From NCBI GenBank assembly GCA_963743855.1, contig CAVURK010000006.1, positions 36,234 to 100,233 on the forward strand: a stretch of 64,000 nucleotides of DNA, given 5' to 3'. The position numbers and the translations under genes are program-made. A model generated the notes under the pieces. It was not told the DNA's origin. It saw only the letters and a list, made by a program, of their open reading frames with translations, and did not search any database. This stretch comes from an uncultured Chloroflexia bacterium. GTDB taxonomy: Bacteria > Chloroflexota > Limnocylindria > Limnocylindrales > CSP1-4. This document shows, in pieces, positions 1-64,000 of this stretch (position 1 is its first letter; each line of letters begins with the position of its first letter).

Positions 1-85
1 GCCGCCGGCACGCTCGACGGTCGGCGTCGCCGCGCTCCCGAAGGGGGCCAAGGTCGAGATCGAGGTCATCGCCCGCCTCGGTTGA
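1..85 (+). CDS. RidA/YjgF/UK114 family reactive-imine deaminase, 3' end only
   Basis: Frame 2 reads PPARSTVGVAALPKGAKVEIEVIARLG*, the typical RidA C-terminal motif; stop TGA at 83-85. Confidence 0.85.
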   Translation, partial: PPARSTVGVAALPKGAKVEIEVIARLG

Positions 86-111
86 CACCCCCGACGAGCC
101 ACCCCTACGAT
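82..111 (+). promoter_or_regulatory. sigma70-type promoter upstream of glmU
   Basis: TTGACA (82-87), 18-nt spacer, TACGAT (106-111). Confidence 0.6.
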
Positions 112-211
112 GCCCCGACCCTGTGATGACTCCTGAAACCCTCGCGCCGGGCCCCGCTGGGGCCGGGAGCGACCACCGCTCTGCGACCCGGGCCCGACGG
201 CGCCGCCCCTC

Positions 212-1693
212 GTGAACCCCCCAAGTCCCGCGCCGACATCCGGCACGGTCGCGGTCGTCCTTGCGGCCGGCCTCGGCACACGGATGCGCTCGGCCGTCCC
301 CAAGGTCCTCCATCCGCTGTGCGGACGTCCGATGCTGGCCTACGCGCTCGACGCCTGGGCGACCACCGAGGCTGCCGCGGTCGGCGGCCGGCCGGTCGTC
401 GTCTTCTCGCCGACGGTCGCGGCGATCATCGATGCATTCGCCGATCGCGCGGTCTTCGCGCTCCAGGACGTCCCGCGCGGGACCGGCGATGCCCTCGCGG
501 CCGCGCTGGCCGTCGTCCCGGCGACTGCCAGCGAGATCCTCGTGCTGTCGGGTGACGTGCCGCTGGTCACCGGCGCCGACCTCGACACGATCCTCGAGGC
601 GCGTCGCGAGGACGACGCCGCGATCGCGCTCGCGAGCGTCTACGCCGCCGACCCGGCCGAGCTCGGCAGGGTCGTCCGCGGCGAGTTCGGCACCGTCGAG
701 CGGATCGCCGAGGCGCGCGACGCCACGCCCGACGAGCTGGCGGGCAACGAGATCAACGCGGGGCTGTACGCCTTCGACGCTGCCTGGCTGCGCCGCCGGA
801 TCGACGCCCTGACGCCGTCGGCGGCGACCGGTGAGCTGTACCTGACCGACCTGATCCGGCTCGCCCGCGAGGACGGCCGGCTGGTCAGCGCCGTGGCCTT
901 CGAGGACGACGGGCGGTTCGCCGGCATCAACGACCGCTCCCAGCTGGCCGCCGCGGAGTGGACGCTGCGGGTCCGGCTCAACGAGGCCCACATGCGCGCC
1001 GGGGTCACCATGCGCGACCCGTCGACGGCCTATCTCGACTGGACCGTCGAGCTGGGCGAGGACGTCGTCCTCGAACCCGACGTCATCCTGCGCGGGACCA
1101 CGACCGTCGGCGCGGGGAGTGTCATCGGCGCCGGCAGCCAGCTCATCGATGCGACGATCGGGGCCGGTGTCCGGGTCTGGGCCAGCATCGTCGAATCGTC
1201 GACGGTCGAGGACGACGCGACGATCGGTCCGTTCAGCCATCTCCGGCCGGGGACCGTCGTCGGCCGTGGCGCCGAGGTCGGCAACTACGCCGAGCTCAAG
1301 AACACCCGCCTCGGCGCGGGATCGCGCCAGCACCACATGAGCTACCTCGGCGACGCCGAGATCGGCGCGGACGTCAACATCGGCGCGGGCGCGATCACCG
1401 CCAACTACGACGGGACGCACAAGCACCCGACGACGATCGGCGCCGGAGCGTTCATCGGCGTCGACACCATGCTCGTCGCCCCGGTCGAGGTGGGCGAGGG
1501 CGCGCGGACCGGCGCCGGCGCGGTCGTCACCCGCGACGTCCCGGCGGGCAAGCTCGCGGTCGGCGTCCCGGCGCGCATCCGCGAGCCGCGTCAGCGTTCG
1601 GGCGAGACGACGGCCGGATCCGCGCCTGCGGCGACGCCGGGGCCAGGTCACCCATCCGAGCCCGAGGCCGCCCCCGACGAGCCGCCCGCCTAG
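212..1693 (+). CDS. glmU: bifunctional UDP-N-acetylglucosamine pyrophosphorylase / glucosamine-1-phosphate N-acetyltransferase
   Basis: LAAGLGTRM nucleotidyltransferase loop, ELYLTD, hexapeptide repeats with GPFSHLRPG, HMSYLGDA, NIGAGAITANYDG. Confidence 0.95.
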   Translation: MNPPSPAPTSGTVAVVLAAGLGTRMRSAVPKVLHPLCGRPMLAYALDAWATTEAAAVGGRPVVVFSPTVAAIIDAFADRAVFALQDVPRGTGDALAAALAVVPATASEILVLSGDVPLVTGADLDTILEARREDDAAIALASVYAADPAELGRVVRGEFGTVERIAEARDATPDELAGNEINAGLYAFDAAWLRRRIDALTPSAATGELYLTDLIRLAREDGRLVSAVAFEDDGRFAGINDRSQLAAAEWTLRVRLNEAHMRAGVTMRDPSTAYLDWTVELGEDVVLEPDVILRGTTTVGAGSVIGAGSQLIDATIGAGVRVWASIVESSTVEDDATIGPFSHLRPGTVVGRGAEVGNYAELKNTRLGAGSRQHHMSYLGDAEIGADVNIGAGAITANYDGTHKHPTTIGAGAFIGVDTMLVAPVEVGEGARTGAGAVVTRDVPAGKLAVGVPARIREPRQRSGETTAGSAPAATPGPGHPSEPEAAPDEPPA

Positions 1694-3023
1694 ATGGACT
1701 CCCTCCTGCAGATCCTGGTCATCGTCATCCTGACCTTCTTCGAGGGCGTCTTCGTGGCCTCCGAGATCGCCCTGGTGACGATGCGCCGGACGCGGATCGA
1801 TCAGCTCGCCGAAGAGGGCGATCGGGCAGCGGCGCGGGTCAAGAAGCTGGTCGCCCAACCGGGCCGCTTCCTCGCGGTCACCCAGATCGGCCTGACCTTC
1901 CTCGGCTTCCTGGCGTCGGCCTACGCCGCGGTCAACCTGACGGCCAGCCTCGAGAAGGTCCTCGAGCCGTTGATCGGGAATGCCGCGGCAGCCGCCGCGC
2001 TGATCGTCGTGACCCTGCTCCTGAGCCTGTTCACGATCGTCTTCGGCGAGCTCGTGCCCAAGAGCCTTGCCCTCGCCCATACCGAGCAGTTCGCGCTCCG
2101 TCTGAGCGGCTTCATCACCGTCCTGCTCCGGATCCTCGGCCCGCTGGTGGCGGCACTGACGGCGGTCACGAATGCCGTCGCCCGGATGCTCGGGGCCGGC
2201 GACGAGGCCCACGACGTGATGAGCACCCAGGAGCTGTCACTCCTCGTCGAGCGTGGTGGCGAGCAGGGGATCCTCGAGGCCGAGGAGGAGCAGATGATCC
2301 AGGCGGTCATCGAGCTCGGCGACCAGCGCGTCCACGAGGTCATGGTCCCGCGCATCGCGATGGTCTCGTTGCCGGCGGGTGCGACGCTCGAGGAGGCGAT
2401 CGACACGCTCATCGATCAGGGCCACAGCCGGATCCCGGTCTACGAGGAGACGATCGACGAGATCGTCGGGATCCTGTACGCCAAGGACCTGCTGCCGTTC
2501 CTCAAGGGTTCCGCCGCCGAGCGGCCGGCCCTTCGCTCGATCCTGCGCACGCCGGTCTTCGTGCCCGAGTCGATGAGCGTGGACGACCTGCTCCACGAGT
2601 TCCAGCGGCGGAAGGTCCACCTCGCGATCGTCCTCGACGAGTACGGCGGGACGGCCGGCCTGGTGACCATCGAGGACCTCCTCGAGGAGATCGTCGGCGA
2701 GATCCAGGACGAGTACGACGAGGAGGAGCCGCTCATCGTGCGGCTCTCCGACGACGAGGCCCGCATCGACGGCCGTGCCGACGTCGACGACCTCGCCGAG
2801 CTGTTCGACACGAACCTCGGGCTCGAGGATGCCGACGAGTACGACACCGTCGGCGGGCTCATCTACCACCGCATCGGCGGCGTCCCGAAACCGGGCGACC
2901 AGGTCGCTCGTCGATGGCCTCACCCTGACCGTCGAGACGACCGACGGGCGGCGTGTCGGGAAGGTCCTCGTGGTCCGCGATCGCGAGCGCGACGGCCCGG
3001 AGGACGACGAGGCCGATCGCTGA
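1694..3023 (+). CDS. CNNM/DUF21-CBS-CorC hemolysin-family membrane protein (frameshift near 2906)
   Basis: N-terminal TM helices, FVASEIAL, FGELVPK, CBS pair (GHSRIPVY, DEYGGTAGLVTIEDLLEEIVGEI); CorC tail (VDGLTLTVETTDGRRVGKV) continues in another frame to the stop at 3023. Confidence 0.9.
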
Positions 3024-3030
3024 CCGAGGG

Positions 3031-4057
3031 TCAGGCGCTGATCACCGAGACGATGATCTGCTCGAGCCGGGCGCGTGCCTCGGGCCTGACGACGCCCGCC
3101 GCGTCGAGCTCGGCCAGCGCCTCGTCCCGATGGCGGCGCGCCTCGTCGCGGGTGTACTCGCGGGCGCCGGTCCGCTCGAGGATGGCGATCACCTCGGCGA
3201 CCTCGCCGGCCGTCGGCTGGTCGAGGGCATAGAGCTCGACCAGGCGCGCGCGGTCCTCGGGGCCGGCGTGCTCCCAGGCGTAGATGACGGGCAGGGTCTT
3301 CTTGCGATGCGCGACGTCCGAGGGTTCCTTGCCGGTCGCCTGTTCCGGACCCCAGATGCCGAGCAGGTCGTCGTTGAGCTGGAAGGCCAGCCCGAGCGCC
3401 CAGCCGAAGGCGCGATAGCGGGCGATGACCTCTTCGTCGGTCGTGGCCAGCAGCGCGCCGGCCTCGATCGAGCCCGCGATCAGCGCCGCCGTCTTGCGCC
3501 CGATCATGTCGAAGTAGAGCTCGACGCTCATCAGGCCGTCCGAGGCGCTCATCGCGATGTCGAGGTACTGGCCCTCGCACAGGGCGAGGCAGGTCTCGTC
3601 GTAGAGGCGCATCAGGCGCAGCACCGTCCGGTCGGGGAAGCCGAGGTCGGTCAGCCGGTGGAGGGCGATCCGCGACAGGCTGAACAGCGTGTCGCCGGTG
3701 TTGATCGCCTGGGGGACGCCGTGGATGGTCCACAGGGTGGGGCGATGGCGACGCTCGACGTCGCCGTCCTCGATGTCGTCGTGGACGAGCGAGAAGTTGT
3801 GTCCGAGCTCGACCGCGGCGGCGCCGGGCAGCGCGCGCTGGTGCTCGCCGGTGATGCTCGCGTAGGCCAGCAGCCCGAGCAGCGGCCGCATCCGCTTGCC
3901 GCCGGAGGCACCCGAACCGTCGAGCGCGAGGTGGTAGCGGACCATCTCGTAGAGGCCGTGGGTCGAGGGATCGCGGTCCTGGACGAGGCGGACGATCTCG
4001 CCCTCGGTGTCGGCGATCAGCTCGGCGAGATCGATGCTCGGGGGACGTCGTCGTCAT
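3031..4057 (-). CDS. polyprenyl diphosphate synthase (GGPP synthase/IdsA-like)
   Basis: GGKRMRP, first Asp-rich motif HDDIEDGDVERR, GQYLD, KTA, second motif FQLNDD. ATG at 4057 needs one C removed from a C5 run near 4042. Confidence 0.9.
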
Positions 4058-4264
4058 GTCGGGCCGAGTGTACACGAAACGTGTACCACACAGGTAGCCT
4101 GATTGCCGCCGGCCGACCGCCACGACGGGATACGACGCCGGCGCGGGGGACGCGACCGCACCGGCGTCTATCGACCCCTACGCAGAACGGGCCGATCTGG
4201 ATCACTTCCTGTCGTTCCCGGGCCGGCCGGGCGGTTCGCGCCGCCCGGTGGTACCGTCGCGGCG

Positions 4265-5050
4265 ATGCCCATCCCGCGCCGGTACACGACCGAGGCCATC
4301 GTCCTGTCGCGCTTCGATCTCGGCGAGGCCGACCGCGTCCTGACGCTCATCACGCCGGGGATCGGCAAGCTCAAGGCGATCGCCAAGGGTGTCCGCCGGC
4401 CGACCTCGCGCCTCGGCGGCAGCCTCGAGCCGTTCGCCGAGCTGACCGTGGCGCTCGCGCGCGGCCGGACCTTCGATGTCGTCACCCAGGTCAGCGTCGG
4501 GCACGCCTGGCTCCGGCTCCGCGACTCGCTCGAATCGGCGGCCACCGCCTGGTACCTCGCCGAGCTGGCCGATCGCTCGCTCGAGGAGCGTCACGCGGCC
4601 GAGCCGCTCTACACGCTCCTGCGCCGCGCCTACGAGCTGCTCGACGCGGAGATGGCGCCCGGGCGTGTCGCACGCTGGTACGAGATGCACCTGCTCGATG
4701 AGCTCGGCCAGCGCCCCGAGGTGGACCGCTGTGTCGAGTGCGACCGGGTCCTCGAAGCCGACGAGCGCTTCCGCTGGGTCCCGCCGCTCGGCGGCATCCT
4801 GTGCGAACGCTGTCCGGGTCCGCCGCAGGACCGAACGGGGATCACGCTCGAGGCGGTCAAGCTGCTCAAGGCCTACCAGCGTCTCGACATCGAGGCGATC
4901 GCCGCGCTCCGCCTGTCGGCCTCGGTCGAACGCGAGGCGGAGGCCGCGCTGCGCGACTTCGTGCGGGTGGCGCTCGAGCGCGACGCACGCTCGCTGGCGT
5001 TCCTCGACGAGGTCCGCGTGCCGGCCCAGCCGCGGGCCGTTCGCCCGTGA
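4265..5050 (+). CDS. recO: DNA repair protein RecO
   Basis: EAIVLSRFDLGEADRVLTLIT..GKLKAIAKGVRRP OB fold; CVEC and CERC zinc ligands. Confidence 0.93.
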   Translation: MPIPRRYTTEAIVLSRFDLGEADRVLTLITPGIGKLKAIAKGVRRPTSRLGGSLEPFAELTVALARGRTFDVVTQVSVGHAWLRLRDSLESAATAWYLAELADRSLEERHAAEPLYTLLRRAYELLDAEMAPGRVARWYEMHLLDELGQRPEVDRCVECDRVLEADERFRWVPPLGGILCERCPGPPQDRTGITLEAVKLLKAYQRLDIEAIAALRLSASVEREAEAALRDFVRVALERDARSLAFLDEVRVPAQPRAVRP

Positions 5051-5080
5051 CGGCCGCTCGTGCGTGATGGCCTCCTGCCG

Positions 5081-6264
5081 ATGACAGCCGCTCGTCGCGC
5101 GTTCGCGGTCGGCGCCGCGGGGGTCGCCACTGCCGTCGGGGCGCGCGTCGTCGGCCGGCGGCTGATGGCCCGGACCGAGGCACGCCTGTGCACGACCGCG
5201 GACGTGCCGCCGGCCCATGTCTCGGATCGCGCCCGCGAGCTCCACCGTCGACTGTGGGTCGCCGACCTGCACGCCGACTCGCTGCTGTGGGGCCGCGACC
5301 TGCTGGAGCGCGCGGACCGCGGCCAGGTCGACGTCCCGCGCCTCATCGACGGCAACGTCGCGCTCCAGGTGCTGGCGGTGACGACCAAGTCGCCGCGCCA
5401 CCTCAACATCGAGCGCAACGACGACCGACAGCGACGACGTCCTCTTCCTGGCGCTCGCCCAGGGGTGGCCGCCGGCGACCTGGCGGCGGCTCCTCCCGCG
5501 CGCCCTCCACCTCGCGGGACGGGCCAAGGCGATGGCCGGGCGCTCCGATGGCCGCTTGACCGATCATCGCGTCGCGCGCCGATCTGACCGCCTACGAGAC
5601 GGCTCGTCGCGATCGACCGGCCATCACGGCCGCCCTCCTGTCGATCGAGGGTGCCCACGCGCTCGATGGCGATCCGGCGAACGTCGAGGTGGTCGCCGAC
5701 GCGGGCTTCCGGATGATGTCGCCGAGCCACTTCTTCGACAACGCGTTCGGCGGGTCCGCACACGGGATCGAAAAGGGCGGCCTGACGGCGCGCGGGCGCG
5801 AGATGGTCGAGCGGATGGAGGCGCGGCGGATGCTCGTCGACGTCGCCCACGCCTCGGCAGCGACGATCGACGACGTCCTGGCGATGGCGACGCGGCCGGT
5901 CGTCGCCTCGCACACCGGCGTCTGCGGCACGTGCGACAACGCGCGGAACCTCACCGATGCCCATCTGCGCGGGATCGCGGCGACCAGCGGCCTCATCGGG
6001 ATCGGCTTCTGGCCGACGGCCTGCGGCGGCGACGATGTTGCCGCGATCGCCCGATCGATCCGCTACGCCGTCGACGTGGCCGGCGTCGAGCACGTCGGGC
6101 TCGGCTCGGATTTCGACGGCGCGGTGCCGCAGCCGATCGATGCGACCGGGCTGGTCCAGCTGACCGACGCCCTGCTCGAGGCGGGTCTCGCCGACGACGA
6201 CGTGGCCCGGGTCATGGGCGGGAACGCCCGGCGCCTGCTGGCCGACGTCCTGCCCGACTGGTAG
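5081..6264 (+). CDS. membrane dipeptidase, peptidase M19 family (two frameshifts near 5430 and 5565)
   Basis: VADLHADSL, SIEG, VDVAHAS, VVASHTG, HVGLGSDFDG and MGGNARR motifs across successive frames. Confidence 0.85.
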
Positions 6265-6329
6265 CATCGACCGACCGACCCCTCCCGCGACCGACCATCC
6301 CAGGCACGGCCGCTCCCCGGAGACACCCC

Positions 6330-7751
6330 GTGACCGACGCCCCCACCCGCGACCCGAACGACGTTGCGCCCGCCGTTCCCGAGCTCGACACGATCGTCTC
6401 GTTGTCGAAGCGTCGCGGCTTCATCTTCCCGTCGTCGGAGATCTATGGCGGGATCAACGCCGTGTGGGACTACGGCCCGCTCGGTGTCGAGCTCAAGAAC
6501 AACGTCAAGCGGGCGTGGTGGCGGTCGATGGTCCAGGAGCGCGACGACATCGTCGGGCTCGACGCCGGGATCCTCATGCATCCGCAGGTCTGGGTGACGT
6601 CGGGCCATGTCGGCTCGTTCAGCGACCCGCTGGTCGAGTGCCAGACCGATCACCGGCGCTTCCGGCTCGACGAGCTGCCCGGCACCGAGGACCTGAGCGC
6701 GACGGACCTGGCCGACCCGACCATCGTCGAGCGTCTTGGCCTGCGCTGTCCGGTCGATGGCGGCCCGCTGTCCGCGCCGCGACGGTTCAACCTGATGTTC
6801 AAGACGTTCATGGGTCCGCTCGAGGACGACAGCGCGGTCATCTACCTGCGGCCCGAGACGGCGCAGGGTTCCTACGTCAACTTCAAGAACGTCCAGGGCT
6901 CGACGCGCAAGAAGCTCCCGTTCGGGATCGCCCAGATCGGCAAGTCGTTCCGCAACGAGATCAGCCCCGGCAACTTCGTCTTCCGGATGCGCGAGTTCGA
7001 GCAGATGGAGATGCAGTACTTCGTCCGGCCCGACGAGGCGGCCGCGGAGGCCTTCGAGATGTGGCTCCCGAAGCGCCGTGCCTGGTACGAGCGCTATGGC
7101 GTGACGCCCGAGCGGCTGCGCCTCCGCGAGCACGCGCCCGACGAGCTCGCCCACTACGCCAAGAAGGCGGTCGACGTCGAATACCGGTTCCCGTTCGGCT
7201 GGAAGGAGCTGGAGGGCGTCCACAACCGCGGCGACTTCGACCTGTCGCGCCACAGCGAGGCGTCGGGCGAGAAGCTCGAGTACTTCGACCAGGCGACCAA
7301 CGAGCACGTCATCCCATGGGTCGTCGAGACGGCCGCCGGCGCCGACCGGGCGGCATTCACCTTCCTGATCGACGCATATCGCGAAGAGGACGTCCGCGGC
7401 GAGACGCGGGTCTCACTGGCGCTCCATCCGGATCTCGCGCCATACAAGGTCGCGGTCCTGCCGCTGCTCAAGAAGCGCCCCGAGATCGTCGAGCTGTGCC
7501 ATCGCATCAAGGACGACCTCAAGCGCCACATGATGGCCGTCTACGACGACACGGCCGCGATCGGGAAGCTCTACCGCCGGCAGGACGAGATCGGGACGCC
7601 CTGGTGCATCACGGTCGACGTCGAATCGCTCGAGGACGGCGCGGTCACCGTTCGCGACCGCGACACGATGGCCCAGGAGCGGATCCCGATCGAGGGCGTG
7701 ACCCGGCTGATCGTCGACCGGCTCGACGCGGCTCGGAACGACCCGGGCTGA
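6330..7751 (+). CDS. glyS: glycine--tRNA ligase, homodimeric alpha2 type
   Basis: KRRGFIFPSSEIYGG, DYGPLG, YLRPETAQG, GKSFRNEI, FRMREFEQME and the IGKLYRRQDEIGTP anticodon-binding domain. Confidence 0.95.
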   Translation: MTDAPTRDPNDVAPAVPELDTIVSLSKRRGFIFPSSEIYGGINAVWDYGPLGVELKNNVKRAWWRSMVQERDDIVGLDAGILMHPQVWVTSGHVGSFSDPLVECQTDHRRFRLDELPGTEDLSATDLADPTIVERLGLRCPVDGGPLSAPRRFNLMFKTFMGPLEDDSAVIYLRPETAQGSYVNFKNVQGSTRKKLPFGIAQIGKSFRNEISPGNFVFRMREFEQMEMQYFVRPDEAAAEAFEMWLPKRRAWYERYGVTPERLRLREHAPDELAHYAKKAVDVEYRFPFGWKELEGVHNRGDFDLSRHSEASGEKLEYFDQATNEHVIPWVVETAAGADRAAFTFLIDAYREEDVRGETRVSLALHPDLAPYKVAVLPLLKKRPEIVELCHRIKDDLKRHMMAVYDDTAAIGKLYRRQDEIGTPWCITVDVESLEDGAVTVRDRDTMAQERIPIEGVTRLIVDRLDAARNDPG

Positions 7752-7781
7752 CCCGCCCGCGGGGATCGTCCTCCGCGAGAC

Positions 7782-8645
7782 CTACTCGTCGGCGTTCGCC
7801 TCGGCGGCGTCGATGGCGGCGGCCAGGTCCGCGCCGGCGACCCCACGCGGCTCCTTGCCCTTCGGCCAGTAGAGCTCCTTGTGGACCTGGTCCTCGGCGT
7901 AGCCGCGGTCGAGCAGGGTCGCCTCGGCGGACAGGATCATGTCCGGGTTGCCGCAGATGTAGGCGATCGAGTCGGCCGGCGTGAGCCCCAGCTCGTCGAG
8001 GACCGGACCGAGGATCATCTCGACCCGGCCGGTGCGGCCCATCCAGCCCTCGTTGCGCGGATCGTCCGGGCGCGAGACGGTCGGGATGTAGGTGACCGGG
8101 TAAGCGCCGGACTCCTGCCACTCGTCGAGGAGCCGGCGATAGCCGAGCTCGTCCGCGTACGAGACGCCGTTGAGGAAGATGACCCGCCGGGGTCGGCGAT
8201 CGATCAGGAGCTGACGCATCATCGCCACGAAGGGTGCGTTGCCGGTCCCCGACGAGATGAAGATGTGCGTCCGGTCGTCGTCGGGCTGGAGCATGAACTT
8301 GCCCTTCGGCCCGATCATCCGCATCCCGTGCCCGACCGGCAGCCGCCACAGCAGCGGCGTGAACGTCCCGCCCTGGACGAGGCGGACGTACATCTCGTAG
8401 CCGTCAGTCCCGGCCGTCGCCGGCGCCGATGCGACCGAGTACGGGCGCTGGACGATGCGTCCGTCGACCATCACCCCGATGGTCATGTACTGGCCGCTCT
8501 CGAACGGGGTCGGATCGCCGTCGAAGCGGATCCAGAAGTAGGCGAGTGAATCGTTCTCGTCGACCCGGCGGACGAGGGTCGCGTTGTACTGCTCGGCCGC
8601 GGGTTCGATGACCCGCGGGTCGTCGGGCAGGATCGTCTCGGTCAT
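7782..8645 (-). CDS. fpr: ferredoxin/flavodoxin--NADP+ reductase family oxidoreductase
   Basis: FESGQY, RPYS FAD motif, GGTFT, SSGTGNAPF, YICGNPDMI, ELYW. Confidence 0.85.
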   Translation of the reverse strand: MTETILPDDPRVIEPAAEQYNATLVRRVDENDSLAYFWIRFDGDPTPFESGQYMTIGVMVDGRIVQRPYSVASAPATAGTDGYEMYVRLVQGGTFTPLLWRLPVGHGMRMIGPKGKFMLQPDDDRTHIFISSGTGNAPFVAMMRQLLIDRRPRRVIFLNGVSYADELGYRRLLDEWQESGAYPVTYIPTVSRPDDPRNEGWMGRTGRVEMILGPVLDELGLTPADSIAYICGNPDMILSAEATLLDRGYAEDQVHKELYWPKGKEPRGVAGADLAAAIDAAEANADE

Positions 8646-8717
8646 GGTCGGGTTCGGCGCCTCCGTCGGGGTCGGTGGGTCGATGGTACCCGGGCGGGGG
8701 ACGGTCGATGAGACGAG

Positions 8718-8752
8718 ACGAGGCCCGGAGCGCGTCGCGCCCCGGGCCTCGT
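8718..8752 (-). terminator. long GC hairpin downstream of the 8797 gene
   Basis: Minus strand acgaggcccggggcgcg-a-cgcgctccgggcctcgt: about 16-bp stem with one G-U pair, followed by a pyrimidine-rich tail. Confidence 0.6.
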
Positions 8753-8796
8753 GGGGAGGAGCACCGACAGGAGTCAGGTCGGTGCCATGGATGGCG

Positions 8797-9480
8797 TCAG
8801 ACCGGACGGCTGGTGGACCTGCTGTCGGCACGGCCGATCGAGCACGCGAATGCGATCGCGCCGGTCGCGGCTGCGCTGGCTCCTGCCTGGGCGACCGCGC
8901 GGCCGGTCGCGGCCGTCTCGGCCCCGGCACAGGAGACGGTCGGGTTGAACGGCGTGAACAGGCCCGCCGGGTTGTCCTGGTAGAGCCACAGGTGGAGCGA
9001 GAAGAAGGCCGGGATGTCGTACCGGTTCGGCTCGCCGGTGGCCATGAACATCTCGCCGAACAGGCTCGGCATCTCCGAGCCGTGCTCGGCGATCCAGGGT
9101 GCCTGGAAGACGACGTATTCGAGCGCAACCAGGTGGAGCTTGCCGTGCTTGTCAGGCGCATAGACGAGCGCCTCCGGCTTGGTCGGATCGACGGTCGTGT
9201 CGAGCAGCGAGCCGTTGATGTAGTGGAAGCCCATCGCGCCCGTGCCGTCGAACGACGAGATGCACTCGTGGAGCGGCGCCGGTGCCGGAGGCTGGCCGTA
9301 GCCGGCATCGGCCGCCTGCTTCAGGCTCGCGAAGCGCGCCGTGGCGGCGCGCACCTCCGCGAAGGCGCTGCCATGTCCTGCCGGCGGGGCGGCGGTCGCA
9401 CCGGACACGGCCAGGCTGGCGAGCACGGTCGCCGAGAACAGGGCGGCTGCGAGCCGCCGGGACGTTCTTGTCATCGTCAT
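8797..9480 (-). CDS. secreted hypothetical protein with MGFHY / PEALVY / LHLW motifs
   Basis: Signal peptide MTMTRTSRRLAAALFSATVLASLAVSGATA; GAMGFHYIN, PEALVY, LVALEY and FSLHLWLY..NPAGLF motifs; ATGA overlap with the upstream gene. Confidence 0.75.
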   Translation of the reverse strand: MTMTRTSRRLAAALFSATVLASLAVSGATAAPPAGHGSAFAEVRAATARFASLKQAADAGYGQPPAPAPLHECISSFDGTGAMGFHYINGSLLDTTVDPTKPEALVYAPDKHGKLHLVALEYVVFQAPWIAEHGSEMPSLFGEMFMATGEPNRYDIPAFFSLHLWLYQDNPAGLFTPFNPTVSCAGAETAATGRAVAQAGASAAATGAIAFACSIGRADSRSTSRPV

Positions 9481-9726
9481 ACCTCGATCGGGAGTTCGTA
9501 GATCTCGGGGGTCGGGTGCCCGGCTCGTTCGTGGATCCGGAGCACGGACTCGCGGGATGGCCCGGTGGCCAGGCAGAAGACCTTGCCCGGCATCGGGGTC
9601 CAGCCAGGCATGCTCGAAGTTCACGCCCTCGTCGGCCTGGATCGCCAGGTCCTGTCGGTGTGCCTCCGCCAGCTGCTCGGCGCTCACCCCGAAGAAACCG
9701 GAATGCACGTCCATGAATTTCGCCAT
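9477..9726 (-). CDS. DUF4242 / SCO4226-like small metal-binding protein (frameshift near 9587)
   Basis: Repaired translation MAKFMDVH...AEAHRQDLAIQ...WLDPDAGKVFCLATGPSRESVLRIHERAGHPTPEIYELPIEV*; SD AAGGAGG upstream. Confidence 0.8.
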
Positions 9727-9800
9727 CGCGACCCTCCTTGGTGGATCGGCCCTTTCGGACCGTTGGCACAACGCAGACTCGATGCCGCCCGCGACCGCGT

Positions 9801-9913
9801 CATCGGGCGAACGACCGATGACCACCCCGAACGGGTGCCGAGATCGCGGGGCCGCCGCGTCCCGGCCGCACGAATCCCGAAACCCGGGGACGCCATCGGT
9901 CGAATGACCGATG
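9801..9913. promoter_or_regulatory. two copies of palindrome CATCGGTC-N4-GACCGATG, candidate operator
   Basis: catcgggcgaacgaccgatg at 9801-9820 (one mismatch) and catcggtcgaatgaccgatg at 9894-9913 (perfect), between divergent genes. Confidence 0.6.
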
Positions 9914-9945
9914 ACCGAGACGACCGCGTCCTACACTCTCCAGCC

Positions 9946-12861
9946 ATGGACCGTCCGCTCCGTGCCGTTCGCTGTCCGCTCCTGATCGGGCGAGACGACC
10001 TGCTCGAGCTCACCGATCGGCGGCTGGACGATGTCCTCGCCGGCCACGGGCAGTTCCTGCTCCTCGCGGGCCAGGCGGGGATCGGCAAGACGCGTCTCCT
10101 CGGCGCGATCCGCCGCAAGGCGGAAGCCCGAGGGTTCGCAGCCGTCGAAGGCGCGGTCGCGCCGCAGGATCACGACGTCCCGGCCTCGTCCATCCTCGAC
10201 CTGGCTCGCTCGATGCAGCGGATACCCGTGTTCAGCGCTCTTGGCGAGGCGCTGCTCGAGCTCGACAAGGCCGTCCTCGCCGCGGAGCACGCCCAGCGGC
10301 GAAGGCTCGTCATGGAGACCGTGGAGCTGATCCTCGGCTCGCTGCCGGGACCGACGATGCTGTCCTTCGAGGATCTCCAGTGGGCCGATGACGTGAGCCT
10401 GGAGATCATCGCGGAGCTCGCGCGCCAGTCGCGTGACAGGACGCTCCTGTTGACAGGCGATTATCGGATCGAGGACGTGCCGCGGGGAACGAGCCTCCGT
10501 CAGTGGCGGGCGCGGCTCATCACCCAGCGGATCGCCGAGGAGGTCCGGCTCGTCCCGCTCGATGCGGCCGAGACTGCCCTCGTCACGACCCTGATCCTCG
10601 ACACCGGGCTGCCGGCACCGCGCGACGTCGCGGCCGCCGTCTACGAGCGCACCGATGGGATCCCGCTCCACATCGAGGAGCTGCTCGGTGCCCTCAGCGC
10701 CGAGGCGCGCGCGGACGGGACGGCGATCCGCGAGGCGGGCGTCCCGGAGACGATCGAGGACGCCATCATCGCGCGGATCTCGACCCTTTCTCCGGAGGCT
10801 CAGGCGACCGCTCGAGCAGGAGCCGTCATCGGCCGCTGCTTCGTCCCGGACGTCCTGGCCGGGATCATGGATGTCCCGGCGAACGCGATCGAGGCGCCGC
10901 TCCAGGAGCTCGTCGACCAGTTCGTCCTCGACCCGCCCGGGGTCCGGGGGCTGTACGACTTCCGTCACCAGCTCCTGCGCGACGCGCTGTACCGAACGAT
11001 CCCGCTGTCGGAACGTCGCCGGTACCACGCCCGGGCCGGCGAGTTCGGGGCACGGCTCGAAGGGGCGTCGGAGATCCATGCCTCGGTCCACTACGAACGC
11101 GCCGGGCTCCGTCGCGAGGCATTCGATGCGGCGTTGGCCGGTGCCCGGGAGGCGGCCCGACTCTCGGCGCGGCGAGAGGCGTTCGAGCTCTACCACCGCG
11201 CGGTCAACAACATGCCCGAGGACCTGGGCGTCCTGGAGCGTGCGGCGATCCTGGAGGCCTGCGCCGACCAGGCCCTCTCGATCGAGGAGCACGAGGTCGC
11301 CGAGTCGCTGGCGGGCCAGGCGGCGACCGCCTATCGCGAAGCCGGCGAACCGGCCCGCGCCGTCATCGTGCTTGCCAACGCCCTGACCGTGTGGCGACGT
11401 GAAGGCCGGCCGGTCTCCGAGCGCCTGGCACTGACGAGCGAGCTCCAGGCCGAGGTCGGTCGGCTCCCGGACAGCCGCGACGTCCTCGAGGCGCGCGCCC
11501 TCACCGCGCTGTTGATGGCGTTGACCTACATGGATGCCCGGTCGCTCGACGCGGCCCGTCTGGAGCTCGACCGGCTGCCCGCCCTGGGCGACGAGCTCCA
11601 CGATCCCGAATGGCGGGCGATCGCCGAGTGGAAGCACGGGCTTGCCGACATGCTCGTCGGTGAGCTCGACAGCGGGATCGCCCGCGTCGGCGTGGTCGCC
11701 CACGAGGCGGTCGGCGAAGGCTGGGAGTCGACCGGTGTGACCGCCTTCAGGGAGGCCTCGACGGCTGCCGCCGCTGCCCTCGACTACCCCGCGGCAGTCC
11801 GCTGGATCGACGAGGGCATCCGCTACGCGGATTCGATCGAGCAGTCGCATTGCGCGCACGTCATGCGGGCGACCCTCGCGATGGTCTCGTGGGCTGCCGC
11901 GGACCCATCGGACGCACAGCGTCGGGCGCGGCGGGCGATCGTCGACAAGGGGTGCCGACGCGGCGCCATGACCGCGCACTGGGCCCTGGGATACGTCGCG
12001 ATGTCCCGTGGCGAGCTCGACGATGCGACCACGGCATTGACGGAGGCCCTCGCGTTCGGCATCGCGAGCGAGGAGATCGAGATCATCCTGCCCCCGATGT
12101 GGGGCCTGGCCGAGGTCGCCTTGCAGGCCGGGGACCCGGACCGGGCGCTCGCCATCTGTCGCGACGCACTCGCTCGGGCGGTCGCGGTCGACGAGCGTGT
12201 CCTCCTGGCGCCGTTCGTGGTCACGGGGGTGCGAGCCGCGCAGCAGGCCGGTCGCCCGGCCGAGGCCATCGCCTGGCTCGCGGCGTGCGAGACGCAGGTG
12301 GGCTCGATCCCGGAGGTCGCCGATGCCGCCCTCGACCACGCTCGCGGCATGGTGGCGCTCTCCGAAGGGGCGACCGGGATCGCCCGCACCGCCCTCGAAG
12401 CCGCGGTCGAGGGCTGGGACCGGCATGGGCGTGCGTGGGAGGCCACCTGGGCGCGCCTCGATCTCGCCCATAGCCTCATCCGCACGAACCGGTTCGCCGA
12501 TGCCGCGACGGTCACGACGGCGGCCCGGAAGGCGGGCGATCGCCTCGAGTCGCCGGTCCTGACGGAGCGCGCGGATGCGCTGCTCCGGATGGCCCGCGGA
12601 CACGCATCGGACGACGAACCGTGGCGGCCGTTGACCTCACGCGAGTTCGAGGTGGCGCGTCTGGTCGGCGAGGGCCTGACCAACGCGGAGATCGCCGACA
12701 GCCTTGGCATCGCGCCCAAGACGGCGAGCAGTCACGTGGAGCACATCCTGACCAAGCTCGGCGCGTCGCGCCGGGCCGAGATCGCGACCTGGGCGAGCCA
12801 GGTCCAGACGCGCCCGGCGCCCCGGACGACGCAGCCCGTGGAGCACGCCACCCGAGTCTAG
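9946..12861 (+). CDS. large ATP-binding LuxR-family (LAL/MalT-like) transcriptional regulator
   Basis: Walker A GQAGIGKT, FEDLQWAD, RTDGIPL, YDFRHQLLRD, TPR-like middle region and C-terminal LuxR HTH (LTSREFEVARLVGEGLTNAEIA..HVEHILTKLG). Confidence 0.9.
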   Translation: MDRPLRAVRCPLLIGRDDLLELTDRRLDDVLAGHGQFLLLAGQAGIGKTRLLGAIRRKAEARGFAAVEGAVAPQDHDVPASSILDLARSMQRIPVFSALGEALLELDKAVLAAEHAQRRRLVMETVELILGSLPGPTMLSFEDLQWADDVSLEIIAELARQSRDRTLLLTGDYRIEDVPRGTSLRQWRARLITQRIAEEVRLVPLDAAETALVTTLILDTGLPAPRDVAAAVYERTDGIPLHIEELLGALSAEARADGTAIREAGVPETIEDAIIARISTLSPEAQATARAGAVIGRCFVPDVLAGIMDVPANAIEAPLQELVDQFVLDPPGVRGLYDFRHQLLRDALYRTIPLSERRRYHARAGEFGARLEGASEIHASVHYERAGLRREAFDAALAGAREAARLSARREAFELYHRAVNNMPEDLGVLERAAILEACADQALSIEEHEVAESLAGQAATAYREAGEPARAVIVLANALTVWRREGRPVSERLALTSELQAEVGRLPDSRDVLEARALTALLMALTYMDARSLDAARLELDRLPALGDELHDPEWRAIAEWKHGLADMLVGELDSGIARVGVVAHEAVGEGWESTGVTAFREASTAAAAALDYPAAVRWIDEGIRYADSIEQSHCAHVMRATLAMVSWAAADPSDAQRRARRAIVDKGCRRGAMTAHWALGYVAMSRGELDDATTALTEALAFGIASEEIEIILPPMWGLAEVALQAGDPDRALAICRDALARAVAVDERVLLAPFVVTGVRAAQQAGRPAEAIAWLAACETQVGSIPEVADAALDHARGMVALSEGATGIARTALEAAVEGWDRHGRAWEATWARLDLAHSLIRTNRFADAATVTTAARKAGDRLESPVLTERADALLRMARGHASDDEPWRPLTSREFEVARLVGEGLTNAEIADSLGIAPKTASSHVEHILTKLGASRRAEIATWASQVQTRPAPRTTQPVEHATRV

Positions 12862-12964
12862 CCGCGCGGGTTCCAGCCAGCCGGCTTGTGGCGGCCGGCG
12901 GGATCGGGCGGGCGGCGATGTACGATCGGTCCGAGCCGACCGACCGATCCAGCGCGACCAGGAG

Positions 12965-13645
12965 ATGCCCATGGCCACGACGCCGCATGCATTCGAGGGC
13001 TTCCGGCGCGACGCGATCCAGTTCCTCGCCGACCTGGCCGAGAACAACGATCGATCGTGGTTCCAGCCACGCAAGGCCGACTACGAACGGCTGCTCAAGG
13101 AGCCCCTCGAGGCGCTGTGCGTCGCCCTCGACGACCGGTTCCGCGAGCGCGGCATCCCGCTCGGCGCCGATCCCGCGAGATCGCCGTTCCGGATCTACCG
13201 CGACGTCCGTTTCTCGAAGGACAAGTCACCGTACAAGACGAACATCGGGGCGTCGTTCCCGTACGTCGGCGGCCATCCGGACGCCGGGGGTTACTTCCAC
13301 CTCGCGGCCGGTGAGATCTACGTGGGTGGTGGGATGTGGCACCCGGACCGGACGAGGCTCGCCGCCTGGCGCGCCGTCGTCGACCGCGGCGTCGGCCTCG
13401 AGCCGCTCGATGACCCTGCCTTCGTTGCGACGTTCGGTCACGTTGGCGGCGAGCGGGTCAGCCGCGTACCCACCGGGTTCCCCAAGGATCACCCGCGGGC
13501 CGACCTGCTGACGCTCAAGGACGTCACGTTCGGCCGCCATCTGTCGGACGACGAGGCGATGTCGGCCGGATTGCCCGACATCATTGCCGATGATTTCGCG
13601 ACGGCCGTGCCGGTCTTCCGCCTGCTTGGATCGTTGTCAGGCTAG
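12965..13645 (+). CDS. DUF2461 (TIGR02453) family protein
   Basis: FLADLAENNDRSWF, FRIYRDVRFSKDKSPYKT, GYFHL, GGGMW. Confidence 0.88.
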   Translation: MPMATTPHAFEGFRRDAIQFLADLAENNDRSWFQPRKADYERLLKEPLEALCVALDDRFRERGIPLGADPARSPFRIYRDVRFSKDKSPYKTNIGASFPYVGGHPDAGGYFHLAAGEIYVGGGMWHPDRTRLAAWRAVVDRGVGLEPLDDPAFVATFGHVGGERVSRVPTGFPKDHPRADLLTLKDVTFGRHLSDDEAMSAGLPDIIADDFATAVPVFRLLGSLSG

Positions 13646-13708
13646 CCCAGGATCGACGACGACGGCGTCACGCGCCGCCCGCCAGGCCAACGACACGGAC
13701 GATCCGAT

Positions 13709-14299
13709 CTACTTGCAGTGGGTCGTCGAGGTACTCGTGAAAACGTCGACGGAGCCAGTTTCGTCGGAGACGGTGCCGTCGATCGTGAATGTGCCGGCCA
13801 GGTCGGCGAATTGATCCGTCGTCGTGGTCTTGGTAGTGCAGCTCCCGGACTTGGTCGTCGAGCGTGTCGTTGTCGTCGAGATCGGCCCAGTCGGACTGTC
13901 GGTGGCCGACACCGTCACGGTCCTCGACGAGGAGCAGGTCCGCCTGTTGCAGCTGTCGAGCGAGATCTGCGTCGCGTCGAGCGACACTGAAAGATCCGCC
14001 CCGATCGCGACGGTGCCGCCGGACGCGCAGCCGAACTCGTCGGAGATGCTCGTGAACCGACCGTTGCTCGAGATCGAGTAGGTGGATATCTGGAGGCACG
14101 GCGGACCGGCCGACCCGTCCTCATTCGAAGACATCGACAGGGTCGTGTCGGTGCACACCTGGCGGCCGCCGGACGTCGAGCAGCTCGACGAGCTGCTGAA
14201 GAAGCTCGTTCCGTTCGGCGATGTATCTGCGGCCACCGGCCCGACCACCAGAAGCAGGCTGATCGGGACCGCCAGGAACGCGACTGCAAATCGGCGCAC
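13709..14299 (-). CDS. secreted Ser/Thr-rich hypothetical protein with 8 Cys
   Basis: SD AGGAGG then GTG; signal peptide MRRFAVAFLAVPISLLLVVGPVAA; beta-rich Thr/Ser body. Confidence 0.7.
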   Translation of the reverse strand: MRRFAVAFLAVPISLLLVVGPVAADTSPNGTSFFSSSSSCSTSGGRQVCTDTTLSMSSNEDGSAGPPCLQISTYSISSNGRFTSISDEFGCASGGTVAIGADLSVSLDATQISLDSCNRRTCSSSRTVTVSATDSPTGPISTTTTRSTTKSGSCTTKTTTTDQFADLAGTFTIDGTVSDETGSVDVFTSTSTTHCK

Positions 14300-14630
14300 G
14301 GGGTACCTCCTGTCATACCGACGAACTCTGCGGGCCACTGACTCGGCTTTCGACCACTCCGTCGGTCGCCGACGATAGCCCTCGGGCGTCTCGACAGCGT
14401 CTCGATGAACGCGCACCCTGGGCTCGAGCGCGTCGGTTTCGGCCGACCCCCTCGAACGACGAGCCCCATTTCGGCCGCGTGATCCGACACGACGGCCGAT
14501 GATGTCGCGACGGCGGCTGCAACCGAGGCGCAACCGGAGTCGGACCGGACGCGACGGTACAATCGGCGCGACACACCGAAGCCGAACGCGGGCCGCCAGA
14601 GCCGCGCCCGCCCCCGGAAGGATCCGCCCG

Positions 14631-17405
<2,775 letters not shown>

Positions 17406-17428
17406 CGTCGGTCGTCACGGGATCCGAG

Positions 17429-17899
17429 ATGAGCCGCCGACCGCCTCGCTGGGACCCGGACGATCGCGGGATCGGGGTCGCCGATGCACGCGGGCACCTC
17501 GCGCTGATCGACGCGTTGCGTCGCGCGGCCGACGAGGAAGGCTGGGTCGCCGAGGCACCCGAGCTCCACCTCCTGCCCCATCTACGTGACCAGGCGGCAG
17601 CCGGGTCGGACTGGGCGATCGGCCCGACCGTCGTGCGACCGGACGGCACGTTCGAGGTCGATCTTGGATGGACAGGCGCGCCTGATGCCGACCTCCGGAT
17701 CGCGGTCTACGGGCTGATCGGGGCGATCGCCGAGTCGTCGACGCTGATCCACGAGCGCCGCGATGGCGACCACCGCGTCTTCGACATCGTCAGCGGGATG
17801 TTGGCCGGCGACAGCAGGTTCGCGCCGCACGGACACACGCTTCGACTCCGGATCAGCGGGGCGCCCGGGACGGTCGCAGCCGCGGACCCCGACGCCTGA
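17429..17899 (+). CDS. hypothetical protein
   Basis: Normal codon usage; contains GWVAEAPELHLLPHL and FAPHGH segments; lies between ppdK and the MFS gene. Confidence 0.6.
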   Translation: MSRRPPRWDPDDRGIGVADARGHLALIDALRRAADEEGWVAEAPELHLLPHLRDQAAAGSDWAIGPTVVRPDGTFEVDLGWTGAPDADLRIAVYGLIGAIAESSTLIHERRDGDHRVFDIVSGMLAGDSRFAPHGHTLRLRISGAPGTVAAADPDA

Positions 17900-19176
17900 C
17901 GCCCCCGTCTCGCCAGGCATCCGCCGGCCGGCTCCGTCGGATCTTCCTCGACACGGCTCCGCTTCGGCGGGACCGCGACTACCGCTGGCTGTGGTCCGGT
18001 CAGGTCGTCAACGGTATCGGCAACCAGATCACGCGTGTCGCGCTGCCGTTCCAGGTCTACGTCCTGACGCAGTCGACACTGGCGATCGCCGCCCTCGAGT
18101 TCTTCCAGCTGGTGCCGATCCTGCTGTTCGCGCTCGGTGGCGGCTCACTGGCAGATGCGGTGGACCGTCGCCGGCTGCTCATCGTCACCCAGATCGGACT
18201 GGCGGCGTGCAGCCTCGCGCTCATCGTCCTCACCGTGACCGGACCGCCGGTCGTGCTCGCCCTGTTCGTCGTGGCCTTCGTGGCGGGTGGGCTGGCGGCG
18301 GTCGATCAACCGGCGCGGGCATCTGCCATCCCGCGGCTCGTCCCGCCGGAACGGCTCCCGTCGGCCATCGCCCTCAACCAGCTGAACTTCCAGCTGGCCT
18401 CGATCGTCGGCCCGGCGATCGGCGGGATCCTCATCGCGACCGTCGGGCTCGCCGGCGCGTACACGGTGGACCTGGTCTCGTTCGTGGCATCGCTCGTCGC
18501 CTTGCTCGCGATCCATCCATTGCCGCCCATCGGCGTCGTCGCCCGCCCCGGCCTCGAGGCGATCCGCGAGGGACTCCGCTTCGCCCGGCGTCGACGGGCG
18601 ATCCTCGGCTCGTTCGTGATCGACCTCAACGCGATGGTCTTCGGCATGCCGACGTCCCTGTTCCCGGTCCTGGCGCTCAGCGTCTTCGGGACGGGAGCGG
18701 CGGGCTTCGGCCTGCTCGCAGCCGCGCCGGCGGCGGGCGCGTTCCTCGGCGCCCTGTTCTCCGGGTGGGTCGGCTCGGTCCGCCGGACCGGCCGGGCGAT
18801 CCTGTTCACGGTCGTGGTCTGGGGCCTCGCGATCACCGCGTTCGGCCTCGTGACGATCTCGTTCCCTCTCGCTCTGTTCTTCCTCGCCGTGGCGGGCGCC
18901 GCCGATGTCTTCTCGGCCGTCTTCCGCTCGACTCTCGTCCAGCTCGAGACGCCCGACGAGCTCCGTGGCCGGGTGATGTCGATCCACGCCCTCGTCGTGA
19001 CCAGCGGGCCCCGGCTCGGCGACATCGAGGCGGCCCTGGTCGCGGCCCTGACCAGTCCGCAATTCGCGATCGTGTCCGGCGGGATCGCCTGCGTCATCGG
19101 GGTGTGGGTCGTGGCTCGCCGGTTCCCGGAGCTGGCCGACCACGTCATCCGGTCCGGGATGGGGGCGACCAGGTGA
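17896..19176 (+). CDS. MFS transporter (EntS/DUF894-like)
   Basis: Frame is open from CTG at 17896 (CTGA overlap): RDYRWLWSGQ, motif A GSLADAVDRRR, PDELRGRVMS, about 12 hydrophobic segments. Confidence 0.88.
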   Translation: MTPPSRQASAGRLRRIFLDTAPLRRDRDYRWLWSGQVVNGIGNQITRVALPFQVYVLTQSTLAIAALEFFQLVPILLFALGGGSLADAVDRRRLLIVTQIGLAACSLALIVLTVTGPPVVLALFVVAFVAGGLAAVDQPARASAIPRLVPPERLPSAIALNQLNFQLASIVGPAIGGILIATVGLAGAYTVDLVSFVASLVALLAIHPLPPIGVVARPGLEAIREGLRFARRRRAILGSFVIDLNAMVFGMPTSLFPVLALSVFGTGAAGFGLLAAAPAAGAFLGALFSGWVGSVRRTGRAILFTVVVWGLAITAFGLVTISFPLALFFLAVAGAADVFSAVFRSTLVQLETPDELRGRVMSIHALVVTSGPRLGDIEAALVAALTSPQFAIVSGGIACVIGVWVVARRFPELADHVIRSGMGATR

Positions 19177-19324
19177 AGTCCGGGCACCTTGTGCCGCGGC
19201 TCATACCCAAAACGGTTCCGCATCGCACCGATTCGGCGAGGCCGTACTTGACCGGGATGAGTCACAGGCGCGAAGGTACGAGGGTCCTCATCCCATCACC
19301 GCGAAGCCGGACGACACCACCCGC

Positions 19325-22300
19325 ATGACAACCGCCAGGGGAGCCAGGGGCCCACTGGGGGCGCTGATCATCATCGCGCTCATCCTGCCCTTCAGCGCCA
19401 CGAACGTGCTCGCCGACAGCGGTGCGAGCGTACCCGCGGGCTTCCGCGACGAAGCGTTGCTGACCGGCCTCGTCCAGCCCATGTCGGTCGTGTTCGCCCC
19501 GAACGGGAACGTGTTCGTCGCCGAAAAGCGCGGCACGATCCAGTTCTACACGAGCATCACCGACACGACGCCGACCCTGTTCGCGGACCTCAGCACGAAC
19601 GTCCACAACTACTGGGACCGCGGCCTCATGAGCCTGGCGGTCGACCCCGGGTACCCGGCACGTCCCTACGTCTACGTCATGTACGCCTACAACCACATCC
19701 TCGGCGACCCGGCAGCGGCGCCGCGCTGGCCGTCGGCCGACGCCGACGTGCCACCGGGCAGTCCGTACGACGATCGCTGTCCCAATCCGCCGGGCTCGTC
19801 GACCGACGGCTGCGTGATCTCGGGACGCCTCTCGCGGCTGACCGTCTCGAATGGCGTGATGACAGGCACCGAGCACGTCCTCGTCGAGGATTGGTGCCAG
19901 CAATTCCCGAGCCACTCGCTCGGCACCGTGATGTTCGGGCCCGACGGGGCGCTCTATGCCTCGGCCGGCGACGGCGCGAACTTCTTCAATGCCGACTATG
20001 GGCAGTTCGGTGGGTCGGCCGGCTCGCCGACCCCGCGCAATCCGTGTGGCGATCCACCCGGCGGGACCGGCGCGACCCTGACCGCGCCGACTGCCGAAGG
20101 CGGCTCGCTGCGCAGCCAGGACCTGCGCACCACGGGGGACCCCGTCGGGCTCGACGGCTCGGTCATCCGGATCGATCCGGACACCGGAGCGGCCTGGCCG
20201 ACGAACGCCATGGCCGGATCGACGGACCCCAACGCGCAACGGATCATCGCCTACGGCCTGCGGAACCCGTTCCGGATGACGATCCGGCCGGGGACGTCGG
20301 AGGTGTGGATCGCCGACGTCGGCAACATCAGCTGGGAAGAGGTGGATCGGCTCGCCGACCCGTCGGCCGCTCCGCGCAACTTCGGCTGGCCGTGCTGGGA
20401 AGGGCCAGCGACGCAGGGAGCCTACGTCGAGATCGGCCTGAACCTGTGCGATTCGCTTCAGGCCAGCGCGGTCACGTTGCCGTACATGTCGTACAAGCAC
20501 TACATCCCGGTCACGGACAACGACGGCTGCGGGACCGGCAGCTCGTCGATCTCCGGTTTGGCGTTCCTGTCCGGCTCGAGCGGCTACCCCGACTCGTATG
20601 ACGGCGCCCTGTTCTTCACCGACTATGCCCGCCGCTGCATCTGGGTCATGCCCGCCGGCGCCGACGGCCTCCCTGACAAGAGCGCGACGACCCTGTTCGC
20701 GAACCTCGACCGGGCATCGGACGTCCCTGGCGGAGCCGTCTTCCTGACCATGTCGCCCGACGGCGACCTCGTCTATGCCGACTACGACCGCGGCGAGATC
20801 CGGCGGATCCACTACTACGTCGCGAACCAGCCACCCGTGGCGTCGTTCACCACGACGCCCTCGACGGGGCCGGCACCGCTCCACGTCGACTTCGACGCGC
20901 ACGCGACGACCGACGCCAACAACGACAACCTGACCTATGCCTGGGACCTCGATGGCGACGGACAGTACGACGACGCGACCGGGCTGACCGCGTCGACGAC
21001 CTACACAGCCAAGGGCAACGTGGACGTCGGCCTGAAAGTCACCGACTCCGGTGGCCTGTCGGACACGACGACACGGACCGTCTCGGTCGACAACGGCCCG
21101 CCGCAGGTGACCATCGACACGCCGTCACCAACACTGACCTGGAAGGTCGGCGACGCCATCTCGTTCAGCGGGACCGCCACCGATCCCGAGGACGGGACGT
21201 TGCCTCCGTCCGCCTTCCAGTGGACCCTCACGATGCGCCATTGCCCGTCCGACTGCCACTCGCACATCATCCAGACCTTCACCGGCGTCTCGTCCGGGAC
21301 CTTCGACGCGCCTGCCCACGACTACCCGTCCCATCTGCTGCTGTCGGTGGTGGTCACCGATTCGGACGGCTCGACGGCGACCAACCAGCTCGAGCTCTAC
21401 CCGAAGACGGGCACGATCTCCACCGACACGTCGCCGGCCGGGATCGCCACCACGCTCGGTGACGTCAACGCGGTCGCCCCGACCGTGACCGGGATCGTCG
21501 GCACCCAATTGACCGTCACCGCCCCCGCCAGCCAGGTCATCGGCGAGGGGACGTGGAGCTTCCGAAGCTGGTCCGACGGCGGCGCCCGGTCCCATACGGT
21601 CCTGGTGACCGAGGGGGCGCAGCACCTGACGGCGACCTACGCGCTCAGCGGGACGACCGACGCGTCGGCCACCTGCGCCGGGGCGGGCGCTGCCGTGACT
21701 CCGTCGGGGCTGTGGCAGGCCGGCAAGTTCGGCACCGCCAACGACGTCGACTGGTATCGATTCAAGCTGACCAGCACGACCCGGATGCGGCTCGTCCTCG
21801 GCGACCTGTCTGTCGGGGCCAACATGAGCCTCTACCAGGGCTGCACGAAGCTCCTCCAGAAGGCGGATCGGGCCGGAACCGGCACGGAGGAGATCATCCG
21901 CAATCTCCCGGCGGGCACCTATGCCGTCCGGCTCTACGGCCAGGGTTCGCCGACGACCCCGGCTCACGCCTTCCTGATGCAGAAGCTCGGCAGCGGGGTC
22001 CGGGTGCTCTCCCTGCGCGCTCACGTTGAAGGCAGCTCACTCCGTTTCATCGGTGAGGTCTACAACAACTCCAGTCGGACGGTCGGCCGGGTCATCGTGA
22101 CCGCGCGGCTGTACGACGCCAAGGGCCACCTCCTGGCGACGCGCAGCGCGAATACGCTGCTGCCATACGTTCCCGGCCTGACCAGGGCGCCCTTCACCAT
22201 CGACGGTTCTCGTCCGGCCGGGTATGACCATGTGTCGGTGACGGTCAGCGCGCCGGTCTCCAGTCGGTCGGTCGTCGATCCTTCCCGCACGACCACGACC

Positions 22301-22549
22301 TCGGCTCCGGACGCGGGAGGACACTGGGTCGTCGCCGGGAGCGTCAGGAACCAGCTCACGACGACGGTCGGCACCCTGGCGATGGCGGTCACCCTGTACG
22401 ACAGCCGCGGCCGGGTCCTCGACGTCGCGAGGGCCAGCGTGGGGTCGACGATCCTGAGCCCCGGTCACTCGACGACCTACAGGGCGACGATCCCCACGAT
22501 CGGGCTGGTCCCGGATCGGGTCGCCATCCGCGGCATGATGGGTCGCTGA
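19325..22549 (+). CDS. secreted PQQ-dependent sugar dehydrogenase (GSDH)-like propeller with PKD, PPC-like and two FxLYD-like domains
   Basis: Signal peptide, DRGLMSLAVDP, FGPDGALYASAGDG, AYGLRNPFR, NFGWPCWEG, YAWDLDGDG (PKD), DVDWYRF, RLYDAKG and TLYDSRG. Confidence 0.82.
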   Translation: MTTARGARGPLGALIIIALILPFSATNVLADSGASVPAGFRDEALLTGLVQPMSVVFAPNGNVFVAEKRGTIQFYTSITDTTPTLFADLSTNVHNYWDRGLMSLAVDPGYPARPYVYVMYAYNHILGDPAAAPRWPSADADVPPGSPYDDRCPNPPGSSTDGCVISGRLSRLTVSNGVMTGTEHVLVEDWCQQFPSHSLGTVMFGPDGALYASAGDGANFFNADYGQFGGSAGSPTPRNPCGDPPGGTGATLTAPTAEGGSLRSQDLRTTGDPVGLDGSVIRIDPDTGAAWPTNAMAGSTDPNAQRIIAYGLRNPFRMTIRPGTSEVWIADVGNISWEEVDRLADPSAAPRNFGWPCWEGPATQGAYVEIGLNLCDSLQASAVTLPYMSYKHYIPVTDNDGCGTGSSSISGLAFLSGSSGYPDSYDGALFFTDYARRCIWVMPAGADGLPDKSATTLFANLDRASDVPGGAVFLTMSPDGDLVYADYDRGEIRRIHYYVANQPPVASFTTTPSTGPAPLHVDFDAHATTDANNDNLTYAWDLDGDGQYDDATGLTASTTYTAKGNVDVGLKVTDSGGLSDTTTRTVSVDNGPPQVTIDTPSPTLTWKVGDAISFSGTATDPEDGTLPPSAFQWTLTMRHCPSDCHSHIIQTFTGVSSGTFDAPAHDYPSHLLLSVVVTDSDGSTATNQLELYPKTGTISTDTSPAGIATTLGDVNAVAPTVTGIVGTQLTVTAPASQVIGEGTWSFRSWSDGGARSHTVLVTEGAQHLTATYALSGTTDASATCAGAGAAVTPSGLWQAGKFGTANDVDWYRFKLTSTTRMRLVLGDLSVGANMSLYQGCTKLLQKADRAGTGTEEIIRNLPAGTYAVRLYGQGSPTTPAHAFLMQKLGSGVRVLSLRAHVEGSSLRFIGEVYNNSSRTVGRVIVTARLYDAKGHLLATRSANTLLPYVPGLTRAPFTIDGSRPAGYDHVSVTVSAPVSSRSVVDPSRTTTTSAPDAGGHWVVAGSVRNQLTTTVGTLAMAVTLYDSRGRVLDVARASVGSTILSPGHSTTYRATIPTIGLVPDRVAIRGMMGR

Positions 22550-22662
22550 GCGGGAGGACCAGATCGCTGCCGGGCCGTGCTGACCGCAAGCGCCACTGGC
22601 CCGCGCTCGCGGTGCGCCACGCCGACGGAGCGACGCGAAATCCACGTCGCTAGACTCGGGCC

Positions 22663-24046
22663 ATGGTCTCCACCGATGGCGCCCGATCGCCCCACCGGGT
22701 CACGGTCGTGGGCGGCGGGTTCGCCGGCCTCTACGCTGCTCGCGGCCTCGGGATCGATCCCGAAGTCCGGGTGACGCTCGTCGATCGGCGCAACTTCCAC
22801 CTCTTCCAGCCGCTGCTCTACCAGGTCGCGACGGGCGCCCTGTCACCGGGCGACATCGCGCAGCCGCTGCGCTCCGTGCTGCGCAAGCAGCGCAACACGA
22901 CGGTCGTCCTTGGCGAGGCGATCGGGCTCGACCTCGACAAGCGCGAGGTCCTGCTGGCGGACGGCGGGCCGATCGGCTACGACACGCTGATCGTCGCGAC
23001 CGGCGCCCATCACTCCTACTTCGACCATCCCGAGTGGGCGGCGTTCGCCCCCGGGCTCAAGTCGATGGAGGACGCGACCGAGATCCGCCGCCGGATCCTG
23101 ATCGCCTTCGAGGCGGCCGAACGCGAGGCCGATCCCGAGCGCCGGCGCGCGTGGATGACCTTCGTGCTCGTCGGGGGCGGGCCGACCGGCGTCGAGCTCG
23201 GGGGCGCGCTCGGCGAGATCGCCCACGACACGCTCCGACGCGACTTCCGCTCGATCCGCTCGGGCGAGGCGCGGATCATCCTGGTCGAGGCGATGGACCG
23301 GATCCTGCCGACCTATCCGGCCGATCGGTCGGCGTCGGCGCAGCGGCAGCTCGAGCGTCTCGGTGTCGAGGTGCGCACGAAGACGAAGGTCGTCGACATC
23401 GACGAGGCGACCGTCCGGGTCGATCGGCCCGGACGGGACGCCCGACGAGATCCCGACCCGGACCGTGCTGTGGGCGGCCGGCGTCCTCGCCTCGCGCTTC
23501 GGGCGCTCCGTGGCGGAGGCGACGGGCGCCACCACCGACCGCGCCGGCCGGGTGATCGTCGAGCCCGACCTGACGATCCCGGGGCACCCGGAGATCTTCG
23601 TCGTTGGCGACGCCGCGGTCGAGCCCTGGAAGCCCGGCAAGCCGACGCCGGGTGTCGCCCAGGGCGCGATCCAGGGCGGCAGCTACGCCGCGAAGGCGAT
23701 CCGGCGGCGGGTCCTCGATCGGCCGGTCGAGCCCTTCGCCTACAGCGACCACGGCGACGTGGCGGTCATCGGCCGGCTCGCCGGCGTGACCAACATCGGC
23801 TGGCTCGGGCCATTCGGGCGCCAGAGCGGGTTCATCGCCTGGGCGCTCTGGCTCGGGATCCACATCTTCTACCTGATCGGTTTCTCCAACCGGATCGTCG
23901 TCCTCGTCCGCTGGGCCTGGACCTTCGTGACCCACGGCCGCGGAACGCGCCTGATCACGGGCAGCCAGCTCCTCCCGCCGATCGAGGAGCCCGAGCCGCC
24001 GGTCCTCGCGCCGATGGAGGCGGACGGCGAGACGCCCGGCGGGTAG
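22663..24046 (+). CDS. ndh: type II NADH:quinone oxidoreductase (frameshift near 23425)
   Basis: VVGGGFAG, HLFQPLLYQVATG, VGGGPTGVELGG, LWAAGV, FVVGD, PGVAQGAIQ, WLGIHIFYLIGFSNR. Confidence 0.9.
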
Positions 24047-24061
24047 GGGCGGGCGCCGGCC

Positions 24062-25450
24062 TCAGCCGGCCGCCGGCACCTCGAGCAGGAAGGTCGTGCC
24101 GTCCGGTCCGGTCCGCTCGACGCCGATCCGCCCGCCGCTCGCCGCGAGCAGCTCGCGGGCGATCGTCAGCCCGAGCCCGAGACCGGTCGGCCGGCCGGTC
24201 GACGGATCGGTCGCGCGCGACGTGTCGGCCCGGTAGAAACGCTCGAAGACGTGGGTCACGTCGTCCGGCGCCGATGCCCGGGCCGTGGTCGGTGACGCGG
24301 ATCCGGACGATGCTCCCGTCGCGTCCCGCGCTGACCGCCACGACACCGCCGACCGGGCTGTGGACGAGCGCGTTGGCGACCACGTTGCGGACGGCGCGGG
24401 CGAGGTGACCCGGATCCGCCCAGGCGACCGTGCCGGGGCTGACGTCCACGTCCAGGCTCGCCGACCGATCCCGCCTGCGGCCCGTCGAGCGCGAGCGCGA
24501 TCTCCGGGATCGCGGTCGTCAGGTCGACCGCGGCGGGCCTGGCCTGGAGCGGTGCCGCCTCGGCCCGCGCCAGGTCGTCGATGTCGGCCACGACCCCGCC
24601 GAGCGCGGCCGCCGCCGAGCGCGCCGCCTCGAGACCCGCGATGTCGTTCGGGACGACCCCGTCGATCATCGCCTGGAGCTGGGACTCGAGGACCGTGGCG
24701 GGCGTGGCCAGATCGTGGGCGATGTCGCTTGCCGCGCGGCGGCGGAGCATCTCGGAGCGTTCGAGCCGGTCGGCCATCGCGTTGAACGCCTCGGCCAGCT
24801 CGGTCGATTCCTGGTCGTCGCCGCCGGTCGCCCGGGCGCTCGCGTCGCCGGCCTCGAGCCGACGAGCCGCCGCGGCGACGTCCCGCAACGGGCGGGTGAG
24901 CCGGCCGGCGATCGACGTCGAGACGAAGCACGATCCCGAGCACGCTGACGAGTCCCGCGACCGCGAGCGTGGCATTGAACACCGGCAGGAAGCCGCGGTC
25001 GCCGGCCCGTGCCGGGATATCCGCCTCGAGCGTGGCGACGGGCTGGCCGTCGAGCTCGATCGGGGTCGAATAGGTCGTGACGTCGCCCGTCGGGGCCTTG
25101 CCGTACGCCGCCAGCGTCGTGCCGTCGGTCGAGACGACCCGGACCTCGCCACCGAGCGTGTTGGCGAGGCGCATCACCAGCGCCTGGGCACGGACCAGCC
25201 CGGCCGGGCGCGCCAGGCGATCGGCGAGGGTCACCGCCGCGTCGTCGAGCCGCTGTTGCTGCTGGTCGGTCAGGACGGTCTGGTAGCTCGTGCTGACGAC
25301 GCGATTGACCACGACACCGACGAGCAGCAGGACCGCCACGACCGCGATCCCGAGCAGCAGCCCGAGCCGCCAGGCCAGCGATCGATGGGTCTTCGGCGTG
25401 CGGATGCGTCGCTCGGCGGCGGCGCGGCGATCGGTGGCGGATCCGGTCAC
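24062..25450 (-). CDS. HAMP-containing sensor histidine kinase, BaeS-like (several frameshifts)
   Basis: Two TM segments, HAMP (LAEAFNAMADRL), H-box DIAHDLATP, NVVANAL, DHGPGI, VFERFYRAD, GLGLGL. Confidence 0.87.
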   Translation of the reverse strand: MTGSATDRRAAAERRIRTPKTHRSLAWRLGLLLGIAVVAVLLLVGVVVNRVVSTSYQTVLTDQQQQRLDDAAVTLADRLARPAGLVRAQALVMRLANTLGGEVRVVSTDGTTLAAYGKAPTGDVTTYSTPIELDGQPVATLEADIPARAGDRGFLPVFNATLAVAGLVSVLGIVLRLDVDRRPAHPPVAGRRRGGSSARGRRRERPGDRRRRPGIDRAGRGVQRDGRPARTLRDAPPPRGKRHRPRSGHARHGPRVPAPGDDRRGRPERHRGSRGGALGGGRARRGRGRHRRPGAGRGGTAPGQARRGRPDDRDPGDRARARRAAGGIGRRAWTWTSAPARSPGRIRVTSPAPSATWSPTRSSTARSAVSWRSARDATGASSGSASPTTARASAPDDVTHVFERFYRADTSRATDPSTGRPTGLGLGLTIARELLAASGGRIGVERTGPDGTTFLLEVPAAG

Positions 25451-26207
25451 GAGCCGTCCCGCGATGCGACGAGGCGGTAGCCGGTCTGCGGGATCGTCTC
25501 GATCAGCCATGGGCTCGCGGCGTCGTCGCCGAGCTTGCGTCGGAGGTTCGCGACGTGGACGTCGATGACCCGGTCGTAGACCTCGTCGGGCCGGCGGGTC
25601 ACGACCTCGAGCAGCTGGTCGCGGCTGAGCACCGCGCCGGGGCGTCGGGCGAGCGCCGCCAGCAGCCCGATCTCGCCTGGCGTCAGGCGGCCCCGGATGG
25701 GCGTCGCCTCGCCGGTCCGGACCAGCGTGAAGCGCCGGCTCGCCCGATCGACGACGAGCCGGCCGGCGTCGAAGGAGAGCGGTGGCTCGTCCGTCGGCGG
25801 CGTCGCCCCAGGCTTGCCCGGCCCGCCGCCCGCGGCGCGACTGCGGCGCAGGATCGCCGCGACCCGCGCGGTCAGCTCGTGCGGGTTGAACGGCTTGGCG
25901 AGGTAGTCGTCGGCACCCATCCGCAGGCCGGCGATCCGCTCGACGTCGCTGCGCTTGGCCGAGGCGATCAGGACCGGTGTGTCGCCGCGTTCGCGGATCG
26001 CCGCGAGGACCGCCTCGCCGTTCGATGCCCGGGAAGCATCAGGTCGAGGACGACGAGGTCGATCGGCTCGGCGTCGAAGGCCGCGATCGCCACCCGGCCG
26101 TCGGTCACGACGGTGACGGCGTGCCCGTCGCGCTCGAGGTAGAGCCGGAGGAGCTCGCCGAGGCGTGGTTCGTCCTCGACGACCAGGATCCGGGCGCGCG
26201 CGACCAT
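25447..26207 (-). CDS. OmpR-family response regulator (frameshift near 26025)
   Basis: ILVVEDE, LVVLDLMLP, GADDYLAKPF, winged helix RVIDVHVANLRRKL..TIPQTGY. Confidence 0.9.
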
Positions 26208-26231
26208 GGGCGCATCCTAGCCCGACCCACA

Positions 26232-26258
26232 TCAAGGAAACGTGAAGGTCGTTCATGG
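26232..26258 (-). promoter_or_regulatory. direct-repeat box upstream of the OmpR regulator promoter
   Basis: Minus strand ccatga-N4-ccttca-N5-ccttga-N12-TAGGAT-N6-ATG. Confidence 0.5.
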
Positions 26259-26506
26259 TCCGTGCCGGTTGGCTGGTCTGCGGACATCGGCCGCCCGCCA
26301 TGACGGCACATCGCCGCGTTGTCGCTTCCGCTCGGACGCTCACGCACCTTTGGGTGCGCTCGCGTCCGTGCTCGGCTCCGCCTTGCGCTGCACCATCCTG
26401 GTGGGCGGATTCTCGGTTCGGGCGTGCACATACGTTCTTGACACGGCCGACCGTATGGTTGCCACCTGACGCGGCCACGATGGCCTCACCTCCGAGGATC
26501 AACCCG

Positions 26507-27262
26507 ATGCCTTCGCTCCGAACTGCCGGCCTGGCCGGCCTCCTGGTCGCCGCCTCGCTGGTTGGTGGGACCATCATCGGGTCCGTGGCGGCCGCGACGG
26601 CCCCGCCCGCGCCGCAGGCCCTCCCGGCTTCCGCGGCTGCTTCGAGCGCGCCTCCGGACCGGACCGCCAAGGTCGCCGAATACTGCGCGGCGTTCCGAAA
26701 GGCGTTCGCCGCCGACCTCGGCGTCGATGAATCGGCGCTCGCACCGGCTGCCAAGAAGGCAGCGCTCGCGACGATCGACGCCGCGGTCGCCGCCGGCGAG
26801 CTGCCGGCAGCGGCCGGCGACCGCCTGAAGGCCAGGATCGACGCCGCCGACGCGGACGGCTGTCCGTTGCTCGCGGGCCGGGTCGGTCGGATCGCGGCGG
26901 CTGCCGGTGCCGGCACTGCCGGCCGGGTGACCAAGGCGGCGCTCGGCGTCGTCAAGGACGGGGTCACCGCCGCCGCGAAGGCGCTCGGCATCACCCCGGC
27001 CGAGCTCGGCTCGATGCTGCGGAACGGTCAGACGCTGAAGGACGTGGCTGGCACCAGGAACGTGCCGTACGAGTCGGTCACGGCGGCCGTGGTCGCGGCG
27101 GTCAAGGCGGACCTCGATGCGGCGGTGGCCGCCGGGACGATCAAGCAGGCCCGCGCCGACCGGGTCCTCGCCAAGCTCCAGGCGAACCTGGCCGACGGCC
27201 GGCTGAGGGCCGCACCGCCGGCCGCGCCCGCGGCATCCGCGGCACCGTCCAACGGCGGCTGA
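26507..27262 (+). CDS. secreted Ala-rich helical hypothetical protein, divergent from the two-component system
   Basis: Signal-like GLAGLLVAASLVGGTIIGSVAA; two repeated helical units (..IDAAVAAGELPAAAGD.. and ..LDAAVAAGTIKQARAD..); AAKALGITPAEL..GQTLKDVA. Confidence 0.72.
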   Translation: MPSLRTAGLAGLLVAASLVGGTIIGSVAAATAPPAPQALPASAAASSAPPDRTAKVAEYCAAFRKAFAADLGVDESALAPAAKKAALATIDAAVAAGELPAAAGDRLKARIDAADADGCPLLAGRVGRIAAAAGAGTAGRVTKAALGVVKDGVTAAAKALGITPAELGSMLRNGQTLKDVAGTRNVPYESVTAAVVAAVKADLDAAVAAGTIKQARADRVLAKLQANLADGRLRAAPPAAPAASAAPSNGG

Positions 27263-27271
27263 CCAGGGGCA

Positions 27272-28383
27272 TCACTCGAAGACGATCGACCTGGCGGAGG
27301 CCCGCGCCCGCCCGCAGCCGGTCGAAGGCGCCCTCGAGGCCGTCGAGACCGATCCGCCGGTCGATGAGCCGCTCGACCGGCAGCTGACCGGCCAGGTGCA
27401 GCGCCGCGTAGCGCGGGAAATCGACCGCCGGTTCGGCGAAGCCGTAGTTGGAGCCGAGGATCCGGCGGCTGCCGTCGACGAACGGATAGACGGCGAACGA
27501 TGCCCGTGCGTCGAACGGGGTCATCCCGACGAGGACCGCCGTCCCGCCGAGCGGGAGGCAGTCGATCGCAAGCTCGACGGTCGCGACCCGGCCGATCGCC
27601 TCGAACGCATAGTCGGGACCGCCGTCGGTCAGCTCGCGCAGCGCCTCGATCGTGGCAGCCCGGTCATCGCCCGCGATGAGCCCGTCCGTCGCACCGACGG
27701 CGCGGGCCGCGTCGAGCTTGTCCGCCACGCGATCGATCGCGACGATCCGCGACGCCCCGGCCAGGACCGCACCCATGACGCATGACAGGCCGACGCCGCC
27801 GAGCCCGATGACCGCGACGCTCGAGCCCGGCCGGACCTCGGCGGTCTTGAGCACGGCCCCGACCCCGGTCGACACGCAGCAGCCGATCAGGGCCGCGACG
27901 GCCGGGTCGACGCCGTCGGGGAGCGCGATCGCGGCGGCCTCCGGGACGACGGTCGCCCCGGCCATCGTCCCGATCCCGCAATAGGACAGGACGCGCTCGC
28001 CATCGGCCGCGGTCAGGACGGTCGCCCCGTCCGGCATCCGGTGACGGAACGACGGCGAGTCGGGGCAGGCCCACGGGCGACCCGAGCGGCACGATCGGCA
28101 CGTGCCGCACGGCACCAGCCACGAGAGCGCGACCGGCTGGCCGACGGCGAGGGAGCGGACGCCGGGCCCGACCGCCTCGATCACGCCGGCGCCCTCGTGA
28201 CCCATGGCGATCGGCGTCGGGCGCGGCCACTCGCCGTCACGGACGTGCAGGTCCGAGTGGCAGACGCCCGAGGCGAGGATCCGGACCCGGACCTCGCCGG
28301 CGCGCGGCTCGGCGAGCGTCGAGCGTCTCGACCGTCGTCGGCTGGCCGAGCGTCCGCAGGACCGCGGCGCGGGTCGCGGTCAC
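27272..28383 (-). CDS. Zn-dependent alcohol dehydrogenase, MDR family (frameshifts near both ends)
   Basis: GVCHSDLH, GHEGAG, CGTCRSC-x7-C structural zinc site, GCCVSTG, GLGGVG; GTGA overlap with the malic enzyme stop. Confidence 0.88.
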
Positions 28384-30122
28384 GTCTCGGTGACGCGCCG
28401 GCGCTCGGCGTGGCGGGCCGGCTCGTAGGGGACGTAGGCCGGCCACCACATCGCGCCGTCGACGAGGGCGTCGATGTCCTCGTCTGCCGGGACACCGGCC
28501 AGGCCGGCCGCGACGGCCTCGCCCGCGACGGCGACCGCGATCGAGCGTGTCACCGACCGCAGGTCGCCGACCGGCGGGTAGATCGCCCCGCTCGCCAGCC
28601 GGGCGTCGGTGACCGCTGCCTCGAGAGTCCGCGCCGCCAGCAGGAACATCCGGTCGGTCACCGCCGAGGCTTCGGCCGCGATCGCCCCCAGGCCCAGACC
28701 CGGGAAGACGAAGACGTTGTTCGCCTGGCCGACGGCGTGCGTGCGCCCGTCGACCTCGACGTCCGCGAACGGCGAGCCGGTGGCGACGATGGCGCGGCCG
28801 GCCGTCCAGCGCATGATGTCGATCGGTGTGGCCTCTGCGTTCGAGGTCGGGTTGGAGAGCGGCATCACCATCGGACGCTCGACCCCGGTCGCGACCGCCC
28901 GCAGGATCGCTTCGTCGAACGTCCCGCCGATCCCGGTCGTGCCGACGATGACGGTCGGTCGAACGCGCTCGACGGTCTCGAGCGCGGATGGGAACTCCGT
29001 CGAGAAGCCGTAGCCGCTATAGGCGGCGGCCGGGAGCGCCAGCTCGCTCTTGGTCGCGTCGAGGTCCTCGCGGCGGTCGTGGACCTGTCCGCGCGAATCG
29101 ACCAGGACGAGCGCGCGTCGCGCGTCTGCCTCGGAGATCCCGGCCTCGAGCATCGCCAGGCGGAGGAGCCGCGCGATCCCGATCCCGGCGGCACCGGCCC
29201 CGACCAGCACGACTCGCGTGTCGGCCAGGGTCATGGACAGGCCGCGCAGCCCGGCGAGCACGCCCGCGACGACCACCGCGGCCGTCCCCTGGATGTCGTC
29301 GTTGAACGACGGGACTCGCGCCCGGTAGCGATCGAGGATCCGCAGCGCGTTGGCCTGCTTGAAGTCCTCCCACTGGATGATGCAGCCCGGCCACACCTCG
29401 GCCACGCCCGCCACGAACGCCTCGACGAGGTCGTCGTAGGCGGGTCCGCGCAGCCGCGGCGCTCGGTGGCCGAGGTAGAGCGGATCGGCCAGCAGCGCCG
29501 GGTTGTCGGTCCCGACGTCGAGCGAGACCGGCAGGGTGAGAGCCGGATGGATGCCGCTGGCCGCCGTGTAGAGCGCGAGCTTGCCGATCGGGATGGCCAT
29601 CCCGCCGGCGCCCTGGTCGCCGAGCCCGAGGATGCGTTCGTTGTCGGTCACCACGATCAGCCGGACGTCCTCGTACGGGCCCTGGCGCAGGAGCTGCGGG
29701 ATCCGATCGCGGTCGGCCGGCGTGATCCAGACCCCGCGCGTCCGCCGGATGATGTGGCTGAACTCCTGGACCGCCCGGCCGACCGTCGGGGTGTAGACGA
29801 TCGGCAGGAACTCCTCGAGGTGCTCGGCGAGGAGCCGGTAGAAGAGGGTCGCGTTGCGATCCTGGAGGGCGGCCAGCCCGATGTACTGCTCGAGCGCGTC
29901 GTCCTTGTGATGGAGGTGCTCGAGCTCGAGCTCGATCTGCTCCTCGATGGTCAGGATCCGATCGGGCAGCAGCCCGCGCAGCCGGAAGGCGTCTCGCTCG
30001 GCGTCCGTGAAGGCCAGGTCCTTGGTCAGCAGCCGGCTGCCGAGCAGGCCTGGACCGGTCAACGCGATCGAGGCGGGGAGGCCGGCCGCGATCGCGTCGT
30101 AGGGTGGCGGGAGCGGTCGCAC
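28380..30122 (-). CDS. maeA: NAD-dependent malic enzyme
   Basis: PIVYTPTVG, IVVTDNERILGLGDQG, GKLALY, QWEDF, FNDDIQGT, GAGAAG, PLSNPT, GQANN. Confidence 0.93.
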   Translation of the reverse strand: MRPLPPPYDAIAAGLPASIALTGPGLLGSRLLTKDLAFTDAERDAFRLRGLLPDRILTIEEQIELELEHLHHKDDALEQYIGLAALQDRNATLFYRLLAEHLEEFLPIVYTPTVGRAVQEFSHIIRRTRGVWITPADRDRIPQLLRQGPYEDVRLIVVTDNERILGLGDQGAGGMAIPIGKLALYTAASGIHPALTLPVSLDVGTDNPALLADPLYLGHRAPRLRGPAYDDLVEAFVAGVAEVWPGCIIQWEDFKQANALRILDRYRARVPSFNDDIQGTAAVVVAGVLAGLRGLSMTLADTRVVLVGAGAAGIGIARLLRLAMLEAGISEADARRALVLVDSRGQVHDRREDLDATKSELALPAAAYSGYGFSTEFPSALETVERVRPTVIVGTTGIGGTFDEAILRAVATGVERPMVMPLSNPTSNAEATPIDIMRWTAGRAIVATGSPFADVEVDGRTHAVGQANNVFVFPGLGLGAIAAEASAVTDRMFLLAARTLEAAVTDARLASGAIYPPVGDLRSVTRSIAVAVAGEAVAAGLAGVPADEDIDALVDGAMWWPAYVPYEPARHAERRRVTET

Positions 30123-30164
30123 CGCACGAGGATACCGGCGCGCGACGCCCTCGGTGGGTGGTCG

Positions 30165-30602
30165 TCAGCCACCGGTCACCACGACCGTCCCGACCATCCC
30201 GTAGGCCTCGTGACCGGGCAGGTGGCAGATGTACAGGTATGTCCCGGGTGTCGAGAACGTCACGGTCGTCTCCTTGGTCGCACCGGCCGGGATGGTCACC
30301 TCGGTCGGACGGGAGTCGTGGACCGGCTCCGTCCCGGTTCGGTGGCGCTCGTGGAGGGCGGCATCGCCGACGATCCATTCGTGGTCGATCGGATCCTCGT
30401 TCTTGAGCACGATCCGGACCGGGACCCCGGCCGGGACGGTGAACTCGCCGAGCCCGTAGTGCGAGTAGTGGATCGGGATCTCGATGTCGGACGCCCCGAG
30501 CCCGGACGGGTGCGACCAGGCCGCGGCGACGCCCGCGAGGCCGAGCGACAGCGCGATGCTGGCGATCAGCGCGAACCGTCCGGGGCGCCCTCGGGTGCGC
30601 AT
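30165..30602 (-). CDS. secreted cupredoxin (type-1 copper, CopI/plastocyanin-like)
   Basis: Signal peptide; His in DHEW; C-x4-H-x4-M in YICHLPGHEAYGM; extra HERH segment. Confidence 0.82.
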   Translation of the reverse strand: MRTRGRPGRFALIASIALSLGLAGVAAAWSHPSGLGASDIEIPIHYSHYGLGEFTVPAGVPVRIVLKNEDPIDHEWIVGDAALHERHRTGTEPVHDSRPTEVTIPAGATKETTVTFSTPGTYLYICHLPGHEAYGMVGTVVVTGG

Positions 30603-30615
30603 GGCAGCCACCCGA

Positions 30616-31684
30616 TCAGGCGACGGTCATCGGCGGCCGCCGCCGGATCAGCAGGAGGATCCCGCCGATCCCGCCGACGATGAACGTGAGGCCGACGATC
30701 GCGCGGACGACGTCGAGGGTGGCCGCGGGAACGACGGTCGCCCCCGGCAGGTCGAGGCCGGCCATCACCCGCGACGGGGCACCGGCGCCCGAGGCGTCGA
30801 TGGCGAGATCGAACCCGAGCTGCGCCGGCGCCGCATCGATCCCGATCTTGGTCAGCCATGCGGATGACGGTATCCAGCTCATCCCGCGATCCGAGCGCAG
30901 GTCGTCGAGGAGCGACTGGGTCGCCGGTGCGCTGTGCTCGAGCGCGAGTCCGTCCGTGCCGGTCGGTGCGGGCAGCAGGGCAGGCGACCGGTCGGTCAGC
31001 AGGTAGACATCGGCGGTGACGCGCTCGGCCGGCGTCTTGCCGAGGGCAAGGATGCGCAGGGGGACCCATGGGTTGGCCGTCGGGATCGTGATGTGGACCG
31101 GTGTCCCGTCACCGACCGCCTGGCCACGCGCCGCTGCGGCGTCGGCATCGAAGACGGCCGCCAGGAAGATCGGCGAGCGCGCCGCGTAGAAGTCGAGCAC
31201 CTCGGGTGCGTCGGGCGGAAGGCGGAAGCCGTGCGCGGTGGCCCATTGCCCGACAGCCGCCGAGCCGCCGCGCAGGACCGTGATGTCAAGTGCGTCGATC
31301 CGGACCTTCATGATCTCTTCGGCTGCCCCTGCTGCATTGAGACGTCCGTCCGCCGCGGCGAACGCAGGGACCGGGATCCGTCTCGCGGACGAGCCGCTGG
31401 AGCGTCCAGTCGCCGCCTTTCTCGACGCTCGACGGGACGCCGGGGAGTGGCGTCAGCGACCCGAACGCACCGCCACCGCCGGCGAACTGGAAGGCGGTCA
31501 CGTAGTGCTCCTGGCCGTCGTGATAAGCGGCGAGGGTCGTCGTCTGGAGGAGGTTGACCGCGCCGTTCGGCCCGATCAGGCCGCCGCACGCGAGAGCCGG
31601 GCCTGCCGACAGGGCGATGACCAGGGCCGCCGCCCCAAGAGCCAGGGAACGCCGGGCCGCGACCCGCTTGATCGATCGGTGCAT
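30616..31684 (-). CDS. DUF2330-family secreted, C-terminally anchored protein (frameshifts near 31340-31375)
   Basis: Signal peptide ending ALACGG, FGSLTPLP..P, LDITVL, QWATAHGF, WVPLRI, C-terminal TM followed by RRR. Confidence 0.72.
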
Positions 31685-31851
31685 CGTCGATCTCCTCGTG
31701 GGCGACCGGCCTGCGCGACCGGTCCTGTTGCGCCCCAAGACTCCGTGTCGGCTGCTTGTGTTCCCTGCGCTCTCCGACGGCGCCCGGTCCGGGGCGCCAC
31801 TAGCCCCATCGCGGGATACGGGACCGTCCCGTGGCGTGTCAGAGTGCGCAG

Positions 31852-33485
31852 ATGCATCCGCGCGTTCCGCGCCCCGCGATCGGGCTCCCCAGCGCCCTCG
31901 CCATCGGCTTCGCCCTCGCGCTCACGAGCCTGTCGTGGGGCATCTCCGCGAAGCCGGCCGCCGCCGCGGACTTCCCGTCCTACGACTCGGGCTACCACAC
32001 CTACGCCGAGATGGTCACCGAGATCATGGCCGCGCAGGCCGCCCACCCGGACCTCGTCGCGGTCCACTCGATCGGCAAGAGCTACGACGGCCGCGACATC
32101 TGGGTCGCCAAGGTCTCCGACAACGTGGCGACCGACGAGAACGAGCCCGAGGTCCTGTTCGATTCGCTCCATCACGCCCGAGAGCACCTGTCGCTCGAAC
32201 AGAACCTGGCGATCCTGCGCTGGCTGACCGAGGGCTATGGCACCGACAGCCGGATCACCGATCTGGTCAACACGCGCGAGATATGGATCGTCTTCGCCGT
32301 CAACCCCGATGGCGCCGAATACGACCTGACCGGTTCGCCGTTCCGCAACTGGCGCAAGAACCGCCAGCCGAACCCGGGCTCGACCGCGATCGGGACCGAC
32401 CTCAACCGCAACTATGGGTATGACTGGGCGTGCTGCGGTGGGTCGTCAGCGTCCAAGTCCTCGGATACGTATCACGGTTCGAGCGCGTTCTCGACCCCCG
32501 AGACACGCGCGATGCGCGATTTCATCCAGAGCCGGCGGATCGGCGGCGTCCAGCAGATCAAGACGGCGATCACGTTCCACACCGCCGGCGAGCAGGTCCT
32601 CTGGCCGTACGGCCACACCATGACCGACATCCCGGCGGACATGACGACCGACGACCACGCCGCGCTCGTCGCGCTGGGCAAGCACATGGCGGCGAGCAAC
32701 GGCTACACGGCGATGCAGTCGAGCAGCCTGTACATCACCGATGGCGACGAGATCGACTGGGCGTATGGCGCCGAGCACATCTTCATGTACACCTTCGAGC
32801 TCTACCCGAGCCACAGCCAGGTCAGCACGAACGCACGGTTCTATCCGCCCGATGAGGTCATCGGGCCGCAGACGGAGCGGAACAAGGCGGCGATCCTGTA
32901 CCTGATCCAGGCTGCCGGCTGCCCGTATACGCTGATCGGCAAGGCGACCCAGGACTGCGGACCGATGTACGACACGTTCGAGACCTACGGCGGCTGGATC
33001 GCCAACCCACTCGGCACCGATACCGCGACCGGGGGTGCGCTGGCAGCGTGGCAACCCCACCCCGACGAGCCGCCAGGCCGGGACCGTCACGTCGGGCTCC
33101 CGAGCTCTCGTGACCGGTCCGATGGCGGGCTCGTCAGTCGACCTCCTTCGACGTGGACGGTGGGGTCACGACCATCCGCTCGGTGCCGATCACGCTCGGC
33201 GCCCAGACCGGGTCGCTGACGTTCCGCTATTACCTGGCCCACAGCTCGAACTCGTCGGTGATGGACTACTTCCGGGCGTATGTCGAGGACGCGGCCGGGC
33301 ACCGTACGGTCGTCCGCGAGGAGCGCGGAACGGCGAAGACGGACCTGCCGAGCTGGTCGACCGCGTCGATCTCGCTGACGCGGTGGGCGGGTCAGACGAT
33401 CCGCATCGTCTTCGCCGCTGCCGATCTCGGTCGCGCGAGCACGGTCGAGGCGGCGGTGGACGACGTCCGCGTCACCCGCCCGTAA
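31852..33485 (+). CDS. secreted M14 zinc carboxypeptidase (carboxypeptidase T-like) with C-terminal beta domain (frameshifts near 33036 and 33145)
   Basis: HAREH, NPDG, WRKNR, DLNRNY, TFH and TFEL motifs; the tail continues in other frames to ..[13 protein letters not shown]. Confidence 0.88.
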
Positions 33486-34719
33486 GGGGCAGCCGGACCC
33501 GGATCGAGGTCCCGCCGCCGGCCGGCGTCCCGGTCGGTGAATCGGCGCTGATCTCGCCGCCGTGGGCGACCACGAGCTGGCGGGCGATCGCCAGGCCGAG
33601 CCCCGAGCCGGCCGAATCGTCGCCCTTCGCGAAGCGATCGAACACGTGTCCCAGGAGCGCCGGATCGATCCCGCTGCCCGTGTCGCGGACCTCGAGGCAC
33701 AGCCAGCGGCCGTCCTCGACCGACCCGAAGACCGTGACCCGGCCGCCGCTCGGCGTGTGACGCAGGGCGTTGGCCACGAGGTTCGACAGCACTTCGCGGA
33801 TGCGGACCGGGTCGACCTCGACGATCGGGAGGTCGCCGTCGATCGCTGCCGCGACATCGACGCCGGCGGCGCTCGCGGCGGGCTCGAACGAGCGGACGAC
33901 ATCGCCGACGAGGACGTCGGGGTCGGTCGGCTCGGGATGGAGCGCCAGCGTCCCGGCCTCGGACAGCGCGAGCGTTCGGAGGTCGTCGATCAGCCGCCCG
34001 AGGACCCGTGTCTCGTCGAGGATGACCCCGAGATGTGCGGCGTCGGGCGGATAGACACCGTCGACGATCGCCTCGAGATTCCCCTGGACGACGGTCAGCG
34101 GCGTCCGCAGCTCGTGGCTGATGTCGGCCAGCAGCGTCCGGCGCTGCGTCTCGTCGGTCTCGAGCCGCGAGATCATCGTGTCGAAACCGTCGGTCAGCTG
34201 GCTCACCACGCGAAGACCGCCCGTCGAGCGTGAACGGACGTCGACGCGAACCGAGTAGTCGCCGGCCTCGACCCGGCTCGTGGCATCGACCAGCCGGTCG
34301 AGCGTCCGGGCCGTCAGGAACAGGGTCCGGCCCATCCCGACCAGCACCCCGATGACGACCGCGAGGGCCACCAGCCCGGGCACCGGCCCGAGCTGCGAGA
34401 CGACGATCGTCATCCCGGCGACCAGCGAACCGATCACGAACAGGAAGAGCAGGCCGAAGATGCAGCCGAACCCGCGCCAGCGCGCCCACGGTGGACGGGC
34501 GTCGATCCCGCCGCGCGCCATCTCCTCCATCCGGTGGCGGCGCCATTCCTCGCGAGCCGTCCGCATGTCCCCCCGCCGCAGCCGTCCCCAGCCGGCCTGC
34601 GCCGACTCCCATTCGCTCGGCGTCCAGCCCGGCGGCGGTGGCGTGGCCGGGCGCCCGCGGCGGGGCGGCCATCCTCCGGTCCCGGCGGGTCGCGGATCCT
34701 CGCCGTCGCCCTCGGACAT
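33472..34719 (-). CDS. HAMP sensor histidine kinase with two close TM helices (intramembrane-sensing, BaeS-like)
   Basis: Two adjacent TMs, DISHELRTPL, NLVANALRH, DTGSGI, GSGLGLAI. Confidence 0.9.
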   Translation of the reverse strand: MSEGDGEDPRPAGTGGWPPRRGRPATPPPPGWTPSEWESAQAGWGRLRRGDMRTAREEWRRHRMEEMARGGIDARPPWARWRGFGCIFGLLFLFVIGSLVAGMTIVVSQLGPVPGLVALAVVIGVLVGMGRTLFLTARTLDRLVDATSRVEAGDYSVRVDVRSRSTGGLRVVSQLTDGFDTMISRLETDETQRRTLLADISHELRTPLTVVQGNLEAIVDGVYPPDAAHLGVILDETRVLGRLIDDLRTLALSEAGTLALHPEPTDPDVLVGDVVRSFEPAASAAGVDVAAAIDGDLPIVEVDPVRIREVLSNLVANALRHTPSGGRVTVFGSVEDGRWLCLEVRDTGSGIDPALLGHVFDRFAKGDDSAGSGLGLAIARQLVVAHGGEISADSPTGTPAGGGTSIRVRLPLTGG

Positions 34720-35411
34720 CAGTCGGCCGCCCGATCGTCGGCGAACCGATAGCCGACGCCGTAGACGGTCAGGATGTAGCGCGGCCGGCGCGGGTCCGGC
34801 TCGACCTTGCGGCGCAGGTTCTTGACGTGTGAGTCGATGGCGCGCTCGTAGGTCTCGAAGGCGATCCCGTGGAGCGCGTCGAGCAGCTGTGCGCGGGTGA
34901 AGATCCGCCCGGGCCGCGCCGCCATCGTGGCCAGGAGCTGGAATTCGGTCGGGGTCAGGTCGACCACCGTGCCCTCGACCTCCGCCCGCATCCGCGGCAG
35001 GTCGAGGACGACGTCGCCGGCCCGGATCGTCTCGGCCGCCTCGGGCGCCCGATCGGCGCGGCGCAGGACGGCCCGGACGCGCGCGACGAGCTCGCGCGGG
35101 CTGAATGGCTTGGTCAGGTAGTCGTCGGCCCCGAGCTCGAGCCCGAGGAGCTTGTCGAGCTCGTCGTCACGGGCCGTCAGCATGACGATCGGGATCGTCG
35201 AGCTGCGGCGGAGCTCGCGGGTGACATCGAGGCCGTCGAGACCGGGCAGCCCGAGGTCGAGGACGACGAGGTCGGGCCGACGCTGGCGGATCGTGGCCAG
35301 CGCGCTCGGGCCGTCTCCGGCGGTCAGCACGGCGAAGCCGGCGTGCTCGAGATAGTCCCGGGCGAGCGTGGCGATCTTGGGTTCGTCGTCGACGACGAGG
35401 ATGGTCTTCAT
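34719..35411 (-). CDS. OmpR-family response regulator
   Basis: ILVVDDE, VVLDLGLP, GADDYLTKPFSPREL, RAIDSHVKNLRRK..TVYGVGY. Confidence 0.93.
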   Translation of the reverse strand: MKTILVVDDEPKIATLARDYLEHAGFAVLTAGDGPSALATIRQRRPDLVVLDLGLPGLDGLDVTRELRRSSTIPIVMLTARDDELDKLLGLELGADDYLTKPFSPRELVARVRAVLRRADRAPEAAETIRAGDVVLDLPRMRAEVEGTVVDLTPTEFQLLATMAARPGRIFTRAQLLDALHGIAFETYERAIDSHVKNLRRKVEPDPRRPRYILTVYGVGYRFADDRAAD

Positions 35412-35433
35412 CGGTCGCATCGTAGAGCGGGAA

Positions 35434-35461
35434 GCGCCCCCGGACGAGGGTCCGGGGGCGC
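35434..35461 (-). terminator. perfect 12-bp hairpin after the 35482 gene
   Basis: Minus strand gcgcccccggac-cctc-gtccgggggcgc followed by ttccc. Confidence 0.6.
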
Positions 35462-35481
35462 GGGGAGTGGGGGAGAGCCGA

Positions 35482-35943
35482 TCAGGACGGGCTGGCCGGA
35501 TCGGTCGGCGGCGTCGGCGTCGGCGGGTCAGAGTGAGCCCGGCGGTGCCAGTCGTCGAATGTGTCGTGCGCTCGGGATTCCCACGGGGAACGGTCGTTGG
35601 CGTAGGTGCCCTGACCGCCGGGTCCTCCCCACCCGCCCGGACCCCAGCCGCCACGACGGCCGGGGCCGCCGCGCCAGAAGATGGCCCGGATGAGCGCGAA
35701 GACGATGAACAGGAAGAAGAGGGTGCCGAACAACCAGAACAGCCCGAACCCGAAGCCGAACGGGTGCCAGCCGATGCCGTAGCCATAAGCGGGGACGACG
35801 ACGGGGGTGACGACCGTGCCACCGCTCGTGGTGGTGGTCGTCACGGCGGTGCTCAGGCCGGCCTGGTAGGCCGTGTTGGCGATGATCCCGCCGCCGATCG
35901 CGAGGACGGCGATGAGAAGGATGGCGGCGATGACTCGACGCAT
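35482..35943 (-). CDS. small membrane protein with Gly/Trp-rich tail, typical of two-component-linked genes
   Basis: SD AAGGAG; N-terminal TM, AYQAG, second TM (FGLFWLFGTLFFLFIVFALIR), FDDWHRRAH. Confidence 0.75.
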   Translation of the reverse strand: MRRVIAAILLIAVLAIGGGIIANTAYQAGLSTAVTTTTTSGGTVVTPVVVPAYGYGIGWHPFGFGFGLFWLFGTLFFLFIVFALIRAIFWRGGPGRRGGWGPGGWGGPGGQGTYANDRSPWESRAHDTFDDWHRRAHSDPPTPTPPTDPASPS

Positions 35944-35998
35944 GTGGTGTGGGCTCCTTTGTCCGTGTGCAGGGATCCGACTCGGATCTGTTGAGGGC

Positions 35999-36031
35999 AT
36001 CCTCGTCTCCGGTTGTGGAGCCGATGTGGAG
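35999..36031 (-). promoter_or_regulatory. OmpR-type direct repeat promoter CTCCACA-N4-CTCCACA-N9-GAGGAT
   Basis: Plus strand tgtggag at 36014-36020 and 36025-36031 (11-bp period). Confidence 0.6.
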
Positions 36032-36061
36032 GCGGGATGGCGGTCTGCGCGCCGTCGGTGG

Positions 36062-36092
36062 TCTTGACAGTGATACGTCCCACTGGCAAGAT
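36062..36092 (+). promoter_or_regulatory. leaderless promoter of the MerR gene with an overlapping inverted repeat
   Basis: TTGACA 36064-36069, 17 nt, CAAGAT 36087-36092, GTG at 36099; inverted repeat tcttgacagtg-N8-cactggcaaga. Confidence 0.65.
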
Positions 36093-36098
36093 AGCGGC

Positions 36099-36671
36099 GT
36101 GCCAGAGGACGAACGCTACTCCCTCACCGAGCTCGCGGATCTTGCCGGGGTGACTCCCCGGACGGTCCGCTTCTATCTCGCGCAGGGCCTGCTCCCGGCG
36201 GTGGGTCAGAGCGGACCGGGCAGCAAGTACGACGCGGACCACCTCGCACGGCTGCGCCTGATCCGGCGTCTCCAGGCCGAGCATCTGCCGCTGGCCGAGA
36301 TCCGACGCCGGCTCGACGACCTCGATCCCGGCGACATCCGCGACCTGGTCGGCGATCCGGTACCGCCACCACCGCCGGATTCGGCGCTCGAGTACCTGCG
36401 GACGGTCCTCGCGGCTCCGGCGCCGGCTCGCATGCGACCGACACGGCGAGTCGTCCCGACGGGTGCTGCCGACGCCAGCGTGACGGACGGCGCGCCACCA
36501 GCCGAACCACCGGCCGCGGGTGCCCCCATCGAACGCTCCCAGTGGGAGCGGATCGTGCTCGCGCCCGATGTCGAGCTCCATCTCCGCCGGCCGCTGTCGC
36601 GCGCCCAGAACAAACAGGTCGACCGCCTCGTGACGATCGCCCGTGAGCTCCTCGAGGAGGACCGACCATGA
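36099..36671 (+). CDS. MerR-family HTH transcriptional regulator
   Basis: YSLTELADLAGVTPRTVRFYLAQGLLP..YDADHLARLRLIRRLQ..LAEIR; C-terminal WERIVLAPDVELHLR. Confidence 0.88.
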   Translation: MPEDERYSLTELADLAGVTPRTVRFYLAQGLLPAVGQSGPGSKYDADHLARLRLIRRLQAEHLPLAEIRRRLDDLDPGDIRDLVGDPVPPPPPDSALEYLRTVLAAPAPARMRPTRRVVPTGAADASVTDGAPPAEPPAAGAPIERSQWERIVLAPDVELHLRRPLSRAQNKQVDRLVTIARELLEEDRP

Positions 36672-37962
36672 CGACCCGGACCACTACAACCTTCAGCGTC
36701 CGCCAGGACCGCCGCCTGATCCGCGCGACGGCCCACAGCCAGCGGTTCCTGCTCGCGACCATCGTCGCGCCACCGGCCGTCGCCGAACGCGCCCGCCCAC
36801 CGGTCAACCTCGCGATCGTGCTCGACCGCTCGGGGTCGATGTCCGGCGACAAGCTCCGTGTCGCCAAGGCAGCCGTCGCGGAGGCGATCGCCCGTCTCGG
36901 GCCGGACGACCGGTTCAGCGTCGTCGCCTACGACGACGTGGTCGAGGTCGTGATCGCATCGACGGCCGCGGCCGGCGAATCGCGCCGGGCCGCGCTCGAG
37001 CGCCTCGGGACGATCGCGGCGCGTGGCAGCACGAACCTCGGGGAGGGCTGGCTGCGCGGCTGCGAGCAGGTCGCCGGCCATCTCCTGGAGCCGTGGCATC
37101 AACCGCTGCCTGCTCCTGACGGACGGCCTCGCCAACGTCGGGATCACCGACTCGGACGAGCTTGCCCGCCATGCCGGGGAGCTTCGCGCGCGCGGCGTCT
37201 CGACCTCGACATTCGGCGTCGGCAACGACTTCGACGAGCGGCTTCTCCAGTCGCTCGCCGATGCCGGCGGCGGCCATTTCTATTACATCGCCGACGCCCC
37301 GCAGATCGCGGACGCGATCACGTCCGAGGTGGGCGAGACGCTCGAGGTCGTGGCCCGCGACGTCGTCCTTGATGTCACCGCAAGAGACGACATCCGGATC
37401 GAGCCGATCAGCCCGTACCCGGCCAGCGGGCACGGCAATCGGACGACGATCGCGCTCGGCGACCTTGCCTCCGAGCAGGCCGTCGAGGTCGTCCTCCGCC
37501 TCTCGTTCCCGTACGGCGACCTCGGTCGTGAGACCGGGGCCATCGTCGCCGTGACGGATCGCGACGGGACGTTCGCCGCTGGCGGGCTCGGCGAGACCGA
37601 GCCGGTCCGGTTGACCTGGAGCTACGCCGACCACGACGCCAACGACCGCCAGTCGCGTGATCGCGACGTCGATCGGGCGGTCGCTCGGCTCTTCGCCGCC
37701 AGGGCTCGACAGGACGCGGTCCAGCGCAATCGCGGCGGTGACTTCGTCCATGCACGCGCGGCGCTCACCGCCACCGCGCAGCGCATCCGCTCCTACGCGG
37801 GCGACGACGAGGTGATGCGGAGCCTGGTGGACGCCCTCGAGGGCGAAGCGCCGATGTTCTCGAGGACGATGGCCGAGCCGGCGTTGAAGCGAGGCTCATT
37901 ACGCGAGCGCCAACCTCCTGCGCAGTCGCGATGGGCAGGGCAGGTCGCTCAGGCGAGGATGA
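36668..37962 (+). CDS. von Willebrand factor A domain protein (frameshifts near 37091 and 37890)
   Basis: MIDAS motif VLDRSGSM, GSTNL, LLTDGLAN, FGVGNDFDE..GGGHFYYI; ATGA overlap with the MerR stop; no signal peptide. Confidence 0.88.
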
Positions 37963-37980
37963 CTCTCCCTATGTCAGCGA

Positions 37981-37999
37981 GATCGGCGTGTCGCCGATC
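37981..37999 (+). terminator. hairpin after the vWA gene
   Basis: gatcggcg-tgt-cgccgatc, perfect 8-bp stem. Confidence 0.4.
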
Positions 38000-38102
38000 G
38001 TGCCTTGAGCGCTTGATTCGCGGCGTATAGTCCGCGTCGAGGGACGTCCGATACCGTTCTGCCAGTGCCCGGCAGCGGACGTCCACACGTGGGAGGGCGT
38101 TC

Positions 38103-38741
38103 ATGACAATCGAGCAGATCATCGTCGGGCTACTGGCGATCGGCATCGGCCTCGCCTGGGCGTTCTACGGACTGAAGCTGTTCACGATCCTGCTCCCGAT
38201 CTGGGCCTTCTTCTTCGGTCTGATCGCGGGTGCCCAGTGGAGCGCCGACATCTTCGGGCAAGGCTTCTTCTCGACGGTCCTGTCGTGGGGCATCGGGCTC
38301 GTCTTCGGGCTCGTGCTCGCGGCGATCTCGTACTTCTGGTACTACGCCGCGATCGTCATCCTGGGCGGTGCGGTCGGCTACGCGCTCGGGGTCGGCTTCT
38401 TCGACTGGCTCGGGCTCGGGACCGGGGTCATCGTCGTGATCATCGGCCTGATCATCGGGGCGATCTTCGCCATCGGGACGTTCATGCTCGGCGTGCCGAT
38501 CCTGCTGGTCATGGTCTTCTCGGCGTTCAGCGGAGCGGCGGCCGTGGTCAACGGCGTCCTGATCCTGTTCGGGACGATCAAGCTCGAGACGCTCAACCAG
38601 GGCATCTTCGGTGCGCTGTTCACCCAGGGGATCGTCGGCACTGTGATCTTCCTGGTGCTCGGCGCGGCCGCGCTGTTCTACCAGATGCGCGATGTCGGCC
38701 AGACGATCACCTCGATCGACCGGAGCGCCTACCGCTACTAG
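38103..38741 (+). CDS. DUF4203 / TM7S3-TM198-like multi-pass membrane protein
   Basis: About 7 Gly-rich TM helices, [14 protein letters not shown]; SD GGGAGG. Confidence 0.75.
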
Positions 38742-38748
38742 GCGCGTC

Positions 38749-40273
38749 ATGGACCAGCGGTCGCTCGTCGCCGCCATCGACCAGGGGACGACGAGCAGCC
38801 GCTGCATCCTGTTCGACCGCGCGGGGCGACCGGTCGCCGGTCATCAGCTGGAACATCGCCAGATCACGCCGCGACCCGGCTGGGTCGAGCACGACGCCGA
38901 CGAGATCCTCGAGCGCGTGCAGACCTGCGTCCGGGTCGCGTTGCGCGAGGCCGGCGCGGATGCCGGGACTCTTGCAGCGGTCGGCATCAGCAACCAGCGT
39001 GAGACGACCGTGGTCTGGTCGCGCCGGACCGGACGCCCGGTCGCGCCCGCGATCGTCTGGCAGGACACCCGGACGGCGGCCGCCGGCGATCGTCTTGCGG
39101 CTGCCGGCACGGGCGGGGCAGACCGCTTTCGTTCCCTGACCGGGCTGCCCATCTCGACCTACTCCTCGGCGCTTGAAGCTCGCCGCGATCCTCGAGGCGG
39201 GCGGTCCTGACCGGCGCGCCGCGGCCGAGGCCGGCGAGCTCCTGTTCGGGACCATCGACACGTGGCTGATCTGGCAGCTGACCGGCGGCGTCGATCGCGG
39301 CGTCCATGTCACCGATGTCACGAACGCCTCACGGACGATGCTGATGGGTCTGGCCTCCCTGGCCTGGGAGCCCGAGCTGCTCGATGCCGTCGGCGTCCCC
39401 GCGGCGATGCTGCCCGATATCCGCTCGTCATCGGAGGTCTACGGGCACGGGGTGGGGGACCTGGTCGGCGTCCCGATCGCCGGCGACCTCGGCGACCAGC
39501 AGGCGGCGCTGTTCGGGCAGACCTGTTTCGAGCCCGGTCAGCTCAAGTGCACCTACGGCACGGGTTGTTTCATGCTGATGCACACCGGCGAGCAGCCGGT
39601 CGCCTCGCGTCATGGGCTGATCACGACGGTCGCGGCGCGGCTCGGCGAGGGTCCCGCGACATACGCGCTTGAGGGTTCGGTCGCCGTCGCGGGAGCCCTG
39701 ATCGGCTGGCTGCGCGACAACCTCGGGATCATCGGCGACGCGTCCGAGGTCGAGGCGCTCGCACGGTCCGTGCCGGACAGCGGCGACGTCGTCTTCGTGC
39801 CGGCCTTCTCCGGGCTGTTCGCGCCGCACTGGCGGAGCGACGCCCGCGGCGTCATCGCCGGGCTGACGCGCTACGCGACCCGCGGGCACATCGCCCGCGC
39901 GGCGCTCGAGGCGACCGCCTACCAGGTCAACGACCTCGGGGTCGCGATGGTCGCCGATCTCGAGCGCGACCTGCCGGGCGAGCTGCGGGTCGACGGCGGG
40001 ATGATCGGCAACGAGCTGTTGATGCAGTTCCAGGCCGATATCCTCGGGCGACCGGTCGTGGCGCCGCGGATCGCCGAGACGACCGCCCTGGGGGCCGCCT
40101 ACGCGGCCGGCCTGGCCGTCGGGTTCTGGAGCGGCCTCGACGAGCTGCGGGCGATGGACCAGCCGGGCCGTCGCTGGGAGCCGGACATGGACGAGGCGAC
40201 CCGCGCCGCCGGGATCGCCCGCTGGCACAAGGGCGTCGAGCGGACGCTCGGCTGGGTCGAGCCCGGCTCGTAG
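38749..40273 (+). CDS. glpK: glycerol kinase (frameshift near 39173)
   Basis: [82 protein letters not shown]. Confidence 0.93.
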
Positions 40274-40293
40274 GCGGAGCGGGCGGTCCGCCG

Positions 40294-40977
40294 TCAACCC
40301 GGGGCGAGGACGTCCGCGATATCGAACAGGCTCTCGACGACGGCGCCCGCCCCGGCGCCTGCGAGCGCGGCGGCGTCGACGGCCGCTCCGGCGGTGACCC
40401 CGATCGGCAGCATCGCGGCTGCGACGGCCGCGACCATGTCCCAGGTCGAGTCGCCGACGTACCAGCAGCGCTCGGGCTCGACGCCGAGCTGTTTCGCTGC
40501 GAGCAGCAGCAGATCGGGTTCCGGCTTGGCGTGTTCGACGTGGCTGGCATCGACGATGGTCGGCTCCCGGTCGAGCCCGAGGGCCGCCACCGACGCGGCG
40601 ACCTGTGCCTTCCGGCTCGAGGTCGCGATCGCCCATCGAAGCCCGCCACGCTCGATCGTTTCGACGAGCTCGCGGACACCCGGCAGCGGGCGAGGCGCGC
40701 GATTGAGCCGCTCGTAGCGCTCGCCGGACAGGCGATCGATCTCCTCGGCGCGACTGTCGTCGACCGGCGTCCCGCTGAGCGCTGCGATCTCGCGGACGAG
40801 CCGACGTCCGTCGAGACCGATCAACGGCGCCAGGCGCTGACGGGTCGTCGGGAGCCCAACCTCGGCCAGGGCGTCGAGCCACGCGGCTATCCGCGTCTCG
40901 ACCGTATCGATGAGCGTCCCGTCGAGATCGAACAGGACCGCCGCGGGATGAGGCAGGCCCGTGAGTCCGGTCGGCAT
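40294..40977 (-). CDS. HAD-superfamily hydrolase (phosphoglycolate phosphatase-like)
   Basis: LFDLDGTLID, IATSS, AKPEPD, YVGDSTWD. Confidence 0.88.
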   Translation of the reverse strand: MPTGLTGLPHPAAVLFDLDGTLIDTVETRIAAWLDALAEVGLPTTRQRLAPLIGLDGRRLVREIAALSGTPVDDSRAEEIDRLSGERYERLNRAPRPLPGVRELVETIERGGLRWAIATSSRKAQVAASVAALGLDREPTIVDASHVEHAKPEPDLLLLAAKQLGVEPERCWYVGDSTWDMVAAVAAAMLPIGVTAGAAVDAAALAGAGAGAVVESLFDIADVLAPG

Positions 40978-40981
40978 CGGG

Positions 40982-42398
40982 CTACCGCCGCGCTGGCCAG
41001 AAGGCGCTGATGCCGACGGTCACGACGCGCGTCTCGGAGCCATCGGCGCGGATGCTGGTGAGATGGACGACCCCGTCCGCGCCGACCAGCGGCAGGACGA
41101 TCGACGCGCCATCGGGCGACCAGAGGTGGTGGCTGAGGGCGTACTGGTCGAAGTAGGGGAGGAGCTGCTGGACGAAGGCGTCCGAGACCTGCACGGATTT
41201 CTGGGATCGGATGACCCCGGATCCACTGGTCACGAAGACGAGCCGGAGCGGAACCCCGGGCACCGCCGCCGGGGCGGCGACTAGTGCCGTTGGTGACGCT
41301 GCGGCACTGCGTCCTCGCCAGCACGATGCCGCCGTCACGCGCGATGTTGTCGTCGCCGGGCTGCGCGACCTGGAGCGCCGCGAGGGTCGCCCCGTCCGGC
41401 GACCAGAAGAAGCCCACGACCGAGTCCGCGAGGAGGGTCCGGACAGCACCGGTCGGGGCATCGATCAGCCGCAGCGGCCCGATGGGCAGGCCAACGGCGC
41501 GTCCGGGGGCGCCGGGGGCGATGAACGCCAGCTCGTCGCCGGTCGGCCCGAAATCGAGGGCGGTCGTCCCGAAGACGGCGATTGCATGCCGCGTCGCGCC
41601 GTCGGTCGACTCCACGACCACCTGCTCGGGCGACCCCGGGCTGGTGAAGGCCCGGAATCGTGCGTCGGCCGTGACCGCGGGGACCCGGAAGCTGCCCGGT
41701 GTGACAGCACTCCGCTCGAGCGCGGCGCCGTCGAGCCCGATGGTGCCGAAGAAGCCGTCGCCGCCCTCCACCCCGCTGTGGACGATCAGATGGTCCGGCC
41801 CCGCCCACGCCCAGTAGAGCGGCGAGCCCGACTGGATCTGGGTCGCGGGGCCGGTTGCGTCGGCCGGCGCGATGCGCAGCGCGAGACCGGTCGGCTCGGT
41901 CGTCAGGAACGCCAGCCGGCGGCCGTCCGGCGCCCAGTAGAGGTAGAACGGCGGCCGGTCGGCGCTGTGGTAGAGGATGACCGGGTCGGTCGCCGCGCCC
42001 CCGTTCGTCGATGGCGTGAAGACGTAGACCGCCGCGTCTACCGCGGTCGTGCCGACGACCGCGATCCGCGATCCGTCGGGCGACCAGGCCGGGAAGCTGA
42101 ACTGCGTGCCCGGCCCTCCGATCGCGGTCATCCCGCTCCCGGTCGCGTCCATCGTCAGGAGGTGGCCATCGGGATCGATGACGGCGAGCCGTGGGACGGT
42201 GTCGGTCGTGAGGGCCGCCGTCGATCGCGGGACCGTGTCCGGCTGCACCGTGACCACGCCGCGACCCGAGATGAAGGCGAGGAAGACCATGGAGACGACG
42301 AGCGCGAGGACGATCGCGACCTGGATGATCCGTCGGCCGCGCCCGGGCGGCACGGGCGGTTCCACGTCCGGTCCCTGGAGCTCGACGGGTTCGATCAC
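40982..42398 (-). CDS. membrane-anchored TolB/PD40-like beta-propeller protein (frameshift near 41316)
   Basis: N-terminal TM; repeated PAWSPDG, WAPDG, FWSPDG and LWSPDG; QLLPYFDQYA. Confidence 0.8.
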
Positions 42399-42502
42399 CC
42401 GCCAACGATACGGGACCTTGCCGACACCGGCCGTTGACGTCCCGATGTAGCATCGCGTCGCGCCGCGCGATGTGTCGCGGCCCAAGGAGGGCGACAGCCA
42501 CT

Positions 42503-42820
42503 GTGGCGACACGCAAGCGGAAGACCGTCTACCCACCGGCCCGGACCGACACCAAGCCGGCCCCCCGCGCCGGAGCAGGGCCCGAACCATACATTCGCCC
42601 CACGGTGGCGACGATCGACCTGAATGCCGGGAACGGCCGGGCCGGATTGTCGGTGGGTGACCGGGTCAGGATCGCGGGTGGCGGTCTGTACGCCGGCGAG
42701 GCCGCAGTCATCGAGAAGCTGACCGCGGGTGTCATCCCGGCGGCTCTTGTCCGCACCGAGGCCGGCCGGACGCGCCAGGTCCGGACCATCGACCTGGAGC
42801 CGATCGCCCGCGACGGTTGA
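42503..42820 (+). CDS. small basic protein with KOW/SH3-like C-terminus
   Basis: SD AAGGAGG then GTG; VGDRVRIAGGGLYAGEAAVIE resembles a KOW motif. Confidence 0.65.
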   Translation: MATRKRKTVYPPARTDTKPAPRAGAGPEPYIRPTVATIDLNAGNGRAGLSVGDRVRIAGGGLYAGEAAVIEKLTAGVIPAALVRTEAGRTRQVRTIDLEPIARDG

Positions 42821-42869
42821 TCGTCCGCGTCGCGTGATCGCCCGGGTCGCGTGATCGCCCGCGGGCCCG
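42802..42869. repeat. 17-bp tandem repeat, 4 degenerate copies
   Basis: gatcg units begin at 42802, 42819, 42836 and 42853; the 16-mer gtcgcgtgatcgcccg is exact at 42829 and 42846. Confidence 0.6.
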
Positions 42870-43167
42870 TGCGGGCGACCCGGCGGTCCTGTCCGCGCTG
42901 AGGGTCCTATCGCCACTGGTACATTCGGACCGTGGCCCTGTGATGTCGGTTGTCGCACGTTTGCGCCAGACGAGTGCAGTCCGCTGGACTGCCCGGCCGG
43001 GGCCCGGTTCTTCGTCGTCGGAGGGATCACGGTGGGAGGCACCAAAGGATCGACCGAGCGGCCCGGGACCGCGCGTTCGATCCGGGCGTCAGCCGTGACG
43101 ACGAGACCGACACCGTACCGGCACGCCCGTAGCCTGCGGTGTCTTCGATCTGCAGGAGTGCTCCCTG

Positions 43168-44541
43168 ATGGCATCGAAGAAGGGATCGCCTGACCGGCGG
43201 TCGTCGACCCCAGCGCTCCCACCCCCGTCACCGAAGGAGCCGTCGCGACCCGTGCGATCGGTGTCGCTGCTGCACCTCTATACGGCGGCGACCATCGTGG
43301 CCGGTCTGGCCGCCCTGGCCTGGGCATCGGTCACCTACCCGATCTGGCCGACCATCTCGCTGACCAAGACCGGCGGGTCAGAGGGGATCCTGCTCGGCCT
43401 CGTGTTCTGGATCGTCATCGGGCTGCTCGGCGGGACCCGCGTCGCGCATCTCCACGGCCACGGCGTCCTGACCTTCCACCTGCCGTTCATCATCGCCGCG
43501 ACCGCCCTCGGTGGTCCCGTGGCCGGCGGCTGGGTCGCCATGATCTCCACTCTCGAGGCGCGGGAGCTGCGCGAGGTGCCGTGGTACGGGACCCTCGCCA
43601 ACCACGCCGGGGTCGCGCTCGCGGCGGTCCTCGGAGGGGTCGTCTTCGATCTCGTTCGGAACGGGCCACTGGGGGCCGTGACGACCGAGCCGCAGGCCGC
43701 CCAGCTGGTGGCGATCGTCCTCGGGACGTTCGTGCTGTCGGGCGTCTCGGCGGGCATCGCCGCCGGGACGGTCATCCTGCGCGACGGATTGACGCTGCGC
43801 GAGGCAAGCCGGCTGTACGACACCGCGTACCGCACGACGTCCGCCAGCGAGGTCATCCTCGGCTGGATGCTGGTGCTCGTGTACGGGACGATCGGCTGGT
43901 GGGCAGCGCTCCTGTGCGCGTCGCTGGTGCTCGTGATCTGGCAGGCACATGACGCGATCGAGATCGCCCGCCATGACGCCCTGACGGGACTTCTCAGCCG
44001 GTCGGGCTTCGACGCCCGGTTGGAGGAGATCCTCGTCGGCGTCCGGCGCGGAGCGGGTCGGGCGGCGCTCGTCGCGATCGACCTCGACGGCTTCAAGGCG
44101 ATCAACGACACCCACGGCCACGCTGTCGGCGACGAGGTCCTGCGCGAGGTCGGCGTGCGACTGCGCGATTCGATCCGGTTGACCGACGCCGCCGTCCGAC
44201 GCGGCGGGGACGAGTTCGGCGTCCTCCTGGCGGGCGTCTCGGATTCGGTCGCAGCCGAGGCGCTCGCCGTCCGGATCTGGAGCAGTCTGTGCGAACCGGT
44301 CGAGACCGTCGCTGGCTGGGTGACCGTCGGAGCATCGATCGGGGTCGTCATGATCGAGCCCGGCAGCCGGGATCTATCGGTGGATCGGCTCCACGCCCTG
44401 GCCGACCACGAGATGTACGACGTCAAGAAGCGCAAGGGCGGCGGCGGGGTCGGGATGCGGCGGGCCGGCGAAGCGGTTCGGGTCGGCCCGACGGTCGGCG
44501 CCCAGTCGCTAGGGTTATCCTCCGCGGATGCCGATCCGTGA
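43168..44541 (+). CDS. membrane-bound diguanylate cyclase (GGDEF)
   Basis: 7-8 TM segments; HDALTGL, IDLDGFKAINDTHGHAVGD, I-site RLTD, intact GGDEF, ASIG. Confidence 0.9.
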   Translation: MASKKGSPDRRSSTPALPPPSPKEPSRPVRSVSLLHLYTAATIVAGLAALAWASVTYPIWPTISLTKTGGSEGILLGLVFWIVIGLLGGTRVAHLHGHGVLTFHLPFIIAATALGGPVAGGWVAMISTLEARELREVPWYGTLANHAGVALAAVLGGVVFDLVRNGPLGAVTTEPQAAQLVAIVLGTFVLSGVSAGIAAGTVILRDGLTLREASRLYDTAYRTTSASEVILGWMLVLVYGTIGWWAALLCASLVLVIWQAHDAIEIARHDALTGLLSRSGFDARLEEILVGVRRGAGRAALVAIDLDGFKAINDTHGHAVGDEVLREVGVRLRDSIRLTDAAVRRGGDEFGVLLAGVSDSVAAEALAVRIWSSLCEPVETVAGWVTVGASIGVVMIEPGSRDLSVDRLHALADHEMYDVKKRKGGGGVGMRRAGEAVRVGPTVGAQSLGLSSADADP

Positions 44542-45355
44542 CATCGAGGTCCAGGGCGGCCGGTTGCCGGCCGAGGACGCGGGCGCCGGTCCTCCGATCG
44601 TGCTCCTCCACGCCGGGGTCGCCGATCTCCGTGCGTGGGATGGGGTCGTCCCGCCGCTGGTCGCGGCCGGCTATCACGTCATCCGCTACGACGCGCGTGG
44701 GTTCGGGGCCTCCACGACCGACGACGTCGAGTTCAGCCATCGGGCGGACGTCATCGCGGTCCTCGACGCGTACGGACTGGGTCGGGCGGCCCTCGTCGGG
44801 AACTCGCGCGGCGGGATGGCTGCGCTCGATACGGCGATCGAGTATCCGGAGCGGGTCGTCGCCGTGGTCGGCGTGGCGGCCGGGGTCAGTGGCTTCGATG
44901 GCGACGCGACACCGGAGGAGACGCGTATCTTCGAGGCCTACGAGCGTCTCGAGGAGGCCGAGCCATTCGATGCCGATGCGCTGACCGACTACGAGGTTCG
45001 GGTCTGGATGGACGGGCCGGGGCAGTCACCTGACCGGGTCTCGCCGGCCATCCGCGAAGCGCTCCGGGCGATGGATCGGCCGATCAATGACCCCGGCCGG
45101 GTCCGCGGGCGATCCATCCCTCTCGATCCCCCGGCCAACGATCGCTTGGCCGAGTTGCGCTGTCCTGTCCTCATGGTCGCCGGGAGGCTCGACTTCGGGA
45201 ACGCCGCCTGGTCCGCGATGCGGGTCGCGTCGGCGGCACCGAGCGCGCGCGCCGAGGTCTGGCCCGACGTGGCCCACATGATCGGGATGGAGCAGCCCGA
45301 CCGCCTGGCGGCGGCGATCATGGCCTTCCTCGCACCGCTCGACCGCTGGACGTGA
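44528..45355 (+). CDS. alpha/beta fold hydrolase
   Basis: LLHAG, YDARGFG, nucleophile elbow GNSRGG, GRLD, AHMIGMEQP. Confidence 0.88.
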   Translation: MPIRDIEVQGGRLPAEDAGAGPPIVLLHAGVADLRAWDGVVPPLVAAGYHVIRYDARGFGASTTDDVEFSHRADVIAVLDAYGLGRAALVGNSRGGMAALDTAIEYPERVVAVVGVAAGVSGFDGDATPEETRIFEAYERLEEAEPFDADALTDYEVRVWMDGPGQSPDRVSPAIREALRAMDRPINDPGRVRGRSIPLDPPANDRLAELRCPVLMVAGRLDFGNAAWSAMRVASAAPSARAEVWPDVAHMIGMEQPDRLAAAIMAFLAPLDRWT

Positions 45356-45407
45356 CGCAGCGGCCGCGCGATGCGCGGCCGCCGAGCCACTTGCGGAGCG
45401 GGACGCG

Positions 45408-46144
45408 TCAGCTCCCGATCTGATGGACCGTCGCGTGGACCTCGCTGGCCGGCACCGGGTTCGCGAAGGTCAGGACGAGCACCCGGGCGACGCCGACCGT
45501 GTCGCCCTGGCAGACAGGCTGGATCGAGCGTCATGGTCCGTCCGTCCGGATCGATCGTCAGGACGTGGCGGGTGTCGGACGGGCAGCCGACCCACGTCAG
45601 CACGACCGACGCCGGATCGCTCGGCAGGTTGGCCACGCCGATGTCGGTGGCGGCCTCGTTGCCTTCGGACTGCTGGCCCGAGCGGGCCGTGACGAGCGTC
45701 CCCGATTGGTCCGTGACCTCGACGAAGGCCTGCCCACCGATGTCGTCGATGAGATCGACCCGGATGACGGCAGGCGAGGCTGGCGACCGGGCTCGGGACG
45801 GGGCTGGCGGAGGCTCGATGGCGCCACCGACGCCGTCGGCGACGCGCTGGGCTCGGGCGGGACGACCACGGCTGCGGCGTGTCGAACAGGCCGCCAACCG
45901 TGGCGACCGCGAGACCGGCAGCGAGGAGCAGAGCCGCCGCCGCGACCAGGGTCACGGTCCGTCGAGCTGCCGCGGATCCGGCCGAGCCCATCGGATCGCG
46001 GCGCATGACAGCGAGTGGATCGCGTCGGCGTGGATGCCGGCGGGCGTGGTCGAGGGCGCTGCCGATCGCGCGTTCGGGCGCGATGGACGAGCCATCGGCC
46101 AGCCAGTCATCGAGCCGGCGGTCGAGGTCCTGCGGTTCGTTCAT
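45408..46144 (-). CDS. putative membrane-anchored anti-sigma factor (frameshifted)
   Basis: ATGA overlap with the ECF sigma; short cytoplasmic LDRRLDDWL region, one TM, Pro/Ser linker, external domain with WVGC..C pair. Confidence 0.62.
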
Positions 46145-46710
46145 GCCGTCCGCTCCTTCGGGTCATCAAGTCGGTCGTCGGCGTCGATGGCTGCGCGAAG
46201 CGCTCGCGACGCGTGGTGGATCCGTGAGCCCGCCGTGCCGATCGGGATGCCGAGGACGTCGGCGATCTCGGCCAGCGACAGGCCGTTGTAGTGCTGCAAG
46301 ACGAGGACGGCTCGTTGCTCCGGCGTGAGCCGGCTGAACCCGCGCTCGAGCTGGTCCCGATCGGCGATCCGGCCGTAGTCGTCGGAACGCCGATCGGCGA
46401 TGGCAGGTGGCTCCCCTTCGTCGGGGAGCAGGCGGACGATCGGTCCGCCGCGCCGTTCGTGTTTCGCCTGCGCGACGCTGGCGCGGACGATCAATCGGTA
46501 GCTCCAGGCGTCGAACCGGTCCGGGTCCCGCAGCCGCGGGAGCTCGTCCCAGATCGTCACCAGGGTCTGCTGGAGGGCATCCTCGGCGAGATGGTGGTCG
46601 CGGAGGATGCGATGGGCCGTCGCGAAAAGGCGACCGGCTGACGACCGGACCAGGGACTCGAACGCCACCTGGTCACCGGCCGCCGCCTGTTCCACGAGAT
46701 CACGTTGCAT
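46141..46710 (-). CDS. ECF RNA polymerase sigma factor
   Basis: LVEQAAAGDQVAFESL, AEDALQQT..W, FDAWSYR, LTPEQRAVLVL..GLSLAEIADVLGIPIGTAGSRIH. Confidence 0.9.
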   Translation of the reverse strand: MQRDLVEQAAAGDQVAFESLVRSSAGRLFATAHRILRDHHLAEDALQQTLVTIWDELPRLRDPDRFDAWSYRLIVRASVAQAKHERRGGPIVRLLPDEGEPPAIADRRSDDYGRIADRDQLERGFSRLTPEQRAVLVLQHYNGLSLAEIADVLGIPIGTAGSRIHHASRALRAAIDADDRLDDPKERTA

Positions 46711-46869
46711 ATCCGTCGTCTCGATCCCCCGGCTCAGGGGAGCCATTCGGCTCCGTTCGCACGGTATGGGGTCGCCCGGCCGCGTCCTCTTCAATCTTCG
46801 TCCCGGCTGTCCAGCCAAAGGCCGGTCCCAGGCCCGAGCGAGTCGCCTCAGAGCGTCCCGGGCGGATCG

Positions 46870-46911
46870 CCATCGCGTCTCCATGGCGTCTCCACGATCG
46901 ACCGTGACCAT
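46870..46911 (+). promoter_or_regulatory. direct-repeat promoter of the ABC exporter operon
   Basis: gcgtctcca at 46875 and 46886 (11-bp period, partial third copy at 46870); CTCCACG-N9-GACCAT. Confidence 0.55.
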
Positions 46912-46990
46912 GCCCCTTGACACCAACACCGACCGACAACGCGGCGCTGGGCGTCCAGCCACGCCGCCAGACAACACCAGAGAGGACCAC

Positions 46991-47950
46991 ATGGAACCGA
47001 TGATCCAGGTCAGCCACCTGACCAAGCGCTACAAGAAGGCGTCCGTCGCGGCGGTCGACGACATCAGCTTCGACGTCATGCCCGGCGAGCTGTTCGCCTT
47101 CCTCGGGCCGAACGGCGCCGGCAAGACCACGACGATCTCGATCCTGACGACGACGCTGTCCAAGACGAGCGGCACGGTGACCATCGCCGGCCACGACCTC
47201 GATCGCGAGGCGACCGCGGTCCGCCGCAACATCGGGATCATCTTCCAGAACCCGAGCATCGACCACGCACCTGTCGGGCGAGGAGAACATCCGGCTCCAC
47301 GTCGCGATCTACGGCATCTATGGCTACCGGCCGTTCTACCGGCTGATGCCGGCCGAGTACCGCGAGCGCGTCGAGCGGCTGGCCGCGGTCGTCGGGCTCG
47401 GGCGACGACCTGTTCAAGCCGCTCAAGACGTTCTCGGGCGGCATGAAGCGCAAGCTCGAGATCATCCGCAGCCTGATGCACCGGCCGGGCGTCCTGTTCC
47501 TCGACGAGCCGACCTCGGGCCTCGACCCGGTCAGCCGGCGCGGCCTGTGGGACTACCTGCGCGAGGTCCGCAACGACCGACGGCACGACCATCTTCCTGA
47601 CCACGCACTACCTCGAGGAGGCCGAGGCGGCCGATCGGGTGTGCGTCATCGACCACGGCCGGATCGCGGTCCTCGGCACGCCGGACGAGCTCAAGCACCA
47701 GCTGCTCGATCGGGCGATCTGCTCGACGCCGATCGACCGTCCGGCGCTCGTCGCCGAGCTGCGCGGCGCTCGGCCTCGACCCGGCCGGACGACCCGACCG
47801 GCGCTGCTGCGGGTCGCCTTCGAGGCCGCGACCGCCCAGGACCTGATCGCCCGGATCCGGACGCCGCTGTCCGTGCTCCGGGTCCACGAGCCGAGCCTCG
47901 AGGAGGCCTACGTCGAGCTCCTGCGCCAGCCCGAGGAGGCAGTGGCATGA
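46991..47950 (+). CDS. ABC exporter ATP-binding protein, DrrA-like (multiple frameshifts)
   Basis: [48 protein letters not shown]. Confidence 0.88.
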
Positions 47951-48819
47951 CCGCGCGAGATCACGACCGGAGCCGGACCGAGCGATCGCGACCCGGGCGG
48001 CGCCGGTCGCCGGGCCGCGTCGGCGCGACCCTCGGCCGCGAGGTCAACGCGATCTTCGCGATCGCCTGGCGCGAGGTCCTGCGGGCGGTCAAGAGCCCGC
48101 TGTCGATCGCGTTCACGTCATCTTCCCGATCCTGTTCATCGGCGATCCTGGGCGGCAGCATCAGCCAGAACCTGGGCGGCGCGCTGCCGTTCGCCTACCT
48201 GCCCGTACATGCTCATCGGGATGATCGCCAACACGATGTACCAGGGCACGATCACCGGGGTCACCAACCTCGTCGAGGAGCGCGAGAACGACTTCACGGC
48301 CGAGCTGTTCGTCGCCCCGATCTCGCGCTACGCCGTCCTGCTCGGCAAGCTGATCGGGTCGGGCGATCGCCGCCGCTGTTCTCGCTGATCGGGATCTTCG
48401 CGATGATCTTCGTGATGCAGATCCCGATGGACGCGGGCGACCTGCTCCGGGTCCTCGCCCTGGCGCCGGTCCTCGCCCTCGCCGGCGGCGCGCTCGGCGT
48501 CTTCTTCATCGGCTTCACCCAGGATCCCAAGGTCGTCGGCCGTCGGCGTCCCGCTGCTGATCTTCCCGCAGATGTTCCTGTCCGGGGCGCTCATCCCGGT
48601 CGCCGCCTCGACCGGGCATCCTGGGCTTCCTGGCGCAAGATCATCCCGATGACCTACAGCATCGACCTGGCCCGCAACATCTTCTACTGGGGCAAGCCCG
48701 AGTACGCGGCGGCGGTCCTCAACAGCGCCGGGCTCGACCTGGCCGTGACGGTCGGCTTCTTCCTGGTCTTCACGATCGTCGGGACGTTCCTGTTCGTCCG
48801 CGCGGACCGGAACAGATAA
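47947..48819 (+). CDS. ABC-2 type permease (multiple frameshifts)
   Basis: [43 protein letters not shown], hydrophobic segments. Confidence 0.82.
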
Positions 48820-48825
48820 CGCCGC

Positions 48826-48858
48826 TCTCAGCGTCATCTCAGACGGCCGACCCAGGAT
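48826..48858 (+). promoter_or_regulatory. TCTCAG-N5-TCTCAG-N10-CAGGAT promoter (OmpR/MprA-type box)
   Basis: TCTCAG at 48826-48831 and 48837-48842; -10-like CAGGAT at 48853-48858. Confidence 0.6.
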
Positions 48859-48864
48859 CAAGGC

Positions 48865-48961
48865 TGTTACTCCTCCCCGCACGGACGCCGGCGGGCCCCG
48901 GATCGGACTGACGATCTCCTCCCTGTCAGTCAGGATCGCGGCCCGCCGGCGTTCGATCTTT
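48865..48961 (+). ncRNA. candidate small regulatory RNA with two CUCCUCCC anti-SD motifs
   Basis: CTCCTCCC at 48870 and in the loop at 48916; 16-bp + 4-bp + 7-bp nested stem spanning 48882-48955; TCTTT tail; no plausible ORF. Confidence 0.6.
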
Positions 48962-49005
48962 CCGACGACTTGACCCGTTCGCCGTCCGGACCCACCCTTA
49001 CCCAC

Positions 49006-50232
49006 ATGACCCGACGGCCCATGATCGGCGTCGGTGCCGTCGTGGTCGCCGTCGCGATCACCGTGGGGATCGCCCTCGGTGCGCCCTCCGGCGGGCCGAA
49101 GCCCGGTCCCTCGTCCGACCCATCAGCCCCAGCCGACGGTGGCTCGGCCGCGTCCGTCCCGACCCCCCTGCCGATCCCCGGGCACGAGGTCTTCGGCTTC
49201 GTCCCGTACTGGGAGATGAACGGCGACATCGCCGCGCACGTGGCCGCGACCGATCTGACGACGCTCGCCCTCTTCTCCGTGACCCACACGAAGACCGGCG
49301 CGATCGACACCAAGCAGACCGGCTACAAGCGGATCACCGGCGACATCGGAACGCAGCTGATCCGCGAAGCGCACGCGCGTGGGACACACGTCCAGTTCGT
49401 CTATTCCAGCTTCGGGACGGCCCGCAACAAGACCCTGTTCACGTCGCTGAAGATCCAGGACGCGACGATCGCGGGCCTCGTCGCGCTCGCCTCCCAGGTC
49501 GGGGTCGACGGCATCGATGTCGACGTCGAGCAGCTCGGGCCAGAGCTCGTCCCGGCCTACGGCGCATTCGTCGGGCGGCTTCGCGCAGCGCTCCGTGCGG
49601 CGATCCCGGATGCGTCCGTCTCGGTCGCCACGACATCGGGATTGAACGGCGCGGCCATGGCGGTGGCCGCGATCGGCGGCGGCGCGGACCGTGTCTTCCT
49701 GATGGGCTATGACTACCACTACGGAGGCTCCGAGGTCGGCGCGTCCGCGCCGATGGCCCGCCGTGACGGCGCCGTCCAGGACCTCCCATGGTCGCTCGAT
49801 CTCTATGCCGCGGCCGGCGTCCCGGTCGACAAGACGATCCTGGGGCTGCCGCTGTACGGGACGCGCTGGCGGGTCGCCGGGCCGGAGCTCGGCGCGCCGC
49901 GGCTCGGCAACGGCGCGATCTGGGTCCCTGCCGACAACCCGAAGTTCCTCGCCGATCCGCCCGCCCCGCCCGAGTTCGACCCCCTCGAGGTCGTCGAGTT
50001 CTACGCGGTCGCCCCGACGGTCAGCCCGGTCCCCGGCGATTCGCGCGCGACGGCGGGCTGGCAGGCCATCTATGTCGACTCGCCCGAGACCCTCACCCCA
50101 AAGCTGGCTCTCGCCGACGACCGTGGTCTGGCCGGTGCCGGTTTCTGGGCGATCGGGTACGAGCGCGGCCTGCCGGGCTACGGCGACCTCATCGCCCGCT
50201 TCGCAGCCGGCAAGCTCGAATCCTCACCGTAG
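49006..50232 (+). CDS. membrane-anchored GH18 family glycoside hydrolase (chitinase / peptidoglycan hydrolase-like)
   Basis: N-terminal TM, FGFVPYW, catalytic DGIDVDVE (DxxDxDxE), LMGYDY, LGLPLYG, GAGFWAIG; own promoter TTGACC-17-CACCCT just before the ATG. Confidence 0.85.
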   Translation: MTRRPMIGVGAVVVAVAITVGIALGAPSGGPKPGPSSDPSAPADGGSAASVPTPLPIPGHEVFGFVPYWEMNGDIAAHVAATDLTTLALFSVTHTKTGAIDTKQTGYKRITGDIGTQLIREAHARGTHVQFVYSSFGTARNKTLFTSLKIQDATIAGLVALASQVGVDGIDVDVEQLGPELVPAYGAFVGRLRAALRAAIPDASVSVATTSGLNGAAMAVAAIGGGADRVFLMGYDYHYGGSEVGASAPMARRDGAVQDLPWSLDLYAAAGVPVDKTILGLPLYGTRWRVAGPELGAPRLGNGAIWVPADNPKFLADPPAPPEFDPLEVVEFYAVAPTVSPVPGDSRATAGWQAIYVDSPETLTPKLALADDRGLAGAGFWAIGYERGLPGYGDLIARFAAGKLESSP

Positions 50233-50274
50233 CAGCGGGATCTCGGCTGCCTGACGCGCACCTATCATGGACGC

Positions 50275-53200
50275 ATGGTGGCCGGGGAAGGGGCCGACAA
50301 GGCGACTGACAGGGGCGTCCGCAGGGCGTCGAATCTTCTCGTCCTCGGTTCATCCGCGGGCGGGATCGAGGCGCTGTCGCGCGTGGTCGCCGACCTGCCG
50401 GCGGATCTCCCAGCCGCGGTCGTCATCGCCCAGCACCTTGACCCCCGGCGGTCGAGCCACCTGGCCGAGATCCTGGAGCGCCACGCTGTCCTGCCGATCA
50501 CGGTCATCGACGGGATCACACGGCTCGAGGACGGCGTCATCTTCGTCGTCCCCGCGAACCGCCTCGTCGAGGTCACCGAGGACGGGCTGCGGCTTCGGCC
50601 CGCCCGACGCGGAGCGATCGCGCCGTCCGTCGACCTCCTGTTCACGAGCGCAGCCCAGGACCCATGGCGAGCGCGTCATCGCGGTCGTCCTGACCGGGAC
50701 CGGGTCCGACGGATCGGCCGGAGCCTGGAACGTGAAGCAGGCCGGCGGGACCGTCGTCGTCGAGAACCCCGAGACCGCCATGTTCGCGTCGATGCCGGCT
50801 TCCGTGTCGCCGTCACTGGTGGATGCGACGGCCGACCTCGACGCCCTCGGCAACGTCATCGTGGGCATCCTCCAGGTCATCGAACGGCCGGCGCGAGCCC
50901 GGTCGACGACGACGCCTTCGGCCGGCTGCTCGACCGCATCCGCGATCGGAGCGGGATCGACTTCGGCGCCTACAAGCCGGCCACCATCGTCCGCCGCCTG
51001 CGAGGGTCGGATGCGGGCGACCGGGAGCGCGGACATCGCCGGCTACGCCGCGCTCATCGAGCGGGACGCGACCGAGTACGACCGGCTGATCAGCAGCCTG
51101 CTGATCAAGGTCACCGGGTTCTTCCGCGACGCGCGGCTGTGGGACCACGTGCGCGATCGAGATCATCCCGGGGCTGCTCGAGACGGCCCGGCGCGAACGG
51201 CGCGAGCTGCGCGTCTGGTCGGCCGGGTGTTCGTCGGGCGAGGAGGCGTACTCCTTGGCGATGACCATCGCGGAGGCGCAGCGCGACGACCCAGACCTGT
51301 CGACGTCCGGATCTTCGGGACCGACATCGATCCGGGCGGCGATCGCGTTCGCGAGACGCGGCATCTATCCGGCCGGCGCCGTGCAGGACGTTCCGACCGC
51401 GCTGCGGAGCCGATACTTCATCCGCTCCGGCACGGGCTTCGACGTCGTCAAGCGGCTGCGCGCCGAGGTGGTCTTCGGCGAGCACGACCTGAGCGCGCGG
51501 GTGCCGTTCCCGCGGATCGACCTGCTCCTGTGTCGCAACGTGCTGATCTACTTCACACCCAGGCTGCAGCGCGCCGCGCTCGAGACCTTCGCGTTCTCGC
51601 TGCGGACCGGCGGCGGTCCTGGTCCTCGGCCAGTCCGAGTCCGTGACGGCATCACCCGGCGCCGTATGCTGAGGACCACGCGCGGCTGCGGATCTACCGA
51701 CGGCTGCCCGGTCATCGAACGGTCCCGCACGCGTGGCCGAAGGTGGTTCACACGGCTCGAGAACCCGCCACCCGTTTGAGCATGGCCATCGATTCGACGC
51801 GTCGCGATGCGGCAGCGGCGCTCGATCCCGCCGCGACGGCGGAGTCGATCCTGCTCGGGCTCGACGTCGGCGTCGTCGTCGTCGATCCGCACTACGACAT
51901 CGTGCGCATCAACACGGCCGCGCGACGCGTGCTCGGCGTCCATGGCACGGCCTTCGAGCAGGACTTCATCCATCTCGCCGACGTGCTGCCATCGAGCGCC
52001 GTCCGCAGCGCTATCGACGCGGCCCTCCGCGGCAAGCCCAGCCACGGGGTCTACGAGATCGAATCGGTCGACGTCGCCACCGACGCGACGCGCTTCATCG
52101 AGGCGCACGTCCGTCCCGATCGCGGGTTCACCGGGACGGTCGATGGCGGCCGTCATCGAGCTGACCGACATCACCGCGATCGAGCGCGAGCGCCGGGGCC
52201 ACGCCCGCACACGCCAGCGTCTCGACAAGGCCGCGGCACTCAACGAGCGCCTGTTGCGCGCCAACGACGAGCTGACCGCCTTGATCGCCGAGCTCCGCCT
52301 GTCGAACTCGGCGATGCTCCGTTCGAGCGAGGACGCGCAGGCCGGGCGCGAGGAGGTCGAGACCCTCAACGAGGAGTTCCAGGCGACCAACGAGGAGCTC
52401 GAGACGCTCAACGAGGAGCTGACCGCGACCGTCGAGGAGCTCCGCATCGCCAACGAGGACCTCGCCGCCCGGACCGAGGACCTCCGTCTCCAGGCTGCTC
52501 GCCATCGAGCAGCAGAAGCGGGCGACCGAGGAGGAGCACGACCGCCTCGGGTCGATCCTGGCCAGCATCGGCGACGCCGTCGTCGCAGTCGATCACGACG
52601 GCAAGACGGTCCTCACGAACCTCGTCTATGACCGGCTGTTCGGCGGGCCGGACGCCGAGATCCGGCTGGAGGACGTGGCCGGTCTGCCGTTCCTGCCCGA
52701 GGACCGGCCCCAGCGTCGGGCCGCCCGCGGCGAACGGTTCCGGATCGAGTTCGCGGTCAGCGATCCCGACGGGCAGCGGCACTGGTTCGAGGCGGTGGCC
52801 GAGCCCCTGACAGTGAAGGATCGGACGTGGGGCGGCGTCGTCTCGATCCGCGACGTCTCGGAGCGGACGATGCGCCTCAGCCTGGAACGGCTGATGGGCG
52901 CCGCCGGCCACGAGCTCAAGACGCCGACGGCGGCGATCCACAACTACCTGCAGCTGATCGCGCGACGCCTGGCCAGTGGCGAGACGGACGATGCCGACCT
53001 GTACACGGGCCGGGCGATGATCCAGGCCCAGCGGCTCGACGAGCTGGTCGACCGGCTGTTCGACGTCACGCGCATCCGCAGCGGGCGGCTCGAGATCGTC
53101 ACCGAGCGGGTGGACCTGGTCAGGATCGTCCGCGAGGCGACCGAGGTGTCGTCGGTCATGGTCAACGCCCCGGCGATCGAGTTCAGCGCGAAGCCCGCCT

Positions 53201-53592
53201 CGCTCCCGATCCAGGGCGACGCCGGTCGCCTCGAGCAGGTCTTCCTCAATCTCGTGGCCAACGCCATCGAGCATGCCGCGGGGACCGGCTCGATCGAGGT
53301 CTCGGTCAGGCGATCGGGCGCCTTCGCGGCGGTCGAGGTTCGCGATCACGGCCGTGGCATCGCCGCGGAGGATCTGCCCGTCCTGTTCGAGGCCTACACC
53401 CGCCTCGGCCAACCACAGACCGTGTCGGGCCTCGGGCTCGGCCTGTTCGTCGCCCGCGAGATCATCGCGGCCCACGGCGGCTCGATCACGGTGACGTCGG
53501 AGATCGGAACGGGCACGACCTTCACGGTCCGGCTGCCGGCAGAGGCACCGGTCAAGCGCACCAGAGGTCGCGCCAGGAAGGTCGCCACGTGA
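50275..53592 (+). CDS. CheB-CheR-PAS-coiled-coil-histidine kinase fusion (about 10 frameshifts)
   Basis: CheB triad GSSAGG / QH / TGTGSDG; CheR SAGCSSGEEAYS, FGTDID, LLCRNVLIYF; PAS; EELETLNEEL coiled coil; HELKTP, NLVANA, DHGRGI, GLGLGL. Confidence 0.82.
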
Positions 53593-54200
53593 CTGTCCGT
53601 CTGGCGATCGTCGAGGATCACCCGGCGCTGGCCGACGGGCTCGCGACGCTCCTCCGTGGGTCGACTGATGTCGAGGTCGTCGGCACGGCTGCGGACCTCG
53701 CCGAGGCGACCGCCCTCCTCGAGCGGGAGGCACCCGATGTCGTCCTCTGCGACATCCGCCTGGCACACGGCGATGACGGCTTCGAGCTCGTCCGGCGTTT
53801 CGCGCCGAAACCGGCGTTCATCATGCTGACCGTGGCCTCCTACCCGAGCTATCACGCCCGGGCGGTCGAGCTCGGCGCGATGGGCTATCTCTCCAAGATG
53901 GCGACCGTCGACGAGATCCTCGACGCGATCCGGACGGTCGCGGGCGGGCACTCGGCCTACCCGAGCGATGCCCGGCGGTCCGCCGAGGACGCGCTCCGGG
54001 TCCCGACCGCTCGCGAGCTCGAGATCCTCGTGCTCGTTTCCGAGGGCCTGTCGAACGGCGAGATCGCGGACCGGCTGTCGCTCCGGGTGAAGACCGTCGA
54101 GAGCCAGCTCCGCCGCCTGTTCGACCGGTACGACGTGACCAGCCGAACGGCCCTCGCCCGGCTCGCGTCACGCCAGGGCTGGATCGACGAAAGTCACTAG
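53589..54200 (+). CDS. NarL/LuxR-family response regulator
   Basis: GTGA overlap with the kinase; IVEDHP, VVLCDIRL, MLT, GYLSK, TARELEILVLVSEGLSNGEIA..KTVESQL. Confidence 0.9.
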   Translation: MTVRLAIVEDHPALADGLATLLRGSTDVEVVGTAADLAEATALLEREAPDVVLCDIRLAHGDDGFELVRRFAPKPAFIMLTVASYPSYHARAVELGAMGYLSKMATVDEILDAIRTVAGGHSAYPSDARRSAEDALRVPTARELEILVLVSEGLSNGEIADRLSLRVKTVESQLRRLFDRYDVTSRTALARLASRQGWIDESH

Positions 54201-54269
54201 GGCGCGATGCTCAGGCGGAAGCGGGATTTCATCCTCGCGAACGGATCGGGGCGGGCCTATCGTCGAGCG

Positions 54270-54376
54270 GCGAGATCGTAAGGGTCGACCATCACCCCGC
54301 CCCTCCGGGACTTGTGTCCCCTTCGGACTCGTAGCCCCTCGCCGCCCGGACGAGCAAGATCGGATGACGAGGGGCT
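54270..54376 (+). ncRNA. candidate small RNA in a convergent intergenic region
   Basis: TATCGT at 54258-54263 with no downstream plus-strand gene; hairpins gggt/accc and gggac/gtccc, CCCCTCC linker, terminal hairpin. Confidence 0.3.
54333..54376. terminator. long hairpin between the convergent NarL and MMPL genes
   Basis: agcccctcg (54333-54341) pairs with cgaggggct (54368-54376), extended by further pairs; about 12 nt from the MMPL stop. Confidence 0.55.
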
Positions 54377-54388
54377 CACCCTTGCCCG

Positions 54389-56759
54389 TCAGGCAGCGGC
54401 CCCGGCCTCGATCGACCCAGCCGGCCCGTCGGGTTCGTCCGGGTCGCCTTCGATCGTGACCCGCGGGATCCAGTCGAGGAAGCGCGGCATCCACCAGTTC
54501 CAGTCGCCGAGCAGGGTCATCGAGGCCGGCAGCAGGACGCTCCGGATGACCGTCGCGTCGAGGAAGACGGCGACCGCGAGGCCCAGGCCGATCTGCTGGA
54601 TGAACACGAACTTGAGGCCGACGAAGACGGCGAAGACGACGACCATGATCGAGGCCGCACTGGTGATCGTGCCGGCCGTCACGGAGATCCCCTTGGCGAC
54701 GGCCGCACGCGACTCCAGCCCGCGGTCGCGCGCCTCCTTGATCCGGGTGAGGATGAACAGGTGGTAGTCCATCGACAGGCCGAACAGGATCGTGAAGATC
54801 AGGAGCGGGACCCAGCTCTCGATGACGCCGCTCGGGGTGATGCCCAGGGGACCGGCGAACCAGCCGTTCTGGAAGACGAGCACGAGCACCCCGTACGCGG
54901 CGGCCGTCGATAGCAGGTTGAGGATGATCGCCTTGATCGGGATCACGATGGAGTGGAACGCCACGAGCATCAGCAGGAACGACAGGCCGAGCACGAACAG
55001 GAAGATGAACGGCGCCCCGTCCGAGTAGACCTGGGTCACGTCGATCGACGCGGCCGCCTCGCCGCTGACGTACGTCTGGACGTTCGGCAGGCTGCCGAAG
55101 ATCGACGGGTCGAGCTGGCTGCGGACCTCGCGGACGATCGCCCGGTTGGCATCGTCATTCTGGGTCCCGCCCATCGTGAACGAGACCATGGCGACCTTGC
55201 CGTCGTGCGACAGCGTCGACATCGACCGGCGCGGTCAGCCCGGCGATCTTGAGGCCCTCGGTCTTGAGCCGCTCGATGGCCGCCTGCGTCTCCGGCTGGT
55301 CGGCGTCGGTCACGACGACCTGGAGGTGCAGCTCCGTTCCCTGTGGCCACTTCTCGTTGAGCAGGTTGATCCCGGCCACGCCGTCGATCGAGGCGGGGAA
55401 GGCCGTGATGTCCGTGTTGCCGGTGCGGAGGTGGAGGACCGGCAGGGCCAGGATGATCAGGAACCCGGCCGACAGGATCGTCATCGGGACCGGCCGGCGC
55501 ATGACCGCGGTCACCACGCGGCCCCAGAACCCGCTGCCCTCCTCGCGTGCCGCGCGCTCGTCGAGCCAGGCCAGCGCACCGCGGCCCCAGCGGCTGATCG
55601 GACCCAGCGGCAGGAACGCCGCCAGCCGCGGCAGCCACGCCGCCGGCCGACCGGCGTTGACCCGGTCACCGAGGATCGACAGGGTCGCCGGCAGGAACGT
55701 GAGGCTGCCGATGACCGAGACGAGGACCACCGAGATCGTGCCGATCGCCATCGAGGTGAACAACGAGATACCGAGGGTGATGAGGCCGGCCAGCGAGATC
55801 ATGACGGCCAGCCCTGAGAAGAAGACAGCCCGGCCGGCCGTGCTGCTCGAGACCTCGATCGACTTGTCGCGTGGCCGGCCGGCTCGCCGCTCGACCCGGA
55901 ACCGGGTGATCATGAACAGCGAGTAGTCGACCGCGACGGCCAGCCCGATGAGCACGATGAGCTGGGTCGCGTTCGGGCTGACCGGCCCGGTGACCTGGCT
56001 GTAGATGCCCAGGATCCCGAACGCGGCGAGGAGCGAGCTGATCGCGAGGACCAGCGGCACGACCGAGGCGACGATGGCGCCGAACGCGAACAGCAGGATG
56101 ATGAACGTCAGCGGGATCGTCAGCCGAAGCGACTGGTCGAGGCCGTCGTTGATCAGCGTCGTGATGTCGTCGCCGATGAACGTGCTGCTGACCGCGTGGA
56201 TGGCGAGGCCGGGGTTGGCCGCGCGGGCCTCGTCGAGGATCGGCAGGACTGGTTCGAGCAGCGCCGCCACCCGATCCTTGTCGCCCGGGACGCGGGCGAC
56301 GATCCGCACGGTCGAGCCATCGGCCGAGACAAGGCCGGCCTCGGGCGGCGCCTGGAACGGATCGACCAGCTGGTCGAAGGTCGGCGTGTGGACGCCATCG
56401 ATGTCGACCCCGGCTGCGTGGAGCTTCGCGACGAGATCGCTGACGGCGGCCTTGAACGCCGGGTCGCTGGTCGCGCCCGGGGCGCCGCCCATGACGACCA
56501 GGAACTGCTCGAACGGGTCGTTCGTCCCGCCGGCGTTGAAGACGTCGTCGGCCTTGGTCGCCTCGAGCTGGCGATCGTTCGGGCCGGCGTTCGCGTCGGC
56601 CGCGTCGATCCCGCCGCGGCTCAGGCTGAAGGCGAAGGTGCCGATCGTGGCCACGAACCACAGGGTGACCACCAGCCAGCGGTGTCGGGCGCTCCACATC
56701 GCGACGCGGACGGTGGCGGGCTCGCGGCTGCCCTGGTGGGTCGAAGGATCTGTCGTCAT
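54389..56759 (-). CDS. MMPL/RND-family transporter (frameshift near 55228)
   Basis: [76 protein letters not shown]. Confidence 0.92.
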
Positions 56760-56819
56760 CGCGCGGGTCTCCTGGGGTCTGGCGTGCCGGACGGAGGCTC
56801 CGCCAGATGCTGTGGAAGT

Positions 56820-57919
56820 CTACGAGGTCGGGGCGCGGATCACGATTCGGGCCCCGATCTCGCCCCGGAAGGCGACCAGGCGATGCCCCTCTGCCTCGAG
56901 AGCGATACGTTCGCCAGGCGGGATCGGTTCGAATGGCTCGATCGCCAGCGTCGTCCCGTCCGGCTCGGCGGTGACGATCCGCCAGGTCCCGGCAAGGATG
57001 CCATCGACGAGGAATGTTCCCATGCTGGCGCCATTTCCCGGCGGGAGCGGGATGCTCCGTCCCGCGGGGATGATCCGCGAGCGGTCGTTGTGGCCGAGCA
57101 GGACGTTGTCGTACTCGGGCAGGAAACGGGGCGGCGCCGGGGTGTCGGCGTCGGGACGTGGCGCGTCGGGGAGGTCGAAGAGCTCGCGACCGCGCTCGTC
57201 GCGGAACGTCTCGAGCCGTGGCCGCAGCCGCTCCACGACCTCGCGCAGGCGAGTCAGACCCGGACCAGGCCTGGATGTCCAGCACCGATGCCGGCCCGAA
57301 GGCTCCCAGATAGCGGACGACCAGCTCGTCCATCGACGGATGCTCTGCCAGCGGCCGACCGAGCCAGGCCTCCATCGTGGTCCGCGCCACCGGCCCAGTG
57401 CGGCCCCACAGCCCCCGCGGCGGGACGTGGACGAGCGGAACGAGGTAGCCGACGGCGTATGAGAGCGAATCCGCCGGGATGTCGGGCCAACGCTCGCCGA
57501 GCAGCCGCGCGAGCTCCGGGCTCGTGCGCGGCCGGATACTCGACGAGCTCGCGACCGGCGGCCAGGACGTCGCTGAGGTCGGTCCCTGCGACCGCCCGGC
57601 CGAACGGGCTGGCCCGATAGCCACGCCCGAGCACTGGCTGGATGAGCGGTCGCAACGTCAGCGCGTCATCGGCGGTGACGAGGTGGATGGTCGCTCGCAT
57701 CAATGAGGTCCGGACCGCGCGCCGATCCTCGATCGCCTCGGACAGCTCGTCGGGCTCGAAGTCGCGGAGACGAGACCAGAGCCCGACGTACGGCGCGAGG
57801 GGAGCCTGCGCCTGGAGCCCGACGAGGTGTGCGATCGCGGCCTCGGCGGTCATCGACTGCCGTTCGAGCAGGAGCTGGCGGGCGAGCAGGGCCCGGTTGA
57901 GCGCGCGCTGGCTGAGCAT
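56820..57919 (-). CDS. AlkZ/YcaQ (HTH_42) family DNA glycosylase, AlkZ-like QxQ subtype (two frameshifts)
   Basis: [67 protein letters not shown]. Confidence 0.85.
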
Positions 57920-57929
57920 CGGCTACACG

Positions 57930-59021
57930 CTATCGGATGGGCAGCACCAGCACGAACTTGCCATACCACTCGAGGCGCGAGGTCTTGTAGCCGGGGGTGT
58001 ACGGGTCATCCAGCGTGCTGTCGGTCTCGTAGTAGCGCTGGAAGCGCCAGCGGTAGTTCATCGTGATGCGCAGCCACGTGTACGAGATGACCCGGTTGAC
58101 CGCGTTGGACTTGCGGAGTGGGTCGGTCAGGTAGAAACCGCCGACGGTGAACGTGTTCGTGTACTGGCCGGCGGCGTTCCGAGCGAACGGATCGCCCGCC
58201 AGGTTGTAGTAGCCGGTGATCATCTGCGCATGGCCGCCGCGCCAGCCGAGCAGGCCGACCGGCTTGCCGGTGGCGATCAGGGCTCGAACGGCGGCTCGCA
58301 TGGCCGAGTCGTAGCTCGTATACGCGACGTCGTCATAGACCCGCGCGCCGGCGACCAGCGTGCCTGATCCCCAGCCGTAGTAGTTGAGCGCATTTCGCCA
58401 GCCGTGCGGATCGGAGCCGAGGCCGCCGACCATCGTGTCGTGGCTGCGCTCCCAGGCCATGATCCGGTCGCGGACCGAATTCCAGACCGTCGGCTTCCAG
58501 ACGAACCCCTCGCCCCACTCCCGCGGACCGAGATGAGGTTGAGCATCGTCCGGACCGAGGTCGCGGTACAGGCCGTCGCACTTGGGTCCTGGAAGCGGAA
58601 CTGGGCCGCGACGAACAGGTTCATCGTCCGGGCGACCACCTGCGGTATCGGGGTGGGCGTCGGCGTCGGGCCGGGAGTCGGTGTGGGGGCGGGCGTCGGC
58701 GTCGGGGCTGGCGTCGGCGTCGTTCCGGGCGTAGCCGACGGGGTGGGGGAGGCGGTCGGCGTCGCAGTCGGCGTGGCCGTCGCGAGTCGGCGTGGCAGTC
58801 GCGGTCGGGGTGGGGCTCGCGGTCGGTGTGGCGGTCGCGGTGGGATCGGCGGCCGGCTCGTTCGGCGTCTCTGCCGGTGCCGAGGGCGACGAGGTCGGAT
58901 CAGCGGCCGCGGCCGGCCTCGGCAGAGCGATCAGCGCGACGGACAGGCTCAGCGCACCCGCCAGCACGGTCCGACCGAGGACCGTGCGCCCGAGGGTCAT
59001 GACACAGCCGGCGCGTCGCAT
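57930..59021 (-). CDS. secreted protein with Pro/Thr stalk and papain-like C39-type peptidase domain (frameshifted)
   Basis: Signal peptide, PT-rich linker, FQDPSATAC (Q..C), GGHAQMITGY (H), YLTDP (D). Confidence 0.68.
   Translation of the reverse strand: MRRAGCVMTLGRTVLGRTVLAGALSLSVALIALPRPAAAADPTSSPSAPAETPNEPAADPTATATPTASPTPTATATPTRDGHADCDADRLPHPVGYARNDADASPDADARPHTDSRPDADAHPDTAGGRPDDEPVRRGPVPLPGPKCDGLYRDLGPDDAQPHLGPREWGEGFVWKPTVWNSVRDRIMAWERSHDTMVGGLGSDPHGWRNALNYYGWGSGTLVAGARVYDDVAYTSYDSAMRAAVRALIATGKPVGLLGWRGGHAQMITGYYNLAGDPFARNAAGQYTNTFTVGGFYLTDPLRKSNAVNRVISYTWLRITMNYRWRFQRYYETDSTLDDPYTPGYKTSRLEWYGKFVLVLPIR
58640..58845 (-). repeat. coding Pro/Thr/Ala low-complexity repeats (TPTATA / TPTPAP)
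   Basis: Degenerate 6-nt and 18-nt units such as ggcgtc and ggggtg on the plus strand. Confidence 0.7.
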
Positions 59022-59123
59022 CACCGCCACCGTACTCCGTGTGATCGGCCAGTCCACAGTCCGAAAGTCGGGGTGTGCCTTCACGTCCCTCGTTCGCGAG
59101 TCTGGGCAGCCAGATCGGATCCG

Positions 59124-59360
59124 TCAGTTTTCGGAACCCTCGTGCCTCGCAAGCAGGTCGACCAGGTCGCTCTCGGCGGCCGCCTTGGGGACGATCCGCC
59201 GCGCCAGACGCTCGGTCTCTGCGCTCAGCTCGGGGAGCTTCGGGTCGTCTGGGGCCAGCCGGCCCTTCTCGTGTTCGATCTCGGTGATCCGGGCGGAATC
59301 GGCCGCGATGTCTTCGGCCGTCGCTCGCAGGTCGTGTTCCAGCTCTGACATGTCACTCAC
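59124..59360 (-). CDS. small helical hypothetical protein
   Basis: MSELEHDLRATAEDIAADSARITEIEHEK..; follows the upstream stop by 3 nt. Confidence 0.6.
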   Translation of the reverse strand: MSDMSELEHDLRATAEDIAADSARITEIEHEKGRLAPDDPKLPELSAETERLARRIVPKAAAESDLVDLLARHEGSEN

Positions 59361-59363
59361 CCC

Positions 59364-59591
59364 TCAACCAGCCCCGACCGTGCCGGGGATCCAATGGCCA
59401 TCCCGATAGACGTACCAGATCGACAAGGCCTCGCCGTCGAGTTCACGCGCCCTGACGACCGCGTCCGGATAGTCCGTGCGAAGGCGAGCCTGGAGGTCCA
59501 GCGGGGAGTCGACACCATCGGTCACCATCCCCTCCGCCAGCGCGACGAAACGGGCGTCGTCGCGCGGGTTCAGGACGAGGGTGATCGGCAC
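59364..59591 (-). CDS. small hypothetical protein
   Basis: PITLVLNPRDDARF..LQARLRTDYPDAVVRAREL..WYVYRDGHW; globular composition. Confidence 0.62.
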   Translation of the reverse strand: MPITLVLNPRDDARFVALAEGMVTDGVDSPLDLQARLRTDYPDAVVRARELDGEALSIWYVYRDGHWIPGTVGAG

Positions 59592-59713
59592 AGCGGCCCT
59601 CACTACGGATCGGATGTCCACGCCGTAGTCCACCATGGGCACCATTGCAAAAGCATCTCGCCGTGGGCGCGGAGGGGACAACGACGCGTTATCCGCGCGC
59701 CGCGAGGCGAGGG

Positions 59714-60070
59714 TCAGGCCGGCCCGTCTTCTCCGTCGCCCTCGGTCTCGGTGATGTCCTCGGCCCTCTCGGTCTTGCTCAGGTGGCTCAGCTCGATCAA
59801 CGTCGGCGCGTCGTCGCGTTCCTTCCAGCGTGTCTGGAGGAGGACTTCCTCCGTCTCGCCGACCAGGCGAAGGACGACCGTGAAGCCGGAGCCGGATCGC
59901 TCGATCGAGTCGATGGTGGCTTCGGTGGCGGGCAGGGGCAGGAGCGCCACGACCTCCCCGAGGTTCCGTTGGAGCTCCTGGCTGAAATCCTGGGTCGCCA
60001 GGCCGACATCGCCGATCACGAGCGCTGCACAGAGCGCTTCTGCGCGCTCACGAACCTCGGGCTCTTCCAT
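59714..60070 (-). CDS. acidic hypothetical protein (possibly NTF2/SnoaL-like)
   Basis: Helix then beta strands (FTVVLRLVG..LLQTRWKE); TAGAGT 6 nt before the ATG. Confidence 0.62.
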   Translation of the reverse strand: MEEPEVRERAEALCAALVIGDVGLATQDFSQELQRNLGEVVALLPLPATEATIDSIERSGSGFTVVLRLVGETEEVLLQTRWKERDDAPTLIELSHLSKTERAEDITETEGDGEDGPA

Positions 60071-60137
60071 CGGCCAACTCTACGCTACGCGAGGCGCTCG
60101 ATGACCGCGAAGCGTTGGAGGACGACGAGGGCGTGGA

Positions 60138-60551
60138 TCAGAGGAGCGCGTCGGTCGCCTCGTCAGGGACGCCGTCGTAGTAGCGATCGAGGACCCTGCT
60201 GAAGACCGGATCGTCGGGCGCGGCCCTGTGGAACAGGGTCATCGAGGAACGAAGCTTCATAGCGTCGATCGAGCCGAGGATCTCGCCGGCCGATCCGGCA
60301 TCGTTCGACAGGACCAGGGCGGCGCACTCGCGGAGTCGCGCTCCCAGCACAGGGTGAGCAAGGTAGTCGCGGGCCTCGTCCAGCGACGAGATCGCATAGA
60401 ACCGCGAGGTCTCGCTCCGCCCCAGGCCAACGAGCTGCGGGAAGACGAACCACATCCAGTGCCCTGTCTTGTGCCCGCGGCGCAGCTCATCGAGGACGCT
60501 GTCGTAGAGGGCCCGCTGCGCGACGAGGAATCGGTCGAGGTCCGAGGCCAT
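60138..60551 (-). CDS. DUF1810 family protein
   Basis: DLDRFLVAQ, GHKTGHWMWFVFPQL.GLG.S, YLAHPVLGARL, DAMKLRSSMTLF. Confidence 0.9.
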   Translation of the reverse strand: MASDLDRFLVAQRALYDSVLDELRRGHKTGHWMWFVFPQLVGLGRSETSRFYAISSLDEARDYLAHPVLGARLRECAALVLSNDAGSAGEILGSIDAMKLRSSMTLFHRAAPDDPVFSRVLDRYYDGVPDEATDALL

Positions 60552-60614
60552 GACCCCGCGATTGTGCGTCACCGCACCGTGGCCAGAGGTGGCCTGAGTC
60601 CATCGTCCAAATGT

Positions 60615-60983
60615 TCAGTAGTCGAATCCGCCGTTGAAGGCGGGAATGCCGCCATCCGGTAGCGGCTCGCCATCCGGTTTGGCCTCGAATCGGACCGTTG
60701 CACGGCCACGGCCATCGAGCGAGAAACGCAGGTTGACCCATCTGCACCCGACCTCGCCCCAGTAACGTGCCAGGGCGTCGATCTCCGACCATGTTCCGCC
60801 TTCGGTCAGCAAGGGCCTGTAGGCGTCGAACGGGAAACGCTCATCCGGAATGACTGGGGTGTCGGGTCGGAGGACCAAGGCGAAGCCGTGGCCCGCAGCG
60901 TGCGCGCTGCACAGTGCGGCGAGTTCGTCGGGTCGATTTCCCCGATAGGTCCGTCCGTCGGCCGTCCGCTCGCCTGATGCCAT
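60615..60983 (-). CDS. hypothetical protein with atypical codon usage
   Basis: Open frame of about 122 aa with more A/T-ending codons than its neighbours. Confidence 0.45.
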   Translation of the reverse strand: MASGERTADGRTYRGNRPDELAALCSAHAAGHGFALVLRPDTPVIPDERFPFDAYRPLLTEGGTWSEIDALARYWGEVGCRWVNLRFSLDGRGRATVRFEAKPDGEPLPDGGIPAFNGGFDY

Positions 60984-61066
60984 CGGCCTAGGGTGACCTC
61001 GATCGGTCACCCATGCAATGTGCGTCGCGGGCCTTGGTTCCGGTCATCGGATACTCCTATGGGGTA

Positions 61067-61143
61067 TTGACAAAGGGCTTGACAAATCGGCCTCAAATGG
61101 CGCAGAATACCGGGACTAGGGCTTGTCAAGACTTGACAGGCCC
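61067..61143 (+). promoter_or_regulatory. dnaG-rpoD promoter region with repeated TTGACA and a 25-bp palindrome
   Basis: TTGACA at 61067 and 61079; CAGAAT at 61103-61108; gggcttgtcaag-a-cttgacaggccc at 61119-61143. Confidence 0.6.
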
Positions 61144-61173
61144 ACAGCCATGTCCAGCCCCAGGAGGCGCCAT

Positions 61174-63099
61174 TTGGCGGTCGGTGTCGCGGCCGAAGTG
61201 AAGAGCAGACTGTCCGTCGTCGATGTGGTCGGCGAAACGGTCAGCCTGAAGAAGGCGGGCACGACCTACAAGGGTCTCTGTCCGTTCCACGGCGAGAAGA
61301 CACCGTCATTCGTCGTCACGCCTGCGCGCGAGAGCTGGCATTGCTTTGGCTGCGGCCTGGGCGGAGACATCTTCAGCTTCGTGATGCAGCGCGACACCGT
61401 GCCGTTCCCTGAGGCACTCCGCATCCTCGCCCAGCGCGCCGGTGTCGAGATCGATGAGCGAACCAAGCATGAGGACGCGCACAAGGCGCGGCTCCGCAGC
61501 GTGCTCGACAGCGCGATCGCCTTCTACCACGCCGTTCTGACGAATTCGAACGCCGGCGCGGTGGCCCTCGACTACCTCCACGGTCGCGGCTTCAGCGACG
61601 AGACGATCGCGACCTACCAGCTCGGCTGGGCGCCGAGTGGCTGGGACCAGATGACCCGGACGCTCGGCACGAAGCGGGACATCCGCCCCGACGAGCTCCT
61701 CGAGGTCGGTCTCGCCTCACCGCGACAGTCCGGCCGCGGCGGTGTCTACGACCGGTTCCGGGCGCGGGTGATCTTCCCGATCCGCGACCAGAACGGACAC
61801 GCGGTCGGCCTCGGTGGGCGCCTCCTCGAGGGCGACGGGCCGAAGTACCTCAACTCCCCGGCGACCCCTCTGTTCGACAAGAGCCGGACGCTCTATCCGA
61901 TCGACAAGGCAAAGGGCGCCATCCGCAAGGCAGGCCAGGCCATCATCGTCGAGGGCTACACGGACGCGCTGATGGCGCACCAGGCCGGCTTCGACAACGT
62001 CGTCGCCTCGCTCGGGACCGCCCTGACCCCCGGCCAGGTCGCCCTTCTGACGCGCTACACCTCGCGCATCGTCCTCGCCTACGACGTCGACGCGGCGGGG
62101 GAGAAGGCGGGCACGCTCGGAGTGACCGCATTGGCCGGGCTCATCGGACAGCTCCAGGCCGACACCTCCGGGGTCAACCTCGAGGACGTCCGCGTCGCGC
62201 GGCTCCCCGACGGGAAGGACCCCGACGAGGTCGTCCGCGAATCGCCCGCGGTCTGGGAGGCGGCGATCGCGAAGGCGAAGCCGCTGGTCGAGTACCTCAT
62301 CGACCACCATGCCGGCCTGTTCGACCTCAAGACCTCGTCCGGCCGGATCGGCTTCGTCGAGGCGGTCATGCCCGCGATCCGCGGGATCGTCGACCCGCTG
62401 CGGCGCGATGAGGCGCTCGGCGAGGTCCGGCGCGTCTCGGGCGTCGAGGAACGAGTCCTGCGCCAGGTCCTCGAGCGTCCGGCGCGCAACCCGATCGCGG
62501 CCGGGCGACCAGGTGGCGCCACCGATGGTGCGTCGCGGTTCAGCGCCGATGCGGTGCTTTCGTCGCCGGACGCGCTCCCGATCCACGACATCCTGCGCGC
62601 GATCACGCCGGTCGAGTCGGAGCTGCTCCGGCTCCTCCTGCTCGTTCCCGAGGAGCAGCTGCGCGTGGTCGATGAGCTCGGTCCCGACCAGCTGCCGAGC
62701 GAGGTCGCCCGCGAGCTGTTCCGGGCGATCGTCTTCCAGCGAGCGCCGAACGACCAGGGGATCCACCCGCCATTCGACGGCGTGGCACTCCTCCTCTCGC
62801 TCGACGATGAAACGGCTGCGCTCGCCCGAGCGTTATATGCCAAGCCAGGTCCCGATGCGCGCGGGCTCGACCCCGCGCATCTCGACTACGAGATCACTCG
62901 TCTTCTTCTCGAGCTGGAGGACGACCAGCTGCGTGATCGCAGCGACTACAACGAGGCCGCTCAGGGAGAGGCCGAACGTGCCGGGGATCGCGATGCGATC
63001 GCCCGGTTGATGCTCGAACGACGTCAGATCAATGAAGCGCGCCTGTCACTCGACAGGCGGCGAGACCAGACCCGGCTGCTCGCCAGCCACCGGAGGTAA
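61174..63099 (+). CDS. dnaG: DNA primase
   Basis: SD AGGAGG then TTG; CPFH..CFGC zinc finger, YDRFR.RVIFPI, KYLNSP, VEGYTD, YDVDAAG, KDPDE. Confidence 0.97.
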   Translation: MAVGVAAEVKSRLSVVDVVGETVSLKKAGTTYKGLCPFHGEKTPSFVVTPARESWHCFGCGLGGDIFSFVMQRDTVPFPEALRILAQRAGVEIDERTKHEDAHKARLRSVLDSAIAFYHAVLTNSNAGAVALDYLHGRGFSDETIATYQLGWAPSGWDQMTRTLGTKRDIRPDELLEVGLASPRQSGRGGVYDRFRARVIFPIRDQNGHAVGLGGRLLEGDGPKYLNSPATPLFDKSRTLYPIDKAKGAIRKAGQAIIVEGYTDALMAHQAGFDNVVASLGTALTPGQVALLTRYTSRIVLAYDVDAAGEKAGTLGVTALAGLIGQLQADTSGVNLEDVRVARLPDGKDPDEVVRESPAVWEAAIAKAKPLVEYLIDHHAGLFDLKTSSGRIGFVEAVMPAIRGIVDPLRRDEALGEVRRVSGVEERVLRQVLERPARNPIAAGRPGGATDGASRFSADAVLSSPDALPIHDILRAITPVESELLRLLLLVPEEQLRVVDELGPDQLPSEVARELFRAIVFQRAPNDQGIHPPFDGVALLLSLDDETAALARALYAKPGPDARGLDPAHLDYEITRLLLELEDDQLRDRSDYNEAAQGEAERAGDRDAIARLMLERRQINEARLSLDRRRDQTRLLASHRR

Positions 63100-63102
63100 C
63101 CC

Positions 63103-64000
63103 ATGTCCGCCGATCCCCTAGACAAGCAACTCGTGGAGGCCGTCCTGTCGCGGCCCCGCCGCGCCAAGGCGGACCTCGAAGAGGCCAAGCTCGCCGGCCT
63201 GCGTCCGTCGCGGCCCAAGGCGGGCGTCGCCATCGCCGGTGACGACGACGACGAAGACGATGACGACGATCTCGATCTCGGGGCGGAGGGCGCCGAGGAC
63301 GGCGCCGACGTCGGGATCGTGGTCGTTGCCGAAGACGGCGCGGTCGACCCGGCAGCCAAGCTGCCTGCCGACGCGCCCGCCAAGCTCGACCCAAAGGAGG
63401 TCGAGGAGCCCTCCGCCGAGGAGCTCGAGGCCATCTCGGCCGACATGATCGGGATCGACGACCCGGTCCGGATGTACCTCAAGGAGATCGGCAAGGTCGC
63501 CCTGCTGACCGCCGAGGAAGAGGTCGTCCTGGCCAAGGCCATCGAGCTCGGCGAGCAGATGGTCGAGGCGCCCTGGAAGGGGATCGTCTCGCTCCACGAG
63601 TGGACCCTCCACGACACCGAGCGCAAGACACGCACGACCAAGCCGCAGCACCGTCTGCCGTTCGGCGAGGAGGCACACGACCTCGTCAGTCGCGCGATCT
63701 CGGACAAGACGACGGCCGATCTTCTGGTCGCCTCGCCCGACTTCCACCTCATCAAGGCCGGCCGCGACGCGCAGTCGGAGGGGACGAAGGAACGGCTCAA
63801 GGAGGCCAAGAAGCTCGTCCACACCTACAACGAGGACCCATCGCCCGGCACCTTCCTGCCGCTCCTCGACTGGGCGTACCTGGCGGTCCACAACGGCGAC
63901 CTCGACTCGCGCGACAACATCGGGCTGCGCGCGATCTGGGAGTGGACGCGCGAGGACGTCGCCTTTCCCGCGCTCGAGCGCTGGATCCTCGCCGGCAACG
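63103..64000 (+). CDS. rpoD: primary RNA polymerase sigma70 factor, 5' part (runs off the window)
   Basis: Directly after dnaG with SD GGAGG; acidic N-terminus; region 1.2 DDPVRMYLKEIGKVALLTAEEEVVLAKAIE. Confidence 0.9.
   Translation, partial: MSADPLDKQLVEAVLSRPRRAKADLEEAKLAGLRPSRPKAGVAIAGDDDDEDDDDDLDLGAEGAEDGADVGIVVVAEDGAVDPAAKLPADAPAKLDPKEVEEPSAEELEAISADMIGIDDPVRMYLKEIGKVALLTAEEEVVLAKAIELGEQMVEAPWKGIVSLHEWTLHDTERKTRTTKPQHRLPFGEEAHDLVSRAISDKTTADLLVASPDFHLIKAGRDAQSEGTKERLKEAKKLVHTYNEDPSPGTFLPLLDWAYLAVHNGDLDSRDNIGLRAIWEWTREDVAFPALERWILAGN

Follow-up and report, generated by a model that had tools for sequence, protein, structure and literature searches.

Two conserved folded RNAs of uncultured soil Chloroflexota, probably separate genes for message silencing

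Two of five intergenic sites that combine a C/U-rich tract with a hairpin are probably, as judged from sequence comparisons, RNA genes in their own right, each folded and conserved among uncultured soil Chloroflexota, with a role in message silencing. All five sites lie in one stretch of 64,000 nucleotides (the window) from a genome termed G000 and were compared with 131 genomes of the genus (the relatives). A sequence-only reading had described them as copies of a single module. Their sequences and coordinates are exactly as given in that reading, and what goes beyond chance is the conservation in relatives, which is found at sites 1, 2, 4 and 5. We propose a mixed picture with a probability of roughly 0.6, in which sites 4 and 5 would be unrelated single-copy sRNA genes of uncultured Limnocylindrales, the hairpins of sites 1 and 2 would be terminators or 3' ends, and site 3 a chance match.

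The RNAs of sites 4 and 5

The predicted small RNA of site 4 (48864..48963, + strand, ~100 nt; covariance model R1) begins with the C/U-rich 5' end CTCCTCCCC (48870-48878), which is followed by a long, imperfect and covarying hairpin of ~74 nt (48882-48955) with the apical loop GATCTCCTCCCT (about 48913-48924), and it ends with a short T-run (48956-48963; ATCTTTCC). The 5' end and the apical loop are both unpaired in the fold. With model R1, a single copy was detected in each of 44 of the 131 genomes, and site 4 is the only match in G000. In the alignment, 93.7% of the stem cells are paired, as compared to 26-51% with slid partners, and 39 double-change cells stand against 11.8 +/- 3.6, a number that was reached by none of 500 shuffles. 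The G-U pairs are consistent with the + strand only, and the reverse strand scores far lower (97.1 vs 41.2 bits in G001). The 8-nt loop core CTCCTCCC is invariant in 30/30 genomes while the stems vary, which is the opposite of what is seen at site 2, and the loop sequence itself is therefore under selection at site 4. In G000, the loop agrees with the 16S rRNA 3' tail at 10 of 12 bases; the canonical anti-SD tail of the genus was read from the 16S rRNA of six relatives, and a 16S rRNA gene was not found in G000.

Upstream of the RNA, a direct repeat TCTCAG-N5-TCTCAG with an 11-bp period (48826..48842, + strand) is kept in 30/30 aligned genomes, and the alignment, read by eye, retains A2 and T6 of the -10-like hexamer CAGGAT (48853..48858, + strand) in all 30. 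The repeat pattern occurs six times in the genome, where about one occurrence is expected, and five of the six are intergenic. It is a candidate transcription-factor binding site over the -35 region of the putative site 4 promoter. Hexamers of this nAnnnT type also mark leaderless starts genome-wide, and it is from such patterns that we infer the transcription start of site 4. An ECF-type promoter was considered at this position and dropped, as the upstream GGAAC box of G000 is absent in relatives.

The gene downstream of site 4 contains a GH18 domain and has a promoter-like region of its own that is conserved in the alignment (TTGACC-17 nt-CACCCT/CACGCT with a leaderless-type ATG at 49006; 48970..49008, + strand). 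Between the site 4 hairpin and this TTGACC there is a variable insert of 0 to ~60 nt, and the gene upstream of site 4 is divergent in four relatives (G001, G008, G012 and G022). Site 4 is therefore neither part of a 3' UTR, which disagrees with the CpxQ-like 3'-UTR origin that had been suggested, nor part of a fixed leader. On these alignments, the GH18 promoter and gene appear as a unit that is separate from the site 4 RNA. The accompanying suggestion of stand-alone sRNAs fits site 4, as it looks like an RNA gene with its fully conserved upstream repeat, a conserved structure and a conserved accessible seed, in form of two exposed anti-SD-like tracts.

Site 5 contains another conserved structured RNA (54268..54388, + strand, about 115-120 nt; covariance model R2), which comprises the GGGTCGACC box, the C-rich tract CACCCCGCCCCTCC (54293-54306), a small GGGAC/GTCCC hairpin and a terminal hairpin (54331-54379), the latter with ~60 nt of conserved sequence on its 5' side. 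One copy was found in each of 30 of the 131 genomes, and there is one in G000. Here, 98.1% of the cells are paired (45-57% with slid partners), 24 double-change cells stand against 7.2 +/- 2.1, and the G-U pairs are consistent with the + strand. The upstream motif TTTCATCCTCGCG (54227-54239, + strand) is kept in 28/30 genomes and the -10-like TATCGT (54258-54263, + strand) fits nAnnnT in nearly all of 30, both as read by eye, and the region 54227..54263 is the putative promoter/operator DNA of site 5. Conserved -10-like hexamers and upstream motifs are found at both RNAs, whose putative promoters are sequence patterns. A clear T-run after the site 5 hairpin was not found. In the consensus fold, three C of the C-rich tract are base-paired, and the fold of G000 alone has the tract pairing with a non-conserved G-run upstream, so that the accessibility of the tract is uncertain; the conserved structure expected of a stand-alone sRNA gene is present. 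A small peptide on the minus strand of site 5 was considered and dropped, as only three codons are kept.

The synteny of site 5 agrees with the earlier proposal of a link to a NarL-type regulator. A CheB/CheR-PAS-kinase/NarL-type regulator operon adjoins the RNA in both clades, in one of them with site 5 after the regulator gene, in the other with site 5 and the operon's CheB/CheR gene in divergent orientation (7/7 loci checked). In the window, the NarL-type regulator occupies 53589-54200. The downstream genes differ by clade and include MMPL (convergent), arginase family, aromatic-amino-acid lyase, LplA-type ligase and carbonic anhydrase genes. In the distant clade, co-directional metabolic genes are found 117-400 nt downstream of site 5; at two loci (L133, L134), these are arginase-family or aromatic-amino-acid-lyase genes at a distance of 117-140 nt. 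A leader role is possible in this clade. In ten genomes, sites 4 and 5 are found on one contig, 0.7-6.7 kb apart.

Sites 1 to 3 and the background of C/U-rich tracts

Sites 1 and 2 are conserved terminator-like hairpins. Site 1 (8718..8786, - strand) consists of a small hairpin with a C/U loop (8760-8786, -14 kcal/mol), the linker CTCCTCCCC (8753-8761), which is kept in 6/8 matching genomes, and a 16-bp terminator-like hairpin (8718-8752, -35 kcal/mol); the second of these two hairpins is without a C/U loop in G000. Its covariance model R3 matched 8/131 genomes and one place in G000, and the terminator stem shows compensatory change among GAGGCCCGG, GAAGCCCGG and GAGACCCGG. Where the upstream gene is a different one, in G008 and G001, site 1 still accompanies the downstream promoter, and this does not favor a CpxQ-like 3'-UTR origin for this site.

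Site 2 is located between a small conserved gene, which it always follows, and a leaderless-type OmpR-family regulator gene (- strand; TACGAT 35419-35424, ATG 35411). Its 12-bp hairpin (35434-35461, - strand) is kept in 20/20 genomes with a variable loop, and a C/U-rich, G-free tract of 16 nt (35462-35477, - strand) lies 5' of it. Compensatory change was seen in L043 and L052, and C-to-T changes lead to G-U pairs on the - strand only. Across the relatives, the 15-nt tract has on average 12.3 pyrimidines and 1.5 G, and CTCC, CCTC or TCCC is present in 19/20. As in terminators, the hairpins of both sites are G+C-rich (-28 kcal/mol at site 2) and lie 45 nt (site 1) and 20 nt (site 2) past stop codons. 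A T-run directly after the stem was found at neither site, the tails being GTCTCGTCTC (site 1) and TTCCCGCTCT (site 2). A consensus terminator scan covered window positions 1-20000 and returned no hit at site 1; site 2 is beyond that range. Both hairpins come after upstream genes, with a 5' flank that is kept pyrimidine-rich and G-poor. CpxQ-type 3'-UTR-derived sRNAs carry a single-stranded tract and a terminator hairpin at the gene end, and sites 1 and 2 have the same layout; the difference is that site 1 is tied to the downstream promoter and not to the upstream gene, and that site 4 lies outside a 3' UTR in four relatives.

Site 3 (37960..37999, + strand) is a chance match without a conserved feature. 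Its tract begins within the stop codon of the upstream gene, in a variable spacer, and the tract and both small hairpins were seen in G000 only among 16 aligned genomes. All five sites are intergenic as had been stated, site 3 only given the relatives' evidence for an upstream stop at TGA 37960-37962. In comparison to 200 dinucleotide shuffles, the fold z-scores are -5.4 for site 1 and -4.7 for site 2 (0/200 as good in both cases), -3.2 for site 4 (1/200), -0.95 for site 3 (42/200) and -1.3 for the + strand of site 5 (22/200).

C/U-rich tracts, defined as pyrimidine runs of at least 8 with a CTCC, CCTC or TCCC core, are common and without excess over chance. The genome contains 4026 of them, the window 85 (~79 expected), and the intergenic DNA of the window 15 (~19 expected). 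Nor is there a surplus of anti-SD pentamers across 758 co-directional intergenic regions (370 vs 416 +/- 23 in dinucleotide shuffles). In the 20-nt 5' flanks of hairpins of -18 kcal/mol or below, there are 22 anti-SD pentamer starts versus 11.1 expected from the density elsewhere in the same regions, and one SD-like pentamer versus 9.4; at -22 kcal/mol or below, the numbers are 20 versus 7.7 and 1 versus 6.4. Counted per hairpin, the anti-SD motif is found in 13/152, with 10.3 +/- 2.8 in shuffles of each flank's own composition (P 0.21). The excess beside hairpins is modest against the density elsewhere and absent against composition-matched shuffles. Throughout the genome, the sequence 5' of terminator-like hairpins is poor in G (0.29 vs 0.34), with SD-like words in 1/152.

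About ten further strong intergenic hairpins of G000 have CCTCC-type loops, and in one of them (C6:1129.5 kb) an NCCTCCC loop is kept in 6/6 genomes. A candidate with a layout like site 4 (C9:376.2 kb) was rejected, as its hairpin is not kept in G059 and the synteny is broken in three other genomes, and for a C/U-loop hairpin at C9:631.3 kb no syntenic match across the hairpin was found. Genes were called with a hexamer caller whose calls cover 80% of the genome, a figure explained in part by frameshifted genes, and the intergenic set consequently holds a share of coding DNA; for the cleaner tests, the analysis was restricted to 30-400 nt gaps between confident genes. G000 has a completeness of 64.8% by marker genes and many frameshifted genes, and its C-run lengths may contain assembly errors.

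Alternative explanations

What alternatives exist for the mixed picture? The earlier explanation, one C/U seed and hairpin module that was copied five times, each copy tied to a different regulator, and that forms an anti-SD sRNA network including CpxQ-like 3'-UTR fragments, now appears improbable. A C/U-rich tract beside a hairpin is indeed kept in relatives at four of the five sites, and the further CCTCC-type loops as well as the pentamer counts in the flanks of the strongest hairpins agree with such a module. However, the sites are non-homologous, as the models of sites 4, 5 and 1 match one place each in G000, site 3 is without conservation, and there is no motif excess over composition-matched shuffles. 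The YGAC-loop-GUCR stem that had been regarded as common is a superficial likeness and kept at site 4 only, with stem letters that vary among relatives at site 1 and a hairpin that is absent from relatives at site 3. A general link to regulators was not supported either: response-regulator genes, the only class covered by the test, adjoin 2/61 loci with C/U tract plus hairpin and 12/903 hairpin loci (P 0.19), and a regulator gene directly adjoins just two of the five sites. Alternatively, all hairpins could be ordinary terminators or insulators, with C/U tracts as terminator context, i.e. as G-poor, non-competing flanks or Rho-loading sequence. The genome-wide G-poor flanks and the position of sites 1 and 2, 10-50 nt past the stops of co-directional genes, are in line with this idea, which nevertheless leaves unexplained the invariant loop core and the conserved upstream repeat of site 4, its occurrence in divergent intergenic regions, and the conserved ~60 nt at site 5; we regard it as quite improbable.

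Could sites 4 and 5 be cis-acting leaders or attenuators of their downstream genes, i.e. of the GH18 gene and of the histidine-utilisation-like genes of the distant clade? Site 4 is co-oriented upstream of a conserved start (ATG/GTG followed by ACCCGACGG), in G000 that of the GH18 gene, in most of 30 loci, and the short distances at L133 and L134 would also suit a leader. On the other hand, the GH18 gene has its own promoter, a start at leaderless distance and the variable insert after the hairpin, and at site 5 the downstream gene varies by clade whereas the association with the signalling operon does not change, which makes this an unlikely explanation for the two sites. Very improbable is a function of the conserved elements at the DNA level, in which proteins would bind them as palindromes or as operators of neighboring promoters. 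The site 2 hairpin arms are nearly invariant and reach into the -35 region of the regulator gene promoter, and the TCTCAG repeat, like the TTTCATCC motif, probably serves as a DNA site, but many G-U pairs (for example 18 at one site 4 pair, 13 at one site 5 pair) would turn into A-C mismatches when read from the opposite strand or as duplex DNA, and the compensatory changes preserve pairing and not sequence.

Mode of action, known RNA families and meaning

In the mixed picture, sites 4 and 5 would each have their own promoter-like region, a strong 3' hairpin and C/U-rich sequence complementary to Shine-Dalgarno sites. In case of site 4, the anti-SD motif is present in both the 5' end and the apical loop, the latter being a near-copy of the 16S rRNA 3' tail. 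Most likely, such RNAs would pair with ribosome-binding regions of SD-led mRNAs and thereby block initiation, and leaderless mRNAs, including that of the neighboring GH18 gene, would escape. The assumption of many leaderless-like genes proved correct: in 127/1398 genes, a TAnnnT motif has its end 7-9 nt ahead of the start, as compared to 0-8 per position elsewhere, and with an SD-like 4-mer in 538/1398 genes, leaderless and SD-led genes are found side by side. A factor that recognizes the TCTCAG repeat with its 11-bp spacing is the probable activator of site 4, and site 5 is probably controlled by, or a partner of, the adjacent CheB/CheR-PAS-kinase/NarL-type system. A search for genome complements of four tracts with at most one mismatch gave long, uninformative lists without a convincing target. 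One complement match, GGAGGAGATC at C9:580.9 kb, lies after another TCTCAG repeat.

A more far-reaching view, which we consider unlikely, would be a two-tier translation in Limnocylindrales, in which a considerable part of the genes is leaderless, and a few unrelated RNAs, namely those of sites 4 and 5 and terminator hairpins with CCUCC in loop or flank, mimic the 16S tail and selectively shut SD-led genes. Both RNAs, on either side of the GH18/CheB-CheR-kinase/NarL-type locus, would then be the post-transcriptional output of this signalling system, and TCTCAG would be its DNA target.

Sites 4 and 5 have no family match in Rfam, and nothing in the window reached gathering level. The closest known kind are anti-SD sRNAs such as the alphaproteobacterial cuckoo/NfeR1 RNAs. 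These cuckoo RNAs (RSs0680/CcsR, alpha-r14, NfeR1; Rfam ar14 RF02344) are described as having 2-4 adjacent hairpins of 24-50 nt each, with CCUCCUCCC in every hairpin loop (PMC4615179), and as alphaproteobacterial RNAs with several copies per genome, variable stems and an ultraconserved loop (PMC4615179, PMC10746234). According to the same accounts, NfeR1 acts on ribosome-binding sites to silence mRNAs, with the ntrBC two-component operon among its targets, and a regulator in turn controls NfeR1 (PMC4615179, PMC10746234). In site 4, the stems are likewise variable and the anti-SD loop conserved, and its loop CUCCUCCC has 8/9 letters of CCUCCUCCC in 30/30 genomes; site 5 is without such a loop. 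In contrast to cuckoo RNAs, site 4 has one ~74-nt hairpin, and not 2-4 hairpins of 24-50 nt, together with a single-stranded 5' tract, and it is a single-copy RNA of Chloroflexota. The ar14 model gives 11.2 bits for site 4 and 13.5 bits for site 1, well below the gathering cut-off of 58.8.

For the 6C sRNA (B11) of high-GC Gram-positive bacteria, C-rich loops are reported that bind several mRNAs without an RNA chaperone (PMC6486639). Site 5 also has a C-rich tract in a high-GC genome, but this lies outside the apical loop and the phylum is a different one; the 6C family, with its two hairpins and C-rich loops, is absent among the Rfam hits to E 10 for sites 4 and 5. For UCCC-motif sRNAs of Firmicutes (RNAIII, Rsa RNAs), it is described that unpaired C-rich motifs have been proposed to pair with ribosome-binding sites (PMC4615179). 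Their motif is shorter and different, their lineage low-GC, and they have no sequence or structural relation to sites 4 and 5.

A literature search for regulatory small RNAs in Limnocylindria or Chloroflexi did not find any. With sites 4 and 5, two RNA families are well supported that had not been catalogued and whose strand, structure and synteny are clear, in hosts that are abundant uncultured soil bacteria. A "module" picked by eye in a genome with 70% G+C was mostly ordinary; C/U tracts are frequent beside hairpins, and relatives alone separate the functional ones. As a copy of the anti-SD tail is found in a genome that mixes leaderless and SD-led genes, a discrimination of mRNA classes by such RNAs is testable, and such RNAs may tell leaderless from SD-led mRNAs.

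Five C/U-rich sites and their genome-wide background

The sequence-only reading had taken five intergenic places, each with a C/U-rich tract and a hairpin, as copies of one anti-SD module, i.e. one complementary to Shine-Dalgarno (SD) sites. The observation is confirmed in part and its interpretation is supported in part: the sequences of all five sites are as written, a five-copy network does not emerge, as the models of sites 4 and 5 each match one place in the source genome (G000), and these two sites appear to represent two families of well-conserved RNAs, new but belonging to a known kind. Relative to 200 dinucleotide shuffles per site, folding is strong at site 1 (8718-8786, minus strand; z -5.4) and site 2 (35434-35477, minus; z -4.7), where 0/200 shuffles were as good, and at site 4 (48864-48963, plus; z -3.2, 1/200), and weaker at site 5 (54227-54388, plus; z -1.3 on the plus strand, 22/200) and site 3 (37960-37999, plus; z -0.95, 42/200).

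C/U-rich tracts, defined as pyrimidine runs of at least 8 with a CTCC, CCTC or TCCC core, are common, with 4026 genome-wide, 85 in the window (about 79 expected) and 15 in its intergenic DNA (about 19 expected). Across 758 gaps (30-400 nt) that separate confidently called, co-directional genes, read on the sense strand without the last 25 nt, the anti-SD pentamers CCTCC, CTCCT and TCCTC are not generally enriched (370 observed, 416 +/- 23 after dinucleotide shuffling; for SD-like pentamers, 275 observed and 267 +/- 21 after shuffling). On the sense strand these gaps contain 152 hairpins of -18 kcal/mol or lower, whose 20-nt 5' flanks hold 22 anti-SD pentamer starts (11.1 expected from the rest of the gaps) and 1 SD-like start (9.4 expected). 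Both classes of word are over-represented in the loops (anti-SD 11 versus 3.4, SD-like 13 versus 2.9), partly because convergent gaps were counted on both strands. On the 5' side the flanks are poor in G with a slight excess of A, on the 3' side they are slightly T-rich. When each flank was shuffled within its own composition, the number of hairpins with an anti-SD motif in the flank was not significantly above the shuffles (13/152 versus 10.3 +/- 2.8, P 0.21). The C/U module thus marks only a minority of terminator-like hairpins, and flank composition explains it as a word. Nor was the proposed tie to regulators borne out for response regulators, the class that was counted, which adjoin 2/61 C/U-plus-hairpin loci and 12/903 hairpin loci overall (Fisher P 0.19). 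One 13-bp terminator-like hairpin after a co-directional gene (G000:C6:1129490-1129560; locus L243, about 262-300) keeps the loop NCCTCCC in 6/6 genomes, G000 and five relatives.

At site 2, a 12-bp hairpin with variable loops is kept in 20/20 genomes, with compensatory changes and with C-to-T changes that give G-U pairs only when read on the sense strand. Downstream of the hairpin stand TACGAT and, at leaderless distance, the ATG of the regulator gene, and the 15 nt on the hairpin's 5' side average 12.3 pyrimidines and 1.5 G while drifting in sequence. At site 1, a linker of the TCCTCCTCC type joins a small hairpin to one of 16 bp; the site 1 model matches in only 8/131 genomes, 6/8 of which keep the linker, the terminator stem shows compensatory changes between relatives, and the upstream gene differs in the relatives G008 and G001. 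The two sites look like terminators or 3'-end hairpins whose flank is under constraint, and they might conceivably also yield 3'-UTR-derived RNAs. Site 3 was rejected as a conserved feature: relatives show that the upstream gene ends at the TGA 37960-37962, and in the alignment of 16 genomes G000 alone has the C/U tract and the two small hairpins, all within a spacer that varies. Nearby, a strongly conserved leader (38012-38102, plus), kept in 16 aligned genomes, precedes a gene of unknown function (38103-38741) and comprises CTTGATTCGCGGCGTATAGTCC, a nested stem CGTCCGA...GTCTGCCnGTGCCCGGCAGCGGACG, and GGTTGGAGG with the ATG. Its only Rfam hit was Streptomyces-metH (14.9 bits, cut-off 50), and it is a candidate cis-regulatory RNA.

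The Rfam search of the whole window gave zero matches at gathering level. ARAGORN called an 84-nt tRNA-Gly(GCC) at 24697-24780 (plus), which may be a false call; it sits within an apparent disrupted histidine-kinase gene on the opposite strand. The window occupies positions 36234-100233 of contig C6. The assembly (3.28 Mb, 70% G+C, 10 contigs) has a completeness score of 64.8%, and gene calls were crude, with 80% of the genome coding. Many window genes are broken into adjacent frames (among them FGGY kinase, CheB/CheR-PAS-kinase, MMPL and AlkZ-like, at 38692-40273, 50267-53592, 54389-56759 and 56820-57919); these frameshifts are more likely indel errors of the assembly than signs of real pseudogenes.

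Site 4, upstream of the GH18 gene

Site 4 is the strongest of the elements. Similarity to relatives begins directly after the upstream stop codon (48819) and runs into the GH18 gene, and a covariance model built on the hairpin region has a single match in each of 44/131 genomes of the genus, in G000 only site 4 itself, with far lower reverse-strand scores. In the 30-genome alignment, the element (48826-48963, plus) starts with TCTCAG-N5-TCTCAG at an 11-bp period (30/30), followed after about 10 nt by a hexamer with A2 and T6 (30/30, read by eye), about 7 nt later by GTTCTCTCCTCC or a similar C/U-rich tract, and by a long imperfect hairpin whose apical loop has the core CTCCTCCC, invariant in 30/30. 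Then come GGCGTTCG with a short T-run, an insert whose length ranges from 0 to about 60 nt, and TTGACC, 17 nt, CACGCT and, 7 nt on, the ATG (49006). After independent alignment with MAFFT, pairing holds in 93.7% of cells (26-51% with slid partners), double-change cells number 39 versus 11.8 +/- 3.6, a score reached by 0/500 shuffles, and G-U pairs, which are frequent (18 at one position), are compatible with the GH18 strand only.

The suggestion that site 4 derives from a 3' UTR fails, because the upstream neighbour is divergent in four relatives (G001, G008, G012, G022). The 3' end of 16S rRNA is GGATCACCTCCTTT in six relatives, 10/12 positions of the loop in G000, GATCTCCTCCCT, agree with GATCACCTCCTT, and the predicted G000 fold leaves the 5' tract and the loop free of pairing. 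At site 4 the stem varies around an invariant loop, the reverse of site 2, which argues that the loop sequence is the functional part.

The pattern TCTCAG-N5-TCTCA(G/C) has 6 matches in G000 (about 1 expected), 5/6 of them intergenic. It is present at four further loci (C6:636779-636806, C6:928332-928348, C9:580863-580879 and C9:767688-767704), with three repeats in a row at one locus, and a single DNA-binding protein may have its regulon here. The copy at C9:580.9 kb is followed by GGAGGAGATC, complementary to the site 4 loop.

Site 5 and the signalling operon

Site 5, with the predicted RNA itself at 54268-54388, has no relationship to site 4. The site 5 model has a single match in each of 30/131 genomes, and one in G000. 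Conserved parts are TTTCATCCTC(A/G)CG (kept in 28/30) and a -10-like hexamer, a box reading GGGTCGACC, a tract rich in C/U (CACCCCGCCCCTCC, or variants such as GCCTTCCCCTC), and two hairpins, one small and one terminal (AGCCCCTCGCCG...CGGCGAGGGGCT). Pairing holds in 98.1% of cells (45-57% with slid partners), with 24 double-change cells versus 7.2 +/- 2.1, and G-U pairs fit the plus strand. Whether the C-rich tract would be free of pairing is uncertain from the predicted folds: three of its C are paired in the consensus, and G000's own fold pairs the tract with a G-run that relatives do not have.

In one clade, the RNA follows a NarL-type regulator gene, which has a hairpin and T-run of its own; in the other, it lies upstream of and divergent from a CheB/CheR fusion gene (7/7 loci checked), the first gene of the same operon in G000 (CheB 50267-51646, PAS, kinase, regulator 53589-54200). 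On the opposite side of the RNA the neighbouring gene is not constant (MMPL, arginase family, aromatic-amino-acid lyase, LplA-type ligase, carbonic anhydrase). Ten genomes carry sites 4 and 5 on one contig, 0.7-6.7 kb apart, on either side of the GH18 gene and the signalling operon; in other genomes they are unlinked. The distance is only 1.3 kb in G116 and 0.7 kb in G090.

Known anti-SD RNAs and the two classes of genes

The closest known kind is the alphaproteobacterial cuckoo family (RSs0680/CcsR, alpha-r14, NfeR1), described in PMC4615179 and PMC10746234 as 2-4 adjacent hairpins with CCUCCUCCC in each loop and variable stems, the NfeR1 motifs silencing ntrBC and transporter mRNAs. On paper, site 4 would work in the same way, but it is one long hairpin, single-copy and from another phylum, and membership was rejected (Rfam ar14 11.2 bits, cut-off 58.8). 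The 6C RNA, for which target binding via C-rich loops is described (PMC6486639), matched neither site 4 nor site 5 in the Rfam search of both.

Among 1398 genes preceded by a gap of 60 nt or more, the distance from the end of TAnnnT to the called start is 7 nt in 68 genes, 8 nt in 38 and 9 nt in 21 (127/1398 in total; 0-8 at other positions), a sharp positional peak that fits widespread leaderless mRNAs in this Chloroflexota lineage; examples are the OmpR-type regulator (35409-35424, minus) and the GH18 gene (48993-49008, plus). An SD-like 4-mer stands at -20 to -4 in 538/1398 genes, and leaderless and SD-led genes therefore coexist. Given both classes, an anti-SD RNA could act on the SD-led class only.

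Follow-up and report, generated by a model that had tools for sequence, protein, structure and literature searches.

A candidate small RNA family with two anti-Shine-Dalgarno motifs behind a putative OmpR-type direct repeat in uncultured soil Chloroflexota

We identified what is probably a small RNA gene of ~97 nt, transcribed from its own promoter on the forward strand of an uncultured soil Chloroflexota genome. It would found a new RNA family whose members would be activated by a response regulator and act in trans through anti-Shine-Dalgarno (anti-SD) stretches. On our best reading this predicted RNA works like the CiaR-dependent csRNAs or the cuckoo/CcsR RNAs while belonging to neither family. 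The element lies in the window, by which we mean the whole 64-kb stretch of DNA that was analysed, and consists of a TCTCAG-N5-TCTCAG direct repeat (hereafter the box), a -10-like hexamer, a CU-rich 5' stretch and a long hairpin followed by a short tail (Table 1). The positions that the initial annotation had given for the repeat, the -10 hexamer, the CU-rich motif, the helices, the loop and the tail were all found again in the sequence. Positions 48860-48963 (G000:C6:85093-85196, where G000 is the genome of the window) scored 100.8 bits with one covariance model (R1) and 87.8 bits with another (R2). As far as we searched, the family appears to be confined to a single genus of uncultured soil Chloroflexota.

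Table 1. Features of the predicted small RNA locus and of the adjacent genes, in window coordinates.
Feature	Position	Strand	Details
Upstream ABC permease frame	stop at 48819		
TCTCAG-N5-TCTCAG direct repeat (11-bp period)	48826..48842	+	TCTCAG at 48826-48831 and 48837-48842
-10-like hexamer CAGGAT (NANNNT type)	48853..48858	+	exactly 10 nt past the box
Predicted small RNA, ~97 nt	48866..48963	+	covariance-model matches
5' single-stranded CU-rich motif CTCCTCCCC / CUCCUCCCC	48870..48878	+	unpaired in MFE and centroid folds
Long interrupted hairpin	48882..48955	+	basal 16-bp helix, middle GAUC helix, apical 7-bp helix
Basal helix, 16 bp	48882-48897 with 48940-48955	+	one G-U pair
Inner helix gatc/gatc	48901-04 with 48934-37	+	
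Inner helix gactgac/gtcagtc	48906-12 with 48925-31	+	
Apical loop GATCTCCTCCCT / GAUCUCCUCCCU	48913..48924	+	includes CUCCUCCC at 48916-48923
Tail ATCTTTCC / AUCUUUCC	48956..48963	+	weak U run 2-4 nt past the stem; putative terminator tail
GH18 promoter, separate from the RNA and delimiting it	48970..49008	+	TTGACC 48970-75, 17 nt, CACCCT 48993-98, 7 nt, ATG 49006 (leaderless type)
GH18-family glycosyl hydrolase gene	49006..50232	+	Pfam PF00704, E 5.9e-20; N-terminal membrane or signal segment

The forward strand of 48860-48965 folded at -54.7 kcal/mol (z = -4.0), and none of 200 shuffled sequences folded as well. When the proposed helices were examined for covariation over 25 pairs, 92.9% of the cells were paired and 8 pairs had changed on both sides, values that were reached by none of 500 shuffles; slid controls were 26-49% paired. 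Pair 43-104, for example, was GC in 26, AU in 18 and GU in 4 of the 48 sequences, and pair 41-106 was CG in 27, AU in 10 and GC in 2. The long hairpin is thus supported by covariation. G-U cells outnumbered A-C cells by 98 to 42, which favours the forward strand, and covariance-model scores reached 46-113 bits on the forward strand versus ~28-43 bits on the reverse.

The loop motif CTCCTCC was present in all 47 scored members and invariant in alignments A2 and A4, a CCTCC/CTCCC core lay inside the first 25 nt at the 5' end in 45 of 47, and the box was present in 47 of the 48 members; relatives have kept both CU-rich motifs and the repeat ahead of them. The 5' motif came in two sequence versions, GUUCUCUCCUCC and GUCCUACCUCCCC, the second of which carried a duplicated 5' CCGGCGA, and inside each version the flanks of the CU-rich cores were conserved as well. 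The lower stem, CGCCGG / CCGGCG, was nearly invariant beyond what pairing needs, which hints at a further constraint. Members differed by 1-nt indels and a GTG present in others was absent from the window's genome, indicating that the element is not coding. A search of the 64-kb window against Rfam 15 gave no match at the gathering score, and a permissive Rfam scan of 48600-49200 listed 6 weak matches, all far below the gathering score and all but one of them to miRNA hairpins of plants or animals, in keeping with the earlier remark that no such family is known in this lineage.

The arrangement of the motifs was far from what chance would produce. With both strands counted, TCTCAG occurred only 247 times in 3.28 Mb of genome. 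TCTCAG-N5-TCTCAG pairs were observed at 3 loci against ~0.009 expected. For CTCCTCCC, which occurred 111 times, same-strand pairs 20-70 nt apart numbered 2 against ~0.1 expected, and one of these pairs was the RNA locus itself. The genus is represented by 131 genomes, in 28 of which blastn found the element. Model R1, for which 24 sequences were used, matched 50 of the 131 at E <= 0.01. With model R2, 47 of the 131 genomes (about one third of the species) had forward matches scoring 50.6 bits or more, 48 matches in all, with the reservation that R2 scores the very sequences used to build it, that model E-values are rough and that the genomes are related MAGs rather than independent observations. 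No conclusion drawn here depends on the unpublished genome G231. Scores below the 48-member set started at ~40 bits (G492, G477). Four further candidates were rejected as members after being read individually, two outside the genus (G073, G044) and two inside it (G447 contig 360, G009), all of which were devoid of the box and the motifs. Covariance-model searches, which covered the taxonomic family, did not find the element in 48 other genera, and blastn against genomes of the same order (~1.1 Mb) returned short chance-level matches only. An exact-pattern search of all species genomes gave 48 hits, 26 of them in other phyla; of these 26, model R1 gave nothing for 25 and 28 bits for one. By blastn and model R1 the element was present in a single copy in the window's genome, which is 64.8% complete, and R2 found one copy per genome across the genus except for G490, which had two. 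A dispersed REP-like repeat, which would be expected in many copies per genome, does not fit these numbers.

The conserved block started at the box and not at the stop codon of the upstream gene. The N5 spacer and the 10-nt distance between box and hexamer were each kept in 46 of the 47 box-bearing members, and an NANNNT hexamer was found in all 47. Box, 10-nt gap, -10 hexamer and the interval up to the CU-rich 5' stretch have been maintained together as a unit, on the strand leading into the hairpin. The type of the -10 hexamer and its geometry were the same as at the leaderless regulator promoters of two relatives (G024, G228) and at the GH18 promoters. The hexamer located 17 nt before the -10 was not TTGACA-like; where a -35 element would be expected, tandem direct repeats with an 11-bp period abut the -10, as is typical of OmpR/PhoB-type activation. 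A promoter scan with E. coli-type rules called no sigma-70 promoter at the RNA locus, and the -10 was assigned from its conservation and not from the scan. The TCTCAG repeat at the -35 position would be a binding site of an OmpR-family response regulator. It had been likened to the mycobacterial MprA box, but the actinobacterial frame that this analogy implied did not stand, the lineage being Chloroflexota (Limnocylindrales-like MAGs). The CiaR/csRNA-style layout proposed at the same time (hexamer-N5-hexamer, 10 nt, -10) fared better: it was borne out in 46 of 47 members and agrees with the layout of csRNA promoters (PMC3091779).

The box also marked other promoters. The pattern TCTCA-N6-TCTCA gave 9 hits at 8 loci in the window's genome, all of them intergenic and upstream of same-strand genes, and at 7 of the 8 loci a -10-like hexamer followed 10 nt further on. 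Besides the RNA, the same box precedes ~7 other promoters in this genome, and the genes behind it include those for an HtrA-like protease, a MacB-type exporter operon, YceI and a ferric-reductase-like membrane protein. The box-headed MacB-type operon ends in an OmpR-family regulator and a kinase. In 5 relatives we counted 20 boxes, compared with 2 for a reversed control pattern. Of these, 16 preceded orthologs of the box genes or the RNA, and 2 among the 16 directly preceded the regulator-kinase pair (G024, G228). Presence of the box at other promoters including that of the orthologous regulator gene is the pattern seen in OmpR/PhoB autoregulation. The regulator belongs to the OmpR/PhoB family, and its closest solved relative is PrrA (E 6e-47); the best solved relatives, PrrA, RegX3 and PhoP, were uninformative on DNA specificity. 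It is the best candidate for the protein that reads the box (G000:C9, ~585.7-586.5 kb). The regulon members look like envelope or secretion-stress functions, and this set of box genes, with the box conserved before their orthologs, lends weight to the initial annotation's reading of an OmpR-type envelope-stress system.

From these observations the following mechanism can be proposed. The phosphorylated OmpR-family regulator would bind TCTCAG-N5-TCTCAG and activate transcription from ~48866; the 5' end would fall at 48865-48867 if the distance from -10 to start were the 6-8 nt seen at leaderless genes of the lineage. The RNA would consist of a CU-rich 5' single strand and the long hairpin, whose loop would present CUCCUCC and whose base, together with the short U run past it, would end the transcript. 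The two CU-rich stretches might then pair with GGAGG-type SD regions in target mRNAs, so that the initiation of translation is blocked or modulated, as part of an envelope or secretion-stress response shared with the HtrA-like protease, the MacB exporter, YceI and the ferric-reductase-like protein.

We then considered whether the element could instead serve the gene next to it. Neighbouring genes were assigned by tblastn and Pfam, stop-to-stop frames being too noisy in 70% G+C DNA. In nearly all loci a co-directional gene started within ~50-150 nt downstream. It was a GH18 gene at 41 of the 48 loci; 5 had a gene for an ABC ATPase and 1 had one for a NarL-type regulator. Such proximity would be expected of a cis-acting 5' leader or attenuator, in which the box drives the downstream gene, the hairpin serves for conditional termination or for processing, and the CU-rich motifs act in cis or bind a factor. 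The tail points in the same direction: the position is occupied by (C)GUUUC or UCUUUC in most members, and because the U run is short and a terminator scan did not call the tail after the hairpin, transcription may read through. In the second sequence version, moreover, the duplicated 5' CCGGCGA could pair alternatively with the 3' arm. We nevertheless consider a leader unlikely. The motif TTGACN-N16-19-NANNNT-N5-9-ATG/GTG, located 5-74 nt past the RNA match, was found in 38 of 40 GH18-adjacent loci, so that the next gene has a conserved leaderless-type promoter of its own, as had been claimed, with its start at or next to the start codon, and the spacer between the RNA and this promoter was variable and unconserved. 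Neither the GH18 nor the ABC ATPase gene has an SD that the CU-rich motifs could sequester, and the element was the same before three unrelated genes. At one GH18 locus a transposase gene had inserted between the two, and the RNA copy severed in this way was still intact (79.9 bits); in G005 more than 1 kb of downstream DNA was free of same-strand frames.

In a search for targets we scanned 1252 candidate SD-led starts in the window's genome for duplex energy with the 5' stretch and the loop, and obtained continuous scores with none outstanding; the top hits included wrong-frame artefacts. Ten-mers complementary to the seeds were common in coding sequence, GGAGGAGATC for example occurring 28 times. 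In the window's genome the loop matched the start of the HtrA-like mRNA over 10 nt; G316 lacked this match, which was therefore taken as chance. The 3' tail of 16S rRNA was not found in this incomplete MAG. The regulator, GH18 and ABC ATPase genes look leaderless, as do many genes of the lineage, which makes for a smaller pool of SD-bearing targets. These results could also be explained by a titrating or decoy RNA, abundant and induced by stress, that competes with the ribosome for SDs in general, or binds a protein, so that translation shifts to leaderless mRNAs. The conserved core is no more than the generic anti-SD complement, and two CCUCCUCCC loops occur at another RNA-like locus of the same genome, one that is more widespread. 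We judge this reading improbable: the flanks of the CU-rich cores are conserved per sequence version, as specific pairing would predict, and known CU-rich small RNAs have defined target sets (PMC4615179, PMC3091779). A broader version, in which the genus has a small set of anti-SD RNAs, one box-controlled and one cuckoo-like, that would not repress single genes but mask SDs widely on stress and favour leaderless mRNAs, is in our estimation a long shot; if it were true, the favoured mRNAs would include those of the stress regulator itself and of the GH18 and ABC genes.

Equally doubtful is a juxtaposition of two unrelated elements, in which the hairpin is a terminator or insulator of the upstream gene, the box controls a neighbour (GH18 or a divergent ECF sigma factor gene) and there is no functional small RNA. 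A co-directional gene does end just upstream in the window's genome and in ~17 other loci (ABC permease in 4, alpha/beta hydrolase in ~14), and at 8 of the 48 loci the start of an ECF sigma factor gene, divergently oriented, is ~100 nt or less from the box. Only 4 of the 48 loci, however, had an ABC permease gene 50 nt or less upstream, and the upstream gene, an alpha/beta hydrolase in 19 loci (divergent in 5), was divergent in 13 of 48, where there is nothing to terminate. The hairpin is thus not merely the terminator of the ABC operon, a possibility that had been raised at the outset. The promoter block is kept as a unit facing the hairpin; the loop is invariant, the 5' motifs are conserved and the stems covary, and a plain terminator needs none of this. 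In the window's genome the ABC operon stands between the box and the sigma factor gene, and the box has remained with the hairpin. Hardly credible, finally, are a dispersed repeat, given the copy numbers above, a small protein gene, given the indels, the want of a conserved start codon and a minus-strand frame past the SD-like motif of only 3 codons in G001, and a minus-strand RNA, for although the nearly palindromic hairpin folds on that strand too (-55.4 kcal/mol, z = -3.3) and the motifs would there read as strong SD sequences, the G-U excess and the promoter block lie on the plus side.

Regulatory small RNAs are, to our knowledge, undescribed in this uncultured soil lineage, and a literature search on small RNAs of Chloroflexi/Limnocylindria found nothing relevant. 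Small RNAs activated by envelope-sensing two-component systems are familiar elsewhere: LhrC in Listeria (LisRK) and OmrA/OmrB in enterobacteria (EnvZ-OmpR) pair at or near ribosome-binding sites, LhrC via CU-rich loops, and their targets and chaperone needs are known. The Chloroflexota RNA has no sequence or model similarity to them and differs in architecture and lineage. The 6C RNA of Actinobacteria (RF01066) has C-rich hairpin loops that are thought to pair with G-rich mRNA stretches. It shares with the predicted RNA the C-rich hairpin loops in a high-G+C Gram-positive-type lineage, but presents a C run in Actinobacteria instead of CUCCUCC in Chloroflexota, and RF01066 matched neither the window nor, in the permissive scan, the 600 nt around the element.

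A close parallel is provided by the csRNAs of Streptococcus, which are controlled by CiaRH. These are short RNAs with anti-SD stretches and with htrA in the same regulon, for which expression and regulator binding have been shown (PMC3091779). In both promoters two directly repeated hexamers, 5 nt apart, lie 10 nt ahead of the -10 and serve an OmpR-family regulator, which is predicted in our case, and both systems would combine a short RNA bearing SD-complementary stretches with an HtrA-type serine protease in one regulon. The csRNA repeat is (N)TTAAG / TTTAAG as opposed to TCTCAG, and the csRNAs have two stem-loops with the anti-SD/anti-AUG stretch between them, whereas the Chloroflexota RNA would have one long hairpin with one motif in its loop and another in its 5' single strand. 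The csRNAs are also a Firmicutes family, no Rfam csRNA model matched, and the RNA described here is a prediction from sequence. The same regulatory logic as in CiaRH-csRNA-HtrA, reached with unrelated sequences in a distant phylum, would be a clear case of convergence. Sequence comparison alone yields a testable circuit made up of a DNA box, a candidate autoregulated OmpR-family two-component system, a conserved envelope-type regulon and a structured RNA with exposed anti-SD motifs, and the covariance model allows annotation of the RNA in metagenomes and metatranscriptomes from soil.

The cuckoo/CcsR RNAs of Alphaproteobacteria have CCUCCUCCC loops that are interpreted as anti-SD (PMC4615179, PMC8034643). 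The predicted RNA resembles these and the related ar14 RNAs (RF02791, RF02344) in its C/U-rich, anti-SD-like loop CUCCUCCC, repeated within one short RNA, and in having compensatory stem changes around a fixed loop motif. Cuckoo RNAs are stress-linked, as the Chloroflexota RNA would be. The same sources describe 2-4 adjacent short hairpins, each with a full CCUCCUCCC (PMC4615179), often processed from the 3' UTR behind a DUF1127 gene and served by RpoHI/HII-type promoters. The Chloroflexota RNA has, in contrast, one long interrupted hairpin with a CUCCUCC(C) loop, a 5' single-stranded copy of the motif and a response-regulator box. Neither RF02791 nor RF02344 was listed at E <= 10 for 48600-49200. 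Both were listed by the permissive scan for the second RNA-like locus of this genome (L216:1425-1565), at 26.3 and 27.7 bits and below the gathering score; this locus resembles the cuckoo RNAs and is a cuckoo-like candidate outside Alphaproteobacteria.

The initial annotation proposed an unannotated, OmpR-activated envelope-stress small RNA with anti-Shine-Dalgarno (anti-SD) motifs behind an MprA/CiaR-style direct repeat, and in its main lines this interpretation was borne out: the element is real, on comparative evidence from related, incomplete metagenome-assembled genomes (MAGs), which are the basis of all our conclusions on the RNA; the unpublished genome G231 underlies none of them. Reading of the sequence reproduced exactly every coordinate of the box (TCTCAG-N5-TCTCAG), the CAGGAT hexamer, the CU-rich stretch, the 16-bp helix, the loop and the tail. 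The motifs are scarce enough in the window's own genome (G000) to matter. TCTCAG occurred 247 times in its 3.28 Mb, both strands counted, and three TCTCAG-N5-TCTCAG loci were observed where ~0.009 pairs were expected; CTCCTCCC occurred 111 times, with two same-strand pairs 20-70 nt apart against ~0.1 expected. Rfam gave no match at the gathering score across the whole 64-kb window, and a permissive scan of 48600-49200 returned weak hairpin-type matches only, chiefly to miRNA models. At the element, simple consensus scans gave no sigma-70 promoter call and no terminator call.

Features of the element, its surroundings and the other box loci (bare numbers, window positions; C6, C8 and C9, contigs of G000)
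Feature	Position	Strand	Basis or content
ECF sigma factor gene	46144-47028	-	Sigma70_r2, r4_2 and ECF domains
ABC ATPase and permease, split frames	46607-48819	+
Stop of ABC permease frame	48819	+	frame reading
Box repeats TCTCAG	48826-31 and 48837-42	+	sequence
-10-like hexamer CAGGAT	48853-58, 10 bases after box	+	sequence
CU-rich 5' stretch CTCCTCCCC	48870-78	+	sequence
Basal helix, 16 bp, one G-U	48882-97 with 48940-55, two inner helices inside	+	sequence
Lower stem CGCCGG / CCGGCG	48886-48891, 48946-48951	+
Apical loop GATCTCCTCCCT	48913-24	+	sequence
Tail ATCTTTCC	after hairpin	+	sequence
GH18 promoter	TTGACC 48970-75, 17 nt, CACCCT 48993-98, 7 nt, ATG 49006	+	sequence, conservation
Leaderless-type promoters	48970-49008; L205:1501-1544 (G024 regulator locus); G512-group loci		NANNNT 6-8 nt before start codon, no Shine-Dalgarno
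Frames after GH18, broken	50267-53589	+	CheB methylesterase, CheR methyltransferase, PAS and histidine-kinase domains
Box, three tandem repeats	C6:636779		secreted dioxygenase-like protein
Box	C6:928332		gene frame unclear
Box	C8:102080		320-aa protein without family
Box	C9:578363		ferric-reductase-like membrane flavoprotein
Box	C9:580863		HtrA-like trypsin-family protease with ApbE region and ABC ATPase
Box	C9:590267		operon of unknown 480-aa protein, MacB-type ABC exporter, OmpR-family response regulator, histidine kinase
Box	C9:767704		YceI-domain protein
OmpR-family regulator gene, split frames	C9:585.7-586.5 kb
Second CU-rich locus	C9:376124-376264 (L216:1425-1565)	+	outside the window

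With a 1-kb query, the block conserved in the relatives' alignment ran from the box into the downstream gene, and the ABC permease was located elsewhere in several relatives. Blastn detected the block in 28 of the 131 genomes of the genus, and a covariance model built from 24 sequences (R1) matched 50 of them at E <= 0.01. Divergent R1 matches retained every feature when read; weak matches in G073, G044 and G009 and the second match in G447 lacked the features and were rejected. A further model (R2), which drew on the full set of 48 accepted copies, gave 48 forward matches at or above 50.6 bits in 47 of the 131 genomes, followed by a drop to ~40 bits, a figure that measures separation and not discovery because R2 scores its own training sequences. 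In 144 genomes from 48 other genera of the family, no credible copy was detected with R1 or R2. Across all species genomes, an exact pattern of the three conserved blocks matched 48 contigs, of which R1 confirmed 22; in the remaining 26, from other phyla, it found nothing in 25 and 28 bits in one. Since all 22 are titled as Chloroflexia, Candidatus Limnocylindrales, Chloroflexota or Thermomicrobiales MAGs, the element's lineage is Chloroflexota, not Actinobacteria. The element represents a new RNA family, although its functional kind is familiar, and it comes from a lineage in which small RNAs are not known to have been described.

On the plus strand, 48860-48965 folded at -54.7 kcal/mol (z = -4.0), a value equalled by none of 200 shuffles. 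The minus strand reached a similar energy (-55.4 kcal/mol, z = -3.3), so fold alone does not decide the strand. In the 24-sequence alignment the consensus held 25 pairs with 92.9% of cells paired, and for 8 pairs one or more sequences had both partners changed. In none of 500 shuffles did the pairing, the double changes or the covariation score come up to those of the real alignment, and when partners were slid by 1-3 columns as a control, 26-49% of cells paired. The 48 sequences showed further exchange in the basal and apical helices; pair 43-104 was GC in 26, AU in 18 and GU in 4, and pair 41-106 was CG in 27, AU in 10 and GC in 2. In a second sequence version, CGG/CCG lengthens the basal helix so that the stem abuts the U run. 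G-U cells outnumbered A-C cells (98 vs 42), and model scores were 28-43 bits on the reverse strand against 46-113 on the forward strand. These two results indicated that the RNA is read from the plus strand, and we regard it as very probable that the element is a functional plus-strand RNA. The CU-rich motifs, whose conservation in relatives was proposed as a check, were retained: the loop CUCCUCC was invariant and the 5' stretch was kept in two versions, GUUCUCUCCUCC and GUCCUACCUCCCC. The lower stem was almost invariant in the 48 copies while neighbouring pairs covaried, and this near-invariance exceeds what base pairing alone requires.

The upstream repeat was also kept, the box being found in 47 of the 48 copies and its second repeat being degenerate in G454. 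Among the 47, repeat 1 read TCTCAG in 44 and repeat 2 in 37, the spacer was 5 nt in 46, and the distance from the box to a NANNNT hexamer was exactly 10 nt in 46 and 11 nt in one. Replacement of the -35 element by an activator is a known pattern of OmpR/PhoB-type promoters. By analogy, we argue from the 11-bp repeat period and the position abutting the -10 that the box would be the site of such an activator rather than a sigma factor motif. The CiaR/csRNA-style layout recognized initially also held, in that the N5 spacer and the 10-nt distance agree with the layout of CiaR-dependent csRNA promoters as described in PMC3091779. Judged from these sequences, the RNA likely has its own regulator-dependent promoter.

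A co-directional gene lay close downstream in nearly all loci. Same-strand GH18 genes followed the element in 41 of 48 loci, an ABC ATPase gene in five genomes and a NarL-type regulator gene in one; G005 had no nearby same-strand frame downstream of the element. As first claimed, the next gene has its own promoter: the GH18 pattern was conserved in 38 of 40 GH18-adjacent loci behind an unconserved spacer of 5-74 nt, and would yield a leaderless mRNA. This promoter sets a limit to the RNA unit and makes a leader function less likely, though GH18 may have a second promoter further upstream. In the lineage, promoters of the leaderless type seem to be common, occurring at the GH18, OmpR-family regulator and ABC ATPase genes. 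The order in the window is alpha/beta hydrolase, ECF sigma factor on the minus strand, ABC ATPase and permease, RNA, GH18. Upstream neighbours varied among the loci, and an ABC permease lay within 50 nt in only 4 of 48, so the hairpin is not merely the ABC operon terminator; an alpha/beta hydrolase gene stood upstream in 19 (divergent in 5). A divergent ECF sigma factor gene started right beside the box in 8 of 48; in the window the ABC operon intervenes. Single-base indels between members and the absence from G000 of the GTG found in others rule out a small protein gene, and its single G000 copy, by blastn and by covariance model, dismisses a dispersed repeat. G490 carries two copies of the RNA (L184:2638-3777, contig C20); the second, which is one of the 41 GH18 loci and has a transposase gene (rve integrase core, HTH) between RNA and GH18, is intact at 79.9 bits.

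The box also marks a regulon: TCTCA-N6-TCTCA occurred 9 times at 8 loci in G000, each time in an intergenic region ahead of a gene on the same strand, and reading of the site contexts placed a -10-like hexamer 10 nt past the box at 7 of the 8. Three of the boxes fall within 12 kb on C9; the loci outside the element were extracted as L189-L195. In five relatives the box was found 20 times, against 2 for a reversed control pattern, and 16 of the 20 preceded orthologs of G000 box genes or the RNA. In G024 and G228, both without the RNA, it stood directly before the orthologous regulator-kinase pair (box, 10 nt, TACCCT, 7 nt, ATG). The regulator itself is a typical member of the OmpR/PhoB family, and its best solved relative is PrrA (E 6e-47). 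These shared sites point to the putatively autoregulated regulator-kinase system as the best candidate activator of the RNA. The inferred circuit around the RNA is unusually complete. Both the G000 regulator gene and the window's ABC genes are split into several frames that are intact in relatives, which fits MAG assembly errors rather than pseudogenes. The broken frames after GH18 could together represent a chemotaxis-type sensor kinase in fused form.

A trans-acting small RNA is the likeliest reading. Transcription would start ~7 nt after the -10 (48865-67) and end in the short U run past the hairpin; the box-binding regulator would switch the RNA on together with envelope-type functions, and ribosome-binding sites of the GGAGG type would be the pairing partners of its two exposed CU-rich stretches. 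Sites of this type were seen ahead of several regulon genes, such as GGAGGAG upstream of the starts at C8:102080 and C6:928332. Against a trans-acting RNA stand the short, weak U run, the close co-directional gene, the lower-stem invariance beyond pairing and a single-genome target scan in which no target was outstanding. We moderately favour the whole chain of plus-strand RNA, regulator-dependent own promoter and trans action on ribosome-binding sites; for the trans action taken singly, our preference is slight. The RNA shares with CiaR-dependent csRNAs the layout of its promoter, its anti-SD stretches and a regulon that includes an HtrA protease; it also resembles cuckoo/CcsR RNAs, whose CCUCCUCCC loops are interpreted as anti-SD and whose stems covary. 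Membership in either group was rejected, with repeat sequence, architecture, lineage and Rfam all arguing against it. LhrC, OmrA/B and 6C are further functional analogues.

The second CU-rich locus was the sole other G000 site with two close CTCCTCCC motifs. It forms two adjacent hairpins with CCUCCUCCC in each loop, directly after a gene's stop codon, and lacks the TCTCA box. Its Rfam matches fell below threshold (CcsR1, 26.3 bits, E 1.9e-4; ar14, 27.7 bits), and blastn found it in 108 of the 131 genus genomes. Its appearance is that of a cuckoo-type RNA, here in a lineage other than the Alphaproteobacteria. Counting the element, two or more kinds of anti-SD-type RNA thus seem to exist in the genus: the second locus, widespread and cuckoo-like, and the box-controlled RNA, younger, putatively wired to a two-component system and present in about one third of the species.
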